Origin: Oscillospiraceae bacterium
GTDB taxonomy: Bacteria > Bacillota > Clostridia > Oscillospirales > Ruminococcaceae
NCBI GenBank assembly: GCA_900768125.1
Contig: CAAGBS010000024.1
Coordinates: 8,650-72,649, forward strand
Length of the DNA: 64,000 bases
Reading direction: 5' to 3'
Shown here: positions 1 through 64,000 of the stretch, piece by piece
Layout: each line of letters starts with the position of its first letter
How positions within the stretch are numbered: the first letter of the stretch is position 1
Notes under the pieces: generated by a model
Database searches by the model: none
Seen by the model: only the letters and a program-made list of their open reading frames with translations
What the model was told of the DNA's origin: nothing
Translations under genes and position numbers: made by a program

Positions 1-3
1 CCG

Positions 4-267
4 ATGGGCATTGCAGAAGCCGAACAGCTGCTTGACGCTGACCTGCGGGCAGTGCTGGGATTCAACCCGGTGAACTACTACGCCACCAAGAACAGATACC
101 TGCTGTGTACATTCTGGTACGCCGAGGATCTGTCCGAAATTTACATGAGATTCGAGCTGAGGGTGGACGACCTGCCCCGCGGTCACAGCAGAATGTACCC
201 GGTAGATAAGGTGCTTATGCGCGATATACTGCGAAAATTCGGTCAGAATATAGATATCGGAGAATAA
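4..267 (+). CDS. Hypothetical protein, probably the 3' part of a gene starting before the window
   Basis: Frame is open from the window edge; stop lies 2 nt before the next ATG; GGAG RBS for the next gene at its end. Confidence 0.6.
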   Translation: MGIAEAEQLLDADLRAVLGFNPVNYYATKNRYLLCTFWYAEDLSEIYMRFELRVDDLPRGHSRMYPVDKVLMRDILRKFGQNIDIGE

Positions 268-269
268 AT

Positions 270-977
270 ATGGATAACTTTTCGGTGCTTGAATGCCCGG
301 TTTATTTTGACAAGACCAACATGCTGGACGTCCTCTCGCTTTCGGCTGGGCGCGCTATACTCTGCCAGAACCGACTCGGCGAAAGGATAATTGCTGACAA
401 TCCATGGGGACTCGACCCCATGAAGGGACTTATCCGCTTCGGCGGCAGGGAATACCCCGCCGGGATACTCGGGTCTGAATCCGAGATACAGAACACATGG
501 CTCTGGAGCTGGGCGCATACGGAAAGCGGACTTCCCGAGATGTCAACGGCGATATCCAGGCGAGTGAAGAAGCTGCTCCCCGACCTCGCGGAATTTCAGA
601 CCGGGAAATTCATGCTGGACGAGATGCACAACGGTCACAACCTCGCGATGATATCCTGCGGTATCTCCAAGGAAAACCTCTGCTATTACAGGTGCCCCTA
701 CGACGGCGGCGCTGCGCTGGTGACTGTATACGGGCTTCCTGACGAGATATTCGCGCCCGTGGACAGCACCGCATTCCTGCGGCAGTATATTGAAATAATC
801 AGCGGGTTCTACTGCGACCACCGGCTGCTTGCCGCTGGATTCCTGTATCAGAATGGAACTCCGTTCACGGAGAGCGAGAACGAAGTCACGGCGGACTTCG
901 GCGAGCGCAAGCTGAGATTCTTATACGAACAGACCGAGGACGGAATCAGCAGAGTGCTTGATATTTCCGAGATGTAA
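270..977 (+). CDS. DUF6882-like hypothetical protein
   Basis: LGSESEIQNTWLWSWAH motif resembles DUF6882; RBS GGAGAA upstream. Confidence 0.6.
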   Translation: MDNFSVLECPVYFDKTNMLDVLSLSAGRAILCQNRLGERIIADNPWGLDPMKGLIRFGGREYPAGILGSESEIQNTWLWSWAHTESGLPEMSTAISRRVKKLLPDLAEFQTGKFMLDEMHNGHNLAMISCGISKENLCYYRCPYDGGAALVTVYGLPDEIFAPVDSTAFLRQYIEIISGFYCDHRLLAAGFLYQNGTPFTESENEVTADFGERKLRFLYEQTEDGISRVLDISEM

Positions 978-1009
978 TAAAAGTGGGGATTTTATAACCC
1001 ACTTTATAT

Positions 1010-1260
1010 TGTCGAAACAGAAATAAATTGTAAAAGACAGCGGGGGAAAAACTCTTGTTTTTCCCCCGCACCCCTTTTAGCGCTTTTGAAGCGAAATACC
1101 GCACTGCGTGCGGAGTGGTGGTGGCGCTGGTCTTTCGGTCAACCCCTCCGGCGCTTTGCGCCACCTCCCCCACCGGGGGAGACACCCCACACCCCCGCTT
1201 CCTTTTGTGACAAAAGGAAGCGAAAAACAATATGCTGTATGATATAATTTGTGCTTTTTT
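1010..1260. mobile_element. MITE/REPIN-like palindromic repeat element, copy 1
   Basis: Closely similar reverse complement of 8022-8293; stacked hairpins (1042-1067, 1197-1221); lies between convergent genes. Confidence 0.75.
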
Positions 1261-2173
1261 ATACCGGTATCTGAGTTTTCTGGAGCAGTTCTGCGACTAT
1301 ATCCTGCGGTGCTGCGTACTCAGTCTGACCCGCAGCAAGCGCCACCCTGTGTGCCAGAACCGGAATTGCGGCGGCTTTGACGTCATCGGGCGTAGCGTAA
1401 TCCCTGCCGTTCATCAGCGCCATAGCCTGTGCTGCGCGGAACAGCGCTATAGAGCCGCGCGGGCTTGCTCCCAGCTTCACTTGAGGCATATATCGCGTTG
1501 CAGTAACCAGCGAGAGAATATAAGCCTTTACGCTTTCCGATACGTTCACAGCCGCAGCCTGCCTGCGGAGTTCCATCAGTTCTTCCAGCGTCATGACGGA
1601 CTGCGTTTCCAGCCGCTGGGGCATTACGTCCAGCATTCTCATTTCAGCGGCGCGGTCGGGGTAGCCTACAGATATTCGCATGAGGAAGCGATCAAGCTGC
1701 GCCTCCGGAAGATGATAGGTTCCGAACGTCTCGATAGGATTCTGCGTTGCAAGGGTCATGAATGGCTGCGGCAGCTGGTGAGTTTCTCCATCAACGCTTA
1801 TCTGCTGCTCCTCCATCGCTTCCAGCAGCGAAGACTGCACTTTCGGAGAAGCGCGGTTGATCTCGTCCGCAAGCAGGAAGTTGCACATCGCAGCGCCCGG
1901 CTTGTAGCTTCCATGACCAGTATTGATATCCACCACCGTGTAGCCGATAACGTCCGATGGCATGAGGTCCGGCGTGAACTGAATGCGCCCGAAGCTTCCC
2001 GAAACGCTCTTTGCCAGCGTTTCCGCAAGAAGCGTCTTGCCTACTCCGGGGACGTCCTCGATAAGCACATGACCTCCCGCCAGCATGGCGCAGACTACTT
2101 TCTCGATGACATGGCGCTTTCCGATTATCGCGCGCTCGATGTTGTCTATCAGCTTTTCAATTTTGTCGTTCAT
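1259..2173 (-). CDS. MoxR family AAA+ ATPase
   Basis: Walker A EDVPGVGKT, RIQFTPDLMPSD, Walker B LLADEINRA, ATQNPIE, LPEAQLDRF. Confidence 0.95.
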   Translation of the reverse strand: MNDKIEKLIDNIERAIIGKRHVIEKVVCAMLAGGHVLIEDVPGVGKTLLAETLAKSVSGSFGRIQFTPDLMPSDVIGYTVVDINTGHGSYKPGAAMCNFLLADEINRASPKVQSSLLEAMEEQQISVDGETHQLPQPFMTLATQNPIETFGTYHLPEAQLDRFLMRISVGYPDRAAEMRMLDVMPQRLETQSVMTLEELMELRRQAAAVNVSESVKAYILSLVTATRYMPQVKLGASPRGSIALFRAAQAMALMNGRDYATPDDVKAAAIPVLAHRVALAAGQTEYAAPQDIVAELLQKTQIPV

Positions 2174-2583
2174 GTTGAATGCTCCTTATACACATGGTAC
2201 GCTCCGCTTGCAGTCATAATGACGGCGTTCACCATTATTGCTCCGAAAACCAGGAAAATCACTATGCCCGCGTAGCTTCCCTCTGTGCTGTTTATGCTCG
2301 GCATTATAATTTCAGGCTTATTCATTCCTATGTACAGTCCCGCCGCTCCTGCCAGAAGCGGCAGCGCCAGCGCTGTGATACCGTAAACAACAAGCGGCAT
2401 ATGAAGTTCATCGCGTATCCTTTTAGTATAATACACGTGAATTTTTCCCGACAGTATACAGCATGGTATCGCCGCAGCGGGATACAGCACAAGAAACGCT
2501 AAAAAAGCAGAAAACACTGCGCTCAGCAGATATTCGGTAAAAAAACCTGCGGCGCATATTCCGGCGTATTTCAGAAATCTCAT
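2170..2583 (-). CDS. Small membrane protein, paralog 5 of tandem array
   Basis: About 4 hydrophobic segments; KYAGICAAG N-terminus; ATGA overlaps with neighbours. Confidence 0.8.
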   Translation of the reverse strand: MRFLKYAGICAAGFFTEYLLSAVFSAFLAFLVLYPAAAIPCCILSGKIHVYYTKRIRDELHMPLVVYGITALALPLLAGAAGLYIGMNKPEIIMPSINSTEGSYAGIVIFLVFGAIMVNAVIMTASGAYHVYKEHST

Positions 2584-3002
2584 TGCATTGACCCTTTCAT
2601 TCTTTCCTTATAATGGCGCGCTCCGCTTAGTGAGATTATCAGCGTATTCAATGATATCCCGCCAAAGAACAGTAATGCAGCGAAAGCGTCTGAATACCAT
2701 GCGTTTCCGGGAACGCGCGGAGTTAGCAGTTCAGGAATTGCCACGCTTGTAAACGCGCCCGCCGCTCCAAACAATACCGGAAGTCCAAGCGCTGTAATGC
2801 AGTATGCCGCCAGAAGCGCACGCGGGAAATTTGATATACGTGAAGTATAACAGCAGTGGATTTTTCCCGTCAGTATACAGCACGGCAATACGCCGAAAAC
2901 ATACAGCGGCGGAAATACGAGAAATGCGGCGATGACTGCGCTCAGGAAATATTCAGTAAAAAATCCGGCGGCGCATATTCCGGCGTATTTCAGATATTTC
3001 AT
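2580..3002 (-). CDS. Small membrane protein, paralog 4
   Basis: KYAGICAAGFFTEY identical to paralog 5; hydrophobic. Confidence 0.8.
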   Translation of the reverse strand: MKYLKYAGICAAGFFTEYFLSAVIAAFLVFPPLYVFGVLPCCILTGKIHCCYTSRISNFPRALLAAYCITALGLPVLFGAAGAFTSVAIPELLTPRVPGNAWYSDAFAALLFFGGISLNTLIISLSGARHYKERMKGSMQ

Positions 3003-3469
3003 CGTTTCCCGTCCTCCCGATTTTCGGGTTTTGCGGTGCCGAAATACTGGTCAATACATAAGGCTGCGACCCAGCTGATAGAAGATACCGCTACTATCGG
3101 AATAACTCCGATAAATATCCTGACTGACGGACTGTAGTTGAAAAAACCAGTTCGCCCAGACCATACCGTCAGGTCGAGGACGATACCCACCGCAAATGCC
3201 AGAGCACTCAGCGCCAGCGGAGCAGCGAAAACCGCCAGCAGATACCAGGTCGATTTCATCGCTAGCTTTTGCCTGATGATGTTCATGAATTTGACATGTA
3301 CAAATCCCGAAGCTATGCATAAAACTGCCCCGAAAATGATATACGCTGTTACAGGCAGATACCCGAATGTGCGGTCAACAATTTCATAAATCAGCAGGTC
3401 AAGGGCAAAGCACGCTGACTCGACCGCAAGACCCGCAGCGCATAATCCGGCGTATTTCAGATTTATCAT
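2999..3469 (-). CDS. Small membrane protein, paralog 3
   Basis: KYAGLCAAG; SGFVHV motif. Confidence 0.8.
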   Translation of the reverse strand: MINLKYAGLCAAGLAVESACFALDLLIYEIVDRTFGYLPVTAYIIFGAVLCIASGFVHVKFMNIIRQKLAMKSTWYLLAVFAAPLALSALAFAVGIVLDLTVWSGRTGFFNYSPSVRIFIGVIPIVAVSSISWVAALCIDQYFGTAKPENREDGKR

Positions 3470-3912
3470 TTGCCGTCTCCGTTCTCGTCAGGCTCATGAA
3501 CGCCCAGAAAATGGTTCACTAATACGGCGGATATACTGCTTATCAGCGCCGAAGCCCCGATACCTATTGAGATGAAAAACAGCGTCAGCGCCTTGCCAAG
3601 CCCGTCCCAGCCGGAGAAGACTCCGGAGAACGCCAGTATTACACCCAGACCGCTAAGCACGAGCGGAAAGAAAAACGCCGCAAAATAATACCATTTCGTA
3701 GTTATCATGAGCTTTTTCCTGATAATATTCAGTAAAGCAACATGCGCAAAGCCTGAGCCGATACAAAGAACTATGCCGACAGCGATAAATAAGCCGACCG
3801 AAACGGCGCAAAAAGAATCAAGCAGGTAACAGAACAGCCAGTCGAGCGGCAGGCAGGCGAAATTAACGGCTGACCCCGCAGCGCATAATCCAGCGTATTT
3901 CCAGAACTTCAT
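3466..3912 (-). CDS. Small membrane protein, paralog 2
   Basis: KYAGLCAAG; SGFAHV motif; RBS GGGAGG. Confidence 0.8.
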   Translation of the reverse strand: MKFWKYAGLCAAGSAVNFACLPLDWLFCYLLDSFCAVSVGLFIAVGIVLCIGSGFAHVALLNIIRKKLMITTKWYYFAAFFFPLVLSGLGVILAFSGVFSGWDGLGKALTLFFISIGIGASALISSISAVLVNHFLGVHEPDENGDGK

Positions 3913-3942
3913 TCAGCGGCACCTCCCTTATTGTCAGACCCA

Positions 3943-4410
3943 TCACGTCACATTTCTGTCATTTGCGGGCAAAGGTTTCAGAACGCCGAAAATCGCACCC
4001 AGACACAGCGCTGAGATCCCGCAAAGCATCGAACCCACAACTGTTATCAGATATCCCAGCAATATCAGCACGAATATTCCCAGACCGCCCGAGCCGCCGC
4101 CCACGAGCGGTACAGCTATCGCACCACTGAACAGCCCGAACGGAACGCCAAGCACCATCGGTCCGACAAATGTTATCAGATAGTACCGCAGCGGTTTCAT
4201 CAGCAGTTTGTTCCTGACGATTTTGATAAAAGCCACATGCACGAAGCCCGCGGCAGCAACGATCGCAAGGGTTGAAGCAAAGCCGATAAGTATCCCAAGT
4301 GGAATCAGGCTGCCAAAAAAGTACAGGTAGACCATCAGACAGCATACTATAATCGTGCATGTCAGATCTATGAAGATCCCTGCGATACTCAGTCCGCAAA
4401 GTCTCAACAT
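3943..4410 (-). CDS. Small membrane protein, paralog 1 (most divergent)
   Basis: GFVHVAFIKIVRNKLLM matches the paralogs; RBS AGGAGG. Confidence 0.75.
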   Translation of the reverse strand: MLRLCGLSIAGIFIDLTCTIIVCCLMVYLYFFGSLIPLGILIGFASTLAIVAAAGFVHVAFIKIVRNKLLMKPLRYYLITFVGPMVLGVPFGLFSGAIAVPLVGGGSGGLGIFVLILLGYLITVVGSMLCGISALCLGAIFGVLKPLPANDRNVT

Positions 4411-4446
4411 CTTTATGGTACACCTCCTGCATGTCGAAAATACTGC

Positions 4447-4476
4447 AAAAACGGCGCAGCCCGAAAGCTGCGCCGC
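4447..4476 (-). terminator. Rho-independent terminator after the MsmK-type gene
   Basis: CGGCGCAGC-loop-GCTGCGCCG followed by a T tract on the minus strand. Confidence 0.75.
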
Positions 4477-4502
4477 AGTCAGCGTATGTTGTTGTTCAGC
4501 AA

Positions 4503-5645
4503 TTAGTTGAGCAGGGAGTGCTCGTCAGCAGCGTCGAACAGGTGGATCTTGTTCGGGTCGAGAGCGAGCTTAACAACGTCCTGAGGACGAGCGGTGCATC
4601 TCGGAGATACTCTAGCAGTAAGCGGGATACCCTCGCAGGTCAGATACAGGAATGTCTCAGCGCCGAGCATTTCGGTTACATCAACGGAAGCCTCGATGAT
4701 ACCGGTCTTAGCAGCGGAGAGGAACATTTCCTCATCGTGAATGTTCTCGGGACGAATGCCAAGGATAACTTCCTTGTCAACATAGTACTTCAGACCCTCG
4801 TTGTCAGCCTTAGCGGAGGGCAGCTCAACGTAGAACTTGCGGCCTCTGGAGGTCTTGGTATCCTCAGAACCGAACTCAACGGTGTACTTGCCGTTGACCA
4901 TGAGAAGCTTAGCAGGGATAAAGTTCATCTGCGGAGAGCCGATGAAGCCTGCAACGAACTTGTTAACAGGGTTCTCATAAAGGTTGATAGGAGAATCGAT
5001 CTGCTGAATGTAGCCGTCCTTCATAACAACGATTCTGTCACCCATGGTCATAGCCTCTGTCTGGTCATGAGTTACATAGATGAATGTAGTACCCAGCTTC
5101 TTGTGGAGCTTGGAGAGCTCGGTTCTCATCTGTGCACGCAGCTTAGCGTCCAGGTTGGAGAGCGGCTCGTCAAGCAGGAAGACCTGAGGATCACGAACGA
5201 TAGCACGACCCAGCGCAACACGCTGTCTCTGACCACCGGACAGAGCCTTCGGCTTTCTGTCGAGCAGGTGGGAGATGTCGAGGATCTTAGCAGCCTCTTC
5301 TACCAGCTTCTTGATCTCGTCCTTCGGAACCTTACGAAGCTTCAGACCGAATGCCATGTTGTCGAAAACGGACATGTGGGGGTACAGAGCGTAGTTCTGG
5401 AATACCATCGCGATATCTCTGTCCTTAGGAGCAACATCGTTTACGAGACGGTCGCCGATGAACATTTCGCCCTCGGAGATCTCCTCAAGACCTGCGATCA
5501 TACGAAGGGTTGTGGACTTACCGCAGCCGGAAGGACCTACGAGTACGATGAACTCCTTGTCCTTGATATTCATTGTGAAATCGGAAACAGCTACAACGCC
5601 GCCGGGATAACGCTTGTATATGCCTCTGAGTGATAAGCTTGCCAT
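4503..5645 (-). CDS. msmK: Sugar ABC transporter ATP-binding protein (MsmK/MalK/UgpC family)
   Basis: [39 protein letters not shown]-terminal OB/TOBE region. Confidence 0.9.
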
Positions 5646-6068
5646 TAGAAATGACCTCCTGAATTACTTATTATTTTGAACCCTTTTCAGGGAACTATCA
5701 GCTATTGCCGCTACTAATATAATACCAAAATACGGCGAAAAAATAAAGAGCCTAAGTCAACAAATATTTTTGAATGCGTTTATGAATAATAACCAAGACC
5801 TACAAAACAACCACAAAAAACCGCCGTTCCCGCTAGTGGTATTGCACAAAAAAAGCCTGTTTTTACGCTGTTAAGGAAATTTTCATAAGATTTTTTGGAG
5901 ATAGTGCCAAAAGAGTACGGTTTAATTTGTGCATTACACAACAAAATCTACGGTATTCTTTTCACTTAATGGTCATATATTGTTATCTGAGGACAAACTG
6001 CGGAAACAGACGCTAAAGTTTCGCTTTTGTTTTTGTGCAAATATACAGTTTTGTGAACGGAGGAGAAC

Positions 6069-6512
6069 ATGAGAGATAACACAAAGCGTTCAAAAATACC
6101 GCTTGCCTGCGGCGCTCTGATGCTTGCCGCAGCGGGAATATGGGCTGTCTCGAAGGCGTGCGGAACCGGAAGCGGCGATATACCCGGCGCGACCAACGAG
6201 CAGCGTACGGCTTACATAGAGAGCTTCGGCTGGGACCCGGGGATTACTCACACCGATGTGTCAGAAATACGGATCCCGGTCGAGTTTGACGAGGTTTACG
6301 AGGAATACAACGACCTCCAGAAAAAGCAGGGATTTGACCTGCGGAAATACCGCGCGCACACAGTCAAGCGCTACACCTACGAACTGGCGGGAGATTCCGC
6401 GGTGCCGCTGTGCGCCGAACTGCTGGTGGATAACGGAGTCATCATCGGCGCGGATATCACCACGCCCACCGCCGGAGGATTCATGGGCGCGCTGGCGGTG
6501 GAAGAAGACTGA
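6069..6512 (+). CDS. DUF4830-like exported protein
   Basis: N-terminal hydrophobic anchor; IPVEFDEVYEEYNDLQKKQGFDL and IIGADI patterns. Confidence 0.65.
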   Translation: MRDNTKRSKIPLACGALMLAAAGIWAVSKACGTGSGDIPGATNEQRTAYIESFGWDPGITHTDVSEIRIPVEFDEVYEEYNDLQKKQGFDLRKYRAHTVKRYTYELAGDSAVPLCAELLVDNGVIIGADITTPTAGGFMGALAVEED

Positions 6513-6541
6513 TTGACAAATCTGCCTTTCCGGAGTAAAAT
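6513..6541 (+). promoter_or_regulatory. SigA promoter
   Basis: TTGACA-17-TAAAAT upstream of 6574. Confidence 0.75.
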
Positions 6542-6573
6542 ATACCTATATTAATAAAAATGGAGGGGCAGAG

Positions 6574-7992
6574 TTGAAAAAGAAGACGTTGATGTTCATT
6601 CTCGCGGGATTTTTCGCCTGCATGTTCGCGGCAGGAATGGTCCTTGCTTTTTCTCAGCGGACCGACCGCACAGAAAGCAGCGAAAGCAGTAAAAGCAGTG
6701 AAAGCGTTCCGGAATATGTAATGCCGGACAACGCTTATCCGATTCCGCAGACTGATAATGATTCACATACCATCGCCGGGGATAACGTTTCTTCCGCCGC
6801 GGCTGCATCTGCGGCTGTAACCGAAACTTCCGCGACCCCGTCGGTTACTCGCTCCCCTGCCGAAAGCGAGCCGCTCATTGCTGATGAAAATAATCACGAT
6901 GACGCCAGCCGGCAATCTACCGCCGTGGAAACGCCTGCAGCTAAATCCTCCACAACTGCGTCCACACAGAATACCTCGCAGACTGCAACTGGCGGTACTG
7001 AAAATCATCAGTCTGCGGAAATCGCCGAAGCGACGACTTCCACTGCTTCCGAACCCGCCGAGGTGCTCCCCGATAACCTGCTGATAACCTCCGGCGACCC
7101 GCTGCACCATATCCGGTTCGAATTCGGTAAGGACAGGATAGATTTCACGGGCGTTTACACTTCGGACAGCATTTCAAGTATCTCTATTTTCCGGGGCCGC
7201 ACAGCCAGCGAACTACGCCGCACGGGCAGCAGCTTCTCCGGCAGCGTTGACGTTTCCGGGCTTGCACCGGATCACTATATAATCAGGGCAGAACTTGAAA
7301 GCGGCGCGATAATGGACTATGTATTCGAAATGACCGCAGACGGCGCTTCCCCGCTCCCGCTGGAGGAACTCCCGGCGGAGCACAATCTGACAGCCGCAGC
7401 GCACCCGCTGGAGCTTCCGGAGGACGGCGTGCTGATGAACGTGACCGCTTCCGCAGACCACAGCGAAGCAATCCGGCTGCTTAATGAAGTTAAGGCGCTG
7501 TCGGGCGAAATATGCGCTGGGCTTACCGACGACTACGACAAGGCGCGGGCGCTTGCGATGTGGGTATCACGGAATATGTATTACGACCATGACGCCGCAG
7601 AAAAGGGAGTCACGGACGATGGCGTCACGCTGAAATACGTCCTGGAAAATCACCGGTCGGTGTGCTTCGGCTGGTCTAATCTTTACTCCGCGCTGTGTCA
7701 GGCGCAGGGTATCGAATGCTACAACGCTTCCGGCAGCGTTGTCACGGGCAGCCGCTGCTTCATGCAGACCAAGCAGTCCGACGAGCGCTCGCACTCCTGG
7801 AATATGGTGGTGATAGACGGTCGGCAGATATGGGTGGACACGGTGTGGTGCTCCTCGAACAAGTACTCCAAGCGCAGGTATGTTGAAAGCGTTCAGGATA
7901 TGCAGTACTTTGACATATCAAACGCCGCGCTGGCGCAGGACCACAGGGTCGCAAGATTTGAGCACCGGGACTACTTCGGGATAACTGAATAA
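6574..7992 (+). CDS. Exported transglutaminase-like domain protein with Ser/Thr/Ala-rich linker
   Basis: Signal/anchor, low-complexity linker, triad motifs SVCFGW, HSWN, WVDTVW. Confidence 0.85.
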   Translation: MKKKTLMFILAGFFACMFAAGMVLAFSQRTDRTESSESSKSSESVPEYVMPDNAYPIPQTDNDSHTIAGDNVSSAAAASAAVTETSATPSVTRSPAESEPLIADENNHDDASRQSTAVETPAAKSSTTASTQNTSQTATGGTENHQSAEIAEATTSTASEPAEVLPDNLLITSGDPLHHIRFEFGKDRIDFTGVYTSDSISSISIFRGRTASELRRTGSSFSGSVDVSGLAPDHYIIRAELESGAIMDYVFEMTADGASPLPLEELPAEHNLTAAAHPLELPEDGVLMNVTASADHSEAIRLLNEVKALSGEICAGLTDDYDKARALAMWVSRNMYYDHDAAEKGVTDDGVTLKYVLENHRSVCFGWSNLYSALCQAQGIECYNASGSVVTGSRCFMQTKQSDERSHSWNMVVIDGRQIWVDTVWCSSNKYSKRRYVESVQDMQYFDISNAALAQDHRVARFEHRDYFGITE

Positions 7993-7997
7993 ATTAA

Positions 7998-8017
7998 GGG
8001 AGGGGCTTGCCCCTCCC
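7998..8017. repeat. REP-like palindrome GGGAGGGGCTTGCCCCTCCC
   Basis: Identical copy at 8298-8317; inverted copy at 48691-48710. Confidence 0.8.
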
Positions 8018-8021
8018 GCCA

Positions 8022-8293
8022 GTCTATCAAAAAAAGCACTAAATTATAATTCTAGCATATTGTTTTTCGCTTCCTTTTGTCACAAAAGGAAGTGGGGGTG
8101 TGGGGTGTCTCCCCCGGTGGGGGAGGTGGCGCAAAGCGCCGGAGGGGTTGACCGAAAGACCAAAGCCCCCGCCACTCCGCACGATAGTGCGGCTTTACGC
8201 TTCAAAGGCGCTAAAGGGGGCGTGGGGGAAAAACAAGAGTTTTTCCCCCACAGTCTTTCGCAATTTATTGTTGTTTGGACTTTTTCGACAGAC
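8022..8293. mobile_element. MITE/REPIN-like element, copy 2
   Basis: Inverted copy of 1010-1260; imperfect terminal IRs GTCTATCAAAAAA / TTTTTCGACAGAC; flanked by REP palindromes. Confidence 0.75.
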
Positions 8294-8297
8294 AGAA

Positions 8298-8317
8298 GGG
8301 AGGGGCTTGCCCCTCCC
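8298..8317. repeat. REP-like palindrome
   Basis: Direct copy of 7998-8017, 300 bp downstream. Confidence 0.8.
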
Positions 8318-8346
8318 GCTGTTTTATTCCGTATCGCTTTATAAGT

Positions 8347-8970
8347 TTATCTGATGAAATTAGTGCGTATCACCTTTTCAGGTACGGGACAGGCGATTCC
8401 TGCGTTCTTTCCTGCTTCGATGCACTTCAGAAGCCAGGTCATATTCTTTGCGAGCGTGGAAAGCGTCTGCAATCCCTCTGCGTCCTGCATTACCTGCTCC
8501 GGCAGATTTCCGTGTACCTGGTTCCAGTACTGTGAGCCGACCACCGGCATATTGTTGATGGTGAAGTACTTGTTGAGCTGGTCGAACGCTGCGGAAGCTC
8601 CTCCTCTGCGGCAGCTTACTACGCCTGCCGCGGGCTTGAACGCAAGGTTCTTGCCGCCGGAATAGAACGCTCTGTCCATGAACGAGCACATAGCTCCGCT
8701 CAGCGCCGCATAATGCACCGGAGACCCGAAGATGAATCCGTCAGCCTGCGCCGCCTTTGCGACAAACTCGTTGACTACATCGTCAATCGCGCACTTTCCG
8801 AGACCTTTCTTGCATGCGCCGCAGCCGATACAGCCGGATATGGGCTTATTTCCTACCCAGAATATCTCGGTATGTACTCCAAGCTCCTCGAACACGGACG
8901 CGGCGTGCTTCAGCGCGGCATCGGTGCAGCCGTGCTCGTGGGGACTTCCGTTTACCAGTAATACAGTCAT
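8347..8970 (-). CDS. Flavodoxin-like / iron-sulfur flavoprotein (NADPH-dependent FMN reductase family)
   Basis: NGSP, CIGCGAC...C, GSPVHY. Confidence 0.9.
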   Translation of the reverse strand: MTVLLVNGSPHEHGCTDAALKHAASVFEELGVHTEIFWVGNKPISGCIGCGACKKGLGKCAIDDVVNEFVAKAAQADGFIFGSPVHYAALSGAMCSFMDRAFYSGGKNLAFKPAAGVVSCRRGGASAAFDQLNKYFTINNMPVVGSQYWNQVHGNLPEQVMQDAEGLQTLSTLAKNMTWLLKCIEAGKNAGIACPVPEKVIRTNFIR

Positions 8971-9000
8971 GATGGTACCTCCTGAGAATCAATATACCCT

Positions 9001-9095
9001 ATTATATACCATAGCCCAAAAAATTGCAACCGAAAGTTACATAGCTCAAACTGTTTCGCGGTGATGTTGACATTATAACCTGATAGTATTATAAT
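9001..9095. promoter_or_regulatory. Divergent SigA promoters
   Basis: Minus TTGCAA-17-TATAAT (9029-9001); plus TTGACA-17-TATAAT (9067-9095). Confidence 0.8.
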
Positions 9096-9117
9096 TATAA
9101 TCAAAGAAGGTGAGCGA

Positions 9118-9795
9118 ATGCAGAAACAGCGCGGACGAATCTGCCCGTGGTGCGGCAGAAAGCTGAATATAGTATTCAAAGATACGGAAAAAGCAATTGA
9201 AAGCGTGAAGCCGGGTCAGAAGTACACCACCCGGGGCATAAGAAACGATGTCCTTGAAAAAGACGACATATGGTCATGCGGCGAGCCGATGTACTGCGAA
9301 AAATGCGGAGTGCAGATAGCACTGCAGAGCAATCCGACCATACTGATGAAGACAGCGCTGTTTCTCGCGCTGATAATATTGTTGGTCGGGACGGCTCTGG
9401 TCTTCGCATTCAGGTGGTACGCCTGTATTGTTATTTCTATCGCTGCCGCTATATGCCTGCTGGCTGTATTCGCGGCAGCGCTCTGCAGAATGTCATTCAT
9501 ACGGAAGTGGCGGAGCAACCTCAGATATGTCAGCGAACAGGCGGAGCCGGATTTTAAGGTCAGGCTTTCGCAGCCCGCCGACAACAGCCGCGCATTGTTT
9601 CCGACCAATATATTCATGGCGCCTTTTCAGCAGAAAAACATCTATGTGGAGCTTATGAGCGTTAACGGCGGCGATGCGTATTTCAGAATATGCGCTGCAT
9701 TCGATTCAGCAAAGCAAAGCCTGCAGCACCGGACTATCCATCTGTACTTTGAGGGCAGGTCGGTCTGCAGTGCCGAGATAACCGAGATACTTTAA
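9118..9795 (+). CDS. Hypothetical membrane protein with zinc-ribbon-like CxxC pairs
   Basis: CPWC and CEKC, followed by two TM segments. Confidence 0.65.
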   Translation: MQKQRGRICPWCGRKLNIVFKDTEKAIESVKPGQKYTTRGIRNDVLEKDDIWSCGEPMYCEKCGVQIALQSNPTILMKTALFLALIILLVGTALVFAFRWYACIVISIAAAICLLAVFAAALCRMSFIRKWRSNLRYVSEQAEPDFKVRLSQPADNSRALFPTNIFMAPFQQKNIYVELMSVNGGDAYFRICAAFDSAKQSLQHRTIHLYFEGRSVCSAEITEIL

Positions 9796-9810
9796 ACCGG
9801 AAGTGAAAAA

Positions 9811-10767
9811 ATGACTAAATACCTTAACAGAATATGGGCGGTCGTGCTGCTCGCTTTCGTGTCCTGCGCACTGTGGGGAAGCGCGTTCCCGATGATAAAG
9901 ATAGGCTACGAGCAGTTCGGCATAACTGAGAGCGGTCCCGGTGCGAAGATACTTTTCGCCGGGGTGAGATTCGTTATCGCAGGAATACTCGCATGGACGG
10001 CGGGCAGCACTGCACGCAGAAAGCCGCTCATTCCTAAAAAGACCGAATGGACTAAAATAATGCTTCTTAGCCTTTTCCAGACTATTCTTCAATACTTTTT
10101 CTTCTACCTTGGGCTTGCGAACTGCTCCGGCGTGAAATCCTCGATAATCAACGGCTCGGGCGCATTCGTCGTGATACTGCTGACTACGCTCGTTTTCCGC
10201 ATGGAAAAACTCACATTTAAGAAGCTTCTCGGCTGTATCCTTGGCTTCGCGGGAATAATCGCGATAAATCTCGGCGGCGACATGTCCGGCTTCGCGTGGA
10301 ACGGCGAGGGCTTCATCTTCCTGACTGTACTCAGCTACGCCGGCTCCACTATCCTAATCAAAAGATTCACCGGCGAGGGCGCCGACCCGGTTATGATGTC
10401 GTCCCTGCAGTTCGTTTTCGGCGGACTGGTGCTCACGCTGATGGGGCTTTTCATGGGCGGCACGGTGGAAAGCGGCTGGCAGTTCAGCGGCGCGGGACTG
10501 GGCACGCTGATGTGGCTCGCGTTCGTGTCGGCGGCGGCATACAGCCTGTGGGCTATCCTGCTGAAATACAATCCGGTAAGCCGGGTCGCAGTTTTCGGGT
10601 TCCTGAATCCGGTCTGCGGCGTGCTGCTTTCCGCTCTGCTGCTGGACGAAACTGAGCAGGCGTTCAATCTGCGGTCGGTGCTGGCGCTGGCGCTCGTGTG
10701 CCTTGGAATCTTCATCGTCAACTACGAAAAAAACCGGACAAATCCCCGCAATGAATCCCGGAGGTAA
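9811..10767 (+). CDS. DMT/EamA family transporter
   Basis: LWGSAFP..K, two EamA repeats, about 10 TM. Confidence 0.9.
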   Translation: MTKYLNRIWAVVLLAFVSCALWGSAFPMIKIGYEQFGITESGPGAKILFAGVRFVIAGILAWTAGSTARRKPLIPKKTEWTKIMLLSLFQTILQYFFFYLGLANCSGVKSSIINGSGAFVVILLTTLVFRMEKLTFKKLLGCILGFAGIIAINLGGDMSGFAWNGEGFIFLTVLSYAGSTILIKRFTGEGADPVMMSSLQFVFGGLVLTLMGLFMGGTVESGWQFSGAGLGTLMWLAFVSAAAYSLWAILLKYNPVSRVAVFGFLNPVCGVLLSALLLDETEQAFNLRSVLALALVCLGIFIVNYEKNRTNPRNESRR

Positions 10768-10769
10768 TT

Positions 10770-11393
10770 ATGCAAAAACAGAACTATCAGAAAATGCTGG
10801 AAAAAATAATCGCGGATATCCCCGAGGGCAGTTCGCCGACACTGCTTCTTCACAGCTGCTGTGCGCCCTGCTCCAGCTACTGTCTGGAGTATCTTTCGCA
10901 GTATTTTAAAATAACCCTGCTCTACTACAACCCGAATATCTCGCCACGGGAGGAGTTCGAAAAGCGCACCGAGGAACTGCGCCGCCTGGTATCGCAGCTT
11001 CCAATGAAGCACCCTGCGGAAGTGGTCGTGCCGGAGTACAGACCGGAGGAGTTCTACAATGCTGTCAAAGGCATGGAGGATATCCCCGAGGGCGGCGAGC
11101 GCTGCTTCGTGTGCTACCGCCTGCGGCTGGAAAAATCGGCTCAGTATGCGGCGGAGCACGGGTTCGACTACTTCTGCTCCACGCTCTCGATAAGTCCGAT
11201 GAAGAACGCACAGAAGCTGAACGAAATAGGCGCGGAGCTTTCCGAAATATACCCCGTGAAGCTTCTCCCGTCCGACTTCAAGAAAAAGGGCGGCTATCTC
11301 CGCTCGATAGAACTATCAAGGGAATACGGGCTTTACCGCCAGAACTACTGCGGCTGCGTTTTCTCAAAACAGGAAGCGGAAAACAGAAAATAA
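10770..11393 (+). CDS. queH: Epoxyqueuosine reductase QueH
   Basis: LLHSCCAPCS, YYNPNI, RCFVCYRLRL, TLSISPMK, YRQNYCGC. Confidence 0.92.
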   Translation: MQKQNYQKMLEKIIADIPEGSSPTLLLHSCCAPCSSYCLEYLSQYFKITLLYYNPNISPREEFEKRTEELRRLVSQLPMKHPAEVVVPEYRPEEFYNAVKGMEDIPEGGERCFVCYRLRLEKSAQYAAEHGFDYFCSTLSISPMKNAQKLNEIGAELSEIYPVKLLPSDFKKKGGYLRSIELSREYGLYRQNYCGCVFSKQEAENRK

Positions 11394-11453
11394 TTTAAAT
11401 CAGATGAAATTTTTTATTAATGCTCCGACTACCAGATAAAGGAGGGTGTTATT

Positions 11454-12353
11454 ATGAAAAAGCTATTATCTCTGTTGATCATTCTCGTTATGTCGGTCAC
11501 GGCGATGTGCCTGCCAGTCTCGGCTGAACCGCTCACAGTAATAGACAGCCGCGAGTGGTCCGGCATGATGCCAAAAACCTGCCGATTTGTCACAAAGAAC
11601 ACCAGCATGACGAAAAACATCTGCGTTGAATCCGATGAAATGATGGTCGTGACGGACGGCTCGAATCTAAAAATCAAGGGAAAGCTGACCGTAAAAGGAA
11701 CGCTGATAATCCACTACGGCGCTCAAGTGACAGTCATGGACGGCGGGCAGCTTATACTTACCAAGCCCGCTATAGTTGTCGCGAACGGCACAGTTGCAGT
11801 CAGCAGGGGCGGAAAGCTGCGGAACTACGGTTATCTGCAATCCTCCGGCAGAACTGCCGTGAAGGGCGTACTGAAAACCTACAAGACCGGAACTTTCTCA
11901 TACTACGCCGAACCGGAGATATACCAGTCGGGCGAAGTCATCGGCAGCACCACCGAAATAACCGGTGCGCCGCTCTACTACGCCGCAGATTATCAATATC
12001 TGGTCGGCCGCGAACTTGAGGCTTTCAGCGAGTACACCGGAGAATCCAGAACGATTTCCGCAGAGGACAGCAAATCTGTAGTCTGGGCGGCGGAAGCGGT
12101 GCTGTACAAGTATGACAAAACGCTGTACAGCCCCACACCGCTGGACGGCGATACTGAAATCGACGACTACCTCTACCATCAGGAATACATGGTCGAACCC
12201 AAGAACCGCGACCCGGGACTTTATCCGGCTATCTATGTCTACGACGACGGAAGCCTTGTATTGCTGACAAGAAGCGCCAAGGACGGATCGGCGACCGCTG
12301 ATATTTACAACACAATACGCGGCTCGCAGAAGACAAGCTATTACGATTTCTGA
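11454..12353 (+). CDS. Secreted hypothetical protein with beta-helix-like N-terminal region
   Basis: Signal peptide ending VSA; repeated beta/Gly pattern; RBS AAGGAGG. Confidence 0.7.
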   Translation: MKKLLSLLIILVMSVTAMCLPVSAEPLTVIDSREWSGMMPKTCRFVTKNTSMTKNICVESDEMMVVTDGSNLKIKGKLTVKGTLIIHYGAQVTVMDGGQLILTKPAIVVANGTVAVSRGGKLRNYGYLQSSGRTAVKGVLKTYKTGTFSYYAEPEIYQSGEVIGSTTEITGAPLYYAADYQYLVGRELEAFSEYTGESRTISAEDSKSVVWAAEAVLYKYDKTLYSPTPLDGDTEIDDYLYHQEYMVEPKNRDPGLYPAIYVYDDGSLVLLTRSAKDGSATADIYNTIRGSQKTSYYDF

Positions 12354-12371
12354 GTTTTTAATCATGGATAT

Positions 12372-12404
12372 CACCCCGGGGCTGGCGGCTTCGGGGTGTT
12401 TTTT
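12372..12404 (+). terminator. Rho-independent terminator
   Basis: CACCCCG...CGGGGTG followed by TTTTTT. Confidence 0.75.
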
Positions 12405-12418
12405 CATGCAAAATCCTG

Positions 12419-12447
12419 TTGCATATTCCGGAATAATGTGGTATAAT
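12419..12447 (+). promoter_or_regulatory. SigA promoter with extended -10
   Basis: TTGCAT-17-TATAAT with TG before the -10. Confidence 0.75.
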
Positions 12448-12486
12448 TAAGATGAAGCAATATGCAAAAGAAGAAAGGATCAGACT

Positions 12487-13086
12487 ATGGAAAAAGTTCA
12501 ATGGAAGCCCGGAACGCTTCTTTCACCCGTTCCTGCTGTATTAGTGTCCTGCGGCACAATGGAAAAGCCCACCGCGCTCACCATCGCGTGGACCGGAATA
12601 ATCTGCTCTGACCCGGCGAAGACTTACATTTCAGTCAGACCGGAAAGGAACTCCTATAACATCATCAAGGAAAGCGGCGAATTTGTCATCAACATGATGC
12701 CGTCCACCCTTGTCCGCTCGGTCGATTACTGCGGTATCAAATCCGGAAAGAACGAGGATAAGCTTGCAAAAATGAAGCTCTATCCCCAGGAAAGCAACAC
12801 TGTTTCCGCACCGCAGATAGCGCAGGCGCCCATCTCAATCGAATGCAAGGTAACTGAGGTTATCCCGCAGGGTTCGCACGATATGTTCATCGCGCAGATA
12901 ATGTCAGTCAACATCGACAAGAACCTCATCGACGAAAAGGGAAAGCTTCACATTGAAAAGGCGGGACTGATGGCTTACGCCCACGGGACTTACTTCGCGC
13001 TCGGAAAGAAGATAGGCACTTTCGGCTTCTCAGTCAAGCCCAAGCGCACGAAAAATTCCAAGAATCCCCACAAAAAGAGGAAATGA
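12487..13086 (+). CDS. Flavin reductase family protein
   Basis: PVPAVLVS, TIAWTG, ISVRPER, GEFVIN, IECKV, GSHDMF. Confidence 0.9.
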   Translation: MEKVQWKPGTLLSPVPAVLVSCGTMEKPTALTIAWTGIICSDPAKTYISVRPERNSYNIIKESGEFVINMMPSTLVRSVDYCGIKSGKNEDKLAKMKLYPQESNTVSAPQIAQAPISIECKVTEVIPQGSHDMFIAQIMSVNIDKNLIDEKGKLHIEKAGLMAYAHGTYFALGKKIGTFGFSVKPKRTKNSKNPHKKRK

Positions 13087-13089
13087 TCT

Positions 13090-13758
13090 ATGATGAACAT
13101 AGGCAACGAATGGGACGCGCTTCTTGCTGACGAGATACAGAAGGATTACTACAAGAAGCTGCGTGCATTCCTTATAAGCGAGTACACGACCCGGCGTATC
13201 TATCCGCCGATGGAGGATATCTTCAACGCGCTGAAGCACACCACATACAGCGATGTGCGCGCGGTGATACTCGGTCAGGACCCTTACCACGGTCCCGGGC
13301 AGGCGCATGGAATGTGCTTTTCTGTGAAAAAGGGCACTCCCCCGCCGCCCTCCCTGCAGAACATCTTCAAGGAGATGAAATCTGACCTCGGGATAGACCC
13401 GCCCGCACACGGCGAGCTGACTTCCTGGGCAGACAACGGCGTGCTGCTGCTGAACACAGTTCTTACCGTGCGCGAGGGACAGGCGAACAGTCACAGGGGA
13501 ATGGGCTGGGAACAGTTCACAGACCGGATAATTCAGCTGCTCAACCAGCGCGAAAAGCCGATGGTCTTCCTGCTGTGGGGCGGCAATGCACGCTCCAAGG
13601 CGAGACTTATCACAAATCCTAACCATCTGGTGCTGCAGTGCGCACATCCCAGTCCGCTCTCGGCGTACAACGGATTCTTCGGCTGCAGGCATTTCTCCAA
13701 AGCCAACGAATTTCTCACCAGCCATGGTATGGAGCCTATCAACTGGAAGCTGGACTAG
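13090..13758 (+). CDS. ung: Uracil-DNA glycosylase
   Basis: GQDPYH, PPSLQNI, GVLLLN, HPSPLS. Confidence 0.97.
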   Translation: MMNIGNEWDALLADEIQKDYYKKLRAFLISEYTTRRIYPPMEDIFNALKHTTYSDVRAVILGQDPYHGPGQAHGMCFSVKKGTPPPPSLQNIFKEMKSDLGIDPPAHGELTSWADNGVLLLNTVLTVREGQANSHRGMGWEQFTDRIIQLLNQREKPMVFLLWGGNARSKARLITNPNHLVLQCAHPSPLSAYNGFFGCRHFSKANEFLTSHGMEPINWKLD

Positions 13759-13774
13759 GAAACGGAGGTTTTCC

Positions 13775-14344
13775 ATGTATTCTGACAACGAGCTTTTCGA
13801 CGTGCTCACCGAGTCCGGCGAGCGCACCGAGACCACCAAGCGCCGCGGTGATATCCACCGTGACGGAGACTGGCACGCAAGCGTCCATATCTGGATAGCC
13901 CGGCGGCGGATATCCGGCATGGAATACCTTCTTCAAAAGCGCGCTGACGATAAGGATTCATTCCCCGGCTGCTGGGACGCAGCATCCACAGGTCACATCG
14001 ACGCTGGCGAGGACGCGATCACAGCCGCTATCCGGGAACTTCGCGAGGAACTTGGAATACGCGCGAGACCGTCAGAACTGGTTCTGCTTTTCCGCAGAAA
14101 AGTCAGCGAGGATAATGTATTCCATGGAAAGCGCTTCATAAACAACGAGCTGAAATGGGTGTTCCTGTTCAAAGGCGCTCTGCCGGACTGCGCGATCAAC
14201 TTCGAGCAGGAGGAAATCTCCGGCGTAGCATGGCAGAATGCCGCCGCAATAAGAAAAGCGCTCGAGAAAAACGACCCCGCCTACTGCATAGACCTGCAGG
14301 AATTTCGCGAAGTGCACTGCTGCACCAAGGATATCCTGCCATAA
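13775..14344 (+). CDS. NUDIX hydrolase (IDI-like)
   Basis: Nudix box GHIDAGEDAITAAIRELREELGI; LLQKR; ATG 13775 follows a GGAGG RBS. Confidence 0.88.
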   Translation: MYSDNELFDVLTESGERTETTKRRGDIHRDGDWHASVHIWIARRRISGMEYLLQKRADDKDSFPGCWDAASTGHIDAGEDAITAAIRELREELGIRARPSELVLLFRRKVSEDNVFHGKRFINNELKWVFLFKGALPDCAINFEQEEISGVAWQNAAAIRKALEKNDPAYCIDLQEFREVHCCTKDILP

Positions 14345-14359
14345 GAAAGGAAATGACAC

Positions 14360-14701
14360 ATGCCATTTATCAACACAAAGTATTCACAGGACATAACCGC
14401 CGAGCAGGAGACCGAGCTTAAATCCGCTCTGGGCTCCGCAGTTTCGGCGCTCGGGAAGACTGAGTCCTGGCTCATGCTCGGGTTTGAGAAGAACTGCGAC
14501 CTCTATTTCCGCGGCGAAAAATCCGAGAAGATAGCGTTCGTGGACGTCAGCGTTTACGGGAGCGTTTCCCCAGCCGCCTGCGAAAAAATGACGGCTGAGA
14601 TATGCAGTCTGTACACCAGGGTGCTCGGAGTTCCCGCCGACAAGATCTACGTCAAGTACAGTTCTACCGATAACTGGGGCTGGAACGGCGGCAATTTCTG
14701 A
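14360..14701 (+). CDS. MIF/phenylpyruvate tautomerase-like protein
   Basis: N-terminal MP(F), LGKTESWLM, C-terminal WGWNG. Confidence 0.88.
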   Translation: MPFINTKYSQDITAEQETELKSALGSAVSALGKTESWLMLGFEKNCDLYFRGEKSEKIAFVDVSVYGSVSPAACEKMTAEICSLYTRVLGVPADKIYVKYSSTDNWGWNGGNF

Positions 14702-14740
14702 TCTGCGCTGAAAAAAAGTGCTGCGTAAACAGCCCTTTTT

Positions 14741-15184
14741 TTATTTATTCGAGTAGATATCCCGCTGCGCAACTGCCATGCGGTCGCAGCGCTCGTTCTC
14801 CTCATGTCCGGCGTGTCCCTTTATCCAAGCGAACTCGACATCGTGGGTATCCAGAAGACCAAGCAGCTTATCCCAGAGTTCAGGATTCAGCGCCGGCTTT
14901 CCGTCGGATTTCTTCCAGCCGCGCTTCTTCCAGCCCTTTGCCCAGCCTTTAGTTATGCCGTCCACGACATACTTGCTGTCAGTCGTCACCCTGACCTTGC
15001 ACGGGTATTTGAGCGCGGACAGCGCTTCAATAACACCGGTCAGTTCCATGCGGTTGTTCGTTGTGTGTGCTTCCCCGCCGCTTATCTCCTTTTCGTAGCC
15101 GTCACAGCGTAGTATCGCTCCCCAGCCGCCGGGACCCGGATTCCCGCTGCATGCTCCATCGGAGAATATTTCAACAAATTTCAT
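14741..15184 (-). CDS. rnhA: Ribonuclease HI
   Basis: [41 protein letters not shown]. Confidence 0.97.
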
Positions 15185-15234
15185 ACTACCTCTTTCTGGT
15201 CGGGTCTTTTATCAATAGTATTCCCACCAAAATG

Positions 15235-15266
15235 AAAACAAACAGCCCCGAGTGTCCCCGGGGCTG
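15235..15266 (-). terminator. Terminator after the ABC operon
   Basis: CAGCCCCG...CGGGGCTG followed by TTTGTTTT on the minus strand. Confidence 0.7.
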
Positions 15267-15281
15267 AAGTTTTGCCTGGAA

Positions 15282-16559
15282 TTAGTTTGCAAGACCCGCT
15301 CTTGCGATACCTTCGGTGAAGTACTTCTGTAAGAAGATGTACATGATAACGATAGGCGTGATAGCAAGCAGGCAGGCTGCCTCCATCCATACGATGTAGT
15401 CGGAAGCAACGCCGACCTCACCGGTCAGATACATGGAGATGATGTTCGAGATACCGTCTATCTTCAGCGAAATCGTGTTCGCCTTGGTGAAGTACATCGA
15501 GGATACATAGTAGTCATTCCAGTACCATACGATGGAGAAGATGAATACCGTCAGGAACGAGCTTGCGGCATTCGGTACCATTACGCTGATAAAGGTCTTG
15601 AACGGACCGCAGCCATCGAGGTACGCAGCGTCTTCCAGTTCCTTCGGAAGCCCTCGGAAGAACTGCCTGAACAGGTAGATGAACAGTCCGGCTCGGATAC
15701 CGTTACACATGAGCGCAGGTATGTACATTGAGAGGTTGGTATCTACCAGGTTGATGGAATCGCCCATCAGCGCGTTGAACAGTCCGAAGATATCGAAATA
15801 TCTGAACTGCGAGAACTGCGGGATAAGTATGATCTGCACCGGAACGATGATCTGCAGAAGAACCAGAGCGAAGAAGAAGTTCTTGCCCTTGAACTTGAAT
15901 CGTGCGAAGCCGTATCCGGTCAGCGCACAGGTACCTACCTGCAGAACCGAGGACACGATGTTCAGTATCAGCGTGTTCCACAGAGTGCCCGGGTAGTCGA
16001 TAGCGTTCCATACCTCAACGAAGTTCTCCATGCGGATAGTCTTGGGTATCCACATTACAGAGGGGTCGTTCATTTCCGCCTGGGGACGGATAGAGGTGGA
16101 GATCATGTAAAGGATAGGATACAGGATTACGAAGCTCAGACCGAAGATGATGACTGCTCTGAAGAACGGCCATACATAACCGGCGATACGATGCCAGAAC
16201 AGGTATCTGTAGTGCTTCTTCTCCTTGGCGGTGTACCGGTGGTAGTTCTTGATGATGTCGAAATTGGACACACGGTACTCGTCTTTCTTTTTCTTTTCCT
16301 TTTTGGGAGCCTTAGCCGGCATCGCGCTTACTGCTACAGCTGCGTCAGAGTTGATGTCAGCTATAGTCTCGGCAATGGACTCGGCGGTCGGCTCTACGAT
16401 TGTCTTGTCGTCCTGCTTGAAGCTGTCCGCGATAGCTGCGGCGCTCTGCTCAACGGACTCGGAAGATGTTACGTTTTCAGCAGGCTGATCAGCAACATTA
16501 TTTCCCTCGGTGGGGAGCTCAAATTCTTTATCTGTCACTTCTCTAACCTCCTTAATCAT
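15282..16559 (-). CDS. Carbohydrate ABC permease (MalG-like) with long acidic N-terminal extension
   Basis: ELEDAAYLDG EAA motif, YGFARF, WYWNDY. Confidence 0.9.
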   Translation of the reverse strand: MIKEVREVTDKEFELPTEGNNVADQPAENVTSSESVEQSAAAIADSFKQDDKTIVEPTAESIAETIADINSDAAVAVSAMPAKAPKKEKKKKDEYRVSNFDIIKNYHRYTAKEKKHYRYLFWHRIAGYVWPFFRAVIIFGLSFVILYPILYMISTSIRPQAEMNDPSVMWIPKTIRMENFVEVWNAIDYPGTLWNTLILNIVSSVLQVGTCALTGYGFARFKFKGKNFFFALVLLQIIVPVQIILIPQFSQFRYFDIFGLFNALMGDSINLVDTNLSMYIPALMCNGIRAGLFIYLFRQFFRGLPKELEDAAYLDGCGPFKTFISVMVPNAASSFLTVFIFSIVWYWNDYYVSSMYFTKANTISLKIDGISNIISMYLTGEVGVASDYIVWMEAACLLAITPIVIMYIFLQKYFTEGIARAGLAN

Positions 16560-17691
16560 TCTCGTAGTAAACGAACCTGTTGATTATCACGCAGATAATA
16601 CCGAGGCACGCACCTACTATTGCGAAGTAGATCCACGCAAGCGCTGCGGAATAGCCGTACTCCCAGTTTCTGGACTGTGCCAGAACGTATTCCATTACGA
16701 CGTTATCGGTTGATACGAACGCATCGATAACGGTATATACGAGGTTGGACAGGATCATCGGTGAGATGTACGGGAATGTGATCTTCCAGAAGAACTCCCA
16801 TGCAGTTGCACCCTCGATGCTTGCCGCTTCCTTTGCAGAAGGCGGAATAGTCTGCAGTGCGGAGAGGAAGATAAGTATCTGGATACCGGAGTTCCAAACG
16901 AGGTTCAGAACGTCGGAAGTAATGGTCTTGATGACGTCTGTGAATGTCTGGTTCAGGTTGTAGATACCTATAAACTCCATCAGCTCAGTTACAAGGTCGG
17001 TCTTGAACAGAGTGGAGAACTGTGCTGCGTCAGATACGCCCTGGGAGGTCATATCACCGTTGATAACGCTGATGACAGGACCAGTCGCGATAAGAACCGG
17101 CAGGAAGAAGACCGCTCTTGCAAGAGTTCTTCCTCTGAACTTCTGGTTCAGGATAACCGCGATGAACAGGGAGAATATCATGATTACGATGGTGTTCGGC
17201 AGGATCTCGCCGAGCGCCGTACCAAGTTTCGGAAGGAACGTGGTATCAATCGTGAATGCCTTTGTGAAGTTGTAGAAGCCGTTCCACTCGGTGTAGATAC
17301 CTGCGGAAGTCATGCCGACATCGAGCGCGCCAGCCTTATCAAGCAGCTTGGTATTGCACAGCGAGTACCACAGGGAGGTCAGTACCGGCATGATGAACAG
17401 CCACAGTGTTCCGATGAACCAGAGCGCTATGAAACCGTAGCCGTAAAGACCTTTTTTCTTCTCGTAGGGGATCTTGGTGGTCTTGATCTTGACCTGAGCC
17501 TTTTCTCCGCCTTTGCGGCGGATATCGACCTCCTCGTTTGCTGCGTTGAGCGCAGCAGCGGCGGCCGTGTTGTGAGCAGACACTCTCTGAACCGGTGCGG
17601 GAGCCGGTGCCGGCTCTGCGGCGGGTTCAGCCGCTGACTCTGCGGGAGCGGTGTTCTCGCTCTTTCCGCTTAATTCAAGTTCTTCACTCAT
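16552..17691 (-). CDS. Carbohydrate ABC permease (MalF-like) with Pro/Ala-rich N-terminal extension
   Basis: EAASIEGATAWEFFWKITFP, YGYSAA. Confidence 0.9.
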   Translation of the reverse strand: MSEELELSGKSENTAPAESAAEPAAEPAPAPAPVQRVSAHNTAAAAALNAANEEVDIRRKGGEKAQVKIKTTKIPYEKKKGLYGYGFIALWFIGTLWLFIMPVLTSLWYSLCNTKLLDKAGALDVGMTSAGIYTEWNGFYNFTKAFTIDTTFLPKLGTALGEILPNTIVIMIFSLFIAVILNQKFRGRTLARAVFFLPVLIATGPVISVINGDMTSQGVSDAAQFSTLFKTDLVTELMEFIGIYNLNQTFTDVIKTITSDVLNLVWNSGIQILIFLSALQTIPPSAKEAASIEGATAWEFFWKITFPYISPMILSNLVYTVIDAFVSTDNVVMEYVLAQSRNWEYGYSAALAWIYFAIVGACLGIICVIINRFVYYEND

Positions 17692-20090
17692 CAGTCAGTT
17701 GTCGCTCCTTTCTGTTCAAAATCGGAAAGCTTTACCTCTGTGCCGTTGACCCAGATCTGGAGGGTGCTGGTATCCGCCTCTACGACCGTTCCATCGGAGA
17801 ATGTGGTCTTGCAGTGCACGCCGTCAGTGATCTCGAAGTCATCAATGGTCTCATCGGTGAGAGGAAGCACATACTGCTGCATGAGCTTATATTCAGCTGT
17901 CATGTCGTTCAGCCAGCCGCTGTAATGAGTGTAGAACAGCTCATCATAAGAGCAGTCGGTGAACTCGTTCGGATCCTGATACATCACCTCGTAGTGAAGC
18001 GGAGTACCGGTAGCAACGGAGTAAACGAACAATTCGTCTGCGCTGGAGCTTGCGTTCTTCGCCTTGGTGGTATAAGGAATATAGCCGTGGATCACGATCT
18101 CGTAGAACGGGATATCGTAATCGTAAACGTCGAAGTTACTGCTGTAGAGAGGAACGTCCTTCAGATAATCAACATACGGCAGTGCGTAGTCATTGGCAGC
18201 GCCGGACACGAATGTCATACCGCTCTGGTTGATCATTTCGTATCCCTTCTTCAGCTGCTCGACAGCCTGCTGTCTGGAGGTCTTTCTGGAGGTGTTCGCG
18301 GTGTAGTCGCTGTAGAGCATGTTGGTGCCGTCTGCGACTGATATCGCATTGATTCCGTTCTTCTGGCAGCTGGAAACTACCTCGCCGTAAACCTTCTCAT
18401 AGAAAGCCGGTGAAAGAATGTACCAGCTGGAGCGAGTGTCATGCGGTGTGCCGAACGCCAGTTCGTAAACGCCCTGTGTTGCGTAAGCCTTTGTTATCGC
18501 GATCGCGGAAGCGCCGGTCTTGGTATAACCATTGCCGCTGCGCTCGTAGTTCATCAGGTCGAAGCTGGGGGTCAGTATAAAGCCGCTTGCGTCACAGTAG
18601 CTCTTCAGCTCGTTCCACTTGTTCTTGCCGCCGAGCGTTCCGGAATAGTCAACGCCGCTGGAGATACGGCTTGTGATTCCGGCTGCGTTGAAGTCCTCAT
18701 AGGAAACTATGATGTTGTTCACGCCGTTAGCGGAAAGCTCCTGGAGTATCTGCTTCGCCTGCTCGTAGGTAGTAGCCGCGGTCTCAAGCTTTACGGGGAA
18801 GCCGAGTATGGACTGCTCCTTGACTGTTCCGCCCCAGATATCGAGAAACAGCGGAGCTTCTTCCTTGTCTGTCTTGGTGAGACCCTTTTCCTCAACGAGG
18901 TACTGCTGGTAGCGCTTAGCTACGTCAACATAGCTTACATCGTCCTTAACTATCGGATAGTAGCGGACTGTAAGTCTGTCCTCGGGAATGATGTCTTCCT
19001 GATAAGCGTTCAGCGCGGAAGCATTCTGACCGCCCATGAAGTAAGTATCGGTAGCGCGCAGCTGGAAGTTGAACCATGCGGAGTTGTAGCTTGTGGACTT
19101 CTGACCGGAAACTGCCGCTCTCGCGGTAGCGTAGGCAGAGCCCTCGGTGACTACCTCCAGCAGGGCGTTGTCGCTTCTTACGATACCCATTACCGGCAGG
19201 TAAGCCTGCTCAGTCTTCGCGGGAGCCATATCCTGGCTCTTCGCGAGGTCGCGTCCGTAGATGCGCTGTGTGTACTCGTTAGCCTTGCTCTTTCCGTTGT
19301 TGAAGTTTATCACTGCGCCGGAGCCGTCCGGTGTGATGATATAGCCTTCCTCATCGGAGTAAGCAGCGCCCAGATCCTGGAGCAGGTTCACATCAACGAC
19401 AGAACGTGAGCTCTCCTGGATCAGCGCGGGGTCGCTCTCGGTCTCGGTGATCTCGTCCACGGCGATGGAAGCCTGGATATAGTCACCCTCGAGAGTGATA
19501 TAGTAGGGTATCGTGATACCCTCGTTCGGGAATGTGTACTCGGCACGGAAGCCGTTGTCCACCATCGTTACGGCAAGCCCCGGTCTGATGTCGTCAGCGG
19601 TCTCAACGATCGCATTTACGCTGTCTTTCCAGGAACGCACCGTCGTCGAGGGAGACTCGGTATCTGTTACCTTAACTGCGTTGATTACGAGAGAAGACTT
19701 GAGATCCTCTTTCTTGGAGTTGTTCGCAACGGGGTCGTCATCTGCATTGTAGGGATTGCTCCACCAGATGTGCTCTCCGTCCTTCGTGCGGAATGCGAAC
19801 AGTCCGGTCTTTGTGTTCACCAGCAGTTCGTAGTTAGCGTTGGAAGCTGCAAGTTCGCACTCAGCAAGAACATCGTCTTCCTGAATGAGCTGCTTTTCCT
19901 CTTCCTCAGCCTCAGCTGTGGAGGTCTCCGCCTCTGCAGTCTCAGCGGCGGATTCCTCGGAACCTGCCTCTGCGCTGCCCGCTTCTGCCGTCATGCTGTT
20001 GCTCTCAGACCATGCAACGCTCTGGCTTGCCGAAAGCACCATGCTTGCGCAGAGTGCGCCGACAAGTATTTTCTTGCGGATATGTAGCAT
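17691..20090 (-). CDS. Secreted DUF5696-like protein
   Basis: Signal peptide; GYIITPDGSGAVINF, YGRD, LPVMG; position between YIP1 and permease genes. Confidence 0.75.
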   Translation of the reverse strand: MLHIRKKILVGALCASMVLSASQSVAWSESNSMTAEAGSAEAGSEESAAETAEAETSTAEAEEEEKQLIQEDDVLAECELAASNANYELLVNTKTGLFAFRTKDGEHIWWSNPYNADDDPVANNSKKEDLKSSLVINAVKVTDTESPSTTVRSWKDSVNAIVETADDIRPGLAVTMVDNGFRAEYTFPNEGITIPYYITLEGDYIQASIAVDEITETESDPALIQESSRSVVDVNLLQDLGAAYSDEEGYIITPDGSGAVINFNNGKSKANEYTQRIYGRDLAKSQDMAPAKTEQAYLPVMGIVRSDNALLEVVTEGSAYATARAAVSGQKSTSYNSAWFNFQLRATDTYFMGGQNASALNAYQEDIIPEDRLTVRYYPIVKDDVSYVDVAKRYQQYLVEEKGLTKTDKEEAPLFLDIWGGTVKEQSILGFPVKLETAATTYEQAKQILQELSANGVNNIIVSYEDFNAAGITSRISSGVDYSGTLGGKNKWNELKSYCDASGFILTPSFDLMNYERSGNGYTKTGASAIAITKAYATQGVYELAFGTPHDTRSSWYILSPAFYEKVYGEVVSSCQKNGINAISVADGTNMLYSDYTANTSRKTSRQQAVEQLKKGYEMINQSGMTFVSGAANDYALPYVDYLKDVPLYSSNFDVYDYDIPFYEIVIHGYIPYTTKAKNASSSADELFVYSVATGTPLHYEVMYQDPNEFTDCSYDELFYTHYSGWLNDMTAEYKLMQQYVLPLTDETIDDFEITDGVHCKTTFSDGTVVEADTSTLQIWVNGTEVKLSDFEQKGATTD

Positions 20091-20163
20091 TTTTACACCA
20101 CCATTTACTATATTTACGCCTTTTCCCCTACATGAGGAACAGGCTCGCCAATGTTCTTGTTCG

Positions 20164-20928
20164 TCAGGACTTCAGCTTCTTGCGCTCCTTGGCGATCTGA
20201 TGCTTCTCAAATGCGGTGTATGCTGCGACAATGATCGCGATAAGCGCAGCGATAACGCCGATGAAGATGAAGATCAGTGCAGTAGGCTCAAGGTTGGAGA
20301 ATCTGTACAGCAGCTCGGTATAGATCGAGTAGATGAATACATAAACCTGCTGGAACAGGGAAACCAGAAGTACCAGAAGAATAAGGATTACTACCATTGC
20401 AAGAATGGTGATAAGCATGAACAGCAGGGTCTTGGGGATCGAATACTGATGAACTGTCTTCATGCCGGAGATCAGCAGGACTACAGACCAGAGTATGGTC
20501 ACATAGGAAACGAATGTGATGAATGCAGACTCAGTTCTGAGCAGGCAGTTGGACAGGATTATGTTGATGACCTGACCAATGATATAAGGAACGAGAGCAT
20601 ACGCGGTGTTAACGCAGATGTTCTTCATCGTGCCCTCACCGTCGAACAGTGTGCAGAGGGACCAGTTGCCTATTACCCAAGTGAAGAATATTACGATCGT
20701 GCGAATGATTATCGGAACGATGTTGAAGATCTTTACCGCTGAGGTGTTGAACAGGAAGCCCGTCATAAGCTCGCTGCACACGCTGACGATAAACAGCAGC
20801 GCAACGATAACAAGAGCGACTTTCATGTTGTAGGCTTTCTTCCAGCGAAGATCCTCAAAGCCCTCGAACGGATGACGCATGATGTAGAACGGCCATTTCC
20901 ATGCCGGCATATCAAGATTGAATCTCAT
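20164..20928 (-). CDS. YIP1 family membrane protein
   Basis: HPFEGF, NWSLCTLFDGEG, AYALVP; multiple TM. Confidence 0.8.
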   Translation of the reverse strand: MRFNLDMPAWKWPFYIMRHPFEGFEDLRWKKAYNMKVALVIVALLFIVSVCSELMTGFLFNTSAVKIFNIVPIIIRTIVIFFTWVIGNWSLCTLFDGEGTMKNICVNTAYALVPYIIGQVINIILSNCLLRTESAFITFVSYVTILWSVVLLISGMKTVHQYSIPKTLLFMLITILAMVVILILLVLLVSLFQQVYVFIYSIYTELLYRFSNLEPTALIFIFIGVIAALIAIIVAAYTAFEKHQIAKERKKLKS

Positions 20929-20931
20929 AGA

Positions 20932-22605
20932 TCAGACGTCCTCCTTTCCTTTATTCCGTTCCTTGAACAAACGATCCTGTTCTGCACGCTTCTTTGCGCG
21001 GACCTTGTTTCTCCAGGAGGAGAATACATAGATGCCGACCAGCAGCACCAGAATGATCACTGCGAAGAGTGTGAAGTTATCTCTGATGAAGTTCATACGC
21101 CAACTCTTGAACGCATCGTTGTAGCCGGACTTGGAGTTGTAGTAGAAGTACTTCATCGCGGTGTCGTAGTCGCCCTCGTTCAGGTAAGCGTTACCGAGAC
21201 CGATGTAAGCCAGCCAGTAGTTGCTGTCGCGGCGGAGCGCTTCCTCCCACGGCTGTCTTGCTTCCTCGTACTTGCCTTTGTTGAACAGTGCGATAGCGTT
21301 GTGGACGATAGAACCGAACTCAGTCTGCTTGAATACTGTGATGGAGCACTTACGTCCATCGAGTACATAAACGTTGTTGCCGCGGCTCTCGACTGCGTTA
21401 ACGATGTTGAACGTACCCTTCTGCTGACCAATGCCGCCGAAGATAAACAGCAGCTGGCACTCGTCGTCGTACTGGAACACGCGTCCGGTCTTCAGGTCGA
21501 GCAGGTTTATCGTTCCGTCATCGGAAACGTCGATATCGGTTATCTGCGAGGAGTAGGTCTGACCTCTGTAGTACTTGGTCAGCGCGTCGCCGAATGTGTA
21601 GTCAGAATAGCCAAGATTTGTGAAAATATTGGTACCTGCGGAGTTCAACTTCTTTAAGATATCTGTATCCGCGGACTTGGATTCGGTAACGGTGTAAATA
21701 AAGTTATCTGTGTCGATATCGAAGTTGGAGATCTCGACAGGAACGCTTCTTCTCATCTTCTTCGCCTGTTCACGGCTGAATATGAGCTTCCAGAACGCGT
21801 TCATCAGCACCTCGCCGGTAGCCTCAACTCGGTTCGCACCGAAGTATCCGTTGAAGTCGCCCTCCTTGGAGAATACGACTGCGCCCTTGGTTATCGACTT
21901 AATGCAGACATATACGTTCTTAGCCGCGTCAACGAGCACCTTGCTGGGGTTGAACGTTACGGAAGAATCGTACATAGAAGCATCAGGTCTTGTGTAAACC
22001 ACCTTTACCTTGCCAACTGACTTTTTCTGACTGTCATTGCCGATTTCATCGACTGTGAAAGCAACAACGCGGTCGTTGGAGTTATCTGCAACGTAGATCG
22101 TGGACACATCTTCATCAACGTCAACGTAAACGCCGGTGGGTCCGTTGAAGTAGGTGTTGGTGATCTTATTGTAATCCGCCTGGCTTATCGCGCCGGAATT
22201 CAGTTCGCTCTGCTTGTAGTCGAGCCAGTCCTGCACGCCGGAAAAATCCAGGGATTCGATAGTGTACTTGAGCTGGAAGTTTTCATCGGTCGCGATTATT
22301 CTTCCCTTTGCCGACTCAGATACTCCCTCTATCTTATAAGCGGAATCCGCAAGAAACAGGTCGCCTGTGTCAGAGAAGAACATATCGCTCGGCTCGGAGA
22401 GATTGCCAACACCGATGTCCGCACCGGTGATAACCTTATCTACAACGTAGCCGTTCTGAGAGGGAACCGGATCGCCCCACCAGTCGTAGTTGTATCCGTC
22501 ATATGGCTCATCTGCATATGCAACGCTTGTCATGAGCGTAACCGCAGCCATAGCCGCAGCCGTCACACGCGAAGCAATGCGCTTGATTGATGGCACTAAA
22601 ATCAT
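20932..22605 (-). CDS. NHL-repeat beta-propeller plus TPR protein with C-terminal membrane anchor
   Basis: Signal peptide; PSDMF..LFLAD, PTGVY..IYVADNSNDRV; TPR-like AYIGLGNAYLNEGDYDTAMKYF; C-terminal TM. Confidence 0.8.
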   Translation of the reverse strand: MILVPSIKRIASRVTAAAMAAVTLMTSVAYADEPYDGYNYDWWGDPVPSQNGYVVDKVITGADIGVGNLSEPSDMFFSDTGDLFLADSAYKIEGVSESAKGRIIATDENFQLKYTIESLDFSGVQDWLDYKQSELNSGAISQADYNKITNTYFNGPTGVYVDVDEDVSTIYVADNSNDRVVAFTVDEIGNDSQKKSVGKVKVVYTRPDASMYDSSVTFNPSKVLVDAAKNVYVCIKSITKGAVVFSKEGDFNGYFGANRVEATGEVLMNAFWKLIFSREQAKKMRRSVPVEISNFDIDTDNFIYTVTESKSADTDILKKLNSAGTNIFTNLGYSDYTFGDALTKYYRGQTYSSQITDIDVSDDGTINLLDLKTGRVFQYDDECQLLFIFGGIGQQKGTFNIVNAVESRGNNVYVLDGRKCSITVFKQTEFGSIVHNAIALFNKGKYEEARQPWEEALRRDSNYWLAYIGLGNAYLNEGDYDTAMKYFYYNSKSGYNDAFKSWRMNFIRDNFTLFAVIILVLLVGIYVFSSWRNKVRAKKRAEQDRLFKERNKGKEDV

Positions 22606-22641
22606 CCTTTCGTAAATAGAATCGCTGTTCTGTACAGCAGG

Positions 22642-23502
22642 TCAATCCTTCAGACCGGAGTGAGCCATCGTTTCAACGACGTTACTCTGGAGAATGAGGA
22701 AGAGTATCATAGGTGGCAGCATCAGTACAACAACTGTCGCTGACGATACGCCCTGTCGTGCAATACCTGCCGCTGCGATCTGCTGCATTACGATAGGAAT
22801 AGGCTTGAGCTGTTCGGAATAAACGAACAGATAGCCGGTTATCTGCCAAGCGCCCTGGAACGCGAAGATCATCAGGGTGAGCCATGCAGGCTTTACGTTC
22901 GGCATTACGATCTGCCAGCAAACTCTGAGGTGGCTCGCACCGTCCAGCTTTGCCGCTTCGATCATGCTTTCGGGTATCTGACCCATGAACTGCTTCATAA
23001 GGAACAGACCCATAGGAGTTGCTATGTACGGGAGCATGATAGCCCAGTATGTATCGATCATGCCCATACCAGCCATAACGATGTACTGTACGATGTAGGT
23101 TACAGAAGAAGTGAACAGAAGCGCGATCTCGATGACCTTGTTCATCGCCTTTACGCCGGGAGCCTTAACCTTGGACAGCACATACGCTGCGGAAGAGGAA
23201 AGGAACAGCTGGGCAACTGTAACGACTATGGAAACAAATATTGAGTTGAAAACGTATCTAGAGAACGGTACATCGAGAGAGCCTGCCACCTTCAGCATGT
23301 CTTCGAAGTTCTGTGACGTGGGACGCTGAACGTAGAGCTTAGGCGGGAACACGAACAGTTCCTCGACAGGCTTGATGGACTGAATTACCGACAGGTAAAT
23401 CGGGAAGAGCATGAACAGACCGATAAGCACGAGCAGAATAAAGATCGCGATATCGCCGCCGCGGGATCCTCCCCACTTTTTTCTTTTCTTAATAATGCGC
23501 AT
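22642..23502 (-). CDS. Carbohydrate ABC permease (MalG-like)
   Basis: MIEAAKLDGA EAA motif. Confidence 0.9.
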   Translation of the reverse strand: MRIIKKRKKWGGSRGGDIAIFILLVLIGLFMLFPIYLSVIQSIKPVEELFVFPPKLYVQRPTSQNFEDMLKVAGSLDVPFSRYVFNSIFVSIVVTVAQLFLSSSAAYVLSKVKAPGVKAMNKVIEIALLFTSSVTYIVQYIVMAGMGMIDTYWAIMLPYIATPMGLFLMKQFMGQIPESMIEAAKLDGASHLRVCWQIVMPNVKPAWLTLMIFAFQGAWQITGYLFVYSEQLKPIPIVMQQIAAAGIARQGVSSATVVVLMLPPMILFLILQSNVVETMAHSGLKD

Positions 23503-23514
23503 CTTCCGTCCTCC

Positions 23515-24453
23515 TTAAGTATCGAGTATTCCTGCCATCGCCTTGCGGATAACGTTGTTGACGATTATCATTACGATGAACAGCAGGAAGCAGATAGCGC
23601 AGGCGTAACCCATTTCGTAGCGGACTGAACCGTAGTCGAAAGCGTGGGTCATGATCGTGTGCGCTGCGTAGTCAGTAGACGGGAATGCGGTCAGGAATCT
23701 GCCGATATCACCAGCGGTGAAAGAAGATGTGATCTGCATTACTGCCGCGAACAGAAGCTGCGGACCCATAGCCGGGATAGTAATGTAAAGCAGTTCCTGG
23801 AAGCGGTTCTTGATACCCTCGATTGCGCCCGCCTCATAGCCGGACTTGTCGATACCCTGGAAGCCTGCACGCAGTGAAAGGAAGCCAGCGCCAAGGGACA
23901 TCCACATCTGCACGATGATTACGCACATCAGAATGTATCTTGCATCGGTCAGCCACTGCTGAGGACCATTGATAAGACCAAGGCTGATAAGAACAGAGTT
24001 CAGGAAGCCGTAGGTATCGCCGGAGAAGATGAGCTGCCATGTTGCGTAGATGTTGCCGGCAAGGGTCGGAGCGTAGAATATGTATGTGAATACAGTTTTC
24101 AGCGGACCGGGCATCTCATTGATGAGCCATGCCAGCAGGAAGCACGCGATGTAGCTGACAGGACCGGTGATAATAGCAAATACTAGCGTATTCTGGATTG
24201 CAATAAGGAAAACGTCGTCCTGAAGGAACAGAGTATAGAAGTTGCTGAGTCCTACCCACTGCGGGAACTGAACCATGTTGAAGTTCGTGAAGCCTACAGG
24301 GAGGGAGATAACGACCGGTATACCTGTGAATATCAGGAACAAAAGGAAGTACGGGAGAGCGAGTATGTACGCGCTGCCGTTCTTCTTCATCTCACGCATC
24401 GTATAGCGGAACTTACTGTCCTCGATATACTGCGATTTCTCTTTACCGAACAA
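23515..24453 (-). CDS. Carbohydrate ABC permease (MalF-like)
   Basis: VGLSNF, YEAGAIEG, MGYACA. Confidence 0.9.
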   Translation of the reverse strand: MFGKEKSQYIEDSKFRYTMREMKKNGSAYILALPYFLLFLIFTGIPVVISLPVGFTNFNMVQFPQWVGLSNFYTLFLQDDVFLIAIQNTLVFAIITGPVSYIACFLLAWLINEMPGPLKTVFTYIFYAPTLAGNIYATWQLIFSGDTYGFLNSVLISLGLINGPQQWLTDARYILMCVIIVQMWMSLGAGFLSLRAGFQGIDKSGYEAGAIEGIKNRFQELLYITIPAMGPQLLFAAVMQITSSFTAGDIGRFLTAFPSTDYAAHTIMTHAFDYGSVRYEMGYACAICFLLFIVMIIVNNVIRKAMAGILDT

Positions 24454-24483
24454 GCTGATTCCTCCTATTTTTCTTATGGTACG

Positions 24484-24514
24484 GTATCCCTCCCGCTTTC
24501 GCGGGAAGGGTATT
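24484..24514 (-). other. Intergenic GAAA-tetraloop stem-loop after the SBP gene (probable mRNA stabiliser)
   Basis: CCCTTCCCGC-GAAA-GCGGGAGGG on the minus strand, no U tract. Confidence 0.55.
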
Positions 24515-24518
24515 GACC

Positions 24519-27515
24519 TTAACCATTGTAGTAGCCGAGATCCTTCAGCTTTCTTACGATCTCAGAGTTGATGTCTCTGTTGTAGGAGCTGAGCTGGTAT
24601 CTGGGGTTCTTCTGGTTGTTTACTACCGCTCTGAATGCGTTGTAAACATTTCGTGTAACTGCGTAGGAAGCCGGAATGATCGGAACCTCTCTCAGGTTGT
24701 TCATCTGGTCGCTGATTTTTGCATACTCAGATGTAGACCAGTTGAGTCTGGACAGTGCCTCAACGTTCGCAGTGTCGTAACGTCCCATCGGACCCATGAT
24801 AGCCTCGATGGTCTTACCGTACTCTACCTGAACCTCAGTGGTCGTGAACCAGTCTATGAAGTTCCAAGCTGCGCCTACGTCCTTGCAGCTTGTGAAGATA
24901 ACTGCACCGGAGGAACCGGAGTTTGCCGTGTAGTTGATCTTGTAGTTGCCATTTTCGTCCTTGATCTTGTTGCCGTTCTCATCAGTCATATAGGAGCCGG
25001 GAACGTGTGCAAATGACCAAAGACCCTTGATCTCAGGAGCCGCAACGCTCAGCTGGTTGTAGAACGCGTAGTTCTGGAGCAGCATGGGCATCTCACCGGT
25101 TCTGAAACGTGTGAATGCGTCGTAAGTCTGGTCGAAGTCATATACGGTGTAGAACTTTGTCCACTTTGTGAATGCTTCAACAGCAGCCTCAGTGTCGAAT
25201 GTTGTCGAGAGATACTGACCGCTCGTCTCATCATAGTTGTAGAAGTCCTGACCGGTCTGGAGCATCAGCAGCACGAAAGTGTTACCTGCGTCGAATACCT
25301 GGGAGGAGATGTTGGACGGAAGTATCAGACCAACCTCGAGGTACTTTCTCTGGAGGTCGGGGAGCATGTTGATGAGGTCGTCCCATGTTGCGGGAGGCTC
25401 TGTGTAACCAAGCTCTTCAAGAACGTCGGTGCGGTAGAACAGCATCGGGAAGTTCTCGGTGAGCGGCAGACCGTAAACACCGCCGTTGAACTCATAGAGA
25501 GTTGTTACATCAGGTGTGAATCTGCTTACGATGGAATCGTAGCCGGGCTGCTCCTTGAGGTTTATGAGAAGTCCTCTGGACGCGCAGACTACAGGGAAGT
25601 CGCCGCCGATGAACAGTGCGACTTCAGGACCCTTGCCTGCGAGTGTAGCCTCAAGAACGGCACCCTGAACCAGCGAAATGTTTACCTTGGTATCGCTGTT
25701 GGGGTTATACTCGGAGCTTACCAGCTCGTTAACAACGGTAGCCTGGTCACGGCCGAGGGAAACCCATACATTCAGAGTCTTCTCAACGCCGGTGGAGTCG
25801 GAAACGGAGGTGTAGTCCTCAAAGAAGGAGCCGATGAACGCCTGGAATCCGAATGCGAGAGCGGAGAAGAAGTTTGTAGAACTGTCGCGGAAGTTATCGT
25901 GAACAGTCTTTACTTCGATGTAGTCAATTTCAAGAGGCTGGTCGCGGTAGTCTCTCATCCACGCGGATACAGCGGAGATCTGATCCTTGATGGAAGAAAG
26001 CATCTGCGGGAGATCCTCAGGGTGATCGACCGCCATCTGGAGAATTACCGCCATAGTCTGCAGCGTGGAAGCCTCAGAGCCCTGACCGGTCAGCGACTCG
26101 ATGCCTGCCTTCTCTTTATAAAGGGTGTCGATCGCAGTCTGGAGGAAGTCGAACAGTCCGTCGATCTGGTCCTCGAGGTAATAGTCGTTGTACTCATCAG
26201 GCGAAGGACCTGTGATCATGAGTATACGTCTATAATAGTAGTTCATCTGGAAGATGAGGTCGTCAAGACGCTCCATAACCGGACCGATATCGCCCGGTAT
26301 AGCTTCAAGCGCAATCTCGTTGGTGCCCTTGTGGAGCGGAACGTAGATCAGGTTGCCGTCGCCGTCCTTGAGTTCAACAGTCTGCCAGTTGGGGTTGTAC
26401 TGGATCTTGATATCGTCAAGTTCCTCGCAGAGAACTTCGCCGTTGATGTAGACGCGGCGGTTGGAGAAGAATCCGCGCATCGTGCTCTGACGGCATCTTA
26501 TCTGCATCTTGTAGTATCCGTCCTCGGGGACCTCGACCTGCCAAGCTATGGTCTGGGTAGCCTGATCCCAGGTATCAGCGCCGACTGTGTTGTAGCGCTT
26601 GTTTACCGGGTGCGACGGGCTTACGGAATAATCGGTTCTGTCATATGTAGGATACAGTGTGGACGAGGTAGTGTAATAAGTGTTTTCTGCCTCGATGTGA
26701 CCGATATCCTCATTGCTGCCGAATGCAGGCGTTGCCTCGATCTCAGCCTCGCTGGGTGCGATCTCAGCGTAGCTGGGCAGCTCTTCAGTGTTATAGAAGC
26801 GCATGCTCTTCAGATAGAAGTTTGTCTTTACGCCTGTGAGGGAGATCTCATGCTCGCCCTCGGAAAGGTAGAAGAAGTAAGGAGTGTTGATAAGACCGTC
26901 CTTATCCTTGATCGGATATGTTACCCAGGTGTTATACTCTACCTGGGGAGGGCGCTTCTGGTTCTTCTTGCGTGCGTCCCAGCCGATCTGGGTCTCGTTC
27001 TGCCAGTAGCGGTCAAGCTCGACCAGCTTAACCTCATCGAAAGGATACTCGCCGTCTATCTTCATCTCGACCTCGATGGTGGTGTTGGTCGCGGTGATGG
27101 GGTGATAGAACATCTCAAGGTTATAAAGTCCGGCGGTCTTTACGTCAAACTTCCAGGTGAGAGTGCCTTCGCAATCCACCCATGCAACGCACTTCTTTTC
27201 GCCCTCGTAGTCCTCAAGCTGTACATCAATATCATCGCTCTGTTCGAACTTGGTGACATCGATATCGACTTCTTCCATCGGCTTTATAGCGTCAGGATAC
27301 CTTGCTATGTACTTTCTGTACGCGTTTTTGTTGCTGACGATGCTCAGGCTGTCTGCTTCAACGGTTGTCGAGGACGACGTGTCCTTTTCCTCCTCCGCAG
27401 CAGCGCCGGGCGCCAGCTGGACCTGTACGAGAGTCGCAGCCATTACAGCTGACATCAACAATGATGTGACTCTCTTCAGTCTGGCTTTTCGCTCATTTGC
27501 CACAGTGAAATCCAC
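24519..27515 (-). CDS. Large extracellular solute-binding protein (family 1) with N-terminal beta-sandwich/CBM-like domains
   Basis: C-terminal half: GPEVAL, YGLP, LFYRTDVLEELG, PATWDDL, FRTGEMPM; N-terminal half has two WxxxVxxxGxY motifs. Confidence 0.85.
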   Translation of the reverse strand: MDFTVANERKARLKRVTSLLMSAVMAATLVQVQLAPGAAAEEEKDTSSSTTVEADSLSIVSNKNAYRKYIARYPDAIKPMEEVDIDVTKFEQSDDIDVQLEDYEGEKKCVAWVDCEGTLTWKFDVKTAGLYNLEMFYHPITATNTTIEVEMKIDGEYPFDEVKLVELDRYWQNETQIGWDARKKNQKRPPQVEYNTWVTYPIKDKDGLINTPYFFYLSEGEHEISLTGVKTNFYLKSMRFYNTEELPSYAEIAPSEAEIEATPAFGSNEDIGHIEAENTYYTTSSTLYPTYDRTDYSVSPSHPVNKRYNTVGADTWDQATQTIAWQVEVPEDGYYKMQIRCRQSTMRGFFSNRRVYINGEVLCEELDDIKIQYNPNWQTVELKDGDGNLIYVPLHKGTNEIALEAIPGDIGPVMERLDDLIFQMNYYYRRILMITGPSPDEYNDYYLEDQIDGLFDFLQTAIDTLYKEKAGIESLTGQGSEASTLQTMAVILQMAVDHPEDLPQMLSSIKDQISAVSAWMRDYRDQPLEIDYIEVKTVHDNFRDSSTNFFSALAFGFQAFIGSFFEDYTSVSDSTGVEKTLNVWVSLGRDQATVVNELVSSEYNPNSDTKVNISLVQGAVLEATLAGKGPEVALFIGGDFPVVCASRGLLINLKEQPGYDSIVSRFTPDVTTLYEFNGGVYGLPLTENFPMLFYRTDVLEELGYTEPPATWDDLINMLPDLQRKYLEVGLILPSNISSQVFDAGNTFVLLMLQTGQDFYNYDETSGQYLSTTFDTEAAVEAFTKWTKFYTVYDFDQTYDAFTRFRTGEMPMLLQNYAFYNQLSVAAPEIKGLWSFAHVPGSYMTDENGNKIKDENGNYKINYTANSGSSGAVIFTSCKDVGAAWNFIDWFTTTEVQVEYGKTIEAIMGPMGRYDTANVEALSRLNWSTSEYAKISDQMNNLREVPIIPASYAVTRNVYNAFRAVVNNQKNPRYQLSSYNRDINSEIVRKLKDLGYYNG

Positions 27516-27560
27516 CTTTCCTAAATACTGCTTTGCAGCAAATCGGGTTCTCCCTCCCGA

Positions 27561-28493
27561 TCATTTACTTGCCTTGTCCGCATATCCGCGCGGGTAAATG
27601 GATATCTTTCCTTCCTCAAGCTCCAGGCGGACTTTATCTCCGCCTTTAAGCCCCAGTTCTTCAAGATATTCCTTGGGGATCTGAAGCCGCCCTGCCCTGT
27701 CGAGCACAGTCAGTTCCTCGTGGAGGGTTTCAGACTGTTCCTCATTCAGTTCGCCGAACGACTTTGCAATGCCGGGCTTCCGCACAAGCTCAGTCGATGT
27801 TTTGCCATCTCTTATCGCGACCACTCGGTCGATCTGTGCCGAAAGCTTAGTATCATGCGTGACGATTATTATCGTTACGCCCATTGCCCTGTTAAGTTCT
27901 CTGAACACATCCAGGATCAGCTTTGACGTTGCCGTATCGACTGAGCCTGTAGGTTCGTCTGCAAGAAGCAGCTTCGGGTTATTTGATAGCGCGATCGCTA
28001 TCGCAACTCTCTGTTGCTCGCCGCCGGACATTTGATCCAGCCGGCTGTTCTTGCGGTGCGAAAGTCCGACCATATCCAGCAGTTCATCAGCACGCTGGCT
28101 TCGCCCATTGAATCCCGAAAGGAGCATCGGCATTTCAACATTCTGCTTCGCTGTCAGGTACGGGATAAGGTTTCGTGCGTTGTTCTGCCACACAAACCCG
28201 ACCGTCTTCCGCTTATATTCTATGAAATCCTTCTCGTTGAATTTCAGCATATCCACACCGTCAACGTAAAGGCTGCCGGCTGACGGTCTGTCAAGTCCGC
28301 CGAGCATATTCAGAAGCGTAGATTTGCCGCTTCCGCTTGCTCCGACTATTCCCATCAGCTCCCCTCGCTCGACCGTAAGGTCAAGCCCCTGGAGCGCCAT
28401 TACTTCAACATCGCGGGATTTGTATATCTTCACGAGATTTTCTGCCTGCACCATGATGTTTTCAGGCGGAGCCAGAAGCACTTTTTTAGGCAT
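27561..28493 (-). CDS. LolD/MacB-type ABC ATPase with C-terminal AbrB/SpoVT-like domain
   Basis: GASGSGKST, MSGGEQQR, LADEPTG; tail LDRAGRLQIPKEYLEELGL; ATG 28493 follows GGAGGGAG. Confidence 0.88.
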   Translation of the reverse strand: MPKKVLLAPPENIMVQAENLVKIYKSRDVEVMALQGLDLTVERGELMGIVGASGSGKSTLLNMLGGLDRPSAGSLYVDGVDMLKFNEKDFIEYKRKTVGFVWQNNARNLIPYLTAKQNVEMPMLLSGFNGRSQRADELLDMVGLSHRKNSRLDQMSGGEQQRVAIAIALSNNPKLLLADEPTGSVDTATSKLILDVFRELNRAMGVTIIIVTHDTKLSAQIDRVVAIRDGKTSTELVRKPGIAKSFGELNEEQSETLHEELTVLDRAGRLQIPKEYLEELGLKGGDKVRLELEEGKISIYPRGYADKASK

Positions 28494-29199
28494 CTTCTCC
28501 CTCCTCAGGCCGATTCTGTTTAACATCAGAAATCACGCCGTCTTCCAGCGTGTAAACGATATCAGCCAAATCCATCATAGCGGTATCATGCGTAGTCATA
28601 ACGATGGTCAGATCATTCTGCCGAACCAGCTCTCTGAAAAGCTTCATGACTGCCATAGCAGTAGGCGAGTCAAGCTCTGCAGTCGGCTCATCTGCGAAAA
28701 TTATCTTCGGCGAATGCGAGATCGCTCTAGCAATAGCAACTCGCTGCTGTTCGCCTCCTGACATCTCGCCCGGCCGATGATCCATTCTCTTTTCAAGCCC
28801 TACCTGGATAAGACTCTGTCTTGCACGCTCAACGCGCTCTTTATACGGCAGTTTTGTCAATCTCAGAGCAAACTCGACATTTTCAAAAGCAGTCATTGTC
28901 GATATCAAGGCTACCGATTGAAAAACGAAAGCCATATCCACACGCCGCAGGCTGTCCCTTTCCTTGTCGGAAAGCTTGGTTATGTCCTTGTTCAGGAACA
29001 GCACCTCGCCCGAGGTCGGCCGATCAAGCGCTCCGAGAATGTTTATCAAAGTGGTTTTGCCTGAGCCGGAACGTCCACGGAGAACAGACAACCTGTTCGG
29101 CTGTATGCTCAGGTTGATTCCTTTGAGTGCATGCACAGTGCTTCCGTCCCCGATTGTGAAGTCCATACAGACATTCCGGGCTTCAATTATACTATTCAT
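28486..29199 (-). CDS. LolD/MacB-type ABC ATPase
   Basis: GRSGSGKTT, MSGGEQQR, FADEPTAELD. Confidence 0.92.
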   Translation of the reverse strand: MNSIIEARNVCMDFTIGDGSTVHALKGINLSIQPNRLSVLRGRSGSGKTTLINILGALDRPTSGEVLFLNKDITKLSDKERDSLRRVDMAFVFQSVALISTMTAFENVEFALRLTKLPYKERVERARQSLIQVGLEKRMDHRPGEMSGGEQQRVAIARAISHSPKIIFADEPTAELDSPTAMAVMKLFRELVRQNDLTIVMTTHDTAMMDLADIVYTLEDGVISDVKQNRPEEGEDA

Positions 29200-29275
29200 T
29201 TCAACCTCTCATGTCTGCGGAATCCTGACGGAATATACACCATTCCATAACACCGCCATCATATATACCGTTTTA

Positions 29276-29304
29276 ATTATATCAAATTTAACCGCTAATG
29301 TCAA
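29276..29304 (-). promoter_or_regulatory. SigA promoter of the 14-kb ABC operon
   Basis: TTGACA-17-TATAAT with TG extension. Confidence 0.8.
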
Positions 29305-29583
29305 TAACCCGCTCATTTTTTTAGTCAAAATCAATAAATAGACTGCAACAACCATTCCAAAGCAAAACCTTTAGTTTCAAAACTCTTCCATTCTACGTCT
29401 TGTGCTATTTATTTTCACTTTCCTCGATTAGCCACTATATATTGTGCCACTTTATTATTCTCAATTATCAACTTTACTTAATTTCCTTAAATATCTTCTC
29501 TTTTATCTGCTCTTCGTCAAAGTGTACGAAATCTTCTCCAAAAGTTTATTAAATCTGACAGTGAACTTATAAGCAGAACAAGT

Positions 29584-29613
29584 AAAAAAATCCCGCCCCT
29601 TTCGGAGCGGGAT
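29584..29613 (-). terminator. Terminator after the cohesin-like gene
   Basis: ATCCCGCTCC-GAAA-GGGGCGGGAT followed by a T tract. Confidence 0.85.
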
Positions 29614-29656
29614 CTCTTTAACATTTAGAAGCGAACTTCATTCAGTTGTTACTGAA

Positions 29657-30328
29657 TTACTTTCTCTTCTTAGCAACTACGATTGCAGCGCCAGCCAGAA
29701 CAGCAGGAACTACAGCCAGAGCTACGCCAGTACCAGGGTTGCCCTTGTTGTCGTCAGCAGGCTTGTTGGAGTTATCCTCAGTAGAAGCAACAGGCTCCTC
29801 AGTGGTAACTACACCAGGCTCCTCAGTAGTAACTACGGGCTCCTCAGTGGTAACTACAGGCTCCTCAGTAGTAACTACAGGCTCATCAGTATCAGCAGGA
29901 ACATCAGCAGATGCGCCAGCTACTACAACTACAGCTACGGGATCAGCAGAGATATCTGTGAAACCAGCATCAGGAGTCAGAGCAACGGAAACCTCTGCGT
30001 CAGCAGCAGCGTCAACAGTGTAGGTCAGGGTCAGGAGAACAGTGCCGTCAGCGGGAACTGCAGTGCCAGCCCAAGCGAACTTGTTGGTCTCTGCGTTGAA
30101 CAGACCACCAGCAACAGCCTCGTTAGCGGTGAGGGTCAGACCCTCAGAAGCCTTAACAGTGAAAGTAGTAGCATCCTGGGTCATGCCGTTAGCAACGACC
30201 TGAACAGTTACGGACTCGCCTGCAACAGGAGCGTCGGTACCGAATACAGGAGCGATAGCAGCGGAAGCAGCAACAGCTGTCAGGGACAGAACTGCAGCAG
30301 CAGCGCCGAGAGAAAGAATCTTCTTCAT
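29657..30328 (-). CDS. Sortase-anchored (NPGTG) protein with one cohesin-like domain
   Basis: Signal peptide; AGESVTVQV...KFAW...DGTVLLTLTYTV cohesin-like pattern; PVVTTEE repeats; NPGTG, TM, KKRK; ATG 30328 follows GGAGG. Confidence 0.75.
   Translation of the reverse strand: MKKILSLGAAAAVLSLTAVAASAAIAPVFGTDAPVAGESVTVQVVANGMTQDATTFTVKASEGLTLTANEAVAGGLFNAETNKFAWAGTAVPADGTVLLTLTYTVDAAADAEVSVALTPDAGFTDISADPVAVVVVAGASADVPADTDEPVVTTEEPVVTTEEPVVTTEEPGVVTTEEPVASTEDNSNKPADDNKGNPGTGVALAVVPAVLAGAAIVVAKKRK
29791..29884 (-). repeat. Coding tandem repeat, about 4 x 21 bp (PVVTTEE)
   Basis: GGCTCCTCAGTRGTAACTAC repeated. Confidence 0.85.
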
Positions 30329-30433
30329 ATAGTTTTCCTCCATATTTTTTTATAGCTTATTAATTAAGCTCTGCCTCGGGGCTTTCGCCCCGGGGTAGAA
30401 CCAATTAAGCAGTAAATTCAGCGTTTGCTGAGA

Positions 30434-33400
30434 TTAAGCCTGAGATACAACGTACTTCAGGATTGCGGAAGCATCGAGTGCGTTAACTGCACCATCAGCG
30501 TTGTAGTCGCCAACAGCTACATCAATAGCAGTGTTGTTAACAACAGCCTTCAGGATTGCAGCAGCGTCGAGTGCGTTAACAACGCCATCGCCGTTTACAT
30601 CGCCGAGCAGGGTCTTAACTTCGGTCTGCTTCTTAACTTCAGCCTGGAGAGCCTCATAAGCGGTTCTCAGGTTGTAGTGAGACATCATTACGGAGTTATC
30701 CTGAGGCTTCGGAACGGTCATATCAGTACCGATCAGAGTCCAGCCATCGCCAGTACCCTTGGTGTATACACGGTTGTAATCGAGGAACTTGCGATCAGCA
30801 TCGTAAGCGTCGTTCTCGATAGCGATATCGATGTCGTTCTCCATGGAGCCAACGATGGAGAGTCTGTAAGCAGTCTCTTCCATGGTCTTCTTCAGCTCGT
30901 CAGTAGCCTGGAGCTCGCCCTCGTCCAGCATCTCTGCGTAAGCAGACAGGTTGGTGTAGATCTCGCCAAAGCTGTACTTGAATGCTTCGTAGTCCTTGTT
31001 CAGGTTCTCGTAAGCATTGTTCAGGTTCTCATAAACCTGTGTAGCAGTTCTCTTGTCGATTACCTTGCCATCCTTGTACTTCTTATCCTTGTTAGCGGAA
31101 GCAACCCAGTCGCTTGCAGCCTTACGAGCTGTAACGAGGATGTTGTGAGTGTTCTCGAACAGAGCAGCGTCACCGGTCTTCTCAGCGAGGTCGTAGCTCT
31201 TCTCGAGGAGTGCTACTACGTCAGCCTTGGTGTACTTAGCCTCAGAGAGGTTGTACTTGTCAGCCAGAGCGTACTTGAGGTATCTGTAAACGATGGTCCA
31301 CTCAGCGGTAGAAGCCTTTGCAGAACCTGCAGCGATCTCATCGGTGGTGTTGATAGCGTACAGCGGGTTGGAAGAATCCTTGATCTCTTCCTTGTCGCCC
31401 TTCATGTACAGCTCAGCAAGAGCCATAGCGTCGTCGAGTCTTACCTGAACGTTCTCAACAGCAGAGGAAGCGTTTACAGTAGCCTGTACCTTACCAGTGC
31501 CGATAGCGGGCATCATCCAGTTCTGGCTGAGCAGATACTCAGATGTTGCGTCGATATACTCGTTCATTGTACCAGCGTTGTTTACAACAGTGGTATCAGG
31601 CTGTACGTTTGCGTTTGCAGCAAACATCTCATCGTGCAGCTTCTCAACAGCAGCCTGGAATGCAGCGAAGTCATTAGCAAGTGCAGCGAATTCCTCAGCG
31701 AGGTTCGGAGTTGCCCATGTACCAAGCAGTGCCCAGTCACTTGTAGCCTGCTGGTAAGCGTTCAGTTCGGAACCGCCAGCGAGGTAAGCAGCCAGATTAT
31801 CATAAGCTACTGCAACTGCACGGTAAGCGTCTGCGAGGTCAGAAGATGTGTAAGTCTTGCCCTTATTGAAGCTGCCAGTGATAGCTTCAATAACCTTGCT
31901 CTGCTCAGCAACTACAGACTTGTAGTTCTTGAGTGCTCTCTCAAGACCACCAAAGTAGGTGTTAGCAGCCTTGATCTTCTTGGTTTCGCCAGCGAATTCA
32001 GCAAGCTTTGCTTCCTTAACAGCAGCAGCCTTCTTCTCAGTAGCAGCGATTGTCTTAGCGATAGGAGCTATAGCCTCGTCTACCTTTGCACCAGAAGTGG
32101 TGGAAGCAGCGGTCTCAAGTGTTGCAGCGTTGGTCTGAACGTCAGTTACATAGCCGTTAACGCTGATGAACTGGGTCAGGTCGATTACGCTGTTCTTAGC
32201 GAAGAGCTTATAAGAGCTGTCAACTCTGGATGTAGCGATAGGAGCACCTGTCCACATACCATCCTTGTCAACAGGAATGTAGATAGCCTTGTCAGTGGAC
32301 TTAACCTTGATGGAAGCACCTGTCATCTTGGTTACAGAGAACATATACTCGCCGAGAGTGCTGTTGTAGCCGAAAACATCATTACCGGTGCAAGGAGCCT
32401 GCCAGTTACACTGATGCTCATAGTTCTTGGTGTCAACAGTCTCAAAGGTTCTCTCCCAAGGATCGAGAACTGCATTGCTCGGTACGAAGCTGCCAGACTG
32501 AGAAACCTCGATTGTTGTGCCGCCAGCGAGGATAGCATTGTAGAGGTCGATTGCGCTGTTGTTGCCGTTGTCGTTGTGGAAATCATGTACCAGAACGCCG
32601 CGGTAATCGTTGATCAGCGCGTTTACACTGGACTTGGAAGCTCTGTTGGTGTCATCAGCAGTCCAGTTGGACATCAGATCAACTGCGTTGAGCAGATCTC
32701 TGTATGCTGCAACCATACCGGTATCGGAAGTCTTAGTAACGCTCTTCTCGCCATCGAGGAGTGCATACTGATCATACCAGCCAGCACCGTTGTTCTTCTC
32801 GCCTACGGTCAGTGCGCTGTAGAGAGCACCAAAGGAGATGTTTGTGCCGCCGTTGAACTTCCAGTACTCACCGGTCTTGAAGTCTACCCAACCAGGAAGA
32901 GTGCCTCTTCTCCAGGTGTCGTAGTCATAAACCTTCTGCTTGAGCTGCTCGTAGCTCTTCAGAGCTGCTCTGAACTGGGACTTGGTAACGGTATCGAGAA
33001 GTGCGAGGTTTGCAGCAGCTTCCTCAAGTGCCTCGTAAGCGTCGGAGATGATTCTGCTGTCCTTGGAGTTAAGAACATCGTTTGCATCATCATAAGCGGT
33101 TACGAAAGTATCCCACTGGAGCTTGCCATCTTCGTTCTTGTAGATAGCGTCGTTGAGGTCATCGTTGTAGATGTTGTTGGTCTCATACTTGGACTTGTTA
33201 GCCTTGATGAGAGCAGACAGCTCTTCAGCGGTGTAAACCTTCAGCTGGTTGTAAGTAGCGGTTATCATCTGATAAGCTACAGTGTAATCGTCAACGGTAG
33301 AAGCAGTGTCGTCGATAACAACGTCTGCATACTCCAGAGCGTCGAGGAATCTCTCGCCGGACTTGGAAGCGTAATCGTTGATTTCCTTGGAACGGAAGCC

Positions 33401-33550
33401 CTCAAAAGTCTTTACATAAGCCTCGAGGTCAGCCTTTGTCTTCATCTGCGTGGTAGCAGCAGCTGTGTCTTCTGCGGAAGCTACGACTGCAACAGAGCCG
33501 ATAGCCATAACAGAAGCCATAGCAGAAGCAAGAATTCTTCTTCTTAACAT
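30434..33550 (-). CDS. Large secreted protein with C-terminal dockerin domain
   Basis: Signal peptide; duplicated Ca-binding motifs GDVNGDGVVNALDAAAILK / GDYNADGAVNALDASAILK; strong codon bias; no recognisable catalytic domain. Confidence 0.88.
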   Translation of the reverse strand: MLRRRILASAMASVMAIGSVAVVASAEDTAAATTQMKTKADLEAYVKTFEGFRSKEINDYASKSGERFLDALEYADVVIDDTASTVDDYTVAYQMITATYNQLKVYTAEELSALIKANKSKYETNNIYNDDLNDAIYKNEDGKLQWDTFVTAYDDANDVLNSKDSRIISDAYEALEEAAANLALLDTVTKSQFRAALKSYEQLKQKVYDYDTWRRGTLPGWVDFKTGEYWKFNGGTNISFGALYSALTVGEKNNGAGWYDQYALLDGEKSVTKTSDTGMVAAYRDLLNAVDLMSNWTADDTNRASKSSVNALINDYRGVLVHDFHNDNGNNSAIDLYNAILAGGTTIEVSQSGSFVPSNAVLDPWERTFETVDTKNYEHQCNWQAPCTGNDVFGYNSTLGEYMFSVTKMTGASIKVKSTDKAIYIPVDKDGMWTGAPIATSRVDSSYKLFAKNSVIDLTQFISVNGYVTDVQTNAATLETAASTTSGAKVDEAIAPIAKTIAATEKKAAAVKEAKLAEFAGETKKIKAANTYFGGLERALKNYKSVVAEQSKVIEAITGSFNKGKTYTSSDLADAYRAVAVAYDNLAAYLAGGSELNAYQQATSDWALLGTWATPNLAEEFAALANDFAAFQAAVEKLHDEMFAANANVQPDTTVVNNAGTMNEYIDATSEYLLSQNWMMPAIGTGKVQATVNASSAVENVQVRLDDAMALAELYMKGDKEEIKDSSNPLYAINTTDEIAAGSAKASTAEWTIVYRYLKYALADKYNLSEAKYTKADVVALLEKSYDLAEKTGDAALFENTHNILVTARKAASDWVASANKDKKYKDGKVIDKRTATQVYENLNNAYENLNKDYEAFKYSFGEIYTNLSAYAEMLDEGELQATDELKKTMEETAYRLSIVGSMENDIDIAIENDAYDADRKFLDYNRVYTKGTGDGWTLIGTDMTVPKPQDNSVMMSHYNLRTAYEALQAEVKKQTEVKTLLGDVNGDGVVNALDAAAILKAVVNNTAIDVAVGDYNADGAVNALDASAILKYVVSQA

Positions 33551-33638
33551 AATAGTCCTCCTAGTTGTTTGTTTTTTAAAACATCTCTGAGTTATCGGGC
33601 ACTCGGATGTGTTAAACGGATTTAATGACCGCTCACCA

Positions 33639-33751
33639 CCGTAGTCAACAGCAGATCCAAAAAAGTTTCAAAAAATTTTAATTTTTTTCGAATTTTTTTG
33701 ATTTCTCGGTCTTGCACTACGGTAGTCACGGCTTTTTCGGGAAAAGTTTCA
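33639..33751 (-). promoter_or_regulatory. Two tandem putative ECF-type promoters
   Basis: TGAAAC-N18-TGACTAC-type sites (TGAAAC, 18 nt, GACTAC) at 33670-33641 and 33751-33722. Confidence 0.6.
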
Positions 33752-33800
33752 GCTTTTTTAAAAAATTTCTGAAAAATTCCGCTTTCGCTATGTAAGCGAA

Positions 33801-34655
33801 TTACTTTCTCTTCTTGGAGAGAACAACTGCGCCTGCAGCTACAACAGCTACGCCGGCAACAGCAGCGATACCCTCAACGCCGGTGTCAGGAGAGCCCTTC
33901 TCGGTAGTTGTGGTTGTGGTTGCGGGAGCCTCGGAATCTACAGTAGCAGCGGTGTCAGCGGGAGTCTCGTCAACAACGGGAGTCTCGTCTGCAGCAGCGC
34001 CTGCGCCATAGGTTACGTTGCCAAGAGCGTCGAATGTAGCGAGTACATTGCCGTTGGAGTCGGACAGCTCAGTCTCGATTACTTCGATATCAGACATGGT
34101 GAAGCTCCAAGCCTGCATGAAGATTCTGTAGAGGGAGAGGTTGCCGATGTCGCCGTTAGCAACAGGGTTGATAACGTCAGCTTCGATCTTGTAGGTGTAG
34201 TCGCCTACCTTCTCAGCGATAATGCCCTGAGAATCATCGCGGGTCTCAAGACCGAGATCCTCATCGATAACGCCCCAGAAGTTGCCAGCAGTTGCCCAGT
34301 TGTACTTGTTGTACAGGTCAGCGTCCTGGTTAGTCAGGTCGGAGTGTGCGGAAACAACGATAGCGCCGCCGCCCATGCCGTCCCACCAGTCGCGGTTATC
34401 AGCGTCATCGATAACATCGAAAGTGAACGCTACGTGGGTAACCTTGGAGAGGTCGATGTCAACGGACATTGCAGGAACGTTATCCTTGTTGGTGCCGTCA
34501 GAGAACAGGCAGATACCGTAGTTGCCGGTGCCGTCTGCGAGGCAGTACTCAGCGCCGCCGGTAACAGGGCGGAAGTCTGCGCTTGCGCTGACTGCTACTG
34601 CGGATACAGCTACAACTGCTGCAGCTGCTGCGGAAAGAATCTTTGTGATCTTCAT
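33801..34655 (-). CDS. Sortase-anchored (SPDTG) surface protein, paralog B
   Basis: Signal peptide; Thr-rich linker; SPDTG, TM, KKRK. Confidence 0.85.
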   Translation of the reverse strand: MKITKILSAAAAAVVAVSAVAVSASADFRPVTGGAEYCLADGTGNYGICLFSDGTNKDNVPAMSVDIDLSKVTHVAFTFDVIDDADNRDWWDGMGGGAIVVSAHSDLTNQDADLYNKYNWATAGNFWGVIDEDLGLETRDDSQGIIAEKVGDYTYKIEADVINPVANGDIGNLSLYRIFMQAWSFTMSDIEVIETELSDSNGNVLATFDALGNVTYGAGAAADETPVVDETPADTAATVDSEAPATTTTTTEKGSPDTGVEGIAAVAGVAVVAAGAVVLSKKRK

Positions 34656-34711
34656 AGGATTAATCCTCCTTAAAATTATGTACCCTGTTTAACAGGTGAC
34701 TTACGATTGAA

Positions 34712-35545
34712 TTACTTTCTCTTCTTGGAGAGAATAACTGCGCCAGCTGCTACTGCTGCAACGCCAGCAGCTGCTGCGATACCCTCAACGCCGGTATCAG
34801 GAGAACCCTTCTCGGTTGTTGTGGTTGTAGCTGCGGGAGCCTCGGAATCAACGGTTGCTGCGGTGTCGTCTGCTGCTGCAGTGTCGTCTGCTGCTGCAGT
34901 GTCATCGGAAGATGCTGCATTGTCAGAATCAACATAGCCTGCGCCGTCGAAAGAGATGATAACGTTGCCTGCTGCGTCATAGCAGGTGAGGTCGGTAACA
35001 GTCATATCGAGCATTGTAGCGCCCCATTCCTGGATACCTACCTGAGCGTAGCCGCCGTCGAGGGAAGTTACATCATAGATGCAGTTGTTATCACCGAGTG
35101 TAACGGTACCTGTGTAGGTCAGGTCGCCGGTCTTAACGAACTGAACAGGTTTGTCTGCTGCGAGAGTCTCAAGACCGAGGTCCTCGTCGATAACGCCCCA
35201 GTACTCATTGGAAGGCCAGTTGTGGTCTGCGGGAGTAGCGGAAGCAGGGCCGCAGGAAGTTATGATTCCACCGCCGAATGTGCCATCCCACCAGTCAGGG
35301 TCGGAGGGGGTAACAGTTACGGAAATGGAAGCAATGGAAGCAAGGTCTATGCCATAGTTGACGCCGGGGTTGCCTGTTGACTCATCAGGAGCGTTGTAAA
35401 GGGCTACCATCCACATGCCTGTTGTTGCGGACAGACCAGTATTGATGCCGGTAGGGATAGTAAGGGTCGCGCTTGCGGTCGCAGAAACAGCTGCTGTTGC
35501 TACAGCTGCTGCAGCTACTGCAGAAAGAATCTTTGTGATCTTCAT
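34712..35545 (-). CDS. Sortase-anchored (SPDTG) surface protein, paralog A
   Basis: Shares MKITKILSA, DWWDG, WGVIDEDLGLET and the C-terminal anchor with paralog B. Confidence 0.85.
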   Translation of the reverse strand: MKITKILSAVAAAAVATAAVSATASATLTIPTGINTGLSATTGMWMVALYNAPDESTGNPGVNYGIDLASIASISVTVTPSDPDWWDGTFGGGIITSCGPASATPADHNWPSNEYWGVIDEDLGLETLAADKPVQFVKTGDLTYTGTVTLGDNNCIYDVTSLDGGYAQVGIQEWGATMLDMTVTDLTCYDAAGNVIISFDGAGYVDSDNAASSDDTAAADDTAAADDTAATVDSEAPAATTTTTEKGSPDTGVEGIAAAAGVAAVAAGAVILSKKRK

Positions 35546-35933
35546 AAGAAAATCCTCCTTAAAAACTTTGCCTGCCGGACATTATCCCGGCGGGAAAACC
35601 GTTCAAGGTATACACTGTGCATCGGGACACAGATATCCTTGTAATACAATATACCATTTTCGGGGGCTTTTCGTCAATGTGCAATTTGTATAAATCTTTC
35701 GTCATTTTTTATTCACAATTGTTAACAAGCTGTAATTACTTAAATTCAATATCCATCATTTCGTTTCGCAGAGCGTTTTTAACCGATTTACGCAATTTAC
35801 CTAACCTCATTTTTCATTCATTTTTTTTGAAGCTTTTGTGATGTATTATTCACACTGAAAGTCCGTCTATTCTTCAAATCTGACAAAAACCGCCGTAAAT
35901 TTTATGCAGAATAAACAAAATTGTCTTTTTCTC

Positions 35934-35962
35934 TTGAATTGCCGTCTCAATTGTGATATACT
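35934..35962 (+). promoter_or_regulatory. SigA promoter of the tRNA
   Basis: TTGAAT-17-TATACT. Confidence 0.7.
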
Positions 35963-35977
35963 ATTATAGTGTTAAAC

Positions 35978-36052
35978 GCCTCTTTAGTTAAATGGATATA
36001 ACAGCCCCCTCCTAAGGGGCAGTTGTAGGTTCGATTCCTACAAGGGGTGCCA
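35978..36052 (+). tRNA. tRNA-Arg(CCT)
   Basis: Acceptor GCCTCTT/AAGGGGT, anticodon arm GCCCC-CTCCTAA-GGGGC, T arm GTAGG-TTCGATT-CCTAC, encoded CCA. Confidence 0.97.
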
Positions 36053-36054
36053 AG

Positions 36055-36127
36055 GTTTTGCCGCGATATTCATCGCGGCAAAACATCCGATTTTTCTCAG
36101 CCGTCCCGGAGTGGGACGGCTGTTTTG
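36055..36127 (+). terminator. Two hairpins / terminator after the tRNA
   Basis: GTTTTGCCGCGAT...ATCGCGGCAAAAC and CAGCCGTCCC...GGGACGGCTG-TTTT. Confidence 0.7.
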
Positions 36128-36177
36128 CTTTGTTGATTAAGACTAAAGGTTCCATCAAGACGAACGCAAAAACGAAA

Positions 36178-36320
36178 AATCTCGCTCTCTGCCACTATCT
36201 CAGATGGTTCTGACTATGCTACCCTGTTTATTTATACTCTGCTTGGAAAATTATGCTTTGTAAAGGGAACATGGTTTGAATCTCACTCTCTGCCACTTTC
36301 TCAGATGGTTCTGACTATGC
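36178..36320 (+). repeat. Two 42-bp direct repeats (40/42 identical) containing a tRNA 3'-end-like segment
   Basis: AATCTCRCTCTCTGCCACTWTCTCAGATGGTTCTGACTATGC at 36178-36219 and 36279-36320. Confidence 0.85.
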
Positions 36321-36408
36321 ATCTTGGTTTGCTCAGATAAAATATAGCTTACTGATTCTGAAAAGCACAAAGCCTTCCCGCAGTTTGATTTGCGGAAAGG
36401 CTTTATTG

Positions 36409-38493
36409 TTATAGTATTGAAAGAACAGCCGCCTTTAATCCGTCCGGGTCATCTTCAAAAGCGCAGAACTCGTCAACTTTATAATCGCCGTCCTTATCAA
36501 GCTCGACTGTTCTTACAGATGTATAGTCAGGCAGAGCGGAATTGAGCAGCTTTTCATACTCCTCGCCGGTGACGGAAACGGATTCCCCGTTCTCGTAAAC
36601 ATACCGGTCAACGATTTGCCCATCATAAAGCTGAGTGCCTGCGCTGAGGACAGGTTCAAGCGATGAATCGGTTATGCGATAATAAAAATCGTCTGCATAT
36701 AGATTTTCATTCATGACGCTGCCCGGGTACTTTCGTATTATGTGGAGATACTGCCCCGAAGTGCTTTCAAGTAACTCAAAACCAGTACCGCACATTTCAT
36801 TGCCGAGTTCCGTGATTTCCGTACCGGAAATGCGATAGAACGCCGCTCCATATGATTTGTAATTCGGATAAACGAATGCGGCAAGCCTGCTTCCGTCACT
36901 CAGGTCGAAGCTGAAAACGCTTACCTGCGGAAGAAGAAAATCAATACTTTCGGTTATCGTATCCCACTCTTCAAGCCATATCTGCGAAAGACGGCCGCTC
37001 AATATTTCATTACTGCTGACGTCTGATTTTACAGCTGTATAGTGCGCCCGGGTAAAGTTGTCGGTTATTGCGTCAAAGTCGAAGACGTAAGATATACCGC
37101 TGTCTAAGTCGGTGATAGTGCAGGCTTCCTCGTTGACCGACAGGTTTTTAGAGAGCCAGGTCGTCACGTCCAGCTTAACGCCGGTAACTGCGGAATAATC
37201 CCCTATCAGTTCGGTATAGAATGTCCCGTCCTTTATCGCATTGAAGGTCGTATAGCGTGCCCCGTCGGTATCATAATACCGAAGCGCAGTGATATAATTA
37301 TCACCGAATTGGAACACGTCCGTATATTCGGAAAATCTGTCGGTATAGATCCAGTAATCTCCCTGACCCGCACCGGAATGCGCTCCAGCCATCTCGCTGA
37401 CCGTTTTGCCATCGTATATTTCAATGCCAAAACTGAAACAGCTTATCATTCCCGGGTGACCCTCCAGGTCTGTAGTAACGTGGTCTCCCACAAGCAGTAC
37501 GGTATATTCTCCAGCCCGCTTTGTGTCAAGCACGACATTTCGTGTGCCCATAGCCTGCAGACCTCTTTCCTCAGGGGATATATCCGGAATAACCGCATTA
37601 CTGAGATCAATGTAACCCAGCGGCGAATTTTCAGAATATAACCCCCGGGAGGTCCAGTCGGCGCGCAGAAAACCGGAAAGCTCCACGATATCATATTTCC
37701 GGACGTATCTCACCGGATTGTTGCTGGTGGTAGTATAGACATACTGCTCAGCTTCCGGAATATCCTCCCCAAGCAGAACGCCGTCTGCGGTCACGAATTT
37801 TACCTGCTCCGCTCTCAGATGCCTGCATATCTCTGTTCCGTCAGTTGCGAATATAAGCTCCGGGCAGGCTACGTTCCAGGAATCCTTGTCAAAGCCGGAC
37901 AAGAATGCAGCATAGGTCTCGCCCACGCCGTACAGCGGGTAGTTTTTCACCTGGCTTTCCGCTGTTCCCGCCTGCGCAAGCAGAATATCCATGTCTTCCT
38001 CACGGTCGCTGAGCCAGTCGTAGGTAATGTGCGCAGAAAACAACGTAGAGCCGCTCAGGAATATATCGCTTCCGGTAAGTTCCACTGCTTTGTCCGGCGT
38101 GTACTGCTTCGTGATGGTGAACTCATAGAAATTCATGTTCCCGCTGTATATTTCAAGATGATCCACCAGCGAATCGTAGGAATCCACCGAGCCTGTGCCG
38201 CCGTCCTGCCTTATTTCAACGTCATTGTAAAGATACTGCGGAGCGTTATCCCCGGAATTTTCGGAAGTCTGCGCATTTTCGCCGGGGTTTACCGGACTTT
38301 CCGGCTGTGAGACCGGCATCGGGTCGATAAGGTCAACGCCGCGCGGTTTAGTGACATTCAGCGTCACGACTACCGCCGCGATCACAGCAGTCCCCGCAGC
38401 TGCTCCGATGGAGGCAGTAAGTATACGCCGTCTGCGGAGTACCCTGTCACGCTTTTCGAGAACGCTCCGTGCCATCTCATGACTTGTTTTCAT
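36409..38493 (-). CDS. Putative anti-sigma factor with large extracytoplasmic region
   Basis: Overlaps the ECF sigma 3' end; short basic N-terminus, single TM, about 640-aa external part. Confidence 0.7.
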   Translation of the reverse strand: MKTSHEMARSVLEKRDRVLRRRRILTASIGAAAGTAVIAAVVVTLNVTKPRGVDLIDPMPVSQPESPVNPGENAQTSENSGDNAPQYLYNDVEIRQDGGTGSVDSYDSLVDHLEIYSGNMNFYEFTITKQYTPDKAVELTGSDIFLSGSTLFSAHITYDWLSDREEDMDILLAQAGTAESQVKNYPLYGVGETYAAFLSGFDKDSWNVACPELIFATDGTEICRHLRAEQVKFVTADGVLLGEDIPEAEQYVYTTTSNNPVRYVRKYDIVELSGFLRADWTSRGLYSENSPLGYIDLSNAVIPDISPEERGLQAMGTRNVVLDTKRAGEYTVLLVGDHVTTDLEGHPGMISCFSFGIEIYDGKTVSEMAGAHSGAGQGDYWIYTDRFSEYTDVFQFGDNYITALRYYDTDGARYTTFNAIKDGTFYTELIGDYSAVTGVKLDVTTWLSKNLSVNEEACTITDLDSGISYVFDFDAITDNFTRAHYTAVKSDVSSNEILSGRLSQIWLEEWDTITESIDFLLPQVSVFSFDLSDGSRLAAFVYPNYKSYGAAFYRISGTEITELGNEMCGTGFELLESTSGQYLHIIRKYPGSVMNENLYADDFYYRITDSSLEPVLSAGTQLYDGQIVDRYVYENGESVSVTGEEYEKLLNSALPDYTSVRTVELDKDGDYKVDEFCAFEDDPDGLKAAVLSIL

Positions 38494-39034
38494 ACTCAAA
38501 GCCCTCCTTTTCCAGAATCGTTTTCAGGTTCTGCCTTGCCCTGAACAGAATGCTGTTCCCCTGCCGCTGAGTCTTGTGAATGATATTCGCCGCCTGCGCT
38601 ATGTTCATTTCCTCAAAATAGACGAGATATATCATCTCACGCTGATTCTCCGGCAGCCTTTCCATAGCGTCATACAGCGAACGATAGCGCTCCTGTTCAA
38701 GCAGCCGCTGCTCCGGGCTGCCCGGCAGGAACACTTCCTGTGCCTCGTCTATCGGCACGTTTTTCCGGAACGCCGCGCTGTGAAGATAATTCAGCGCCTT
38801 GTTGCGCGCTATCGTGAAAAGCCAGGTGCGGAATTTCGCGTTTTCGCTGAAACCCGGTCTTTTCACCGCCAGCACCACAAAAGTGTCCTCCGTGAGTTCC
38901 TCCGCGATATCCACGCTTTTGACGTACTGCATAAGGAAAAATATCAGGCTGTCCTTGAACAGTTCTATCACCTGTTCCAGCCCGTAGTTATCCCCCGCAA
39001 GGAAACGCCTGTAAGCCTCTGCACCGTTGTCCAT
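38477..39034 (-). CDS. ECF RNA polymerase sigma factor
   Basis: AEELTEDTF, FRTWLFTIARNKALN, region 4 LPENQRE...LFRARQNLK. Confidence 0.93.
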   Translation of the reverse strand: MDNGAEAYRRFLAGDNYGLEQVIELFKDSLIFFLMQYVKSVDIAEELTEDTFVVLAVKRPGFSENAKFRTWLFTIARNKALNYLHSAAFRKNVPIDEAQEVFLPGSPEQRLLEQERYRSLYDAMERLPENQREMIYLVYFEEMNIAQAANIIHKTQRQGNSILFRARQNLKTILEKEGFEYENKS

Positions 39035-39336
39035 TCTGCCGCCTCCTTTCAGTAATTACCCTTTCACTTAATTAAACAATCCAGAAAGTGAATTGTTTCG
39101 CTGTATTATGATATTTTTTTCAGCGTAAAGCCCGCTTCTATTTTATATAGTATACACAGCATGCAGGACATGACAAGCCGTTTTATATTCTATTATAGCA
39201 TATAATGGTATCAAAACTGCATTATCTAAGGCAAAATATCTTTACTTTTGGCGGGGTTTGTGGTAGAATGTATCATTAAAAAGTCTGACATCACGCCGCT
39301 ACGCCGGCAATATTCCGCTTCGTGAACAGAACATAA

Positions 39337-39371
39337 ATAATACCCGCAGCCGTGTGACTGCGGGTATTTTG
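39337..39371. terminator. Bidirectional terminator
   Basis: AATACCCGCAG...CTGCGGGTATT with A/T flanks. Confidence 0.75.
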
Positions 39372-39373
39372 TG

Positions 39374-40546
39374 TTATTTAAGATCGAAGGTCTGACCGCA
39401 TATGGTCACGGAATCAATATCCGCAGGGTCTATGGGCTGCGTAAAAATCCCATATTCGACCTGACCGTCGGAGTTGGTCCAGCAGCAGCCATAACCCGGA
39501 GCCACTGAAACAGTTTTTCCTCCAACGTTGAACGACATATCAAAGCAGTAGCTGTCACCCTTGGTGAACTCCGAAGTGTCCACCTCAATGGAAACGCGGT
39601 ATCCCAGCGGAGTTGCGCTGAAACAGGTCACTGTACCGAAGATATTCTCACCGTAGAAGTTTTTATTGCTCTCATTTGCGGAAAGGTCTACCGGCTTGTT
39701 TATCTCCCATTTGGTAGTTTCAAATATCGGGAAATCTATCGGTATCTCAACATGAAGCCCGCCATCTCCGAAATCAAGAGATTCCTTGTCATAATACGGC
39801 ACTTCCTCTTTCTCGGAAGTCGTGGGGATATACCTTGCTATAGATTCGAAATCCAGCGTGAGCGTCTTACCGTCCATTGTATATTCATTTGACAGCATCG
39901 GCATAACATAGCAGTGCAGGATATTGTCCTCGCGGGAGATAACGCCTTCGCCGCATGTGGTCACCATACCTATATCCGGCTGTTCATCTAACGCTTCGTC
40001 AACGGCGTTGGCAAGTGTGCAGGTCTCCCACTCAGTCCAGCCGTCTTTCGGCAGATAGTCGAAATCCTCGTTGAACACAATGTCAAACAGCACATACGCC
40101 GTCATATCGTCCGCGCATATTCCCTTGATGTTCAGCTTGAAATCATCAAAGGTATACCACATGTCAAGCTCCTTGCCGCCGGAGAGGAAGTCAAACTCCC
40201 CGGACTGCGCAACCGCCTGCTCTGCGCCTGCGGCAGCCTGCACGGTCTCCGCTTCAGCTGTGGAGTGGTGCTTTCCGTCATACCGGCTGACTATCGCCTG
40301 ATTCGCCTGATTGAATGCGCTGTTGAAACTCCAGCCGGTAGCCGCTCCAACGCTGACTGTCGCCGCAGCAAGCACCGCCGCTGCCGCGATCATCGTTACC
40401 GCCGCCCGATTAAGGCGCGGCTTTCTTTCATCGCTGTTCTTATCCATATTTTCCGCCCTTTCAATAACGTTTTTCACAATTGTTCCGTTGTCTGTCGGGG
40501 GAGTTATCTCAGAGAAGCTTTCCCTGAGCTTTTCTTCAATACTCAT
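39374..40546 (-). CDS. Putative anti-sigma factor (DUF4179-like)
   Basis: Overlaps the ECF sigma; single Ala-rich TM; C-terminal FTQPIDPADIDSVTICG. Confidence 0.7.
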   Translation of the reverse strand: MSIEEKLRESFSEITPPTDNGTIVKNVIERAENMDKNSDERKPRLNRAAVTMIAAAAVLAAATVSVGAATGWSFNSAFNQANQAIVSRYDGKHHSTAEAETVQAAAGAEQAVAQSGEFDFLSGGKELDMWYTFDDFKLNIKGICADDMTAYVLFDIVFNEDFDYLPKDGWTEWETCTLANAVDEALDEQPDIGMVTTCGEGVISREDNILHCYVMPMLSNEYTMDGKTLTLDFESIARYIPTTSEKEEVPYYDKESLDFGDGGLHVEIPIDFPIFETTKWEINKPVDLSANESNKNFYGENIFGTVTCFSATPLGYRVSIEVDTSEFTKGDSYCFDMSFNVGGKTVSVAPGYGCCWTNSDGQVEYGIFTQPIDPADIDSVTICGQTFDLK

Positions 40547-41024
40547 CGTAGCCCTCCTTTTCCAGAAGCTGCTTCAACTTCTGCCGTGCCCTGGCTAGTC
40601 TTGTGGTGACCGCCGTGGGCTTCTCGCCGAGTATCCCGGCTATCTGCTTCACGGGCATGTCCTCATAGTAGAACATATACAGCACCACGCGGTAGTCCGG
40701 TTTCAGCTTCATCACCAGCGGCAGAATGCTGTCGCGGCGCTCATACTCCGCCGGAAGCTCCCCGGCTTCGTCCAGCGGCACTGTAGTCCTGTATCTGAAC
40801 GAACGGAGCAGATTCCTGCAGCGGTTCACCGCTACGCGTATCAGCCACGCCTTGATATGCTCGTCGCTGCTGAACTCAGTCCCCGACGTGTAAAGCGCCA
40901 GGAATGCTTCCTGGGTCATATCGTCGGCGTCCGCTGAATTATGCAGACAGCAGTATGCCGCCCTGTACACCGTGCCGCTGAATTTCTCCACCAGCCGGGT
41001 CAGTTCCTGTTCGTTCATCGTCAC
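40536..41024 (-). CDS. ECF RNA polymerase sigma factor
   Basis: DADDMTQEAF, KAWLIRVAVNRCRN, VTTRLARARQKLK. Confidence 0.93.
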   Translation of the reverse strand: MTMNEQELTRLVEKFSGTVYRAAYCCLHNSADADDMTQEAFLALYTSGTEFSSDEHIKAWLIRVAVNRCRNLLRSFRYRTTVPLDEAGELPAEYERRDSILPLVMKLKPDYRVVLYMFYYEDMPVKQIAGILGEKPTAVTTRLARARQKLKQLLEKEGYDEY

Positions 41025-41162
41025 TCCTCCGTCTTGAAAGGCCTTTCATATATAATACACCCGGGCGGCTGGTTTTGTCACGTTTTCCGGAAAAAAACTG
41101 CCGCCGACCGTCCCGCTGCAAAAATGCATAATGGGACGTATCGGCAGCACATAGCGGCTGTT

Positions 41163-41411
41163 TCAGTGAACGCTCTGTTTACATCGGGAACTAATCGCAT
41201 AGAATCTCAGCCCGTCTCCGGAAAAACTCAGGTCAAGCCCCTTTTCGGAGAAGTAATCCTCCAGAAAGCTGCGAAGCTCCGCGGTGTTTGATGTGATGGA
41301 AAAATTCTGCCCGCCGCAGGAGCCGTGGTAGTGCAGTTCAACGTCAAACTGCTCCGCGACCTGCTTTTTCAGCCGGGACATTTCGGTAAGATTTATCGTT
41401 CTTGTAGCCAT
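41163..41411 (-). CDS. Small protein with HxxCGGQ motif (RDAC-family-like)
   Basis: LHYHGSCGGQNF; RBS GGAGG; 9 nt after the HD gene. Confidence 0.65.
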   Translation of the reverse strand: MATRTINLTEMSRLKKQVAEQFDVELHYHGSCGGQNFSITSNTAELRSFLEDYFSEKGLDLSFSGDGLRFYAISSRCKQSVH

Positions 41412-41420
41412 ATTACCTCC

Positions 41421-41996
41421 TTATACAAATTTGTTATATTCGTCCTCGCAGCTTCTCATTGCAAGTATCGTGTCGGATATCAGTTCGTCAAGGGACACAC
41501 CCATCAGTTCCGCGCCGCGCTCTATCACCTCGCGGGAGCAGCCCGCCGCAAAATTCGGGGACTTGTATTTCTTCTTCACCGATTTCAGTTCCATATCCTG
41601 CACCGACTTTGACGGTCTCATCAGCGCAGCCGCTCCGATAAGTCCGGTGAGTTCGTCCACAGCGTACAGCACCTTTTCCATCTGGTGCTCCGGCCGGATA
41701 TCCACAGTGAGCTTCCAGCCGTGGCTTGCAGTCGCGTGGATCATCCGCTCGTCAACGCCGCGTCCGCGCATTATTTCCTGCTCCTTTATGCAGTGCTGCT
41801 CCGGGTACATCTCAAAATCGAGGTCGTGGAGAAGCCCCACTATCCCCCAGAAGTCAGCCTCGTCGGAATAACCCAGCTTGTCCGCATACCAGCGCATTAC
41901 GCCCTCCACAGTCACGGCGTGCTTCAGATGGAACGTATCCTTGTTGTATTCGTTGAGAAGCGCCCAGGCTTCATCTCGCGTCATTGCAGCTCCCAT
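41421..41996 (-). CDS. HD-domain (HDIG-like) hydrolase
   Basis: KHAVTVE, GLLHDLD, ASHG, AVDELTG. Confidence 0.88.
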   Translation of the reverse strand: MGAAMTRDEAWALLNEYNKDTFHLKHAVTVEGVMRWYADKLGYSDEADFWGIVGLLHDLDFEMYPEQHCIKEQEIMRGRGVDERMIHATASHGWKLTVDIRPEHQMEKVLYAVDELTGLIGAAALMRPSKSVQDMELKSVKKKYKSPNFAAGCSREVIERGAELMGVSLDELISDTILAMRSCEDEYNKFV

Positions 41997-42024
41997 TAGA
42001 TTTCTCCTTTCTATCCAGACAAAA

Positions 42025-42168
42025 CCTATAGATTCTATATGATATGATACAACATCATGCTTGATTTGTCAATAGCTTTTGTAAAAAATTCCGGATTTCA
42101 TCATTTCATATAAAAACAGCGTTGACAAAAGCGGGTCATTATGCTATAATACATATTGAATTAGTAGG
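42025..42168. promoter_or_regulatory. Divergent SigA promoters, each followed by a CMTAT-N7-RTAKG box
   Basis: Minus TTGACA-17-TATCAT (42072-42044) with box 42025-42041; plus TTGACA-17-TATAAT (42122-42150) with box 42152-42168. Confidence 0.75.
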
Positions 42169-42202
42169 CAAATATCATACACATAAAGAGTGGGGACGGG
42201 AA

Positions 42203-43321
42203 ATGGAACAGCTTACATGCGTGAGCATTAATTATAAGAAGTGCGGGGAATCGGCGCGCGGCAGGTTCGCATTCGGCGAGGAGACCCGAAGCGGCTTCGT
42301 GCAGGCGCACGGCGAAATAAGCCCGGTGCTGCTGTGCACCTGCAGCCGTACCGAACTGTACGCCCTTTGCGGAGTAAACGACGGGCTGAAACTGCTGGCA
42401 GAACTTTCCGGGGTCAGCGCTGCGGAGGTCGAGGGCTGTGCCATGCTGTACAGTGGGGAGGGCGCGGTGCGGCACCTGTTCCGCGTAGCGTGCGGCGTGG
42501 ATTCAATGGTGGTCGGCGAGGACGAGATACTCGGTCAGCTGCGGACTGCATATGCATTCTCGGCAGAGCGCGTTCAGCTTTCTCACCATGTCAACATGAT
42601 ATTCCAGAGCGCAGTCGCCACGGCGAAGCGCATAAAGACCGAGACCGCCATCTCGAAGACTTCCGTTTCCCACGCTACCCTTGCCGCAAAGCTGGCGGCA
42701 CATTCCGCGCCGGAGGTCAGCGTGCTGCTGATAGGCGCAAGCGGAAAGACCGGCACCAGCCTGCTGAAAAACCTGCTTTCCTATAAGAACGTGACCGTCA
42801 GGGCTACCATGCGCTCCCACAGCGGACAGACGATGCTCCTGCCCGAAAGCCCGGCGCTGACCATAGTTCCCTACGAGCGGCGCTACAGCTGCATACCGGA
42901 GTGCAGCTGCGTTATCTCCGCGACCTCCAGCCCGCACACGGTGCTCACCGCCGAAAAACTACGTGACTGCTGCGCCGGAGAAAAGCTGCTGATAGACCTC
43001 GCCGTCCCCCGTGACATCGACCCGGAGGCGGCTGAAATCCCCGGCGTTACGCTGTGCAGCGTAGACTATTTCAGCGGTCTCGCCGAAGACAACAACCTCC
43101 GCAAGCAGGACAGCGTTGAACAGGCGAAGCAGATGATAGAGGAAGACATAGGCGAACTCCGCAAGTCGCTTGTCCTGCACGAAAAACTGCCGCAGATCCG
43201 CCATAGCGAAGCGCTTTCCGACCTCACCGCCGAGGAGCTTTTATTCAGGCTGAAAAAGAAGCTTTCAGCGGAAGCGTTCGGCGAAGTTGTGGATTCGATA
43301 CTGAACATTGCAAAGGAGTGA
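42203..43321 (+). CDS. hemA: Glutamyl-tRNA reductase
   Basis: CTCSRTELY, HLFRVACGVDSMVVGEDEILGQ, ISATSSPH, IDLAVPRDID. Confidence 0.93.
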   Translation: MEQLTCVSINYKKCGESARGRFAFGEETRSGFVQAHGEISPVLLCTCSRTELYALCGVNDGLKLLAELSGVSAAEVEGCAMLYSGEGAVRHLFRVACGVDSMVVGEDEILGQLRTAYAFSAERVQLSHHVNMIFQSAVATAKRIKTETAISKTSVSHATLAAKLAAHSAPEVSVLLIGASGKTGTSLLKNLLSYKNVTVRATMRSHSGQTMLLPESPALTIVPYERRYSCIPECSCVISATSSPHTVLTAEKLRDCCAGEKLLIDLAVPRDIDPEAAEIPGVTLCSVDYFSGLAEDNNLRKQDSVEQAKQMIEEDIGELRKSLVLHEKLPQIRHSEALSDLTAEELLFRLKKKLSAEAFGEVVDSILNIAKE

Positions 43322-43325
43322 AGCT

Positions 43326-43946
43326 GTGCCGTACTTTCCGTTTTTCATCGACATCTCGGGTAAGCGATGTCTTATCGCGGGCGGCGGCAGGATAGCCCTC
43401 CACAAGATAAAAAAGCTGCTCCCGTTTTCGCCGGAGATACATGTAGTTTCGCCCGAAATATGCGGCGAAATATCCGGTATCCCGGGACTGCATATCGAGC
43501 CGCGCGGATTCCTCCCCCGCGACCTTGACGGCGCGTTTTTCGTAATAGCCGCCACCGACCGTCCGGAAATAAACTCCGAGATTTCCCGGCTGTGCCGCGA
43601 ACGGAATATCCTCTGCAACGCCGTAGACAGCCCCGCAGACTGCTCGTTTTACTTCCCGGCGCTTGCCCAGCGCGGGGACGTCACAGTCGGAGTCTCCACC
43701 TCAGGGAAAAGCCCGCTCATAGCCGCCGAAATACGCCGGAAAGCCGAGAAACTCCTCACCCCGGAACTTGTGGAGATATGCGCGCTGATGGGCGAAATAC
43801 GTCCGGCGGTGCGGGAGCGGTTCCCGCTGGAAAAACAGCGCGCCGAAGTAATGTCCGCCGCACTGAAATACTGCTTGTCGCGCGGCGAAGCGCCCGGCTA
43901 TGCGGAACTTCTCAATTTCATCAACGGACTGGAGCTGAAAATATGA
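43326..43946 (+). CDS. Precorrin-2 dehydrogenase / sirohydrochlorin ferrochelatase (CysG N-terminal/SirC type)
   Basis: YFPFFID, AGGGRIA, VIAATD, NAVD, VSTSGKSP; GTG start after AAGGAG. Confidence 0.88.
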   Translation: MPYFPFFIDISGKRCLIAGGGRIALHKIKKLLPFSPEIHVVSPEICGEISGIPGLHIEPRGFLPRDLDGAFFVIAATDRPEINSEISRLCRERNILCNAVDSPADCSFYFPALAQRGDVTVGVSTSGKSPLIAAEIRRKAEKLLTPELVEICALMGEIRPAVRERFPLEKQRAEVMSAALKYCLSRGEAPGYAELLNFINGLELKI

Positions 43947-44803
43947 CCCTGAGAATAGGCACCCGCCAGAGCAGACTTGCGCTGGCGCAGACTGAAATGT
44001 TCGCGAATGCGCTCCGCGAAAAGCACCCGGAAATCCGCGTTGAAGTGGCGAGATTCACCACCAAGGGCGACAGGATAATCGACCGCCCGCTCGATAAAAT
44101 AGGCGGCAAGGGCGTTTTCGTCGAGGAGATAGAGCACGCCCTGAAAAGCGGCGAAATCGACATAGCAGTCCACAGCGCGAAGGACCTGCCGGTGCAGCTC
44201 GGCGCCGGTCTGGAGATTTCCGGAGTGCTCCCGCGCGGGGACTACCGCGACATGCTCGTCATGAGGAAAAATAACGAGTACTCCCCCGCCGACCGTTTCA
44301 CCGCCGGTACTGGCAGCCTGCGCCGCCGCATGAATCTCGCGAAGCTGTACCCTAATGCGGAATTTGCCGATATCCGCGGCAACGTGGACACCCGCCTGCG
44401 CAAGCTGTCGGACGGCGAATATGACGCGATAGTGCTCGCCGCCGCCGGAGTTGAGCGGCTGGATATAGACATGAGCAGCTTCACCGTGCGGAAATTCAGC
44501 TATGATGAGTTCCTGCCCGCGCCATGTCAGGCTATCATTGCTGCTGAGTGCGCCGCCGGAAGCGCCGCAGCCGATATCGTCCGAAGCGTTTCCGACGCTG
44601 ATACCATGCGGTGCTTCGAGGCGGAGCGCGGCGTTATCGAAGCCCTCGGCGCTGACTGCACCGTTCCGGTCGGGGCGTACAGCGAAATAATAGGCGGCGT
44701 TATGCGCCTTACGCTGTCAGACAAAACCGGAAAAAACGCGCACGGCGAATGCTCCCCGAAGAACTCCGCCGCGCTGATAAAGGAGCTGATATCAACTCTA
44801 TGA
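43943..44803 (+). CDS. hemC: Hydroxymethylbilane synthase
   Basis: IGTRQSRLALAQT, GGKGVF, AVHSAKDLP, RGNVDTRL. Confidence 0.95.
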   Translation: MTLRIGTRQSRLALAQTEMFANALREKHPEIRVEVARFTTKGDRIIDRPLDKIGGKGVFVEEIEHALKSGEIDIAVHSAKDLPVQLGAGLEISGVLPRGDYRDMLVMRKNNEYSPADRFTAGTGSLRRRMNLAKLYPNAEFADIRGNVDTRLRKLSDGEYDAIVLAAAGVERLDIDMSSFTVRKFSYDEFLPAPCQAIIAAECAAGSAAADIVRSVSDADTMRCFEAERGVIEALGADCTVPVGAYSEIIGGVMRLTLSDKTGKNAHGECSPKNSAALIKELISTL

Positions 44804-46272
44804 CAGGAAAGGTCATACTTACGGGCGCGGGCTGCGGCAGCTTCGACCTGATAACACTGCGCGGTCTGGAAGCGCTCAGGAACTGCGATACGGTCATTTA
44901 CGACAGCCTTGTCGATCCCCGGCTTCTTGATTTCGCGCCGGACGCCGAGAAAATATGCGTAGGAAAGCGCGCCGGGCAGCACTCCGCAAAGCAGGAGGAA
45001 ATAAACTCCCTGCTCGTTGAAAAAGCGCTCGCCGGACGGAACGTAGTCAGGCTAAAGGGCGGCGACCCGTTCGTTTTCGGGCGCGGCGGCGAAGAAATAC
45101 TGGAACTTCAGAAGCACGGAATACCGTTCGCTCTGATACCCGGCGTGACTTCCTCGGTGGCAGTCCCGGAACTTGCCGGGATACCGGTAACACATCGGAA
45201 ATGCGCGCGCAGCTTCCACGTTATAACCGGGCACACCGCCGACAGCTGCACCCCGGAAAACCTCGCGCAGTACGCTAAATTAACGGGCACGCTGGTGTTC
45301 CTGATGGGTCTTAATTCCCTGCCTGACATTGCGGGCGGGCTTATCGGCGGTGGAATGCCCTCCGATACCCCGGCGGCGGTGATATCCAACGGTGCAACGC
45401 GGCTTCAGCGCACTGTGCGCGGCACTGTTTCGGATATTGCGGATAAAGTCCGGGAAGCGGAGATACCCGCCCCGGCTGTCATCGTCATCGGCGAAACGGC
45501 TGGATTTGATTTTTCAGCGACCTGCCGCCCGCCGCTCGCCGGAAACAACATCGCGGTGATCTCCTCAGGCGAGACTGCAAAGCGGCTCTGCGAAATGCTT
45601 CACGCGCTCGGGGCGTATGCGTTCCGCTCAGGCGGGGTGGATATCGCGGAGTTATACGGCGACCCCATCGACCGGGCGTTTTCAGCGCTCGCGGACTACA
45701 CCCACATCGCGCTGACAAGCCCCAACGGTGCAAGGATATTCCTCAAAAAGCTGCGCGAAAAGCGCGTTGATGTACGCAGTCTCAGCGCCGTGAAATTCGC
45801 GGTCATCGGCAAAGGCACCGCCGCCGTGCTGGAAGACCACGGAGTATTCCCGGAGCTTATGCCGGAGGATTACAGCACGGAAGCGCTCGGAAAGCTTCTC
45901 GCACAGCTGCTCGGATATGATTCCAGGCTGCTGATACTGCGCTCGGAGGAAGGTTCCCCGGAGCTGAATAAGATCCTTGACGGCAGCGGCGTGAATTACG
46001 ACGACGTAAAGATATACCGTCCCATATACCGCCCGGCAAACGCGCTGGACTGCGACTTAGCGGCGTTCACCAGCGCCGGGGCTGTGCGGGGATTCTTCGC
46101 GAATGGCGGAAGCATTCCCGCCGGTGCGATACCCGCGGCTATCGGGAAAGTCACCGCCGCGGAACTTGCAAAACACGGCTTCACGGACTGCGTGATACCG
46201 CACGAAAGCACCGTTGACGGCATTGTACAAAGTATTTTGGAGGCAGTGAAATGCAGAGATTCAGAAGATTAA
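44800..46272 (+). CDS. cobA: Uroporphyrinogen-III C-methyltransferase / synthase fusion (CobA-HemD)
   Basis: GAGCG, RLKGGDPFVFGRGGEE, PGVTS; HemD part LTSPNG, FTSAGAV. Confidence 0.9.
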   Translation: MTGKVILTGAGCGSFDLITLRGLEALRNCDTVIYDSLVDPRLLDFAPDAEKICVGKRAGQHSAKQEEINSLLVEKALAGRNVVRLKGGDPFVFGRGGEEILELQKHGIPFALIPGVTSSVAVPELAGIPVTHRKCARSFHVITGHTADSCTPENLAQYAKLTGTLVFLMGLNSLPDIAGGLIGGGMPSDTPAAVISNGATRLQRTVRGTVSDIADKVREAEIPAPAVIVIGETAGFDFSATCRPPLAGNNIAVISSGETAKRLCEMLHALGAYAFRSGGVDIAELYGDPIDRAFSALADYTHIALTSPNGARIFLKKLREKRVDVRSLSAVKFAVIGKGTAAVLEDHGVFPELMPEDYSTEALGKLLAQLLGYDSRLLILRSEEGSPELNKILDGSGVNYDDVKIYRPIYRPANALDCDLAAFTSAGAVRGFFANGGSIPAGAIPAAIGKVTAAELAKHGFTDCVIPHESTVDGIVQSILEAVKCRDSED

Positions 46273-47222
46273 GATCCAGCGAAGCAATGCGGAGAATGGT
46301 CCGCGAGACCCGACTCGACCCGGCGGACTTCATCTACCCGATATTCGTTGCGGAGGGCGAAAACATAAAGAAGCCGGTGGACTCCATGCCTACAGTTTAC
46401 CAGTACTCCATCGACAGGCTGGAGGAGATTCTCCCGCAGATAGCCGGAAGCGGGATTTCCGGGCTGCTTATCTTCGGCATTCCCGCCCGCAAGGACGCCC
46501 GCGCCACCGAAGCCTACAACGACGAGGGAATTACACAGCGCGCTATACGCTACATCAAGGAGCATTATCCCGACCTCATTATCATTGCGGACGTATGCCT
46601 GTGCGAATACACCGACCACGGACACTGCGGACTTATCTGCGGCTGTAAAATACTGAATGACGAGACTCTCCCGCTGCTGAGCGCGATGGCGGTCAGCCTT
46701 GCGAAAGCCGGCGCGGATATAATAGCGCCCTCCGACATGATGGACGGCAGAGTAGCCGCTATACGCGAAGCGCTCGATGAAAACGGCTGCAAGGACGTTC
46801 CGATAATGTCCTACAGCGCGAAATTCGCTTCGGGGTACTATTCCCCGTTCAGGGACGCGGCGCAGTCCGCCCCCAGCTTCGGCGACCGAAAGACCTACCA
46901 GATGGACCCCGCCAACGGCAGGGAGGCTCTCCGCGAGATAGCGGACGATATCTCCGAGGGAGCGGATATGGTAATGGTGAAGCCCGCCCTTGCCTACCTG
47001 GACGTGCTCAAAGCCGCACGGGAGCGCTTCGACCTGCCGATAGCGGCATACAACGTCAGCGGTGAATTTTCCATGGTGAAAGCCGCCGCTCAGCTCGGGT
47101 GGATAGACGAGCGCCGGATAGTGCTGGAAAATCTGACTGCGATAAAACGCGCGGGAGCGGATATCATAATAACCTATCACGCGCTTGACGCCGCAGAATG
47201 GCTGAAGGAGGAACAGAGATGA
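46251..47222 (+). CDS. hemB: Porphobilinogen synthase
   Basis: DVCLCEYTDHGHCG, APSDMMDGR, MVKPA, AYNVSGE. Confidence 0.97.
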   Translation: MQRFRRLRSSEAMRRMVRETRLDPADFIYPIFVAEGENIKKPVDSMPTVYQYSIDRLEEILPQIAGSGISGLLIFGIPARKDARATEAYNDEGITQRAIRYIKEHYPDLIIIADVCLCEYTDHGHCGLICGCKILNDETLPLLSAMAVSLAKAGADIIAPSDMMDGRVAAIREALDENGCKDVPIMSYSAKFASGYYSPFRDAAQSAPSFGDRKTYQMDPANGREALREIADDISEGADMVMVKPALAYLDVLKAARERFDLPIAAYNVSGEFSMVKAAAQLGWIDERRIVLENLTAIKRAGADIIITYHALDAAEWLKEEQR

Positions 47223-48475
47223 ACACCGCAAATTCCGAGAAGCTGTACGAAAAAGCCTGCAATTTCATGCCGGGAGGAGTAAACAGCCCGGTGCGCGCCT
47301 GCCGCTCGGTGGGAGTTTCCCCGCTGTTTATAAAGCATGCGAAAGGGTCTAAGATCTACGATGAGGACGGCAATGAACTTATCGACTACATCTGCTCCTG
47401 GGGGCCGAATATCTTCGGACATGCAGTCCCGCAGATAACCGAAGCGGTAAAATCTGCGTGCGACAGCGGGCTTACATTCGGAGCCTGCCACAAGGGCGAA
47501 ATAGAACTCGCGGAGCTTATCAAAAAGCACTTTCCGACAATGGAACTGCTTCGGCTGGTGAACTCCGGCACCGAAGCGGTGATGAGCGCCATCAGAGCCG
47601 CCCGGGGATTCACCGGGCGCGACAAGATAATCAAGTTCGAGGGCTGCTATCACGGGCACTCAGACGGACTGCTCGCAAAGGCGGGCTCGGGATTGATGAC
47701 GCACTCTATCCCCTCCGGCGCGGGAGTTCCGGCGGGCTGCACCGCTGACACGCTGCTTGCGCGGTATAACGATGAAGGCTCGGTGGAAAGGCTTTTCGCG
47801 GAGTTCGGCGATAAAATAGGCGCGCTCATTGTGGAGCCGTGCGCTGCGAATATGGGCGTAGTTCCCCCGAAGTCGGGATTCCTGCAGTTCCTGAGGGATA
47901 TCACAAAGAAGCACGGCGCGCTGCTGATATTCGACGAAGTCATAACCGGATTCCGGCTGTCGGACGGCGGCGCTCAGAAATACTACGGCGTTGACCCCGA
48001 CCTCACCACCCTCGGAAAGATAGTCGGCGGCGGAATGCCGCTTGCAGTCTACGGCGGAAAGCGCGAAATAATGGAATGCGTAGCGCCGCTGGGTTCAGTC
48101 TATCAGGCGGGTACGCTGTCGGGAAATCCCTGCGCGGTTGCGGCGGGTATCGCGCAATTGAAGCTGATAGAAAGCACTCCCGACCTATACCAGCGCATTG
48201 ACAGCAGCGCGGAAAAGCTGCACTCCGCAATGCTTGAAGCGGGGCTGAACGCAAACCGCTGCGGCTCGCTGCTGACTGTATTCTTCACCGACATGCAGGT
48301 CACGGATTACGACACCGCGCGCGCCTGCGACACCGGAAGATTCGCGAAATACTGGCGGCATATGCTGAACTGCGGAATATATGCGGCGCCGTCCCAGTTC
48401 GAGGCTATGTTCGTATCCTACGCGCATTCCGACGAAGATATTGCGCGGACTGTTCAGGCGATAAAAACGCTGTGA
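47219..48475 (+). CDS. hemL: Glutamate-1-semialdehyde 2,1-aminomutase
   Basis: PGGVNSPVRA, NSGTEA, GCYHGH, GKIVGGG, QAGTLSGNP. Confidence 0.97.
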   Translation: MNTANSEKLYEKACNFMPGGVNSPVRACRSVGVSPLFIKHAKGSKIYDEDGNELIDYICSWGPNIFGHAVPQITEAVKSACDSGLTFGACHKGEIELAELIKKHFPTMELLRLVNSGTEAVMSAIRAARGFTGRDKIIKFEGCYHGHSDGLLAKAGSGLMTHSIPSGAGVPAGCTADTLLARYNDEGSVERLFAEFGDKIGALIVEPCAANMGVVPPKSGFLQFLRDITKKHGALLIFDEVITGFRLSDGGAQKYYGVDPDLTTLGKIVGGGMPLAVYGGKREIMECVAPLGSVYQAGTLSGNPCAVAAGIAQLKLIESTPDLYQRIDSSAEKLHSAMLEAGLNANRCGSLLTVFFTDMQVTDYDTARACDTGRFAKYWRHMLNCGIYAAPSQFEAMFVSYAHSDEDIARTVQAIKTL

Positions 48476-48482
48476 TAAAAAC

Positions 48483-48714
48483 GTGGGGGAGGGGCAATCA
48501 GGACGTTTGCCCGGACCGCCCAAAAGCTTGTCTCCCCCGGTGGGGGAGAGTGTCAAAGCGACGGCTTCGCCTTACGCACGAAGTTCCAGAGGGGCTAGTT
48601 TGGCGCAAAACCAAATTTAATGGTTAACAATGAATCTTCGTGTTGCGCCAAACTAACGAAAGAACGCATGGACGCGCCGCAGCATAGGGCGGGAGGGGCA
48701 AGCCCCTCCCCTAC
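48483..48714. repeat. Composite REP/REPIN-like region
   Basis: GTAG-GGGAGGGGCTTGCCCCTCCC on the minus strand (48714-48691); TGTCTCCCCCGGTGGGGGAG shared with 8106-8125; IR 48596-48608 / 48643-48655. Confidence 0.7.
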
Positions 48715-48720
48715 ATAATG

Positions 48721-48758
48721 AAAAACTCCGGTCATTTGTCGTGACCGGAGTTTGTTTT
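48721..48758. terminator. Bidirectional terminator
   Basis: AAACTCCGGTCA...TGACCGGAGTTT. Confidence 0.75.
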
Positions 48759-50248
48759 TATTTGTTCTCGATATCTTTCTTATTGACGGAAGCAACGCAG
48801 AAATCTATTCTCTCGTCCTCTTCCTCCTCGCTGTTGGAACCTGTCAGACCTATCTCCTTTGTCGGGTCGATTCCATCAACGGCGGTCGCCTGGGCTTCTC
48901 CGGCCGCTGCGCCGGGAACTCTGAAAGTCCTGATATCCAGCGGCTCGATTGAGGTCTCGACCGGCTTCTCAAGCTGCGGGATCCACTCGTAGGGAACGCG
49001 GTAAGCGCGGTATATCATATTGCACTTGAAGTTTCCGCCCATACTCTTGAAGTAGGGGTTGACGTACTCCCAAACTATTTCGTGGTCGGGAGTAACCTCC
49101 AGCAGATGTCCGTCGGAACCCTCGGTTATCAGCGTGTTGCCGTTCGGAAGTCTCTGCGCGGAGCTTATGTATGAGCTGTAAAACTTTGAAGCGTCGGTGA
49201 ACAGGAAGTTTCCGGCTTCCAGCGGCGTGTACTGCCAAGTTATCTCCAGCGTAACCGGATTGAACTGCAGCACTCTGGAATAGTCGCGGTGAGCGTTGTT
49301 CACGCCGGTCAGTGAAGCCGGATTCGGAACGCCGTAGCCGCCCTCGCCTCCGTTATCGAACACCAGCAGGTCTCCCTCGCCGGGAAGTCCCTTGGGTATC
49401 ATGTGCAGGTGGTGCTGACCGATTATCCAGCCGAGCATCTTTGTTGCTTCGCTCTCGTTGAAATCAGGACCTACGCGCCATACTATCTTTCCGGTGGACT
49501 TCTCGATTATGCCGAGAATGTTGGAGTTGCGCGCGTCAAAGATGATGTTATCCGGGTGGAAGCGGGTGTCGCCTGCGTCGTACCACTTGTTTTCGCCGAG
49601 GGTGGAGAAATTGTTGATGTGCATCCAGTCGCCGCCGGCTTCGCCATGAATGCCGGGGTTGCGGAACAGCACGTTCTTTGCGGCTTCGTCAAAGCCCAGT
49701 TCGTCAAAGTGGTCGGAAGCGCGCCAGCTCCAGATGATATTTCCCTCCCAGTCCACTTCGATTATCTTGTCATCAATAAGACGCTTATCGGAAATGTTGT
49801 GATTGTAGAGGTTCTCATGGGTGAGAATCAACGTGTTGCCGCCGTCGGTGCGCGGCTCTCCGCCGGGATAGTAGTAGCCTACGGTGCTTCCCTCGCGCTG
49901 GAAATCATGGTGCTGGCGCGCCATGTATACAGGCTCCTTGCCCGGGTCAGCCACTAACTCGGTCTTGTCGAACTTCCACACGATGTGACCGTCCCAGTCC
50001 ACCTGGACTAAATCAAGCTGATCCTGGAACGCATACTTGCCGCCGCGTACTCCCGTGGAACCCATAACGTAGCCGCCGGGAAGTATCTTGTTCGGGAATC
50101 CTCCCAGACCCGCCCAGAGTTTGACTTCGTTACCGTTCATGTCGATGAGCAGCGCGCCCTTTGTGGACGGGAAAACCGTGTAGCCGCCGTACGCCTTGTC
50201 CTTATTGAAAATTGTAACTCCCGTAGGAAAAATGCTCGGATAACCCAT
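48758..50248 (-). CDS. Aryl-sulfate sulfotransferase (ASST)-like protein, no signal peptide
   Basis: RQHHDF, DWMHINN, GQHH, VFDNG, YSRVLQF, SSAQRLPNGNTLITEG, IVWEY. Confidence 0.85.
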   Translation of the reverse strand: MGYPSIFPTGVTIFNKDKAYGGYTVFPSTKGALLIDMNGNEVKLWAGLGGFPNKILPGGYVMGSTGVRGGKYAFQDQLDLVQVDWDGHIVWKFDKTELVADPGKEPVYMARQHHDFQREGSTVGYYYPGGEPRTDGGNTLILTHENLYNHNISDKRLIDDKIIEVDWEGNIIWSWRASDHFDELGFDEAAKNVLFRNPGIHGEAGGDWMHINNFSTLGENKWYDAGDTRFHPDNIIFDARNSNILGIIEKSTGKIVWRVGPDFNESEATKMLGWIIGQHHLHMIPKGLPGEGDLLVFDNGGEGGYGVPNPASLTGVNNAHRDYSRVLQFNPVTLEITWQYTPLEAGNFLFTDASKFYSSYISSAQRLPNGNTLITEGSDGHLLEVTPDHEIVWEYVNPYFKSMGGNFKCNMIYRAYRVPYEWIPQLEKPVETSIEPLDIRTFRVPGAAAGEAQATAVDGIDPTKEIGLTGSNSEEEEDERIDFCVASVNKKDIENK

Positions 50249-50264
50249 TGTAATTTCCTCCTTA

Positions 50265-51308
50265 TTACTGATTTACACTTGAAAGGTCAACGTCTGTGTT
50301 CTCGGGGAAAGACTTTTCCGCCGCGTCCCTGAAATAGAACTGCCTGATGTTGTACTCGGCAGGGAACTTATTGTGTTCAAACGCCCAAGCATTTACATTG
50401 TCGAGGTTCTTTGCGCCCTCCTCGGAAAGACCGAACCGTATATCGTACTGCGCCCAGTTGGACCTGAAGATCTCCTCGTCAACGCCGAAACGCTCTGCTA
50501 TCGCCTTTGCGGATTCATCGAGGTGGTCGTTGAGATACTGCACGCTCTCGTTCAGCGCGGTCAGATAATCCGCGAGGAGGTCGGTGTTTGCCTGCGCGAA
50601 ATCCTTTGTGGTGATGAGGTAAGCGGAGATGTGGATATTCACATCTTTTGCGTCAGCCGCCTTTACCCAGCCAAATTCCTCCACCTTGTCAGCCTGGGAG
50701 CCGCTCGCAACGATAGCGGAAGCGCCGCCGTTCTGAACCAGCGCCAGCGTAGTCGAAGAATCACTTGCCTGCACCGTCTTCTGAGTATCCGGGTCAAGAC
50801 CGAGATATGTCTGCGCCTGCCAGTTGTAGTACTCTGCGACCGTGCCGATGTTGGTTATCCAGCCGGCGCTGTCGGCGAGCTTTGAGAGGTCGTCGGCGTA
50901 TTCCGGCGCAACGTAGATACCGCCGGAAGTGGTCGTGCTGGAGGAAAGGTCCGAGAATATCACAAGGTTAGTCGCTTCAAGCGTGTTGCCGAAGCGGTTT
51001 ACCGCTGCGAAATCGGCGAGAAGTCCGGTGTCTGCGGTGCCGGTCACGATGGAATCCACAGTGTTTATGCCTGCGACAAATTCGGTGGTCTGGAGGTTTA
51101 TCCCGTGCTTCTCGAAAATGCCCTGCTGCTGACCGATGAAGTCTGCGTACTGGTCGGGCTGACCGGTCATGTTCGCAACGCGGAGAGTTCTCAGCCCGTT
51201 TTCGCCGGAGGAAGCAGCAGAGCTTCCGGAATTGCCGGAGCACGCGGTCAGCAGGGAAAGTCCGAGCGCCGCCGCTGTTACTGTTTTGATAAAGTTATGT
51301 ATTTTCAT
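50265..51308 (-). CDS. ABC substrate-binding lipoprotein (SsuA/TauA/NMT1-like)
   Basis: Lipobox LTAC; GIFEKHGI; operon context. Confidence 0.8.
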   Translation of the reverse strand: MKIHNFIKTVTAAALGLSLLTACSGNSGSSAASSGENGLRTLRVANMTGQPDQYADFIGQQQGIFEKHGINLQTTEFVAGINTVDSIVTGTADTGLLADFAAVNRFGNTLEATNLVIFSDLSSSTTTSGGIYVAPEYADDLSKLADSAGWITNIGTVAEYYNWQAQTYLGLDPDTQKTVQASDSSTTLALVQNGGASAIVASGSQADKVEEFGWVKAADAKDVNIHISAYLITTKDFAQANTDLLADYLTALNESVQYLNDHLDESAKAIAERFGVDEEIFRSNWAQYDIRFGLSEEGAKNLDNVNAWAFEHNKFPAEYNIRQFYFRDAAEKSFPENTDVDLSSVNQ

Positions 51309-51325
51309 TGTAGTATCTCCTTTTT

Positions 51326-52105
51326 TTACTTAACGCCGAAATGCTTTAAGAATTTCTTTCCGGCGAGCTGTAGCAGTCTGTCCGCAGCGAACCCGATGAC
51401 CGCGAGGGTGACGATGCCGGCGAACGCCCAACTTGTTTTGTAGTATAGCTTAGAGCTGTTGATGAGGTAGCCCAGACCGTCGCTGCCGACCAGCATTTCC
51501 GCCGCGATGACGCATATGAAAGCAGAGCTGAGTCCCAGCCTTACGCCGGTGTAGATATTCGATACCGCCGACGGAACGACAACGGTGAAGAATGTACGCG
51601 CTTTCTTAGCGCCCATGCAGGAAGCCGCCTCCACAAGCGAACGGTCGGTCGTTGCAACGCCCGCGATGGTATTCACTAATACCGGGAAGAACGAAGCGTA
51701 GAATATCAGCGCGACCTTGGATTCCTCGCCGACGCCGAACCACATCAGGAACAGAGTAGTCAGTGCGATCGCCGGAACAAACCGGAAGAAGCTGAGTATC
51801 GGCTCTACCAGCCAGCGCACCGGGCGGAAGTTTCCGACCAGCAGTCCCATCGGAACTGCGAAGACGATCGCAAGCAGCCAGCCCTTGATAACTCTGCCGA
51901 AACTTGCCGCGATATCCGCCCACAGCGTGCCGTTCTGTATCAGCTGAACAAGGCTGTTCAGCGTTTCAAGCGGGCTGGGGAGGAAGTACTCGTCATAGCC
52001 CAGGGAGCCAAGCCCCCATATCGCAAGTATGATTATCCAGGAGATTACTCCGCTGCGGAGTATCTTCTGCCAAACGCCTGAGGGCGCTTTGTTATTGTTG
52101 TCCAT
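51326..52105 (-). CDS. ABC permease (SsuC/TauC-like)
   Basis: LPSP, ASFGRV, WFGVGE, LVEAASCMGA, AEML...GLGY. Confidence 0.9.
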   Translation of the reverse strand: MDNNNKAPSGVWQKILRSGVISWIIILAIWGLGSLGYDEYFLPSPLETLNSLVQLIQNGTLWADIAASFGRVIKGWLLAIVFAVPMGLLVGNFRPVRWLVEPILSFFRFVPAIALTTLFLMWFGVGEESKVALIFYASFFPVLVNTIAGVATTDRSLVEAASCMGAKKARTFFTVVVPSAVSNIYTGVRLGLSSAFICVIAAEMLVGSDGLGYLINSSKLYYKTSWAFAGIVTLAVIGFAADRLLQLAGKKFLKHFGVK

Positions 52106-52117
52106 TTCGCGTCCTCC

Positions 52118-53176
52118 TTAGATGTAGTAAACGTCGGATACGTCCAGCGCCTTGTTTACGATTATGGAAGTGCTGTCGTTATCGACTGTGTAAAGCTTCT
52201 TTATGAATATCTTCACATTATCGCCTTTTTTGAGCCTTGGCGAACTCAGCGGGTAACGTCCGGTGACTGAGATATCCCCGATGGAAGCCCGAACCTCGAA
52301 AGCGTTTCCGCGGAACGAAACGTCCTGCACAACGGCGCTTTCCATTGCGGATTCGAACTGGTGATAACCGCTGTCCTCGAATTTGTTTATCTCGATGAAC
52401 TCCGGACGGATAAGCGCCTTTCCGCCTCCCGTGAAGCCTTTCAGCCTGCCGAAGTCCTCTATCATCACCGACTGCCCGATGAACTGGGCAACGAATGCGG
52501 TAGCGGGTTCAAGATAGATCTCGGACGGGCTTCCGACCTGCTCTACCCTGCCGTTGTTGGTGATGACTATTTCGTCCGCCACCTCGATAGCTTCGTCCTG
52601 GTCGTGGGTGACGAATATGCTTGTTATCCCGATCTTGTCGATCGTCTCGCGGAGCCAGGTGCGAAGCTCCTTGCGGACTTTCGCGTCTATGGCTGCGAAC
52701 GGCTCGTCCAGCAGGAGCAGTTCCGGCTGCGGTGCGAGCGCCCTCGCGAGTGCTATCCTCTGCCGCTGACCGCCGCTCAGCTGGTCGGGGTAGCGCTTCC
52801 CTACGTCCGGGAGACCTACCAGTTCCAACAGTTCATTGACGCGTTCGTTGATGAACTTCTTGTCCTTTTTCTGGACTTTCAGCCCGTAGGCGATGTTTGA
52901 ACTTACCGTCATGAACGGGAAAAGCGCGTAATTCTGGAACACGAAACCTATCCCACGCTCGCTTGCCGGGACTGTATTCACGTTCCTGCCGTTTATCAGG
53001 ATATCGCCGCTGTCCTGCTTTTCAAGACCCGCCAGCATGCGGAGTATCGTTGTCTTTCCGCTGCCGCTGGGTCCCAGCAGTCCGATCAGCTTTCCTTTTT
53101 CCAGCCCGAAGCTTACGTTGTCAGAAGCCTTGAAGCTGCCGAAGCTTTTGTTGATGTTTTTCAGTTCTATGTACAT
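52118..53176 (-). CDS. cysA: Sulfate/thiosulfate-type ABC ATP-binding protein (CysA-like)
   Basis: [51 protein letters not shown]. Confidence 0.8.
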   Translation of the reverse strand: MYIELKNINKSFGSFKASDNVSFGLEKGKLIGLLGPSGSGKTTILRMLAGLEKQDSGDILINGRNVNTVPASERGIGFVFQNYALFPFMTVSSNIAYGLKVQKKDKKFINERVNELLELVGLPDVGKRYPDQLSGGQRQRIALARALAPQPELLLLDEPFAAIDAKVRKELRTWLRETIDKIGITSIFVTHDQDEAIEVADEIVITNNGRVEQVGSPSEIYLEPATAFVAQFIGQSVMIEDFGRLKGFTGGGKALIRPEFIEINKFEDSGYHQFESAMESAVVQDVSFRGNAFEVRASIGDISVTGRYPLSSPRLKKGDNVKIFIKKLYTVDNDSTSIIVNKALDVSDVYYI

Positions 53177-53215
53177 CTGTGTATCTCCTTATAGATTTGA
53201 CCCGTTGTTATGGTA

Positions 53216-53269
53216 TCAGGTACACATTCGACATCGGAAGAAGCGGCAGATGAGATAGTAGTTTTTCAT
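53216..53269 (-). CDS. Putative Cys-rich leader peptide MKNYYLICRFFRCRMCT
   Basis: 17 codons, GAGGT RBS 6 nt upstream, 3 Cys; lies between the promoter and cysA. Confidence 0.65.
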   Translation of the reverse strand: MKNYYLICRFFRCRMCT

Positions 53270-53295
53270 AAAATTACCTCTGTATTCATACTAAG

Positions 53296-53492
53296 TCTAT
53301 CAACTTGATATGTTTTGTTTATTATAACCTCATCGACTGCATTTGTCAACAGGTTTTTTTCGATTTGTAGCATAATACACAATTCACGGCGATACTACGG
53401 AAAAATTTAGCTATATTCAACATTTTGCAAAATCCCGCTTGACAAAAGCCCCGAAAAGTGGTATCATTAGTAAAACCTATCAATCGGATAGG
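53296..53492. promoter_or_regulatory. Divergent SigA promoters with operator-like boxes
   Basis: Minus TTGACA-17-TATAAT (53349-53321) with box 53296-53312; plus TTGACA-17-TATCAT (53439-53467) with perfect CCTAT-N7-ATAGG at 53476-53492. Confidence 0.8.
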
Positions 53493-53526
53493 AAACATAG
53501 ACATTCACCACAGGAGGATCTGAAAT

Positions 53527-53841
53527 ATGTTTACTGAACTCACAAATCAGAACTACAGCGAAATTTTTTCAACCGAAAAACCGCTGGTTGTTGAATTTTA
53601 TTCCCCGACCTGCGCACACTGCAAGCGCACCGAAGCAGGTCTCGCCGAGGCAGCCGAGGAACAGGGCGAAAACGCCGTGATCGCGAAGTGCGACATCACA
53701 GCTGAACCCGCTCTGGCTCAGCGGTATGATGTCACCCAGCTTCCCACGCTGCTCTTTATAAAGAACGGCGATATCCGCGAGAAGCTGACCGGCTTCACCC
53801 ACAAGCTCATCATCGCTGAGAACATCAAGAAGCTGAAATGA
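53527..53841 (+). CDS. Thioredoxin family protein (CAHC)
   Basis: VVEFYSPTCAHCK, cis-Pro LPTLLF. Confidence 0.88.
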   Translation: MFTELTNQNYSEIFSTEKPLVVEFYSPTCAHCKRTEAGLAEAAEEQGENAVIAKCDITAEPALAQRYDVTQLPTLLFIKNGDIREKLTGFTHKLIIAENIKKLK

Positions 53842-53885
53842 TCCAGCCGGACTGGCGGCGGGATAACCTCCCGCCGGGTGTTCAG

Positions 53886-54785
53886 TCAGCGCTGTGAGAG
53901 ATATTTTTCCGCAGAATTGACCGCGTTCGCGCCGTCCGCAGCGGCTGTTATCACCTGCCGCAGCGGAGTTGTGCGGACGTCCCCCGCCGCGAAAATTCCC
54001 GGCGCTGAGGTCACGCAGTCCTCGCCAGCGACAACGTAGCCGGACTTATCCAGTTCGCACACGCCTTTCAGCGGCGCGGTTCCCGGAACGCTTCCGATCG
54101 CCGCGAAGATACCGTCAACATCAAGGTGCTTTTCAGCGCCGCCCTGGGTGTAATTGATGCCGTCAGCCTTGGCTTCCCCGGTAACCTCCGTCAGCACCGC
54201 GCCCAGCACGGGAACGATGTTAGCGGTCTCGCCGACCTGCTTCTGCAGGGTCTTGTTGGCGCGGAACTCATCGCGGCGGTGGACGAGGTACACGGTCTTC
54301 GCGAGCTTTGAGAGGTACAGCGCGTCTCCGAGCGCGGTGTCTCCCCCGCCGATGACTGCAACGGTCTTTTCCTTATAAAAGAAGCCGTCGCACACCGCGC
54401 AGTAGGAAATGCGCTCCTTGTCGCCGCCGGGAACTCCGAGCTTACGGTGGGACGCTCCTGCGGCGTAGATAACCGCTTTCGCCGTCCGGGAAGTCCCGTC
54501 TGCGAAGTTCACGCGCCAGTTCTCGCCGTCCCTTTCGATGGCGGCGACTTCCGCGTCCAGAAACTCGGCGCCCAGCGCTTCCGCATGGCTGCGGAACTTC
54601 TCGCCGAGGTCGTAGCCGCTCACGCCGTAAAGTCCCGGGTAGTTGTCCACACGCTCGGTGACAGCTATCTGACCGGTGCTCATATAGTCCTTTTCTATCA
54701 CTGCCAGCGAAAGCTGTGCACGCTTGCCGTAGATCGCAGCGGACAGCCCCGCAGGACCGCTTCCTATTATCAGTATATCGTACAT
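53886..54785 (-). CDS. trxB: Thioredoxin reductase-like FAD oxidoreductase
   Basis: IGSGPAGLSAA, SYCAVCDG, VIGGGDTA, GIFAAGDV. Confidence 0.88.
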   Translation of the reverse strand: MYDILIIGSGPAGLSAAIYGKRAQLSLAVIEKDYMSTGQIAVTERVDNYPGLYGVSGYDLGEKFRSHAEALGAEFLDAEVAAIERDGENWRVNFADGTSRTAKAVIYAAGASHRKLGVPGGDKERISYCAVCDGFFYKEKTVAVIGGGDTALGDALYLSKLAKTVYLVHRRDEFRANKTLQKQVGETANIVPVLGAVLTEVTGEAKADGINYTQGGAEKHLDVDGIFAAIGSVPGTAPLKGVCELDKSGYVVAGEDCVTSAPGIFAAGDVRTTPLRQVITAAADGANAVNSAEKYLSQR

Positions 54786-54807
54786 TTTGTCCTCCTCGTT
54801 TACAAAA

Positions 54808-54946
54808 CCTATCTGATTACTTGTTATTTTATATTATTATTCCCCGTTTGTCAAGAGATATAATTTATTTATAACCGGCAATAGAAATTCTGAATAGGTA
54901 AATAAATACAAAACCTATTGACATGATATGCTTTGCGGTGTATAAT
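54808..54946. promoter_or_regulatory. Divergent SigA promoters with operator-like boxes
   Basis: Minus TTGACA-17-TAAAAT (54854-54826) with half-box 54808-54824; plus TTGACA-17-TATAAT (54918-54946) overlapped by box 54914-54930. Confidence 0.75.
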
Positions 54947-54979
54947 AGGGAACATAAACAAACGGTATGGAGTGATAAT

Positions 54980-56206
54980 ATGAATTTCAACACAAAGCTG
55001 CTTCACGGCGGCTTCAGGCAGGACGCTGCGACCGGCTCCACGCTGGCACCGATATATCAGGTCAGCGCGTTCGCGCATGAGAGCGCGGAAAAGCTGGAAG
55101 CGGTATTCAACAGCCGCGCGCCCGGATTTGCGTACACGCGTATCAGCAACCCGACAGTAGCAAGCTTTGAGAACCGCATGAACGCCTTGGAAAAGGGGCT
55201 TGGCGCTGTAGCCTGTTCCTCGGGAATGGCGGCGGTCACTCTTTCGATGCTGAATATTCTTGAAGCAGGAGATGAGGTGATAGCCGGCGCTGGGCTGTTC
55301 GGCGGAACGATAGACCTCTTTGTCGACCTGAAAGCATTCGGCATAACAACGCGATTTGCAGAGCATGTCACTGCCGAGGACATTCTCCCGCTGATAAACG
55401 AGAAGACCAGGGCGGTGTTCGCAGAGCTTATCGGCAATCCGGGACTGGAGATAGTCGATCTGAAAGCGGTCTCGGTGCTGTGCCGCGAGCACGGTATACC
55501 GCTTATAATAGACAGCACCACCGCAACTCCGTACCTGATAAATCCGTTCGAATTTGGCGCGGATATCGTGGTGCACTCCACTTCGAAATACATAAACGGC
55601 GGCGGAAACTCGATAAGCGGCGTGATAATCGACAGCGGAAAATTCCCCTGGGATTTTGAAAAGCACACCGCGCTTGCGGAATACAAAAAGATGGGCAAAC
55701 TCGCGTACCTCGCGAAGCTGCGCGGCGGGCTGTGGCGAAATGTAGGCGCGTGTCTGGCTCCGATGAACGCATTCATGAACTCGGTCGGAATGGAGACCCT
55801 CGGTCTTCGAATGGAGCGCTGCTGCGAAAATGCGCTGGCGCTGGCGGAGTTCTTCCGTGACACTGACGGCGTGGAGCCTAACTACCCGGCGCTCCCGGAC
55901 AACACGTATCACGCGCTGTGCGAAAGCCAGCTGAAAGGTAAAGGCGGCGCGATACTTACCATAAGGGCTGGCAGCAAGGAGCGCGCATTCAGGCTGATAA
56001 ACGGACTGAAACTCGCCACCAACGCAACGAACATAGGCGATGTCCGCACGCTGGTGATACACCCCTCCAGCACGATTTACGCCCACAGCAGCGAAAAGCA
56101 GAAGCAGACAGCCGGCGTTTTTGAAGACACTATAAGAATAAGCGTCGGAATTGAAGATAAAGAAGACCTCATCTCCGATTTCAGACAGGCGATAGAGGCG
56201 CTGTAA
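54980..56206 (+). CDS. O-acetylhomoserine sulfhydrylase-like PLP enzyme (MetY/MetZ family)
   Basis: YTRISNPT, SSGMAA, VHSTSKYI (PLP Lys), NIGDVRTLVIHP, RISVGIE. Confidence 0.88.
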   Translation: MNFNTKLLHGGFRQDAATGSTLAPIYQVSAFAHESAEKLEAVFNSRAPGFAYTRISNPTVASFENRMNALEKGLGAVACSSGMAAVTLSMLNILEAGDEVIAGAGLFGGTIDLFVDLKAFGITTRFAEHVTAEDILPLINEKTRAVFAELIGNPGLEIVDLKAVSVLCREHGIPLIIDSTTATPYLINPFEFGADIVVHSTSKYINGGGNSISGVIIDSGKFPWDFEKHTALAEYKKMGKLAYLAKLRGGLWRNVGACLAPMNAFMNSVGMETLGLRMERCCENALALAEFFRDTDGVEPNYPALPDNTYHALCESQLKGKGGAILTIRAGSKERAFRLINGLKLATNATNIGDVRTLVIHPSSTIYAHSSEKQKQTAGVFEDTIRISVGIEDKEDLISDFRQAIEAL

Positions 56207-56217
56207 GGAGAATCAGT

Positions 56218-57081
56218 ATGGCAACAGATTATGCTACCCTCAAAAAAGGCGGATTTATGCGCCAGAAGCAGAAGAACAACTTTTCCATCCGCCTGCGCGT
56301 GGTAGGCGGAAACCTCACCGCGAAGCAGCTTGCCGCTATCGCGGAGGTATCCGATAAATTCGGCGACGGCCACGTCCACCTGACCTCCCGCCAGAGCGTG
56401 GAAATACCGTTCATCAAGCTGGACGACATCGAGGAAGTCAAGGCGGCGCTCGCGCAGGGCGACGTTGAACCGGGCGTATGCGGACCCAGAGTGCGCACCA
56501 TCACCGCCTGTCAGGGCGAAGCGATATGCCCCAGCGGCTGTATCGACACCTACGCCCTCGCAAAGGAACTGGACGACCGCTATTTCGCACGGGAGCTTCC
56601 GCACAAGTTCAAGTTCGGCATAACCGGCTGCCAGAACAACTGCCTGAAAGCTGAGGAAAACGACCTCGGTATCAAGGGCGGCATTCAGGTAAAGTGGAAG
56701 GAAGACGCGTGCATAGGCTGCGGAGTCTGCGAGAAGGCATGCCGCCAGAATGCGATAAGCATAACAGACGGAAAGGTCAGCGTTGACTACGACAAGTGCA
56801 ACTTCTGCGGACGCTGCTTCAAGGCTTGTCCCACTGAAGCATGGGATACCGTGCACGGCTATATAGTTTCATTCGGAGGACTTTTCGGCAACAGCATAAA
56901 CAAGGGAGAAGCGATAATCCCGTTCATCGAGGACAAGGAAAAGCTGATGAAGATATGCGACGCGGCTATAGTGTTCTTCGAGCAGAACGCAAAGTCCGGC
57001 GAGCGGTTCAAGTTCACCATCGACCGCGTAGGCAGGGAGAAATTCGAACAGGTTATCAAGGAGGCTTACAGCAATGGCTGA
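56218..57081 (+). CDS. Siroheme sulfite reductase-like protein with ferredoxin domain
   Basis: TSRQSVEI, ACQGEAIC and GCQNNC siroheme/Fe-S ligands, CIGCGVC and CNFCGRC ferredoxin motifs. Confidence 0.85.
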   Translation: MATDYATLKKGGFMRQKQKNNFSIRLRVVGGNLTAKQLAAIAEVSDKFGDGHVHLTSRQSVEIPFIKLDDIEEVKAALAQGDVEPGVCGPRVRTITACQGEAICPSGCIDTYALAKELDDRYFARELPHKFKFGITGCQNNCLKAEENDLGIKGGIQVKWKEDACIGCGVCEKACRQNAISITDGKVSVDYDKCNFCGRCFKACPTEAWDTVHGYIVSFGGLFGNSINKGEAIIPFIEDKEKLMKICDAAIVFFEQNAKSGERFKFTIDRVGREKFEQVIKEAYSNG

Positions 57082-57319
57082 TTACAATATCGACGATACC
57101 GTAGACATAACCGACGTAGTGTGCCCCACGACTTTCGTAAAGGCAAAGGTGGCGCTGGAGGAGCTTGGCGAGGGACAGATACTCTCCATCAGAATGAACG
57201 ACGGCGAGCCTGTGCAGAACGTTCCCCGCAGCATCAAGGAAGAGGGTCACAAGATACTGAAACTCATCAACAACGAGGACGGCACCTACGACCTCATCGT
57301 GGAAAAGGTGGGCGACTAA
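57074..57319 (+). CDS. TusA/SirA family sulfur carrier
   Basis: DITDVVCPTTFVKAK, 81 aa. Confidence 0.88.
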   Translation: MADYNIDDTVDITDVVCPTTFVKAKVALEELGEGQILSIRMNDGEPVQNVPRSIKEEGHKILKLINNEDGTYDLIVEKVGD

Positions 57320-57624
57320 TGGCTGTAAAATCAACGAACGAAAGTTTCCCGCAGGACATCGCGCAGGGACTGGTGCTGGCGGATTTCTACTCCGATTCCT
57401 GCATTCCCTGCAAGAGAATGTCCCCGGTACTGGCGGAGCTTGAGAAGGAAAATCCCGAAGTTAAGCTGGTGAAGCTCAACATAAATTTCGGCGCTGAGAC
57501 AGCCGCAAAATATGAGGTCGCCTCAGTTCCCACGCTGGTTTTCTTCAGGGACGGCAGCGAGGTGCAGAGGATAAGCGGCGCAGTCAGGAAAGCGCAGATA
57601 GAAGAAATATTAAAGACGATATAA
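57319..57624 (+). CDS. Thioredoxin family protein (CIPC)
   Basis: LADFYSDSCIPCKRM, SVPTL; TAATG overlap with the previous gene. Confidence 0.88.
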   Translation: MAVKSTNESFPQDIAQGLVLADFYSDSCIPCKRMSPVLAELEKENPEVKLVKLNINFGAETAAKYEVASVPTLVFFRDGSEVQRISGAVRKAQIEEILKTI

Positions 57625-57635
57625 GGAGTACAACT

Positions 57636-57842
57636 ATGACTATCACAGTAACAGGCGTAAAGAAAGAAGCAGCAGACGGACTGACCCTCGCACAGCTGGT
57701 CGTTGACGAAAGGGTGGAGACCCCCGAGTATGTCACCGCAAGCGTTAACGATGATTTCGTATCCTCCAGCAGCTTTGAAGACACAGTCCTCAAGGACGGA
57801 GACAACGTAGAGTTCATCTATTTCATGGGAGGCGGTCAGTAA
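57636..57842 (+). CDS. ThiS/HcyS-like sulfur carrier with capped C-terminus (GGG-Q)
   Basis: 68-aa ubiquitin-like pattern, LKDGDNVEFIYFMGGGQ. Confidence 0.9.
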   Translation: MTITVTGVKKEAADGLTLAQLVVDERVETPEYVTASVNDDFVSSSSFEDTVLKDGDNVEFIYFMGGGQ

Positions 57843-58654
57843 TGGCATTCACAAACGAACAGCTCGAGCGCTACTCCCGTCACATCATTCTGAAAGAAGT
57901 CGGCGCGAAGGGGCAGAAGAAGCTGCTCAACGCCAGGGTGCTGATAATCGGCGCGGGCGGTCTGGGCGCTCCTGCGGCGCTTTACCTCGCGGCTGCGGGC
58001 GTAGGCACCATCGGTATCGCCGACGCTGACGAGGTGGACCTCTCCAACCTCCAGCGCCAGGTCATTCACACCACCGCCGATGTCGGCAAGGCTAAGGTGC
58101 AGTCCGCAAAGGAGACGATGGAAGCCATCAACCCTGATGTCAAGGTCAACACCTACCGCACGTTCATCGACAGCGAAAATATCCTTGATATCATCAAGGA
58201 TTACGATTTCGTCATCGACGGCACCGACAACTTCCCGGCAAAGTTCCTGATAAACGACGCGTGCGTAATGGCTAAGAAGCCGTTCTCACACGCGGGTATA
58301 ATCCGCTTCAAGGGTCAGCTGATGACCTACGTTCCCGGACAGGGTCCCTGCTACCGCTGCGTATTCAAGAACCCGCCGCCCAAGGACGCAGTTCCCACCT
58401 GCAAGCAGGCGGGAGTTATCGGCGCGATGGGCGGCGTTATCGGCAGTTTGCAGGCTATGGAAGCTATAAAGTACATTCTCGGCGTCGGCGACCTGCTGAC
58501 CGGATATCTGCTGACCTACGACGCGCTGAAGATGGAGTTCCGCAAGATAAAGCTGCCGTCCGACACCAGCAAATGCCCGATATGCGGCGAACACCCGACA
58601 ATTACAAAGCTCATCGACTATGAGCAGGCTGAATGCGATGGAGTTCATTTATGA
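57842..58654 (+). CDS. ThiF/MoeB/HcyF-family adenylyltransferase
   Basis: RYSRH, GAGGLG, SNLQRQ, DGTDNF, CYRC, CPIC. Confidence 0.93.
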   Translation: MAFTNEQLERYSRHIILKEVGAKGQKKLLNARVLIIGAGGLGAPAALYLAAAGVGTIGIADADEVDLSNLQRQVIHTTADVGKAKVQSAKETMEAINPDVKVNTYRTFIDSENILDIIKDYDFVIDGTDNFPAKFLINDACVMAKKPFSHAGIIRFKGQLMTYVPGQGPCYRCVFKNPPPKDAVPTCKQAGVIGAMGGVIGSLQAMEAIKYILGVGDLLTGYLLTYDALKMEFRKIKLPSDTSKCPICGEHPTITKLIDYEQAECDGVHL

Positions 58655-59061
58655 TAAAGCTATCAAGGTCTGATTACGAAAAGATACTCGCCCACGCTGA
58701 AAAGGAGCTTCCGGACGAAGCCTGCGGTCTTATCGCGGGAACTATAGAGGGCGGCGACAAGCTGATAAAGAAAGTGTATCTGCTCACTAACACCGACCAT
58801 TCCAACGAACATTTCAGCATGGACCCAAAAGAGCAGCTTGCGGCTATAAAGGACATGCGCGCGAACGGATTAGTCCCGCTCGGCAACTGGCACAGCCACC
58901 CGGAGTCGCCGTCAAGACCGTCCGAGGAAGACAAGCGGCTTGCCTATGACAGCAAGGCAAGCTACATGATACTTTCGCTGATGGACAGGAGCGCCCCGGT
59001 GCTCAATTCTTTCCATATCTCCGGAGCGGACGCGGAAAAGGAACAGCTTGAAATTATCTGA
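58651..59061 (+). CDS. JAMM/MPN (M67) metallopeptidase, HcyD-like
   Basis: PDEACG, WHSHPESPSRPSEED. Confidence 0.92.
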   Translation: MIKLSRSDYEKILAHAEKELPDEACGLIAGTIEGGDKLIKKVYLLTNTDHSNEHFSMDPKEQLAAIKDMRANGLVPLGNWHSHPESPSRPSEEDKRLAYDSKASYMILSLMDRSAPVLNSFHISGADAEKEQLEII

Positions 59062-59160
59062 TGATATAAGCGCTGACAGCTGATGCCAGCGCTTATTTTT
59101 ACAATTCTGAAAAGAATACGTCCCAGTTCAACAAAACAAGCGTTTTTTCGCATATTTCTC

Positions 59161-59189
59161 TTGACAATCGCGGTGTTGTTTGGTATAAT
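59161..59189 (+). promoter_or_regulatory. SigA promoter of ilvBNC
   Basis: TTGACA-17-TATAAT. Confidence 0.8.
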
Positions 59190-59258
59190 AATACCGTATA
59201 GAATAATGAAATTTGAGTGCGCCGCCAAGGTACGGCGTATGAAAGGAATGTCCAGAAT

Positions 59259-60887
59259 TTGAGTAAGGTTCGTATGACAGTGGCAAAGGCGATGACTGAA
59301 TGTCTTGCCGCCGAGGGTATCTCGACCGTTTTCGGCTACCCGGGCGCAGCTATCTGCCCTTTTTATGATGAATTATACAAGACTGATATACGCCACATTC
59401 TCGTCCGCCATGAGGTGAACGGGGGTCATGCGGCAAGCGGTTACGCGCGTATCACCGGAAAGCCCGCGGTTGCCATCGCCACCAGCGGTCCGGGTGCGCT
59501 AAACCTTATCACCGCCATTGCCACCGCTTATATGGATTCAGTGCCGATGGTCGTCATCACCGGTCAGGTCAACTCCGACCAGATAGGCCGCGACGTTTTC
59601 CAGGAGGCTGATATCACAGGTTCTGCGGAGCCTTTCGTAAAGCACAGCTACCTGCTGAAGCGTCCGGAGGACACCGCGGAGGTGTTCAAGCGCGCGTTCT
59701 ACATTGCGGGCACCGGCAGACGCGGCCCTGTGCTGATAGACGTTCCGTTCGATGTCCAGAAAGCTGAAATAAATTTCGAATATCCCGAAACCGTGGATAT
59801 CCGCAGCTATCGTCCCAGCAGCACCGGCAACGGCAACCAGATAAAGCGTGCGGCGGCGGCTATCGCAGAATCAAAGAAGCCGCTCATTCTCGCCGGCGGC
59901 GGATTGTTCACCGGTGACGCGGCAGCGCTCATGCGGCAGTTCGCTGAAAAGACCGATATCCCCGTAGTTTCCACTATGATGGGTCTCGGCGCTATCCCGA
60001 CTGATTCCCCGCTGTTCTACGGAATGCTCGGAATGCACGGCTGCAAAGCTGCAAACAACGCAGTAAACACCTGCGATACGCTCATTCTGATGGGCGCAAG
60101 GGTAGGCGACCGAGCGATAGCGGCAATGAAGCAGCGCGATGACCTGACTGTTATCCACATAGATATAGATCCCGCCGAAATAGGAAAGAACCTTGACGTT
60201 GATATCCCGATAGTCGGCGACCTGACGCTGGTTCTCGGACAGCTTCTTGAAGCAGTCAGCGGCGGCACGGACCGCACTGAATGGAAAAAGACGCTAAACG
60301 CACTGCGCGAGGACAAGGCTCCAGAGCCCGCTCCCGCAGGTCACGTTAATCCGAAGGCTTTCATCAAGGCGCTTGACAAGCAGCTGCCCGCTGACGCGGT
60401 CGTAGTTGCGGACGTAGGGCAGAATCAGATATGGACTGCACGCAACATCACCATCAACGGCGGCAGATTCCTGACGTCCGGCGGCATGGGCACGATGGGT
60501 TATTCCCTCCCCGCCGCGATAGGTGCGAAGCTTGCAGACCCGTCTAGACAGGTCGTTGCGGTATGCGGCGACGGCTCTTTCCAGATGCAGATGATGGAAC
60601 TTGCCACCGCTGTTCAGCATGACGTTCCGGTCAAAGTCATCGTGATGAGAAACAACTACCTCGGCATGGTGCGCGAACTGCAGGAAAAAGCCTACGACAA
60701 CAGACTGATGGCAGTTTCTATAGATGGAAGCCCCTGCTTCACAAAGCTCGCGGACGCCTACGGTATCCCGAACGAGCTTGTGGACAGCCCCGATAAAATG
60801 GACGGCGCAATAAAGCGAATGCTGGAGTCCGACAGACCGTACCTCATAGAAGCCGCGGTCGAGGACTTTGAAAAGACGATTCTTTGA
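59259..60887 (+). CDS. ilvB: Acetolactate synthase large subunit (start TTG 59259 or ATG 59274)
   Basis: FGYPG, RHE, TSGPGALN, GQV, FQEAD, GDGSFQM. Confidence 0.95.
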   Translation: MSKVRMTVAKAMTECLAAEGISTVFGYPGAAICPFYDELYKTDIRHILVRHEVNGGHAASGYARITGKPAVAIATSGPGALNLITAIATAYMDSVPMVVITGQVNSDQIGRDVFQEADITGSAEPFVKHSYLLKRPEDTAEVFKRAFYIAGTGRRGPVLIDVPFDVQKAEINFEYPETVDIRSYRPSSTGNGNQIKRAAAAIAESKKPLILAGGGLFTGDAAALMRQFAEKTDIPVVSTMMGLGAIPTDSPLFYGMLGMHGCKAANNAVNTCDTLILMGARVGDRAIAAMKQRDDLTVIHIDIDPAEIGKNLDVDIPIVGDLTLVLGQLLEAVSGGTDRTEWKKTLNALREDKAPEPAPAGHVNPKAFIKALDKQLPADAVVVADVGQNQIWTARNITINGGRFLTSGGMGTMGYSLPAAIGAKLADPSRQVVAVCGDGSFQMQMMELATAVQHDVPVKVIVMRNNYLGMVRELQEKAYDNRLMAVSIDGSPCFTKLADAYGIPNELVDSPDKMDGAIKRMLESDRPYLIEAAVEDFEKTIL

Positions 60888-60900
60888 CGGGGGTGCATGC

Positions 60901-61392
60901 ATGAAGCATACAATTTCAGTTCTGGTAGAAAACCATGCTGGCGTTCTCGCGAGAGTAGCCGGTCTGTTCGCGCGCAGAGGCTTCAACATTGACAGCCTTG
61001 CCGTTGGCGTTACCGACGACGAGAACGTATCACGCATTACAATAGTCGCCGATGGAAGCGCCTACACGCTTGAACAGATAGAAAAGCAGCTGAACAAACT
61101 GATAGATGTCATCAAAGTGAAGACGCTGCACAATGAATCGGCGGTGACGCGCGAACTGGTGCTGATAAAAGTCAGCTGCACGCAGAAGCAGCGCGCTGAA
61201 CTCATCAGCATTGCAGAGATCGCCAAGGGGAAGATCTCGGACATCTCCCCCAGCTCGATGACGATAGAATTGTCCGACACCAAGCAGAATCTCGACACAT
61301 ACGAGGAACTGCTGCGTCCCTACGGAATAAAGGAAGTAGTCCGCACAGGCACGATTGCCATGCAGAAGGGCGAAGCCGCCGTAAGGGTTTGA
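60901..61392 (+). CDS. ilvN: Acetolactate synthase small subunit
   Basis: VENHAGVLARVAGLFARRGFNIDSL, KQLNKLIDV, EVVRTG. Confidence 0.95.
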   Translation: MKHTISVLVENHAGVLARVAGLFARRGFNIDSLAVGVTDDENVSRITIVADGSAYTLEQIEKQLNKLIDVIKVKTLHNESAVTRELVLIKVSCTQKQRAELISIAEIAKGKISDISPSSMTIELSDTKQNLDTYEELLRPYGIKEVVRTGTIAMQKGEAAVRV

Positions 61393-62550
<1,158 letters not shown>

Positions 62551-62567
62551 TCTTCCTTTAAACAACG

Positions 62568-62601
62568 AACTCCGCTGTGATATCCACGGCGGAGTTTTTT
62601 T
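62568..62601 (+). terminator. Terminator after ilvC
   Basis: AACTCCGCTGTG...CACGGCGGAGTT followed by a T tract. Confidence 0.8.
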
Positions 62602-62643
62602 ATTAAAAAACGGCTGCCCGAACCGGACAGCCGCCATTTTATT

Positions 62644-63483
62644 TTACTTTTTCCACTTCATCGAGATATCGAAAGCCTTGACGCTGTGAGTAAGTGCACC
62701 GAGCGAGATTATATCAACGCCGGTCTCAGCGACCTCGCGGATATTTTCCATCGTGACGTTGCCGCTCGCCTCCAGCTTAGCCCTGCCGTTGACCAACTTC
62801 ACAGCCTGCGCCATTGTGGGGCAGTCCATGTTGTCCAGCATGATGACGTTAACGCCGCAGTCGACCGCTTCCTGAACCTCGTCAAGATTTCTGGTCTCGA
62901 CCTCTATCTGTAACATATGTCCCGCTTTCTGGCGCAGCGCGTTGACTGCCGGAGTAATTCCGCCGTATGCGTCGATGTGATTATCCTTCAGCATAGCCGC
63001 GTCAGTCAGGTTGTACCGGTGATTTCTGCCCCCGCCGACCGTTACCGCATACTTCTGCAGCGGGCGAAGTCCGGGGAGAGTCTTGCGCGTGTCCGCAATG
63101 CTTGCGTTGGTGCCCTTTACAAGCTCCACGCACTTGTTGGTGTAGCTGGAGATTCCGCTCATGTGCTGGAGAATGTTCAGCGAAGTGCGCTCCGCTTTCA
63201 GCATAAGGCGGGTGTGTCCGGTGAAATCCGCGATGATGTCGCCGTATTTCACCTTGTCGCCGTCCTTGAAATGGCACTCTATCTTCATATCCGGGTCGAG
63301 TATCGTGAACACTCTCAGCGCAACTTCAAGTCCGCACAGAACGCCGTCCGCCTTTGCCATGAAGTACGCAGATGAAACGCTGTCCTCGGGGATAAGCAGG
63401 TCTGCAGTGCTGTCTATGTAGTTGATATCCTCGGTCAGCGCAGTCTTAATAATGTCGTCAACATAAAACGGTAGGAGTATCAT
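62644..63483 (-). CDS. nadC: Nicotinate-nucleotide pyrophosphorylase
   Basis: [34 protein letters not shown]. Confidence 0.96.
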
Positions 63484-64000
63484 TCTTCCTTGCCCTTCCT
63501 TTCAAGTACCTCAGAGAGGATTATATATGCAACTGTAACCAGCGACTTTGTCTCGACAAAATCTGCAGTTATCTCATAGCCGCTGTTGTAAACCTGGTCT
63601 TTAAGTTCCTTTATACGCGTGAGACCCTTTTCAGCCTCCTCGTAATTCGGCTTGATGAAGTACGCTTTCTGCATGATGTGGCGTATCTCGGTGCGGATAC
63701 CGTGCGGAAGCGGCTTGCCCTCCGGCGAACTCATCGGATACTCGATTGTTTCGCGGTCATCCTCGCGGCGGTTCTTGTTGATATCTTCGGCGATAAGGCG
63801 GGAGAACACCAGAGCCTCCAGCAGGGAGTTGCTGGCGAGGCGGTTCTTTCCGTGAACGCCGGTGTGGGAGCACTCGCCCGCAGCGTAAAGCCCCGGGATA
63901 TTAGTCGCGCCCTTTCCGTCAACATTTATTCCGCCCATAAGGTAATGCTGACAGGGATAAACCGGGAACGGCTCCTTGGTCATGTCGTAGCCCTTTTCCA
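63480..64000 (-). CDS. nadB: L-aspartate oxidase, 3' part (truncated by the window edge)
   Basis: [29 protein letters not shown]; overlaps the nadC start. Confidence 0.9.

Follow-up and report, generated by a model that had tools for sequence, protein, structure and literature searches.

A probable route from organic sulfate esters to sulfite through a cytoplasmic ASST-fold enzyme in a gut Ruminococcus-like bacterium

Our analysis of a sulfur assimilation cluster in a gut Ruminococcus-like bacterium suggests that an ABC importer, a cytoplasmic enzyme of the ASST fold and a thioredoxin, Trx1, probably take sulfite directly from organic sulfate esters as sulfur for methionine, replacing sulfate activation. 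The cluster occupies 41163..59061 of the window (the whole 64,000-nucleotide stretch of DNA that was analyzed), and Pfam and NCBIfam matches together with translations identify it as a thiocarboxylate-type sulfite-to-homocysteine cluster combined with siroheme genes; every gene that an earlier note on this DNA had listed was recovered at its position, while the tail cysteine, the operator and the mixed character of the importer had escaped that note. Its suggestion that sulfite comes from ASST instead of from ATP sulfurylase and APS reductase gains support from positional replacement within the genus, co-occurrence with sulfite reductase and a common operator. As a whole, the region would form a sulfur-starvation unit that carries sulfur from an imported organic sulfate ester to homocysteine without sulfate activation.

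Gene content, importer and operators

The siroheme genes lie on the plus strand: hemA (glutamyl-tRNA reductase; 42203..43321; TIGR01035), the cysG N-terminal domain (precorrin-2 dehydrogenase/chelatase; 43308..43946; TIGR01470), hemC (43943..44803; TIGR00212), a cobA-hemD fusion (44749..46272; TIGR01469, with PF02602), hemB (46251..47222; NF006762) and hemL (47198..48475; TIGR00713), each over the cut-off of the model named first. Sequence inspection places a bidirectional terminator-like hairpin at 48723..48753, in the interval between hemL and ASST. The minus strand carries genes for an ABC ATPase, a permease, a lipoprotein substrate-binding protein and, last in this importer operon, ASST (48758..50248), with intergenic gaps of 12-17 bp. 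Next come trx1 on the plus strand (53527..53841; PF00085) and trxB on the minus strand (53886..54785), which encodes a thioredoxin reductase (CAVC) scoring 321 bits with TIGR01292, just under the cut-off of 343, and is the sole clear TrxB gene of the assembly.

The remaining genes are all on the plus strand. They encode a MetY-like O-acetylhomoserine sulfhydrylase (54980..56206; TIGR01326 is the best model, below cut-off), a small siroheme sulfite reductase, Sir, with a ferredoxin insert (56218..57081; PF01077, PF03460 and Fer4; Cx5C and GCxNxC motifs), TusA/SirA (57074..57319; PF01206; CPT), a second thioredoxin, Trx2 (57319..57624; PF00085; CIPC), a ThiS-like sulfur carrier ending in GGGQ (57636..57842; TIGR01683, over cut-off), a ThiF/E1-like adenylyltransferase (57842..58654; PF00899) and a JAB/JAMM protease (58651..59061; PF14464; HxHP...S..D motif). 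The hemA and metY frames are open from 42122 and 54923; their starts are probably at 42203 and 54980, because consensus promoters overlap the starts of the longer frames.

The importer is of mixed character. Its 352-aa ATPase (52118..53176, minus strand) is CysA-like, with 357 bits to TIGR00968 against a cut-off of 343; it shares 57-62% identity with the CysA proteins of aprAB-type sulfate clusters and groups with them in a quick tree with long branches. Its partner proteins, in contrast, are SsuA/SsuC-like. The best models for the single permease (51326..52105, minus strand) are SaoP, TauC and SsuC, all below cut-off, and the lipoprotein binding protein (50265..51308, minus strand), with an invariant lipobox Cys23, is of the NMT1/SsuA/TauA class: it matches PF09084 weakly, reaches 47 bits with TIGR01728 against a cut-off of 163.5, gives weak profile matches to TauA and SsuA in the PDB (E ~1e-4), and exceeded the cut-off of none of the characterized families compared. 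The permease lies near ASST in 53 of 80 loci, through many gene orders, and in two loci (L033, L045) alkyl-sulfatase genes stand within the same importer operon. Sulfate reducers have the same ASST beside DASS or TRAP transporters and a Grx/GcvH/Lpd-like relay. Near the ASST of Bifidobacterium callitrichos are a taurine-type importer and a class III aminotransferase.

A common operator connects these transcription units. An operator of the form AAAACCTAT-N7-ATAKG lies at 42021..42041, and a second site, near 42147-42173, stands behind the hemA promoter (42122-42150). The importer-ASST operon is preceded by a minus-strand promoter matching the consensus at 12/12 positions (53349-53321) and by an operator-like site found by matrix scan (53291-53317); on the plus strand, trx1 has a promoter at 53439-53467 and an operator at 53472-53492, and the operator at 54910-54930 overlaps the metY promoter (54918-54946). 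When a matrix trained on non-ASST clusters only was applied, sites appeared upstream of the importer-ASST operon, trx1, metY, hemA and cysK. The motif and its targets (cysK and metN-like, iscS-like and rrf2 genes) fit a CymR/IscR (Rrf2) regulon, from which we infer a regulator of the Rrf2/CymR type; the published CymR/IscR-type consensus is available as a figure (PMC3828012). At gathering score, no Rfam family, riboswitches included, was found in 38000-64000. Two minus-strand genes at the left edge are probably co-regulated and are not conserved parts of the module: one encodes an RDAC-family small protein (41163..41411; NF047998, over cut-off), the other a protein that is HD-like by eye and has no Pfam match at 0.05 (41421..41996). 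Each accompanies the cluster at 3 of 80 loci, which for the RDAC-family gene all come from close relatives. The promoter of the gene for the HD-like protein (42072-42044, minus strand) abuts the operator.

Sulfate activation across genomes

Sulfate-activation genes, which the earlier note had reported missing from the window, are also missing assembly-wide in profile searches and by tblastn, at a completeness of 84.77%. This assembly yielded no CysD, CysN (over cut-off), Sat, CysH, AprA or CysC, and CysD, CysH, Sbp and CysW of relatives, used as tblastn queries, matched nowhere in it. In the tblastn check for AprA and AprB, likewise made with relatives' proteins, the sole AprA match had 22% identity and fell at the nadB locus. 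The only PF01507 match was rejected as CysH: the protein, of 539 aa, is DndC-like, and by our own reading its neighbors are dndB- and dndD-like genes.

Within the genus, ASST appears in the place of these genes. Among 101 genomes, 22 have a Sir orthologue; ASST occurs in 16, all within those 22, CysD in 5, and both in none. The core metY-sir-tusA-trx-thiS-thiF-jab is paired either with sbp-cysTWA-aprAB-cysDN (5 genomes) or with the ASST module (16 genomes), and the Sir described here is 83-84% identical to Sir of the same-genus aprAB-cysDN clusters. Sat searches of 15 further ASST genomes from the genus, 7 of which are at least 90% complete, gave no match; neither CysD nor Sat was found in 7 same-genus ASST genomes that are 94-100% complete. 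The 16 ASST genomes are kin, and the replacement may be a single event.

The mutual exclusivity of ASST and activation genes that the note had proposed as a check holds in the genus and fails across taxa. CysD scored over cut-off in 18 of 49 ASST genomes, with divergent CysD-like matches in 4 more, while AprA was present in 15 of 49 and Sat in 2 of 30 tested, which rules out strict exclusivity; ASST is therefore an alternative entry route and not always a replacement. CysD is missing in 17 of 21 genomes with ASST no more than 10 kb from Sir, vs 10 of 28 in which ASST has no Sir within that distance. A NIR_SIR protein is present in 48 of 49 ASST genomes, compared with 63 of 300 genomes drawn across the class, and Sir itself lies within 20 of 80 ASST loci. 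ASST was rare in a class-wide draw (1 of 300 other genomes), a number that is too small for testing exclusivity without bias.

The ASST-fold enzyme and its tail cysteine

The 496-aa enzyme belongs to the ASST fold by both profile and structure. It scores over cut-off with PF05935 (84 bits) and PF14269 (58 bits), and in Foldseek its top 11 matches are ASSTs, among them Cpz4 (E 9e-17) and AssT (E 3e-10). Sequence searches of the PDB reached only Cpz4, and the E. coli residues were hence mapped in a two-step alignment through a classic ASST: H210/N212, R240 and H279 correspond to E. coli H356/N358, R374 and H436, and this catalytic His/Asn/Arg set is invariant in 40 of 40 aligned sequences. H114 (QHHD) matches the third E. 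coli histidine, H252, by motif only, outside the range of the hhalign alignment. As the earlier note had stated, there is no signal peptide: translation starts with MGYPSIFPTG directly 3′ of an AGGAGG ribosome site, the N-terminus is not hydrophobic and is about 90 residues shorter than in classic ASST, and Met1-Gly2 is invariant among the 40 aligned sequences.

Cys484 (codon 48797-48799) sits on a variable acidic tail beyond a linker of variable length. It was found in 40/40, 114/120 and 81/83 members of three sequence sets and is the only invariant Cys in the alignment of 40. The tail Cys is absent from the 5 closest secreted relatives, which have signal peptides, and tracks cytoplasmic location. 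Beside each of the two tail-less copies (L071, L083) lies a paralogue in which the tail Cys is retained and H210 lost. In the predicted structure the tail has a pLDDT of 60-69. In having one conserved Cys on its C-terminal tail the enzyme resembles CysH; the protein has no match to the PAPS_reduct domain (PF01507).

Trx1 is the thioredoxin that travels with ASST. Its CxHC motif is found in all 35 copies, and it is present in only 29 of 80 ASST loci and in none of the 22 loci (L103-L124) retrieved through CysD or Sir. Trx2, like TusA, occurs in both cluster types. Among the candidates scored, more than 6,000 clusters belong to the ASST family at E ≤ 1e-30, and an ESM Atlas search returned ASST clusters only; the label "thioredoxin" on some of these members is an automatic name, and a thioredoxin domain is absent. 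Some longer relatives (5 of 11 matches) are fused to tannase/feruloyl esterase.

Proposed route, alternatives and related systems

Taken together, the residues and gene neighborhoods favor, as a fairly probable route, transfer from sulfate ester to His-SO3, then to Cys484-S-SO3, and release of sulfite by Trx1/TrxB/NADPH, in effect chemistry like that of CysH carried out on the ASST fold. The SsuA/TauA-class ABC system would import R-O-SO3-; the sulfuryl group would pass to His279 with release of R-OH, as the residues homologous to E. coli ASST suggest; Cys484, in cis or from a neighboring subunit, would take it up as Cys-S-SO3-, by analogy with CysH; and sulfite would be freed by Trx1, recharged through TrxB and NADPH. 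Siroheme sulfite reductase, TusA, ThiS/ThiF/JAB and MetY would then bring the sulfur into homocysteine, by chemistry that is established for this type of thiocarboxylate cluster; the biochemistry behind it is reportedly that of the Wolinella HcyS/HcyF/HcyD/MetY/Sir pathway. The alkyl sulfate/sulfite couple, which we estimate to be near -320 mV, would be only level with NADPH, and pull from sulfite reductase or an aryl donor would therefore be needed.

The same His/Cys/thioredoxin relay could instead serve thiosulfate, S-sulfocysteine, another S-sulfonate or an N-sulfamate, and the replacement, tail Cys, Trx1 and operator fit a donor other than an O-sulfate ester equally well. The neighbors of ASST in sulfate reducers also favor such a donor, as does the source genome, in which YeeE was not found and the one rhodanese-domain gene lies elsewhere. 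Sbp/CysTW, however, already carry thiosulfate, and in this cluster their place is taken by a single permease and a binder of the SsuA/TauA class; in two loci the importer operon also includes alkyl sulfatases, esterase fusions occur among the longer relatives, and S-sulfocysteine can be reduced by thioredoxins without ASST. We consider a non-ester donor unlikely. It is distinctly doubtful that the importer carries sulfite or a sulfonate, which would reach sulfite reductase by another route and leave ASST as an ordinary transferase or detoxifying passenger with a regulatory or structural Cys. The resemblance of binder and permease to SsuA/TauA and SsuC/TauC, the coexistence of ASST and activation genes in many genomes and the B. 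callitrichos neighborhood speak for it; yet Pfam found no desulfonating enzyme in the cluster, the sole glycyl-radical match is PFL with a CC motif, ASST is last in the importer operon and keeps an importer beside it through many gene orders, and the tail Cys tracks cytoplasmic location.

A hydrolase releasing sulfate, activated by genes missing from an assembly that is 85% complete, is very improbable. Of 15 same-genus ASST genomes, 7 do give weak PF01507 matches, not every match having been inspected, but these are partial or belong to long proteins, the best having E 5e-27 (794 aa) vs ≤1e-53 for CysH-sized Bacillales matches. The 7 nearly complete genomes lack CysD and Sat, and Cys484 and Trx1 would be left unexplained. 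Direct passage from His279 to TusA or a thioredoxin, with Cys484 off the path, would draw on the TusA and two thioredoxins of the cluster and is scarcely credible, as clusters with CysDN/AprAB have TusA and Trx2 just the same and Cys484 is the one invariant Cys. TusA and Trx2 are accordingly given up as ASST-specific sulfuryl acceptors, a part for which the note had named Trx or TusA, since both belong to the downstream module, and the first thiol acceptor is likely to be the enzyme's own Cys484.

The route from sulfate ester through Cys484 to sulfite resembles several known systems in part. E. coli CFT073 AssT (PDB 3ELQ/3ETS/4P04) and Streptomyces Cpz4 (9KF4/9KF6) have in common with it the beta-propeller fold and the H356/N358/R374/H436 set, but the cytoplasmic ASST is 13-18% identical to them, lacks a signal peptide and N-terminal accessory (beta-sandwich) domain, has the invariant tail Cys, and has reducing (Trx/TrxB) and assimilatory neighbors, not a disulfide-forming system. 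To our knowledge, known ASSTs transfer to hydroxyl acceptors and never to a thiol for reduction. A 2026 review describes a ping-pong mechanism via sulfo-His and calls the physiological role of ASST poorly understood (PMC13426309); a phylogeny of 22 ASST clades is cited as in preparation. The ThiS/JAB/E1/SirA operon (row 4e, PMC1779556) has the same metY-sir-tusA-trx-thiS-thiF-jab core; as described, it includes a sulfate ABC transporter, ATP sulfurylase and PAPS reductase (PMC1779556). Here ThiS, JAB, E1, SirA/TusA, sulfite reductase and OAH sulfhydrylase are all present, ATP sulfurylase and APS/PAPS reductase were not found in the 85%-complete genome, and the ASST module replaces the transporter and activation genes.

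Scavenging of sulfate esters (Pseudomonas AtsA with AtsRBC, SdsA1) and sulfonates (SsuABCDE, TauABCD) similarly combines an SsuA/TauA-class ABC importer with sulfur-starvation control and feeds assimilation. Sulfatases release sulfate that needs ATP activation, and SsuD and TauD are O2-dependent enzymes that cleave C-S bonds; a search of the source genome for PF00884 sulfatases gave no match. The routes from sulfate ester to sulfide that we know of involve hydrolysis and ATP-dependent re-activation, or need oxygen. Direct anaerobic reduction, if true, would be a new entry to sulfur assimilation that keeps the group-transfer energy of the ester, and our search of listings and abstracts returned no paper linking ASST to sulfite formation.

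With confidence slightly above even, we propose that this subfamily is an unrecognized enzyme class, an organosulfate:thioredoxin oxidoreductase (sulfite-forming) that uses a sulfo-His and a CysH-like swinging cysteine. Fermenters would thereby obtain sulfur from host or diet sulfate conjugates without ATP sulfurylase, and sulfate-reducing relatives, with a lipoyl/glutaredoxin-like relay, may feed sulfite to respiration. A large ASST family gains a testable role. If the proposal is true, desulfation in gut commensals such as Ruminococcus bicirculans, Blautia hansenii and Eubacterium ramulus has been missed by sulfatase-based annotation, with relevance to phenolic and drug sulfate conjugates, and genomes scored as unable to use oxidized sulfur need rescoring.

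A chemical parallel is proposed with CysH and plant APR. The tail motif of CysH is ECG; that of the cytoplasmic ASST is FC, on an unrelated fold, and the proposed donor is an imported ester, with a His relay added and ATP sulfurylase dispensed with. In CysH, a thiosulfonate on the C-terminal Cys is resolved by thioredoxin and sulfite is released (PMC1175818). Besides this tail-Cys chemistry, the likeness extends to the existence of thioredoxin-fused forms: two ASST-thioredoxin fusion proteins were found (P0124 and P0125), each a single-sequence cluster, and in P0125 the tail Cys is missing and the His motifs are degenerate.

Sulfate activation and the distribution of ASST

The earlier note had seen no sulfate-activation genes in the window, and this absence extends to the source assembly (2.6 Mb, 84.77% complete), where profile and tblastn searches found no CysD, CysH or Sat and no CysN over cut-off; CysC was likewise not found. 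Relatives' CysD, CysH, Sbp and CysW had no tblastn match in this genome, and their AprA matched solely at the nadB locus, at 22%. The sole PF01507 match was rejected as CysH, the protein being DndC-like; DndB/DndC/DndD-like DNA phosphorothioation genes occupy locus L001 (G000:C38:36213-39761). No PF00884 sulfatase or YeeE was found in the genome, and its single glycyl-radical enzyme carries the PFL CC motif.

Among 101 genomes of the genus, our own included, 27 had Sir (siroheme sulfite reductase) matches at 1e-40, of which 22 rank as orthologues (at least 84%) and five, long and distant forms, were set aside. ASST is present in 16 genomes, all within these 22, and CysD in five, four within the 22 and none together with ASST; in the fifth, the core is interrupted by a contig end (L122). 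Two Sir-orthologue genomes, 80-82% complete, have neither. The CysD loci of the genus combine the same core with sbp-cysTWA-aprAB-cysDN, as do Lachnospiraceae-type clusters, and PMC1779556 describes the core operon together with sulfate activation genes. Sat had no match in the 15 other ASST genomes of the genus, seven of them 94-100% complete; PF01507 matches, weak or in long proteins and inspected in part, occur in 7 of the 15. The ASST genomes of the genus are kin and may stand for a single event.

A wider profile scan gave 579 genome matches, of which the best 80 were taken with flanks of up to 10 kb. These include Lachnospiraceae, Collinsella, Bifidobacterium, Treponema, Paenibacillus and sulfate reducers; three records titled E. 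coli, Parabacteroides and Bacteroidaceae (L017, L028, L029) have Clostridia-like clusters, so that titles and bins are probably mismatched. Gene order varies among ASST loci. Within the best 80, a TauC/SsuC-like permease occurs in 53, Trx1 (the CxHC thioredoxin) in 29, Sir in 20 and ThiF plus JAB in 16; cysD, cysN, cysH and sbp occur in none within those flanks. Genome-level tests covered 49 genomes holding 50 of the 80 loci, namely the closest ones and some distant fermenters. A NIR_SIR protein was present in 48 of 49 (47 at 1e-15); a draw across the class, which differs in composition, had one in 63 of 300. CysD exceeded cut-off in 18/49, with divergent matches in four more, AprA was found in 15/49, and Sat in 2 of 30 tested. 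CysD was absent from 17 of 21 genomes with ASST linked to Sir and present in 18 of 28 with the two unlinked, a contrast whose significance is inflated by kin. Treponema primitia has a cysDN-cysH set ~10 kb away from its ASST-Sir cluster. The proposed mutual exclusivity of ASST and activation genes thus holds within the genus and, in its strict form, is rejected across taxa. Because CysD, AprA or Sat coexists with ASST in part of these genomes, T. primitia included, the ASST module is probably an alternative source of sulfite that sometimes replaces activation.

Catalytic residues and the tail cysteine

The predicted structure of the ASST (48758..50248, minus strand; 496 aa; pLDDT 88.5) best matches Cpz4 and E. 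coli AssT. A classic Desulfosporosinus ASST, used as intermediate, aligns with AssT at H356/N358, R374 and H436, the last confirmed through the H436N structure entry, and with the window's ASST family at H210/N212, R240 and H279; H114 corresponds to H252 by motif alone. Catalytic roles follow PMC13426309 and bioRxiv 10.64898/2026.10.08.757629, and all four motifs are unbroken in 79 of 83 genomic copies. By fold and residues the enzyme is an ASST, neither the E. coli-type exported form nor a CysH; by analogy it probably works like a CysH, a likeness in way of working and not in family membership.

Cys484, which follows an acidic linker differing by tens of residues in length, is the sole invariant cysteine in an alignment of 40 sequences (the query and 39 of 120 matches). 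A cysteine lies within the last 45 residues in 114 of the 120, the six misses appearing truncated or chimeric, and the tail cysteine is kept in 81/83 genomic copies. Both exceptions belong to tandem pairs (L071:8510-11293; L083:728-3571) in which one paralogue has all histidines and no tail, and its partner has the tail cysteine and no H210. Because these paralogues divide the two features, their sequences suggest that histidine and tail-cysteine functions are separable onto different chains. The five closest signal-peptide relatives (43-51%) have no tail cysteine. A wider filter took in 45 proteins whose N-terminus is hydrophobic and eight whose N-terminus is not; some cysteine follows the domain in 11 of the former, where by eye it is not part of an FC tail, and in four of the latter. 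Two ASST-thioredoxin fusions, each a single sequence, differ: P0124 has the tail cysteine, and P0125 lacks it and has degenerate histidines. The ASST's nearest named relatives (88-96%) carry the labels Oscillospiraceae or Ruminococcus, one label being mismatched; R. bicirculans WP_337671161.1 falls in the same cluster as the top match.

Organization and regulation of the region

Every gene in the earlier inventory was recovered by profile searches. The region comprises four divergent or convergent units: first hemA to hemL (+); then ATPase-permease-binder-ASST (-), with intergenic gaps of 12-17 bp; trx1 (53527..53841, +) facing trxB (-); and the core, metY-sir-tusA-trx2-thiS-thiF-jab (+). Near-consensus sigma-70 promoters lie upstream of all four, with a bidirectional hairpin positioned between hemL and ASST. 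To the right (59217-63983) lie ilvB-ilvH-ilvC (+) and nadC/nadB (-); the stretch 36409-41024 holds two genes for ECF sigma factors, and behind each comes a gene that matches no family and may encode an anti-sigma factor.

The pattern AAAACCTAT-N7-ATAKG, derived from the very sites it describes, occurs three times in the window and in none of 100 shuffles. An operator matrix trained on 11 sites, all from clusters without ASST, has among its top genome-wide sites those upstream of hemA, metY/trxB, trx1 and the importer-ASST operon, and others upstream of cysK, a MetN-like importer, an IscS-like gene and an rrf2 gene. Of 64 scorable ASST units, 28 have a site scoring at least 11 ahead of them, versus 37 of 283 control units, with noisy automatic unit calling; 16 further loci had too little flank. 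By analogy with clostridial CymR, which controls such genes according to PMC3828012, we infer a CymR-type regulator. The genes for an HD-like protein and an RDAC-family small Cys protein (41163-41996) have an operator immediately behind their promoter; contig C31 carries a second RDAC-like gene.

A candidate relay from sulfate esters to homocysteine

In the route that we consider somewhat probable, by analogy with known chemistry, a sulfate ester would be imported by the ABC system and ASST would take its sulfuryl group onto His279; the group would move to Cys484 as a thiosulfonate, from which Trx1, TrxB and NADPH would free sulfite, and Sir, TusA, the ThiS thiocarboxylate and MetY would carry its sulfur into homocysteine. 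CysH chemistry, as described in PMC1175818, is a precedent for the second half. The CxHC motif is found in 35/35 Trx1 copies, and no Trx1 turned up in the 22 loci retrieved by way of CysD or Sir. Both Trx2 (57319..57624, +) and TusA are common to ASST and CysD clusters. The energy saved would be the ATP and GTP of CysDN, with ATP still spent on import and ThiF. The sulfate/bisulfite couple lies at -516 mV and alkyl sulfate hydrolysis yields ~ -9 kcal/mol; from these values we estimate the alkyl ester couple near -320 mV, which would be feasible if Sir exerts pull on the reaction, and aryl esters are expected to make easier donors than alkyl esters. Searches of the open literature turned up no paper that connects ASST with sulfite formation, and "sulfite" had no match in the full text of the ASST papers searched, including PMC10932419.

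That the same His/Cys/thioredoxin relay draws on an S- or N-linked donor is rather unlikely. The binder, a lipoprotein, falls in the NMT1/SsuA/TauA class and scores under all family cut-offs; the importer ATPase passes the CysA model and, in a quick tree, clusters with CysA of sulfate clusters, away from the 257-aa SsuB-type ATPases of other ASST loci. An alkyl sulfatase gene lies between importer genes in two loci (L033:13990-17293; L045:2583-4586), both in genomes that also have AprA and CysD, and a fused tannase domain occurs in 5 of 11 long ASST relatives; these sequence associations hint at sulfate esters as substrate. That ASST is a bystander we think improbable, and all remaining explanations are very improbable even jointly.

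The tannase/feruloyl esterase fusions are ~1000 aa (P0271-P0275). A DUF1254/DUF1214 gene lies within the importer-ASST operon of L033, and a gene of similar size takes up such a place in L044 (L044:5473-6786). The genes next to ASST in sulfate reducers are of glutaredoxin-domain, GcvH-like and lipoamide-dehydrogenase-like type rather than Trx1; in these and relatives (L062, L066, L067, L069, L070, L077, L078, L080, L082, L091) such relay genes, a DASS or TRAP transporter and Crp-type genes stand beside ASST. In L055-L059 (e.g. L055:6374-12725), L079 and L109, ASST adjoins NifH-like and two nitrogenase component-1-like genes, radical-SAM proteins and SsuA-class importers, possibly a sulfur-scavenging island of methylthio-alkane-reductase-like type.
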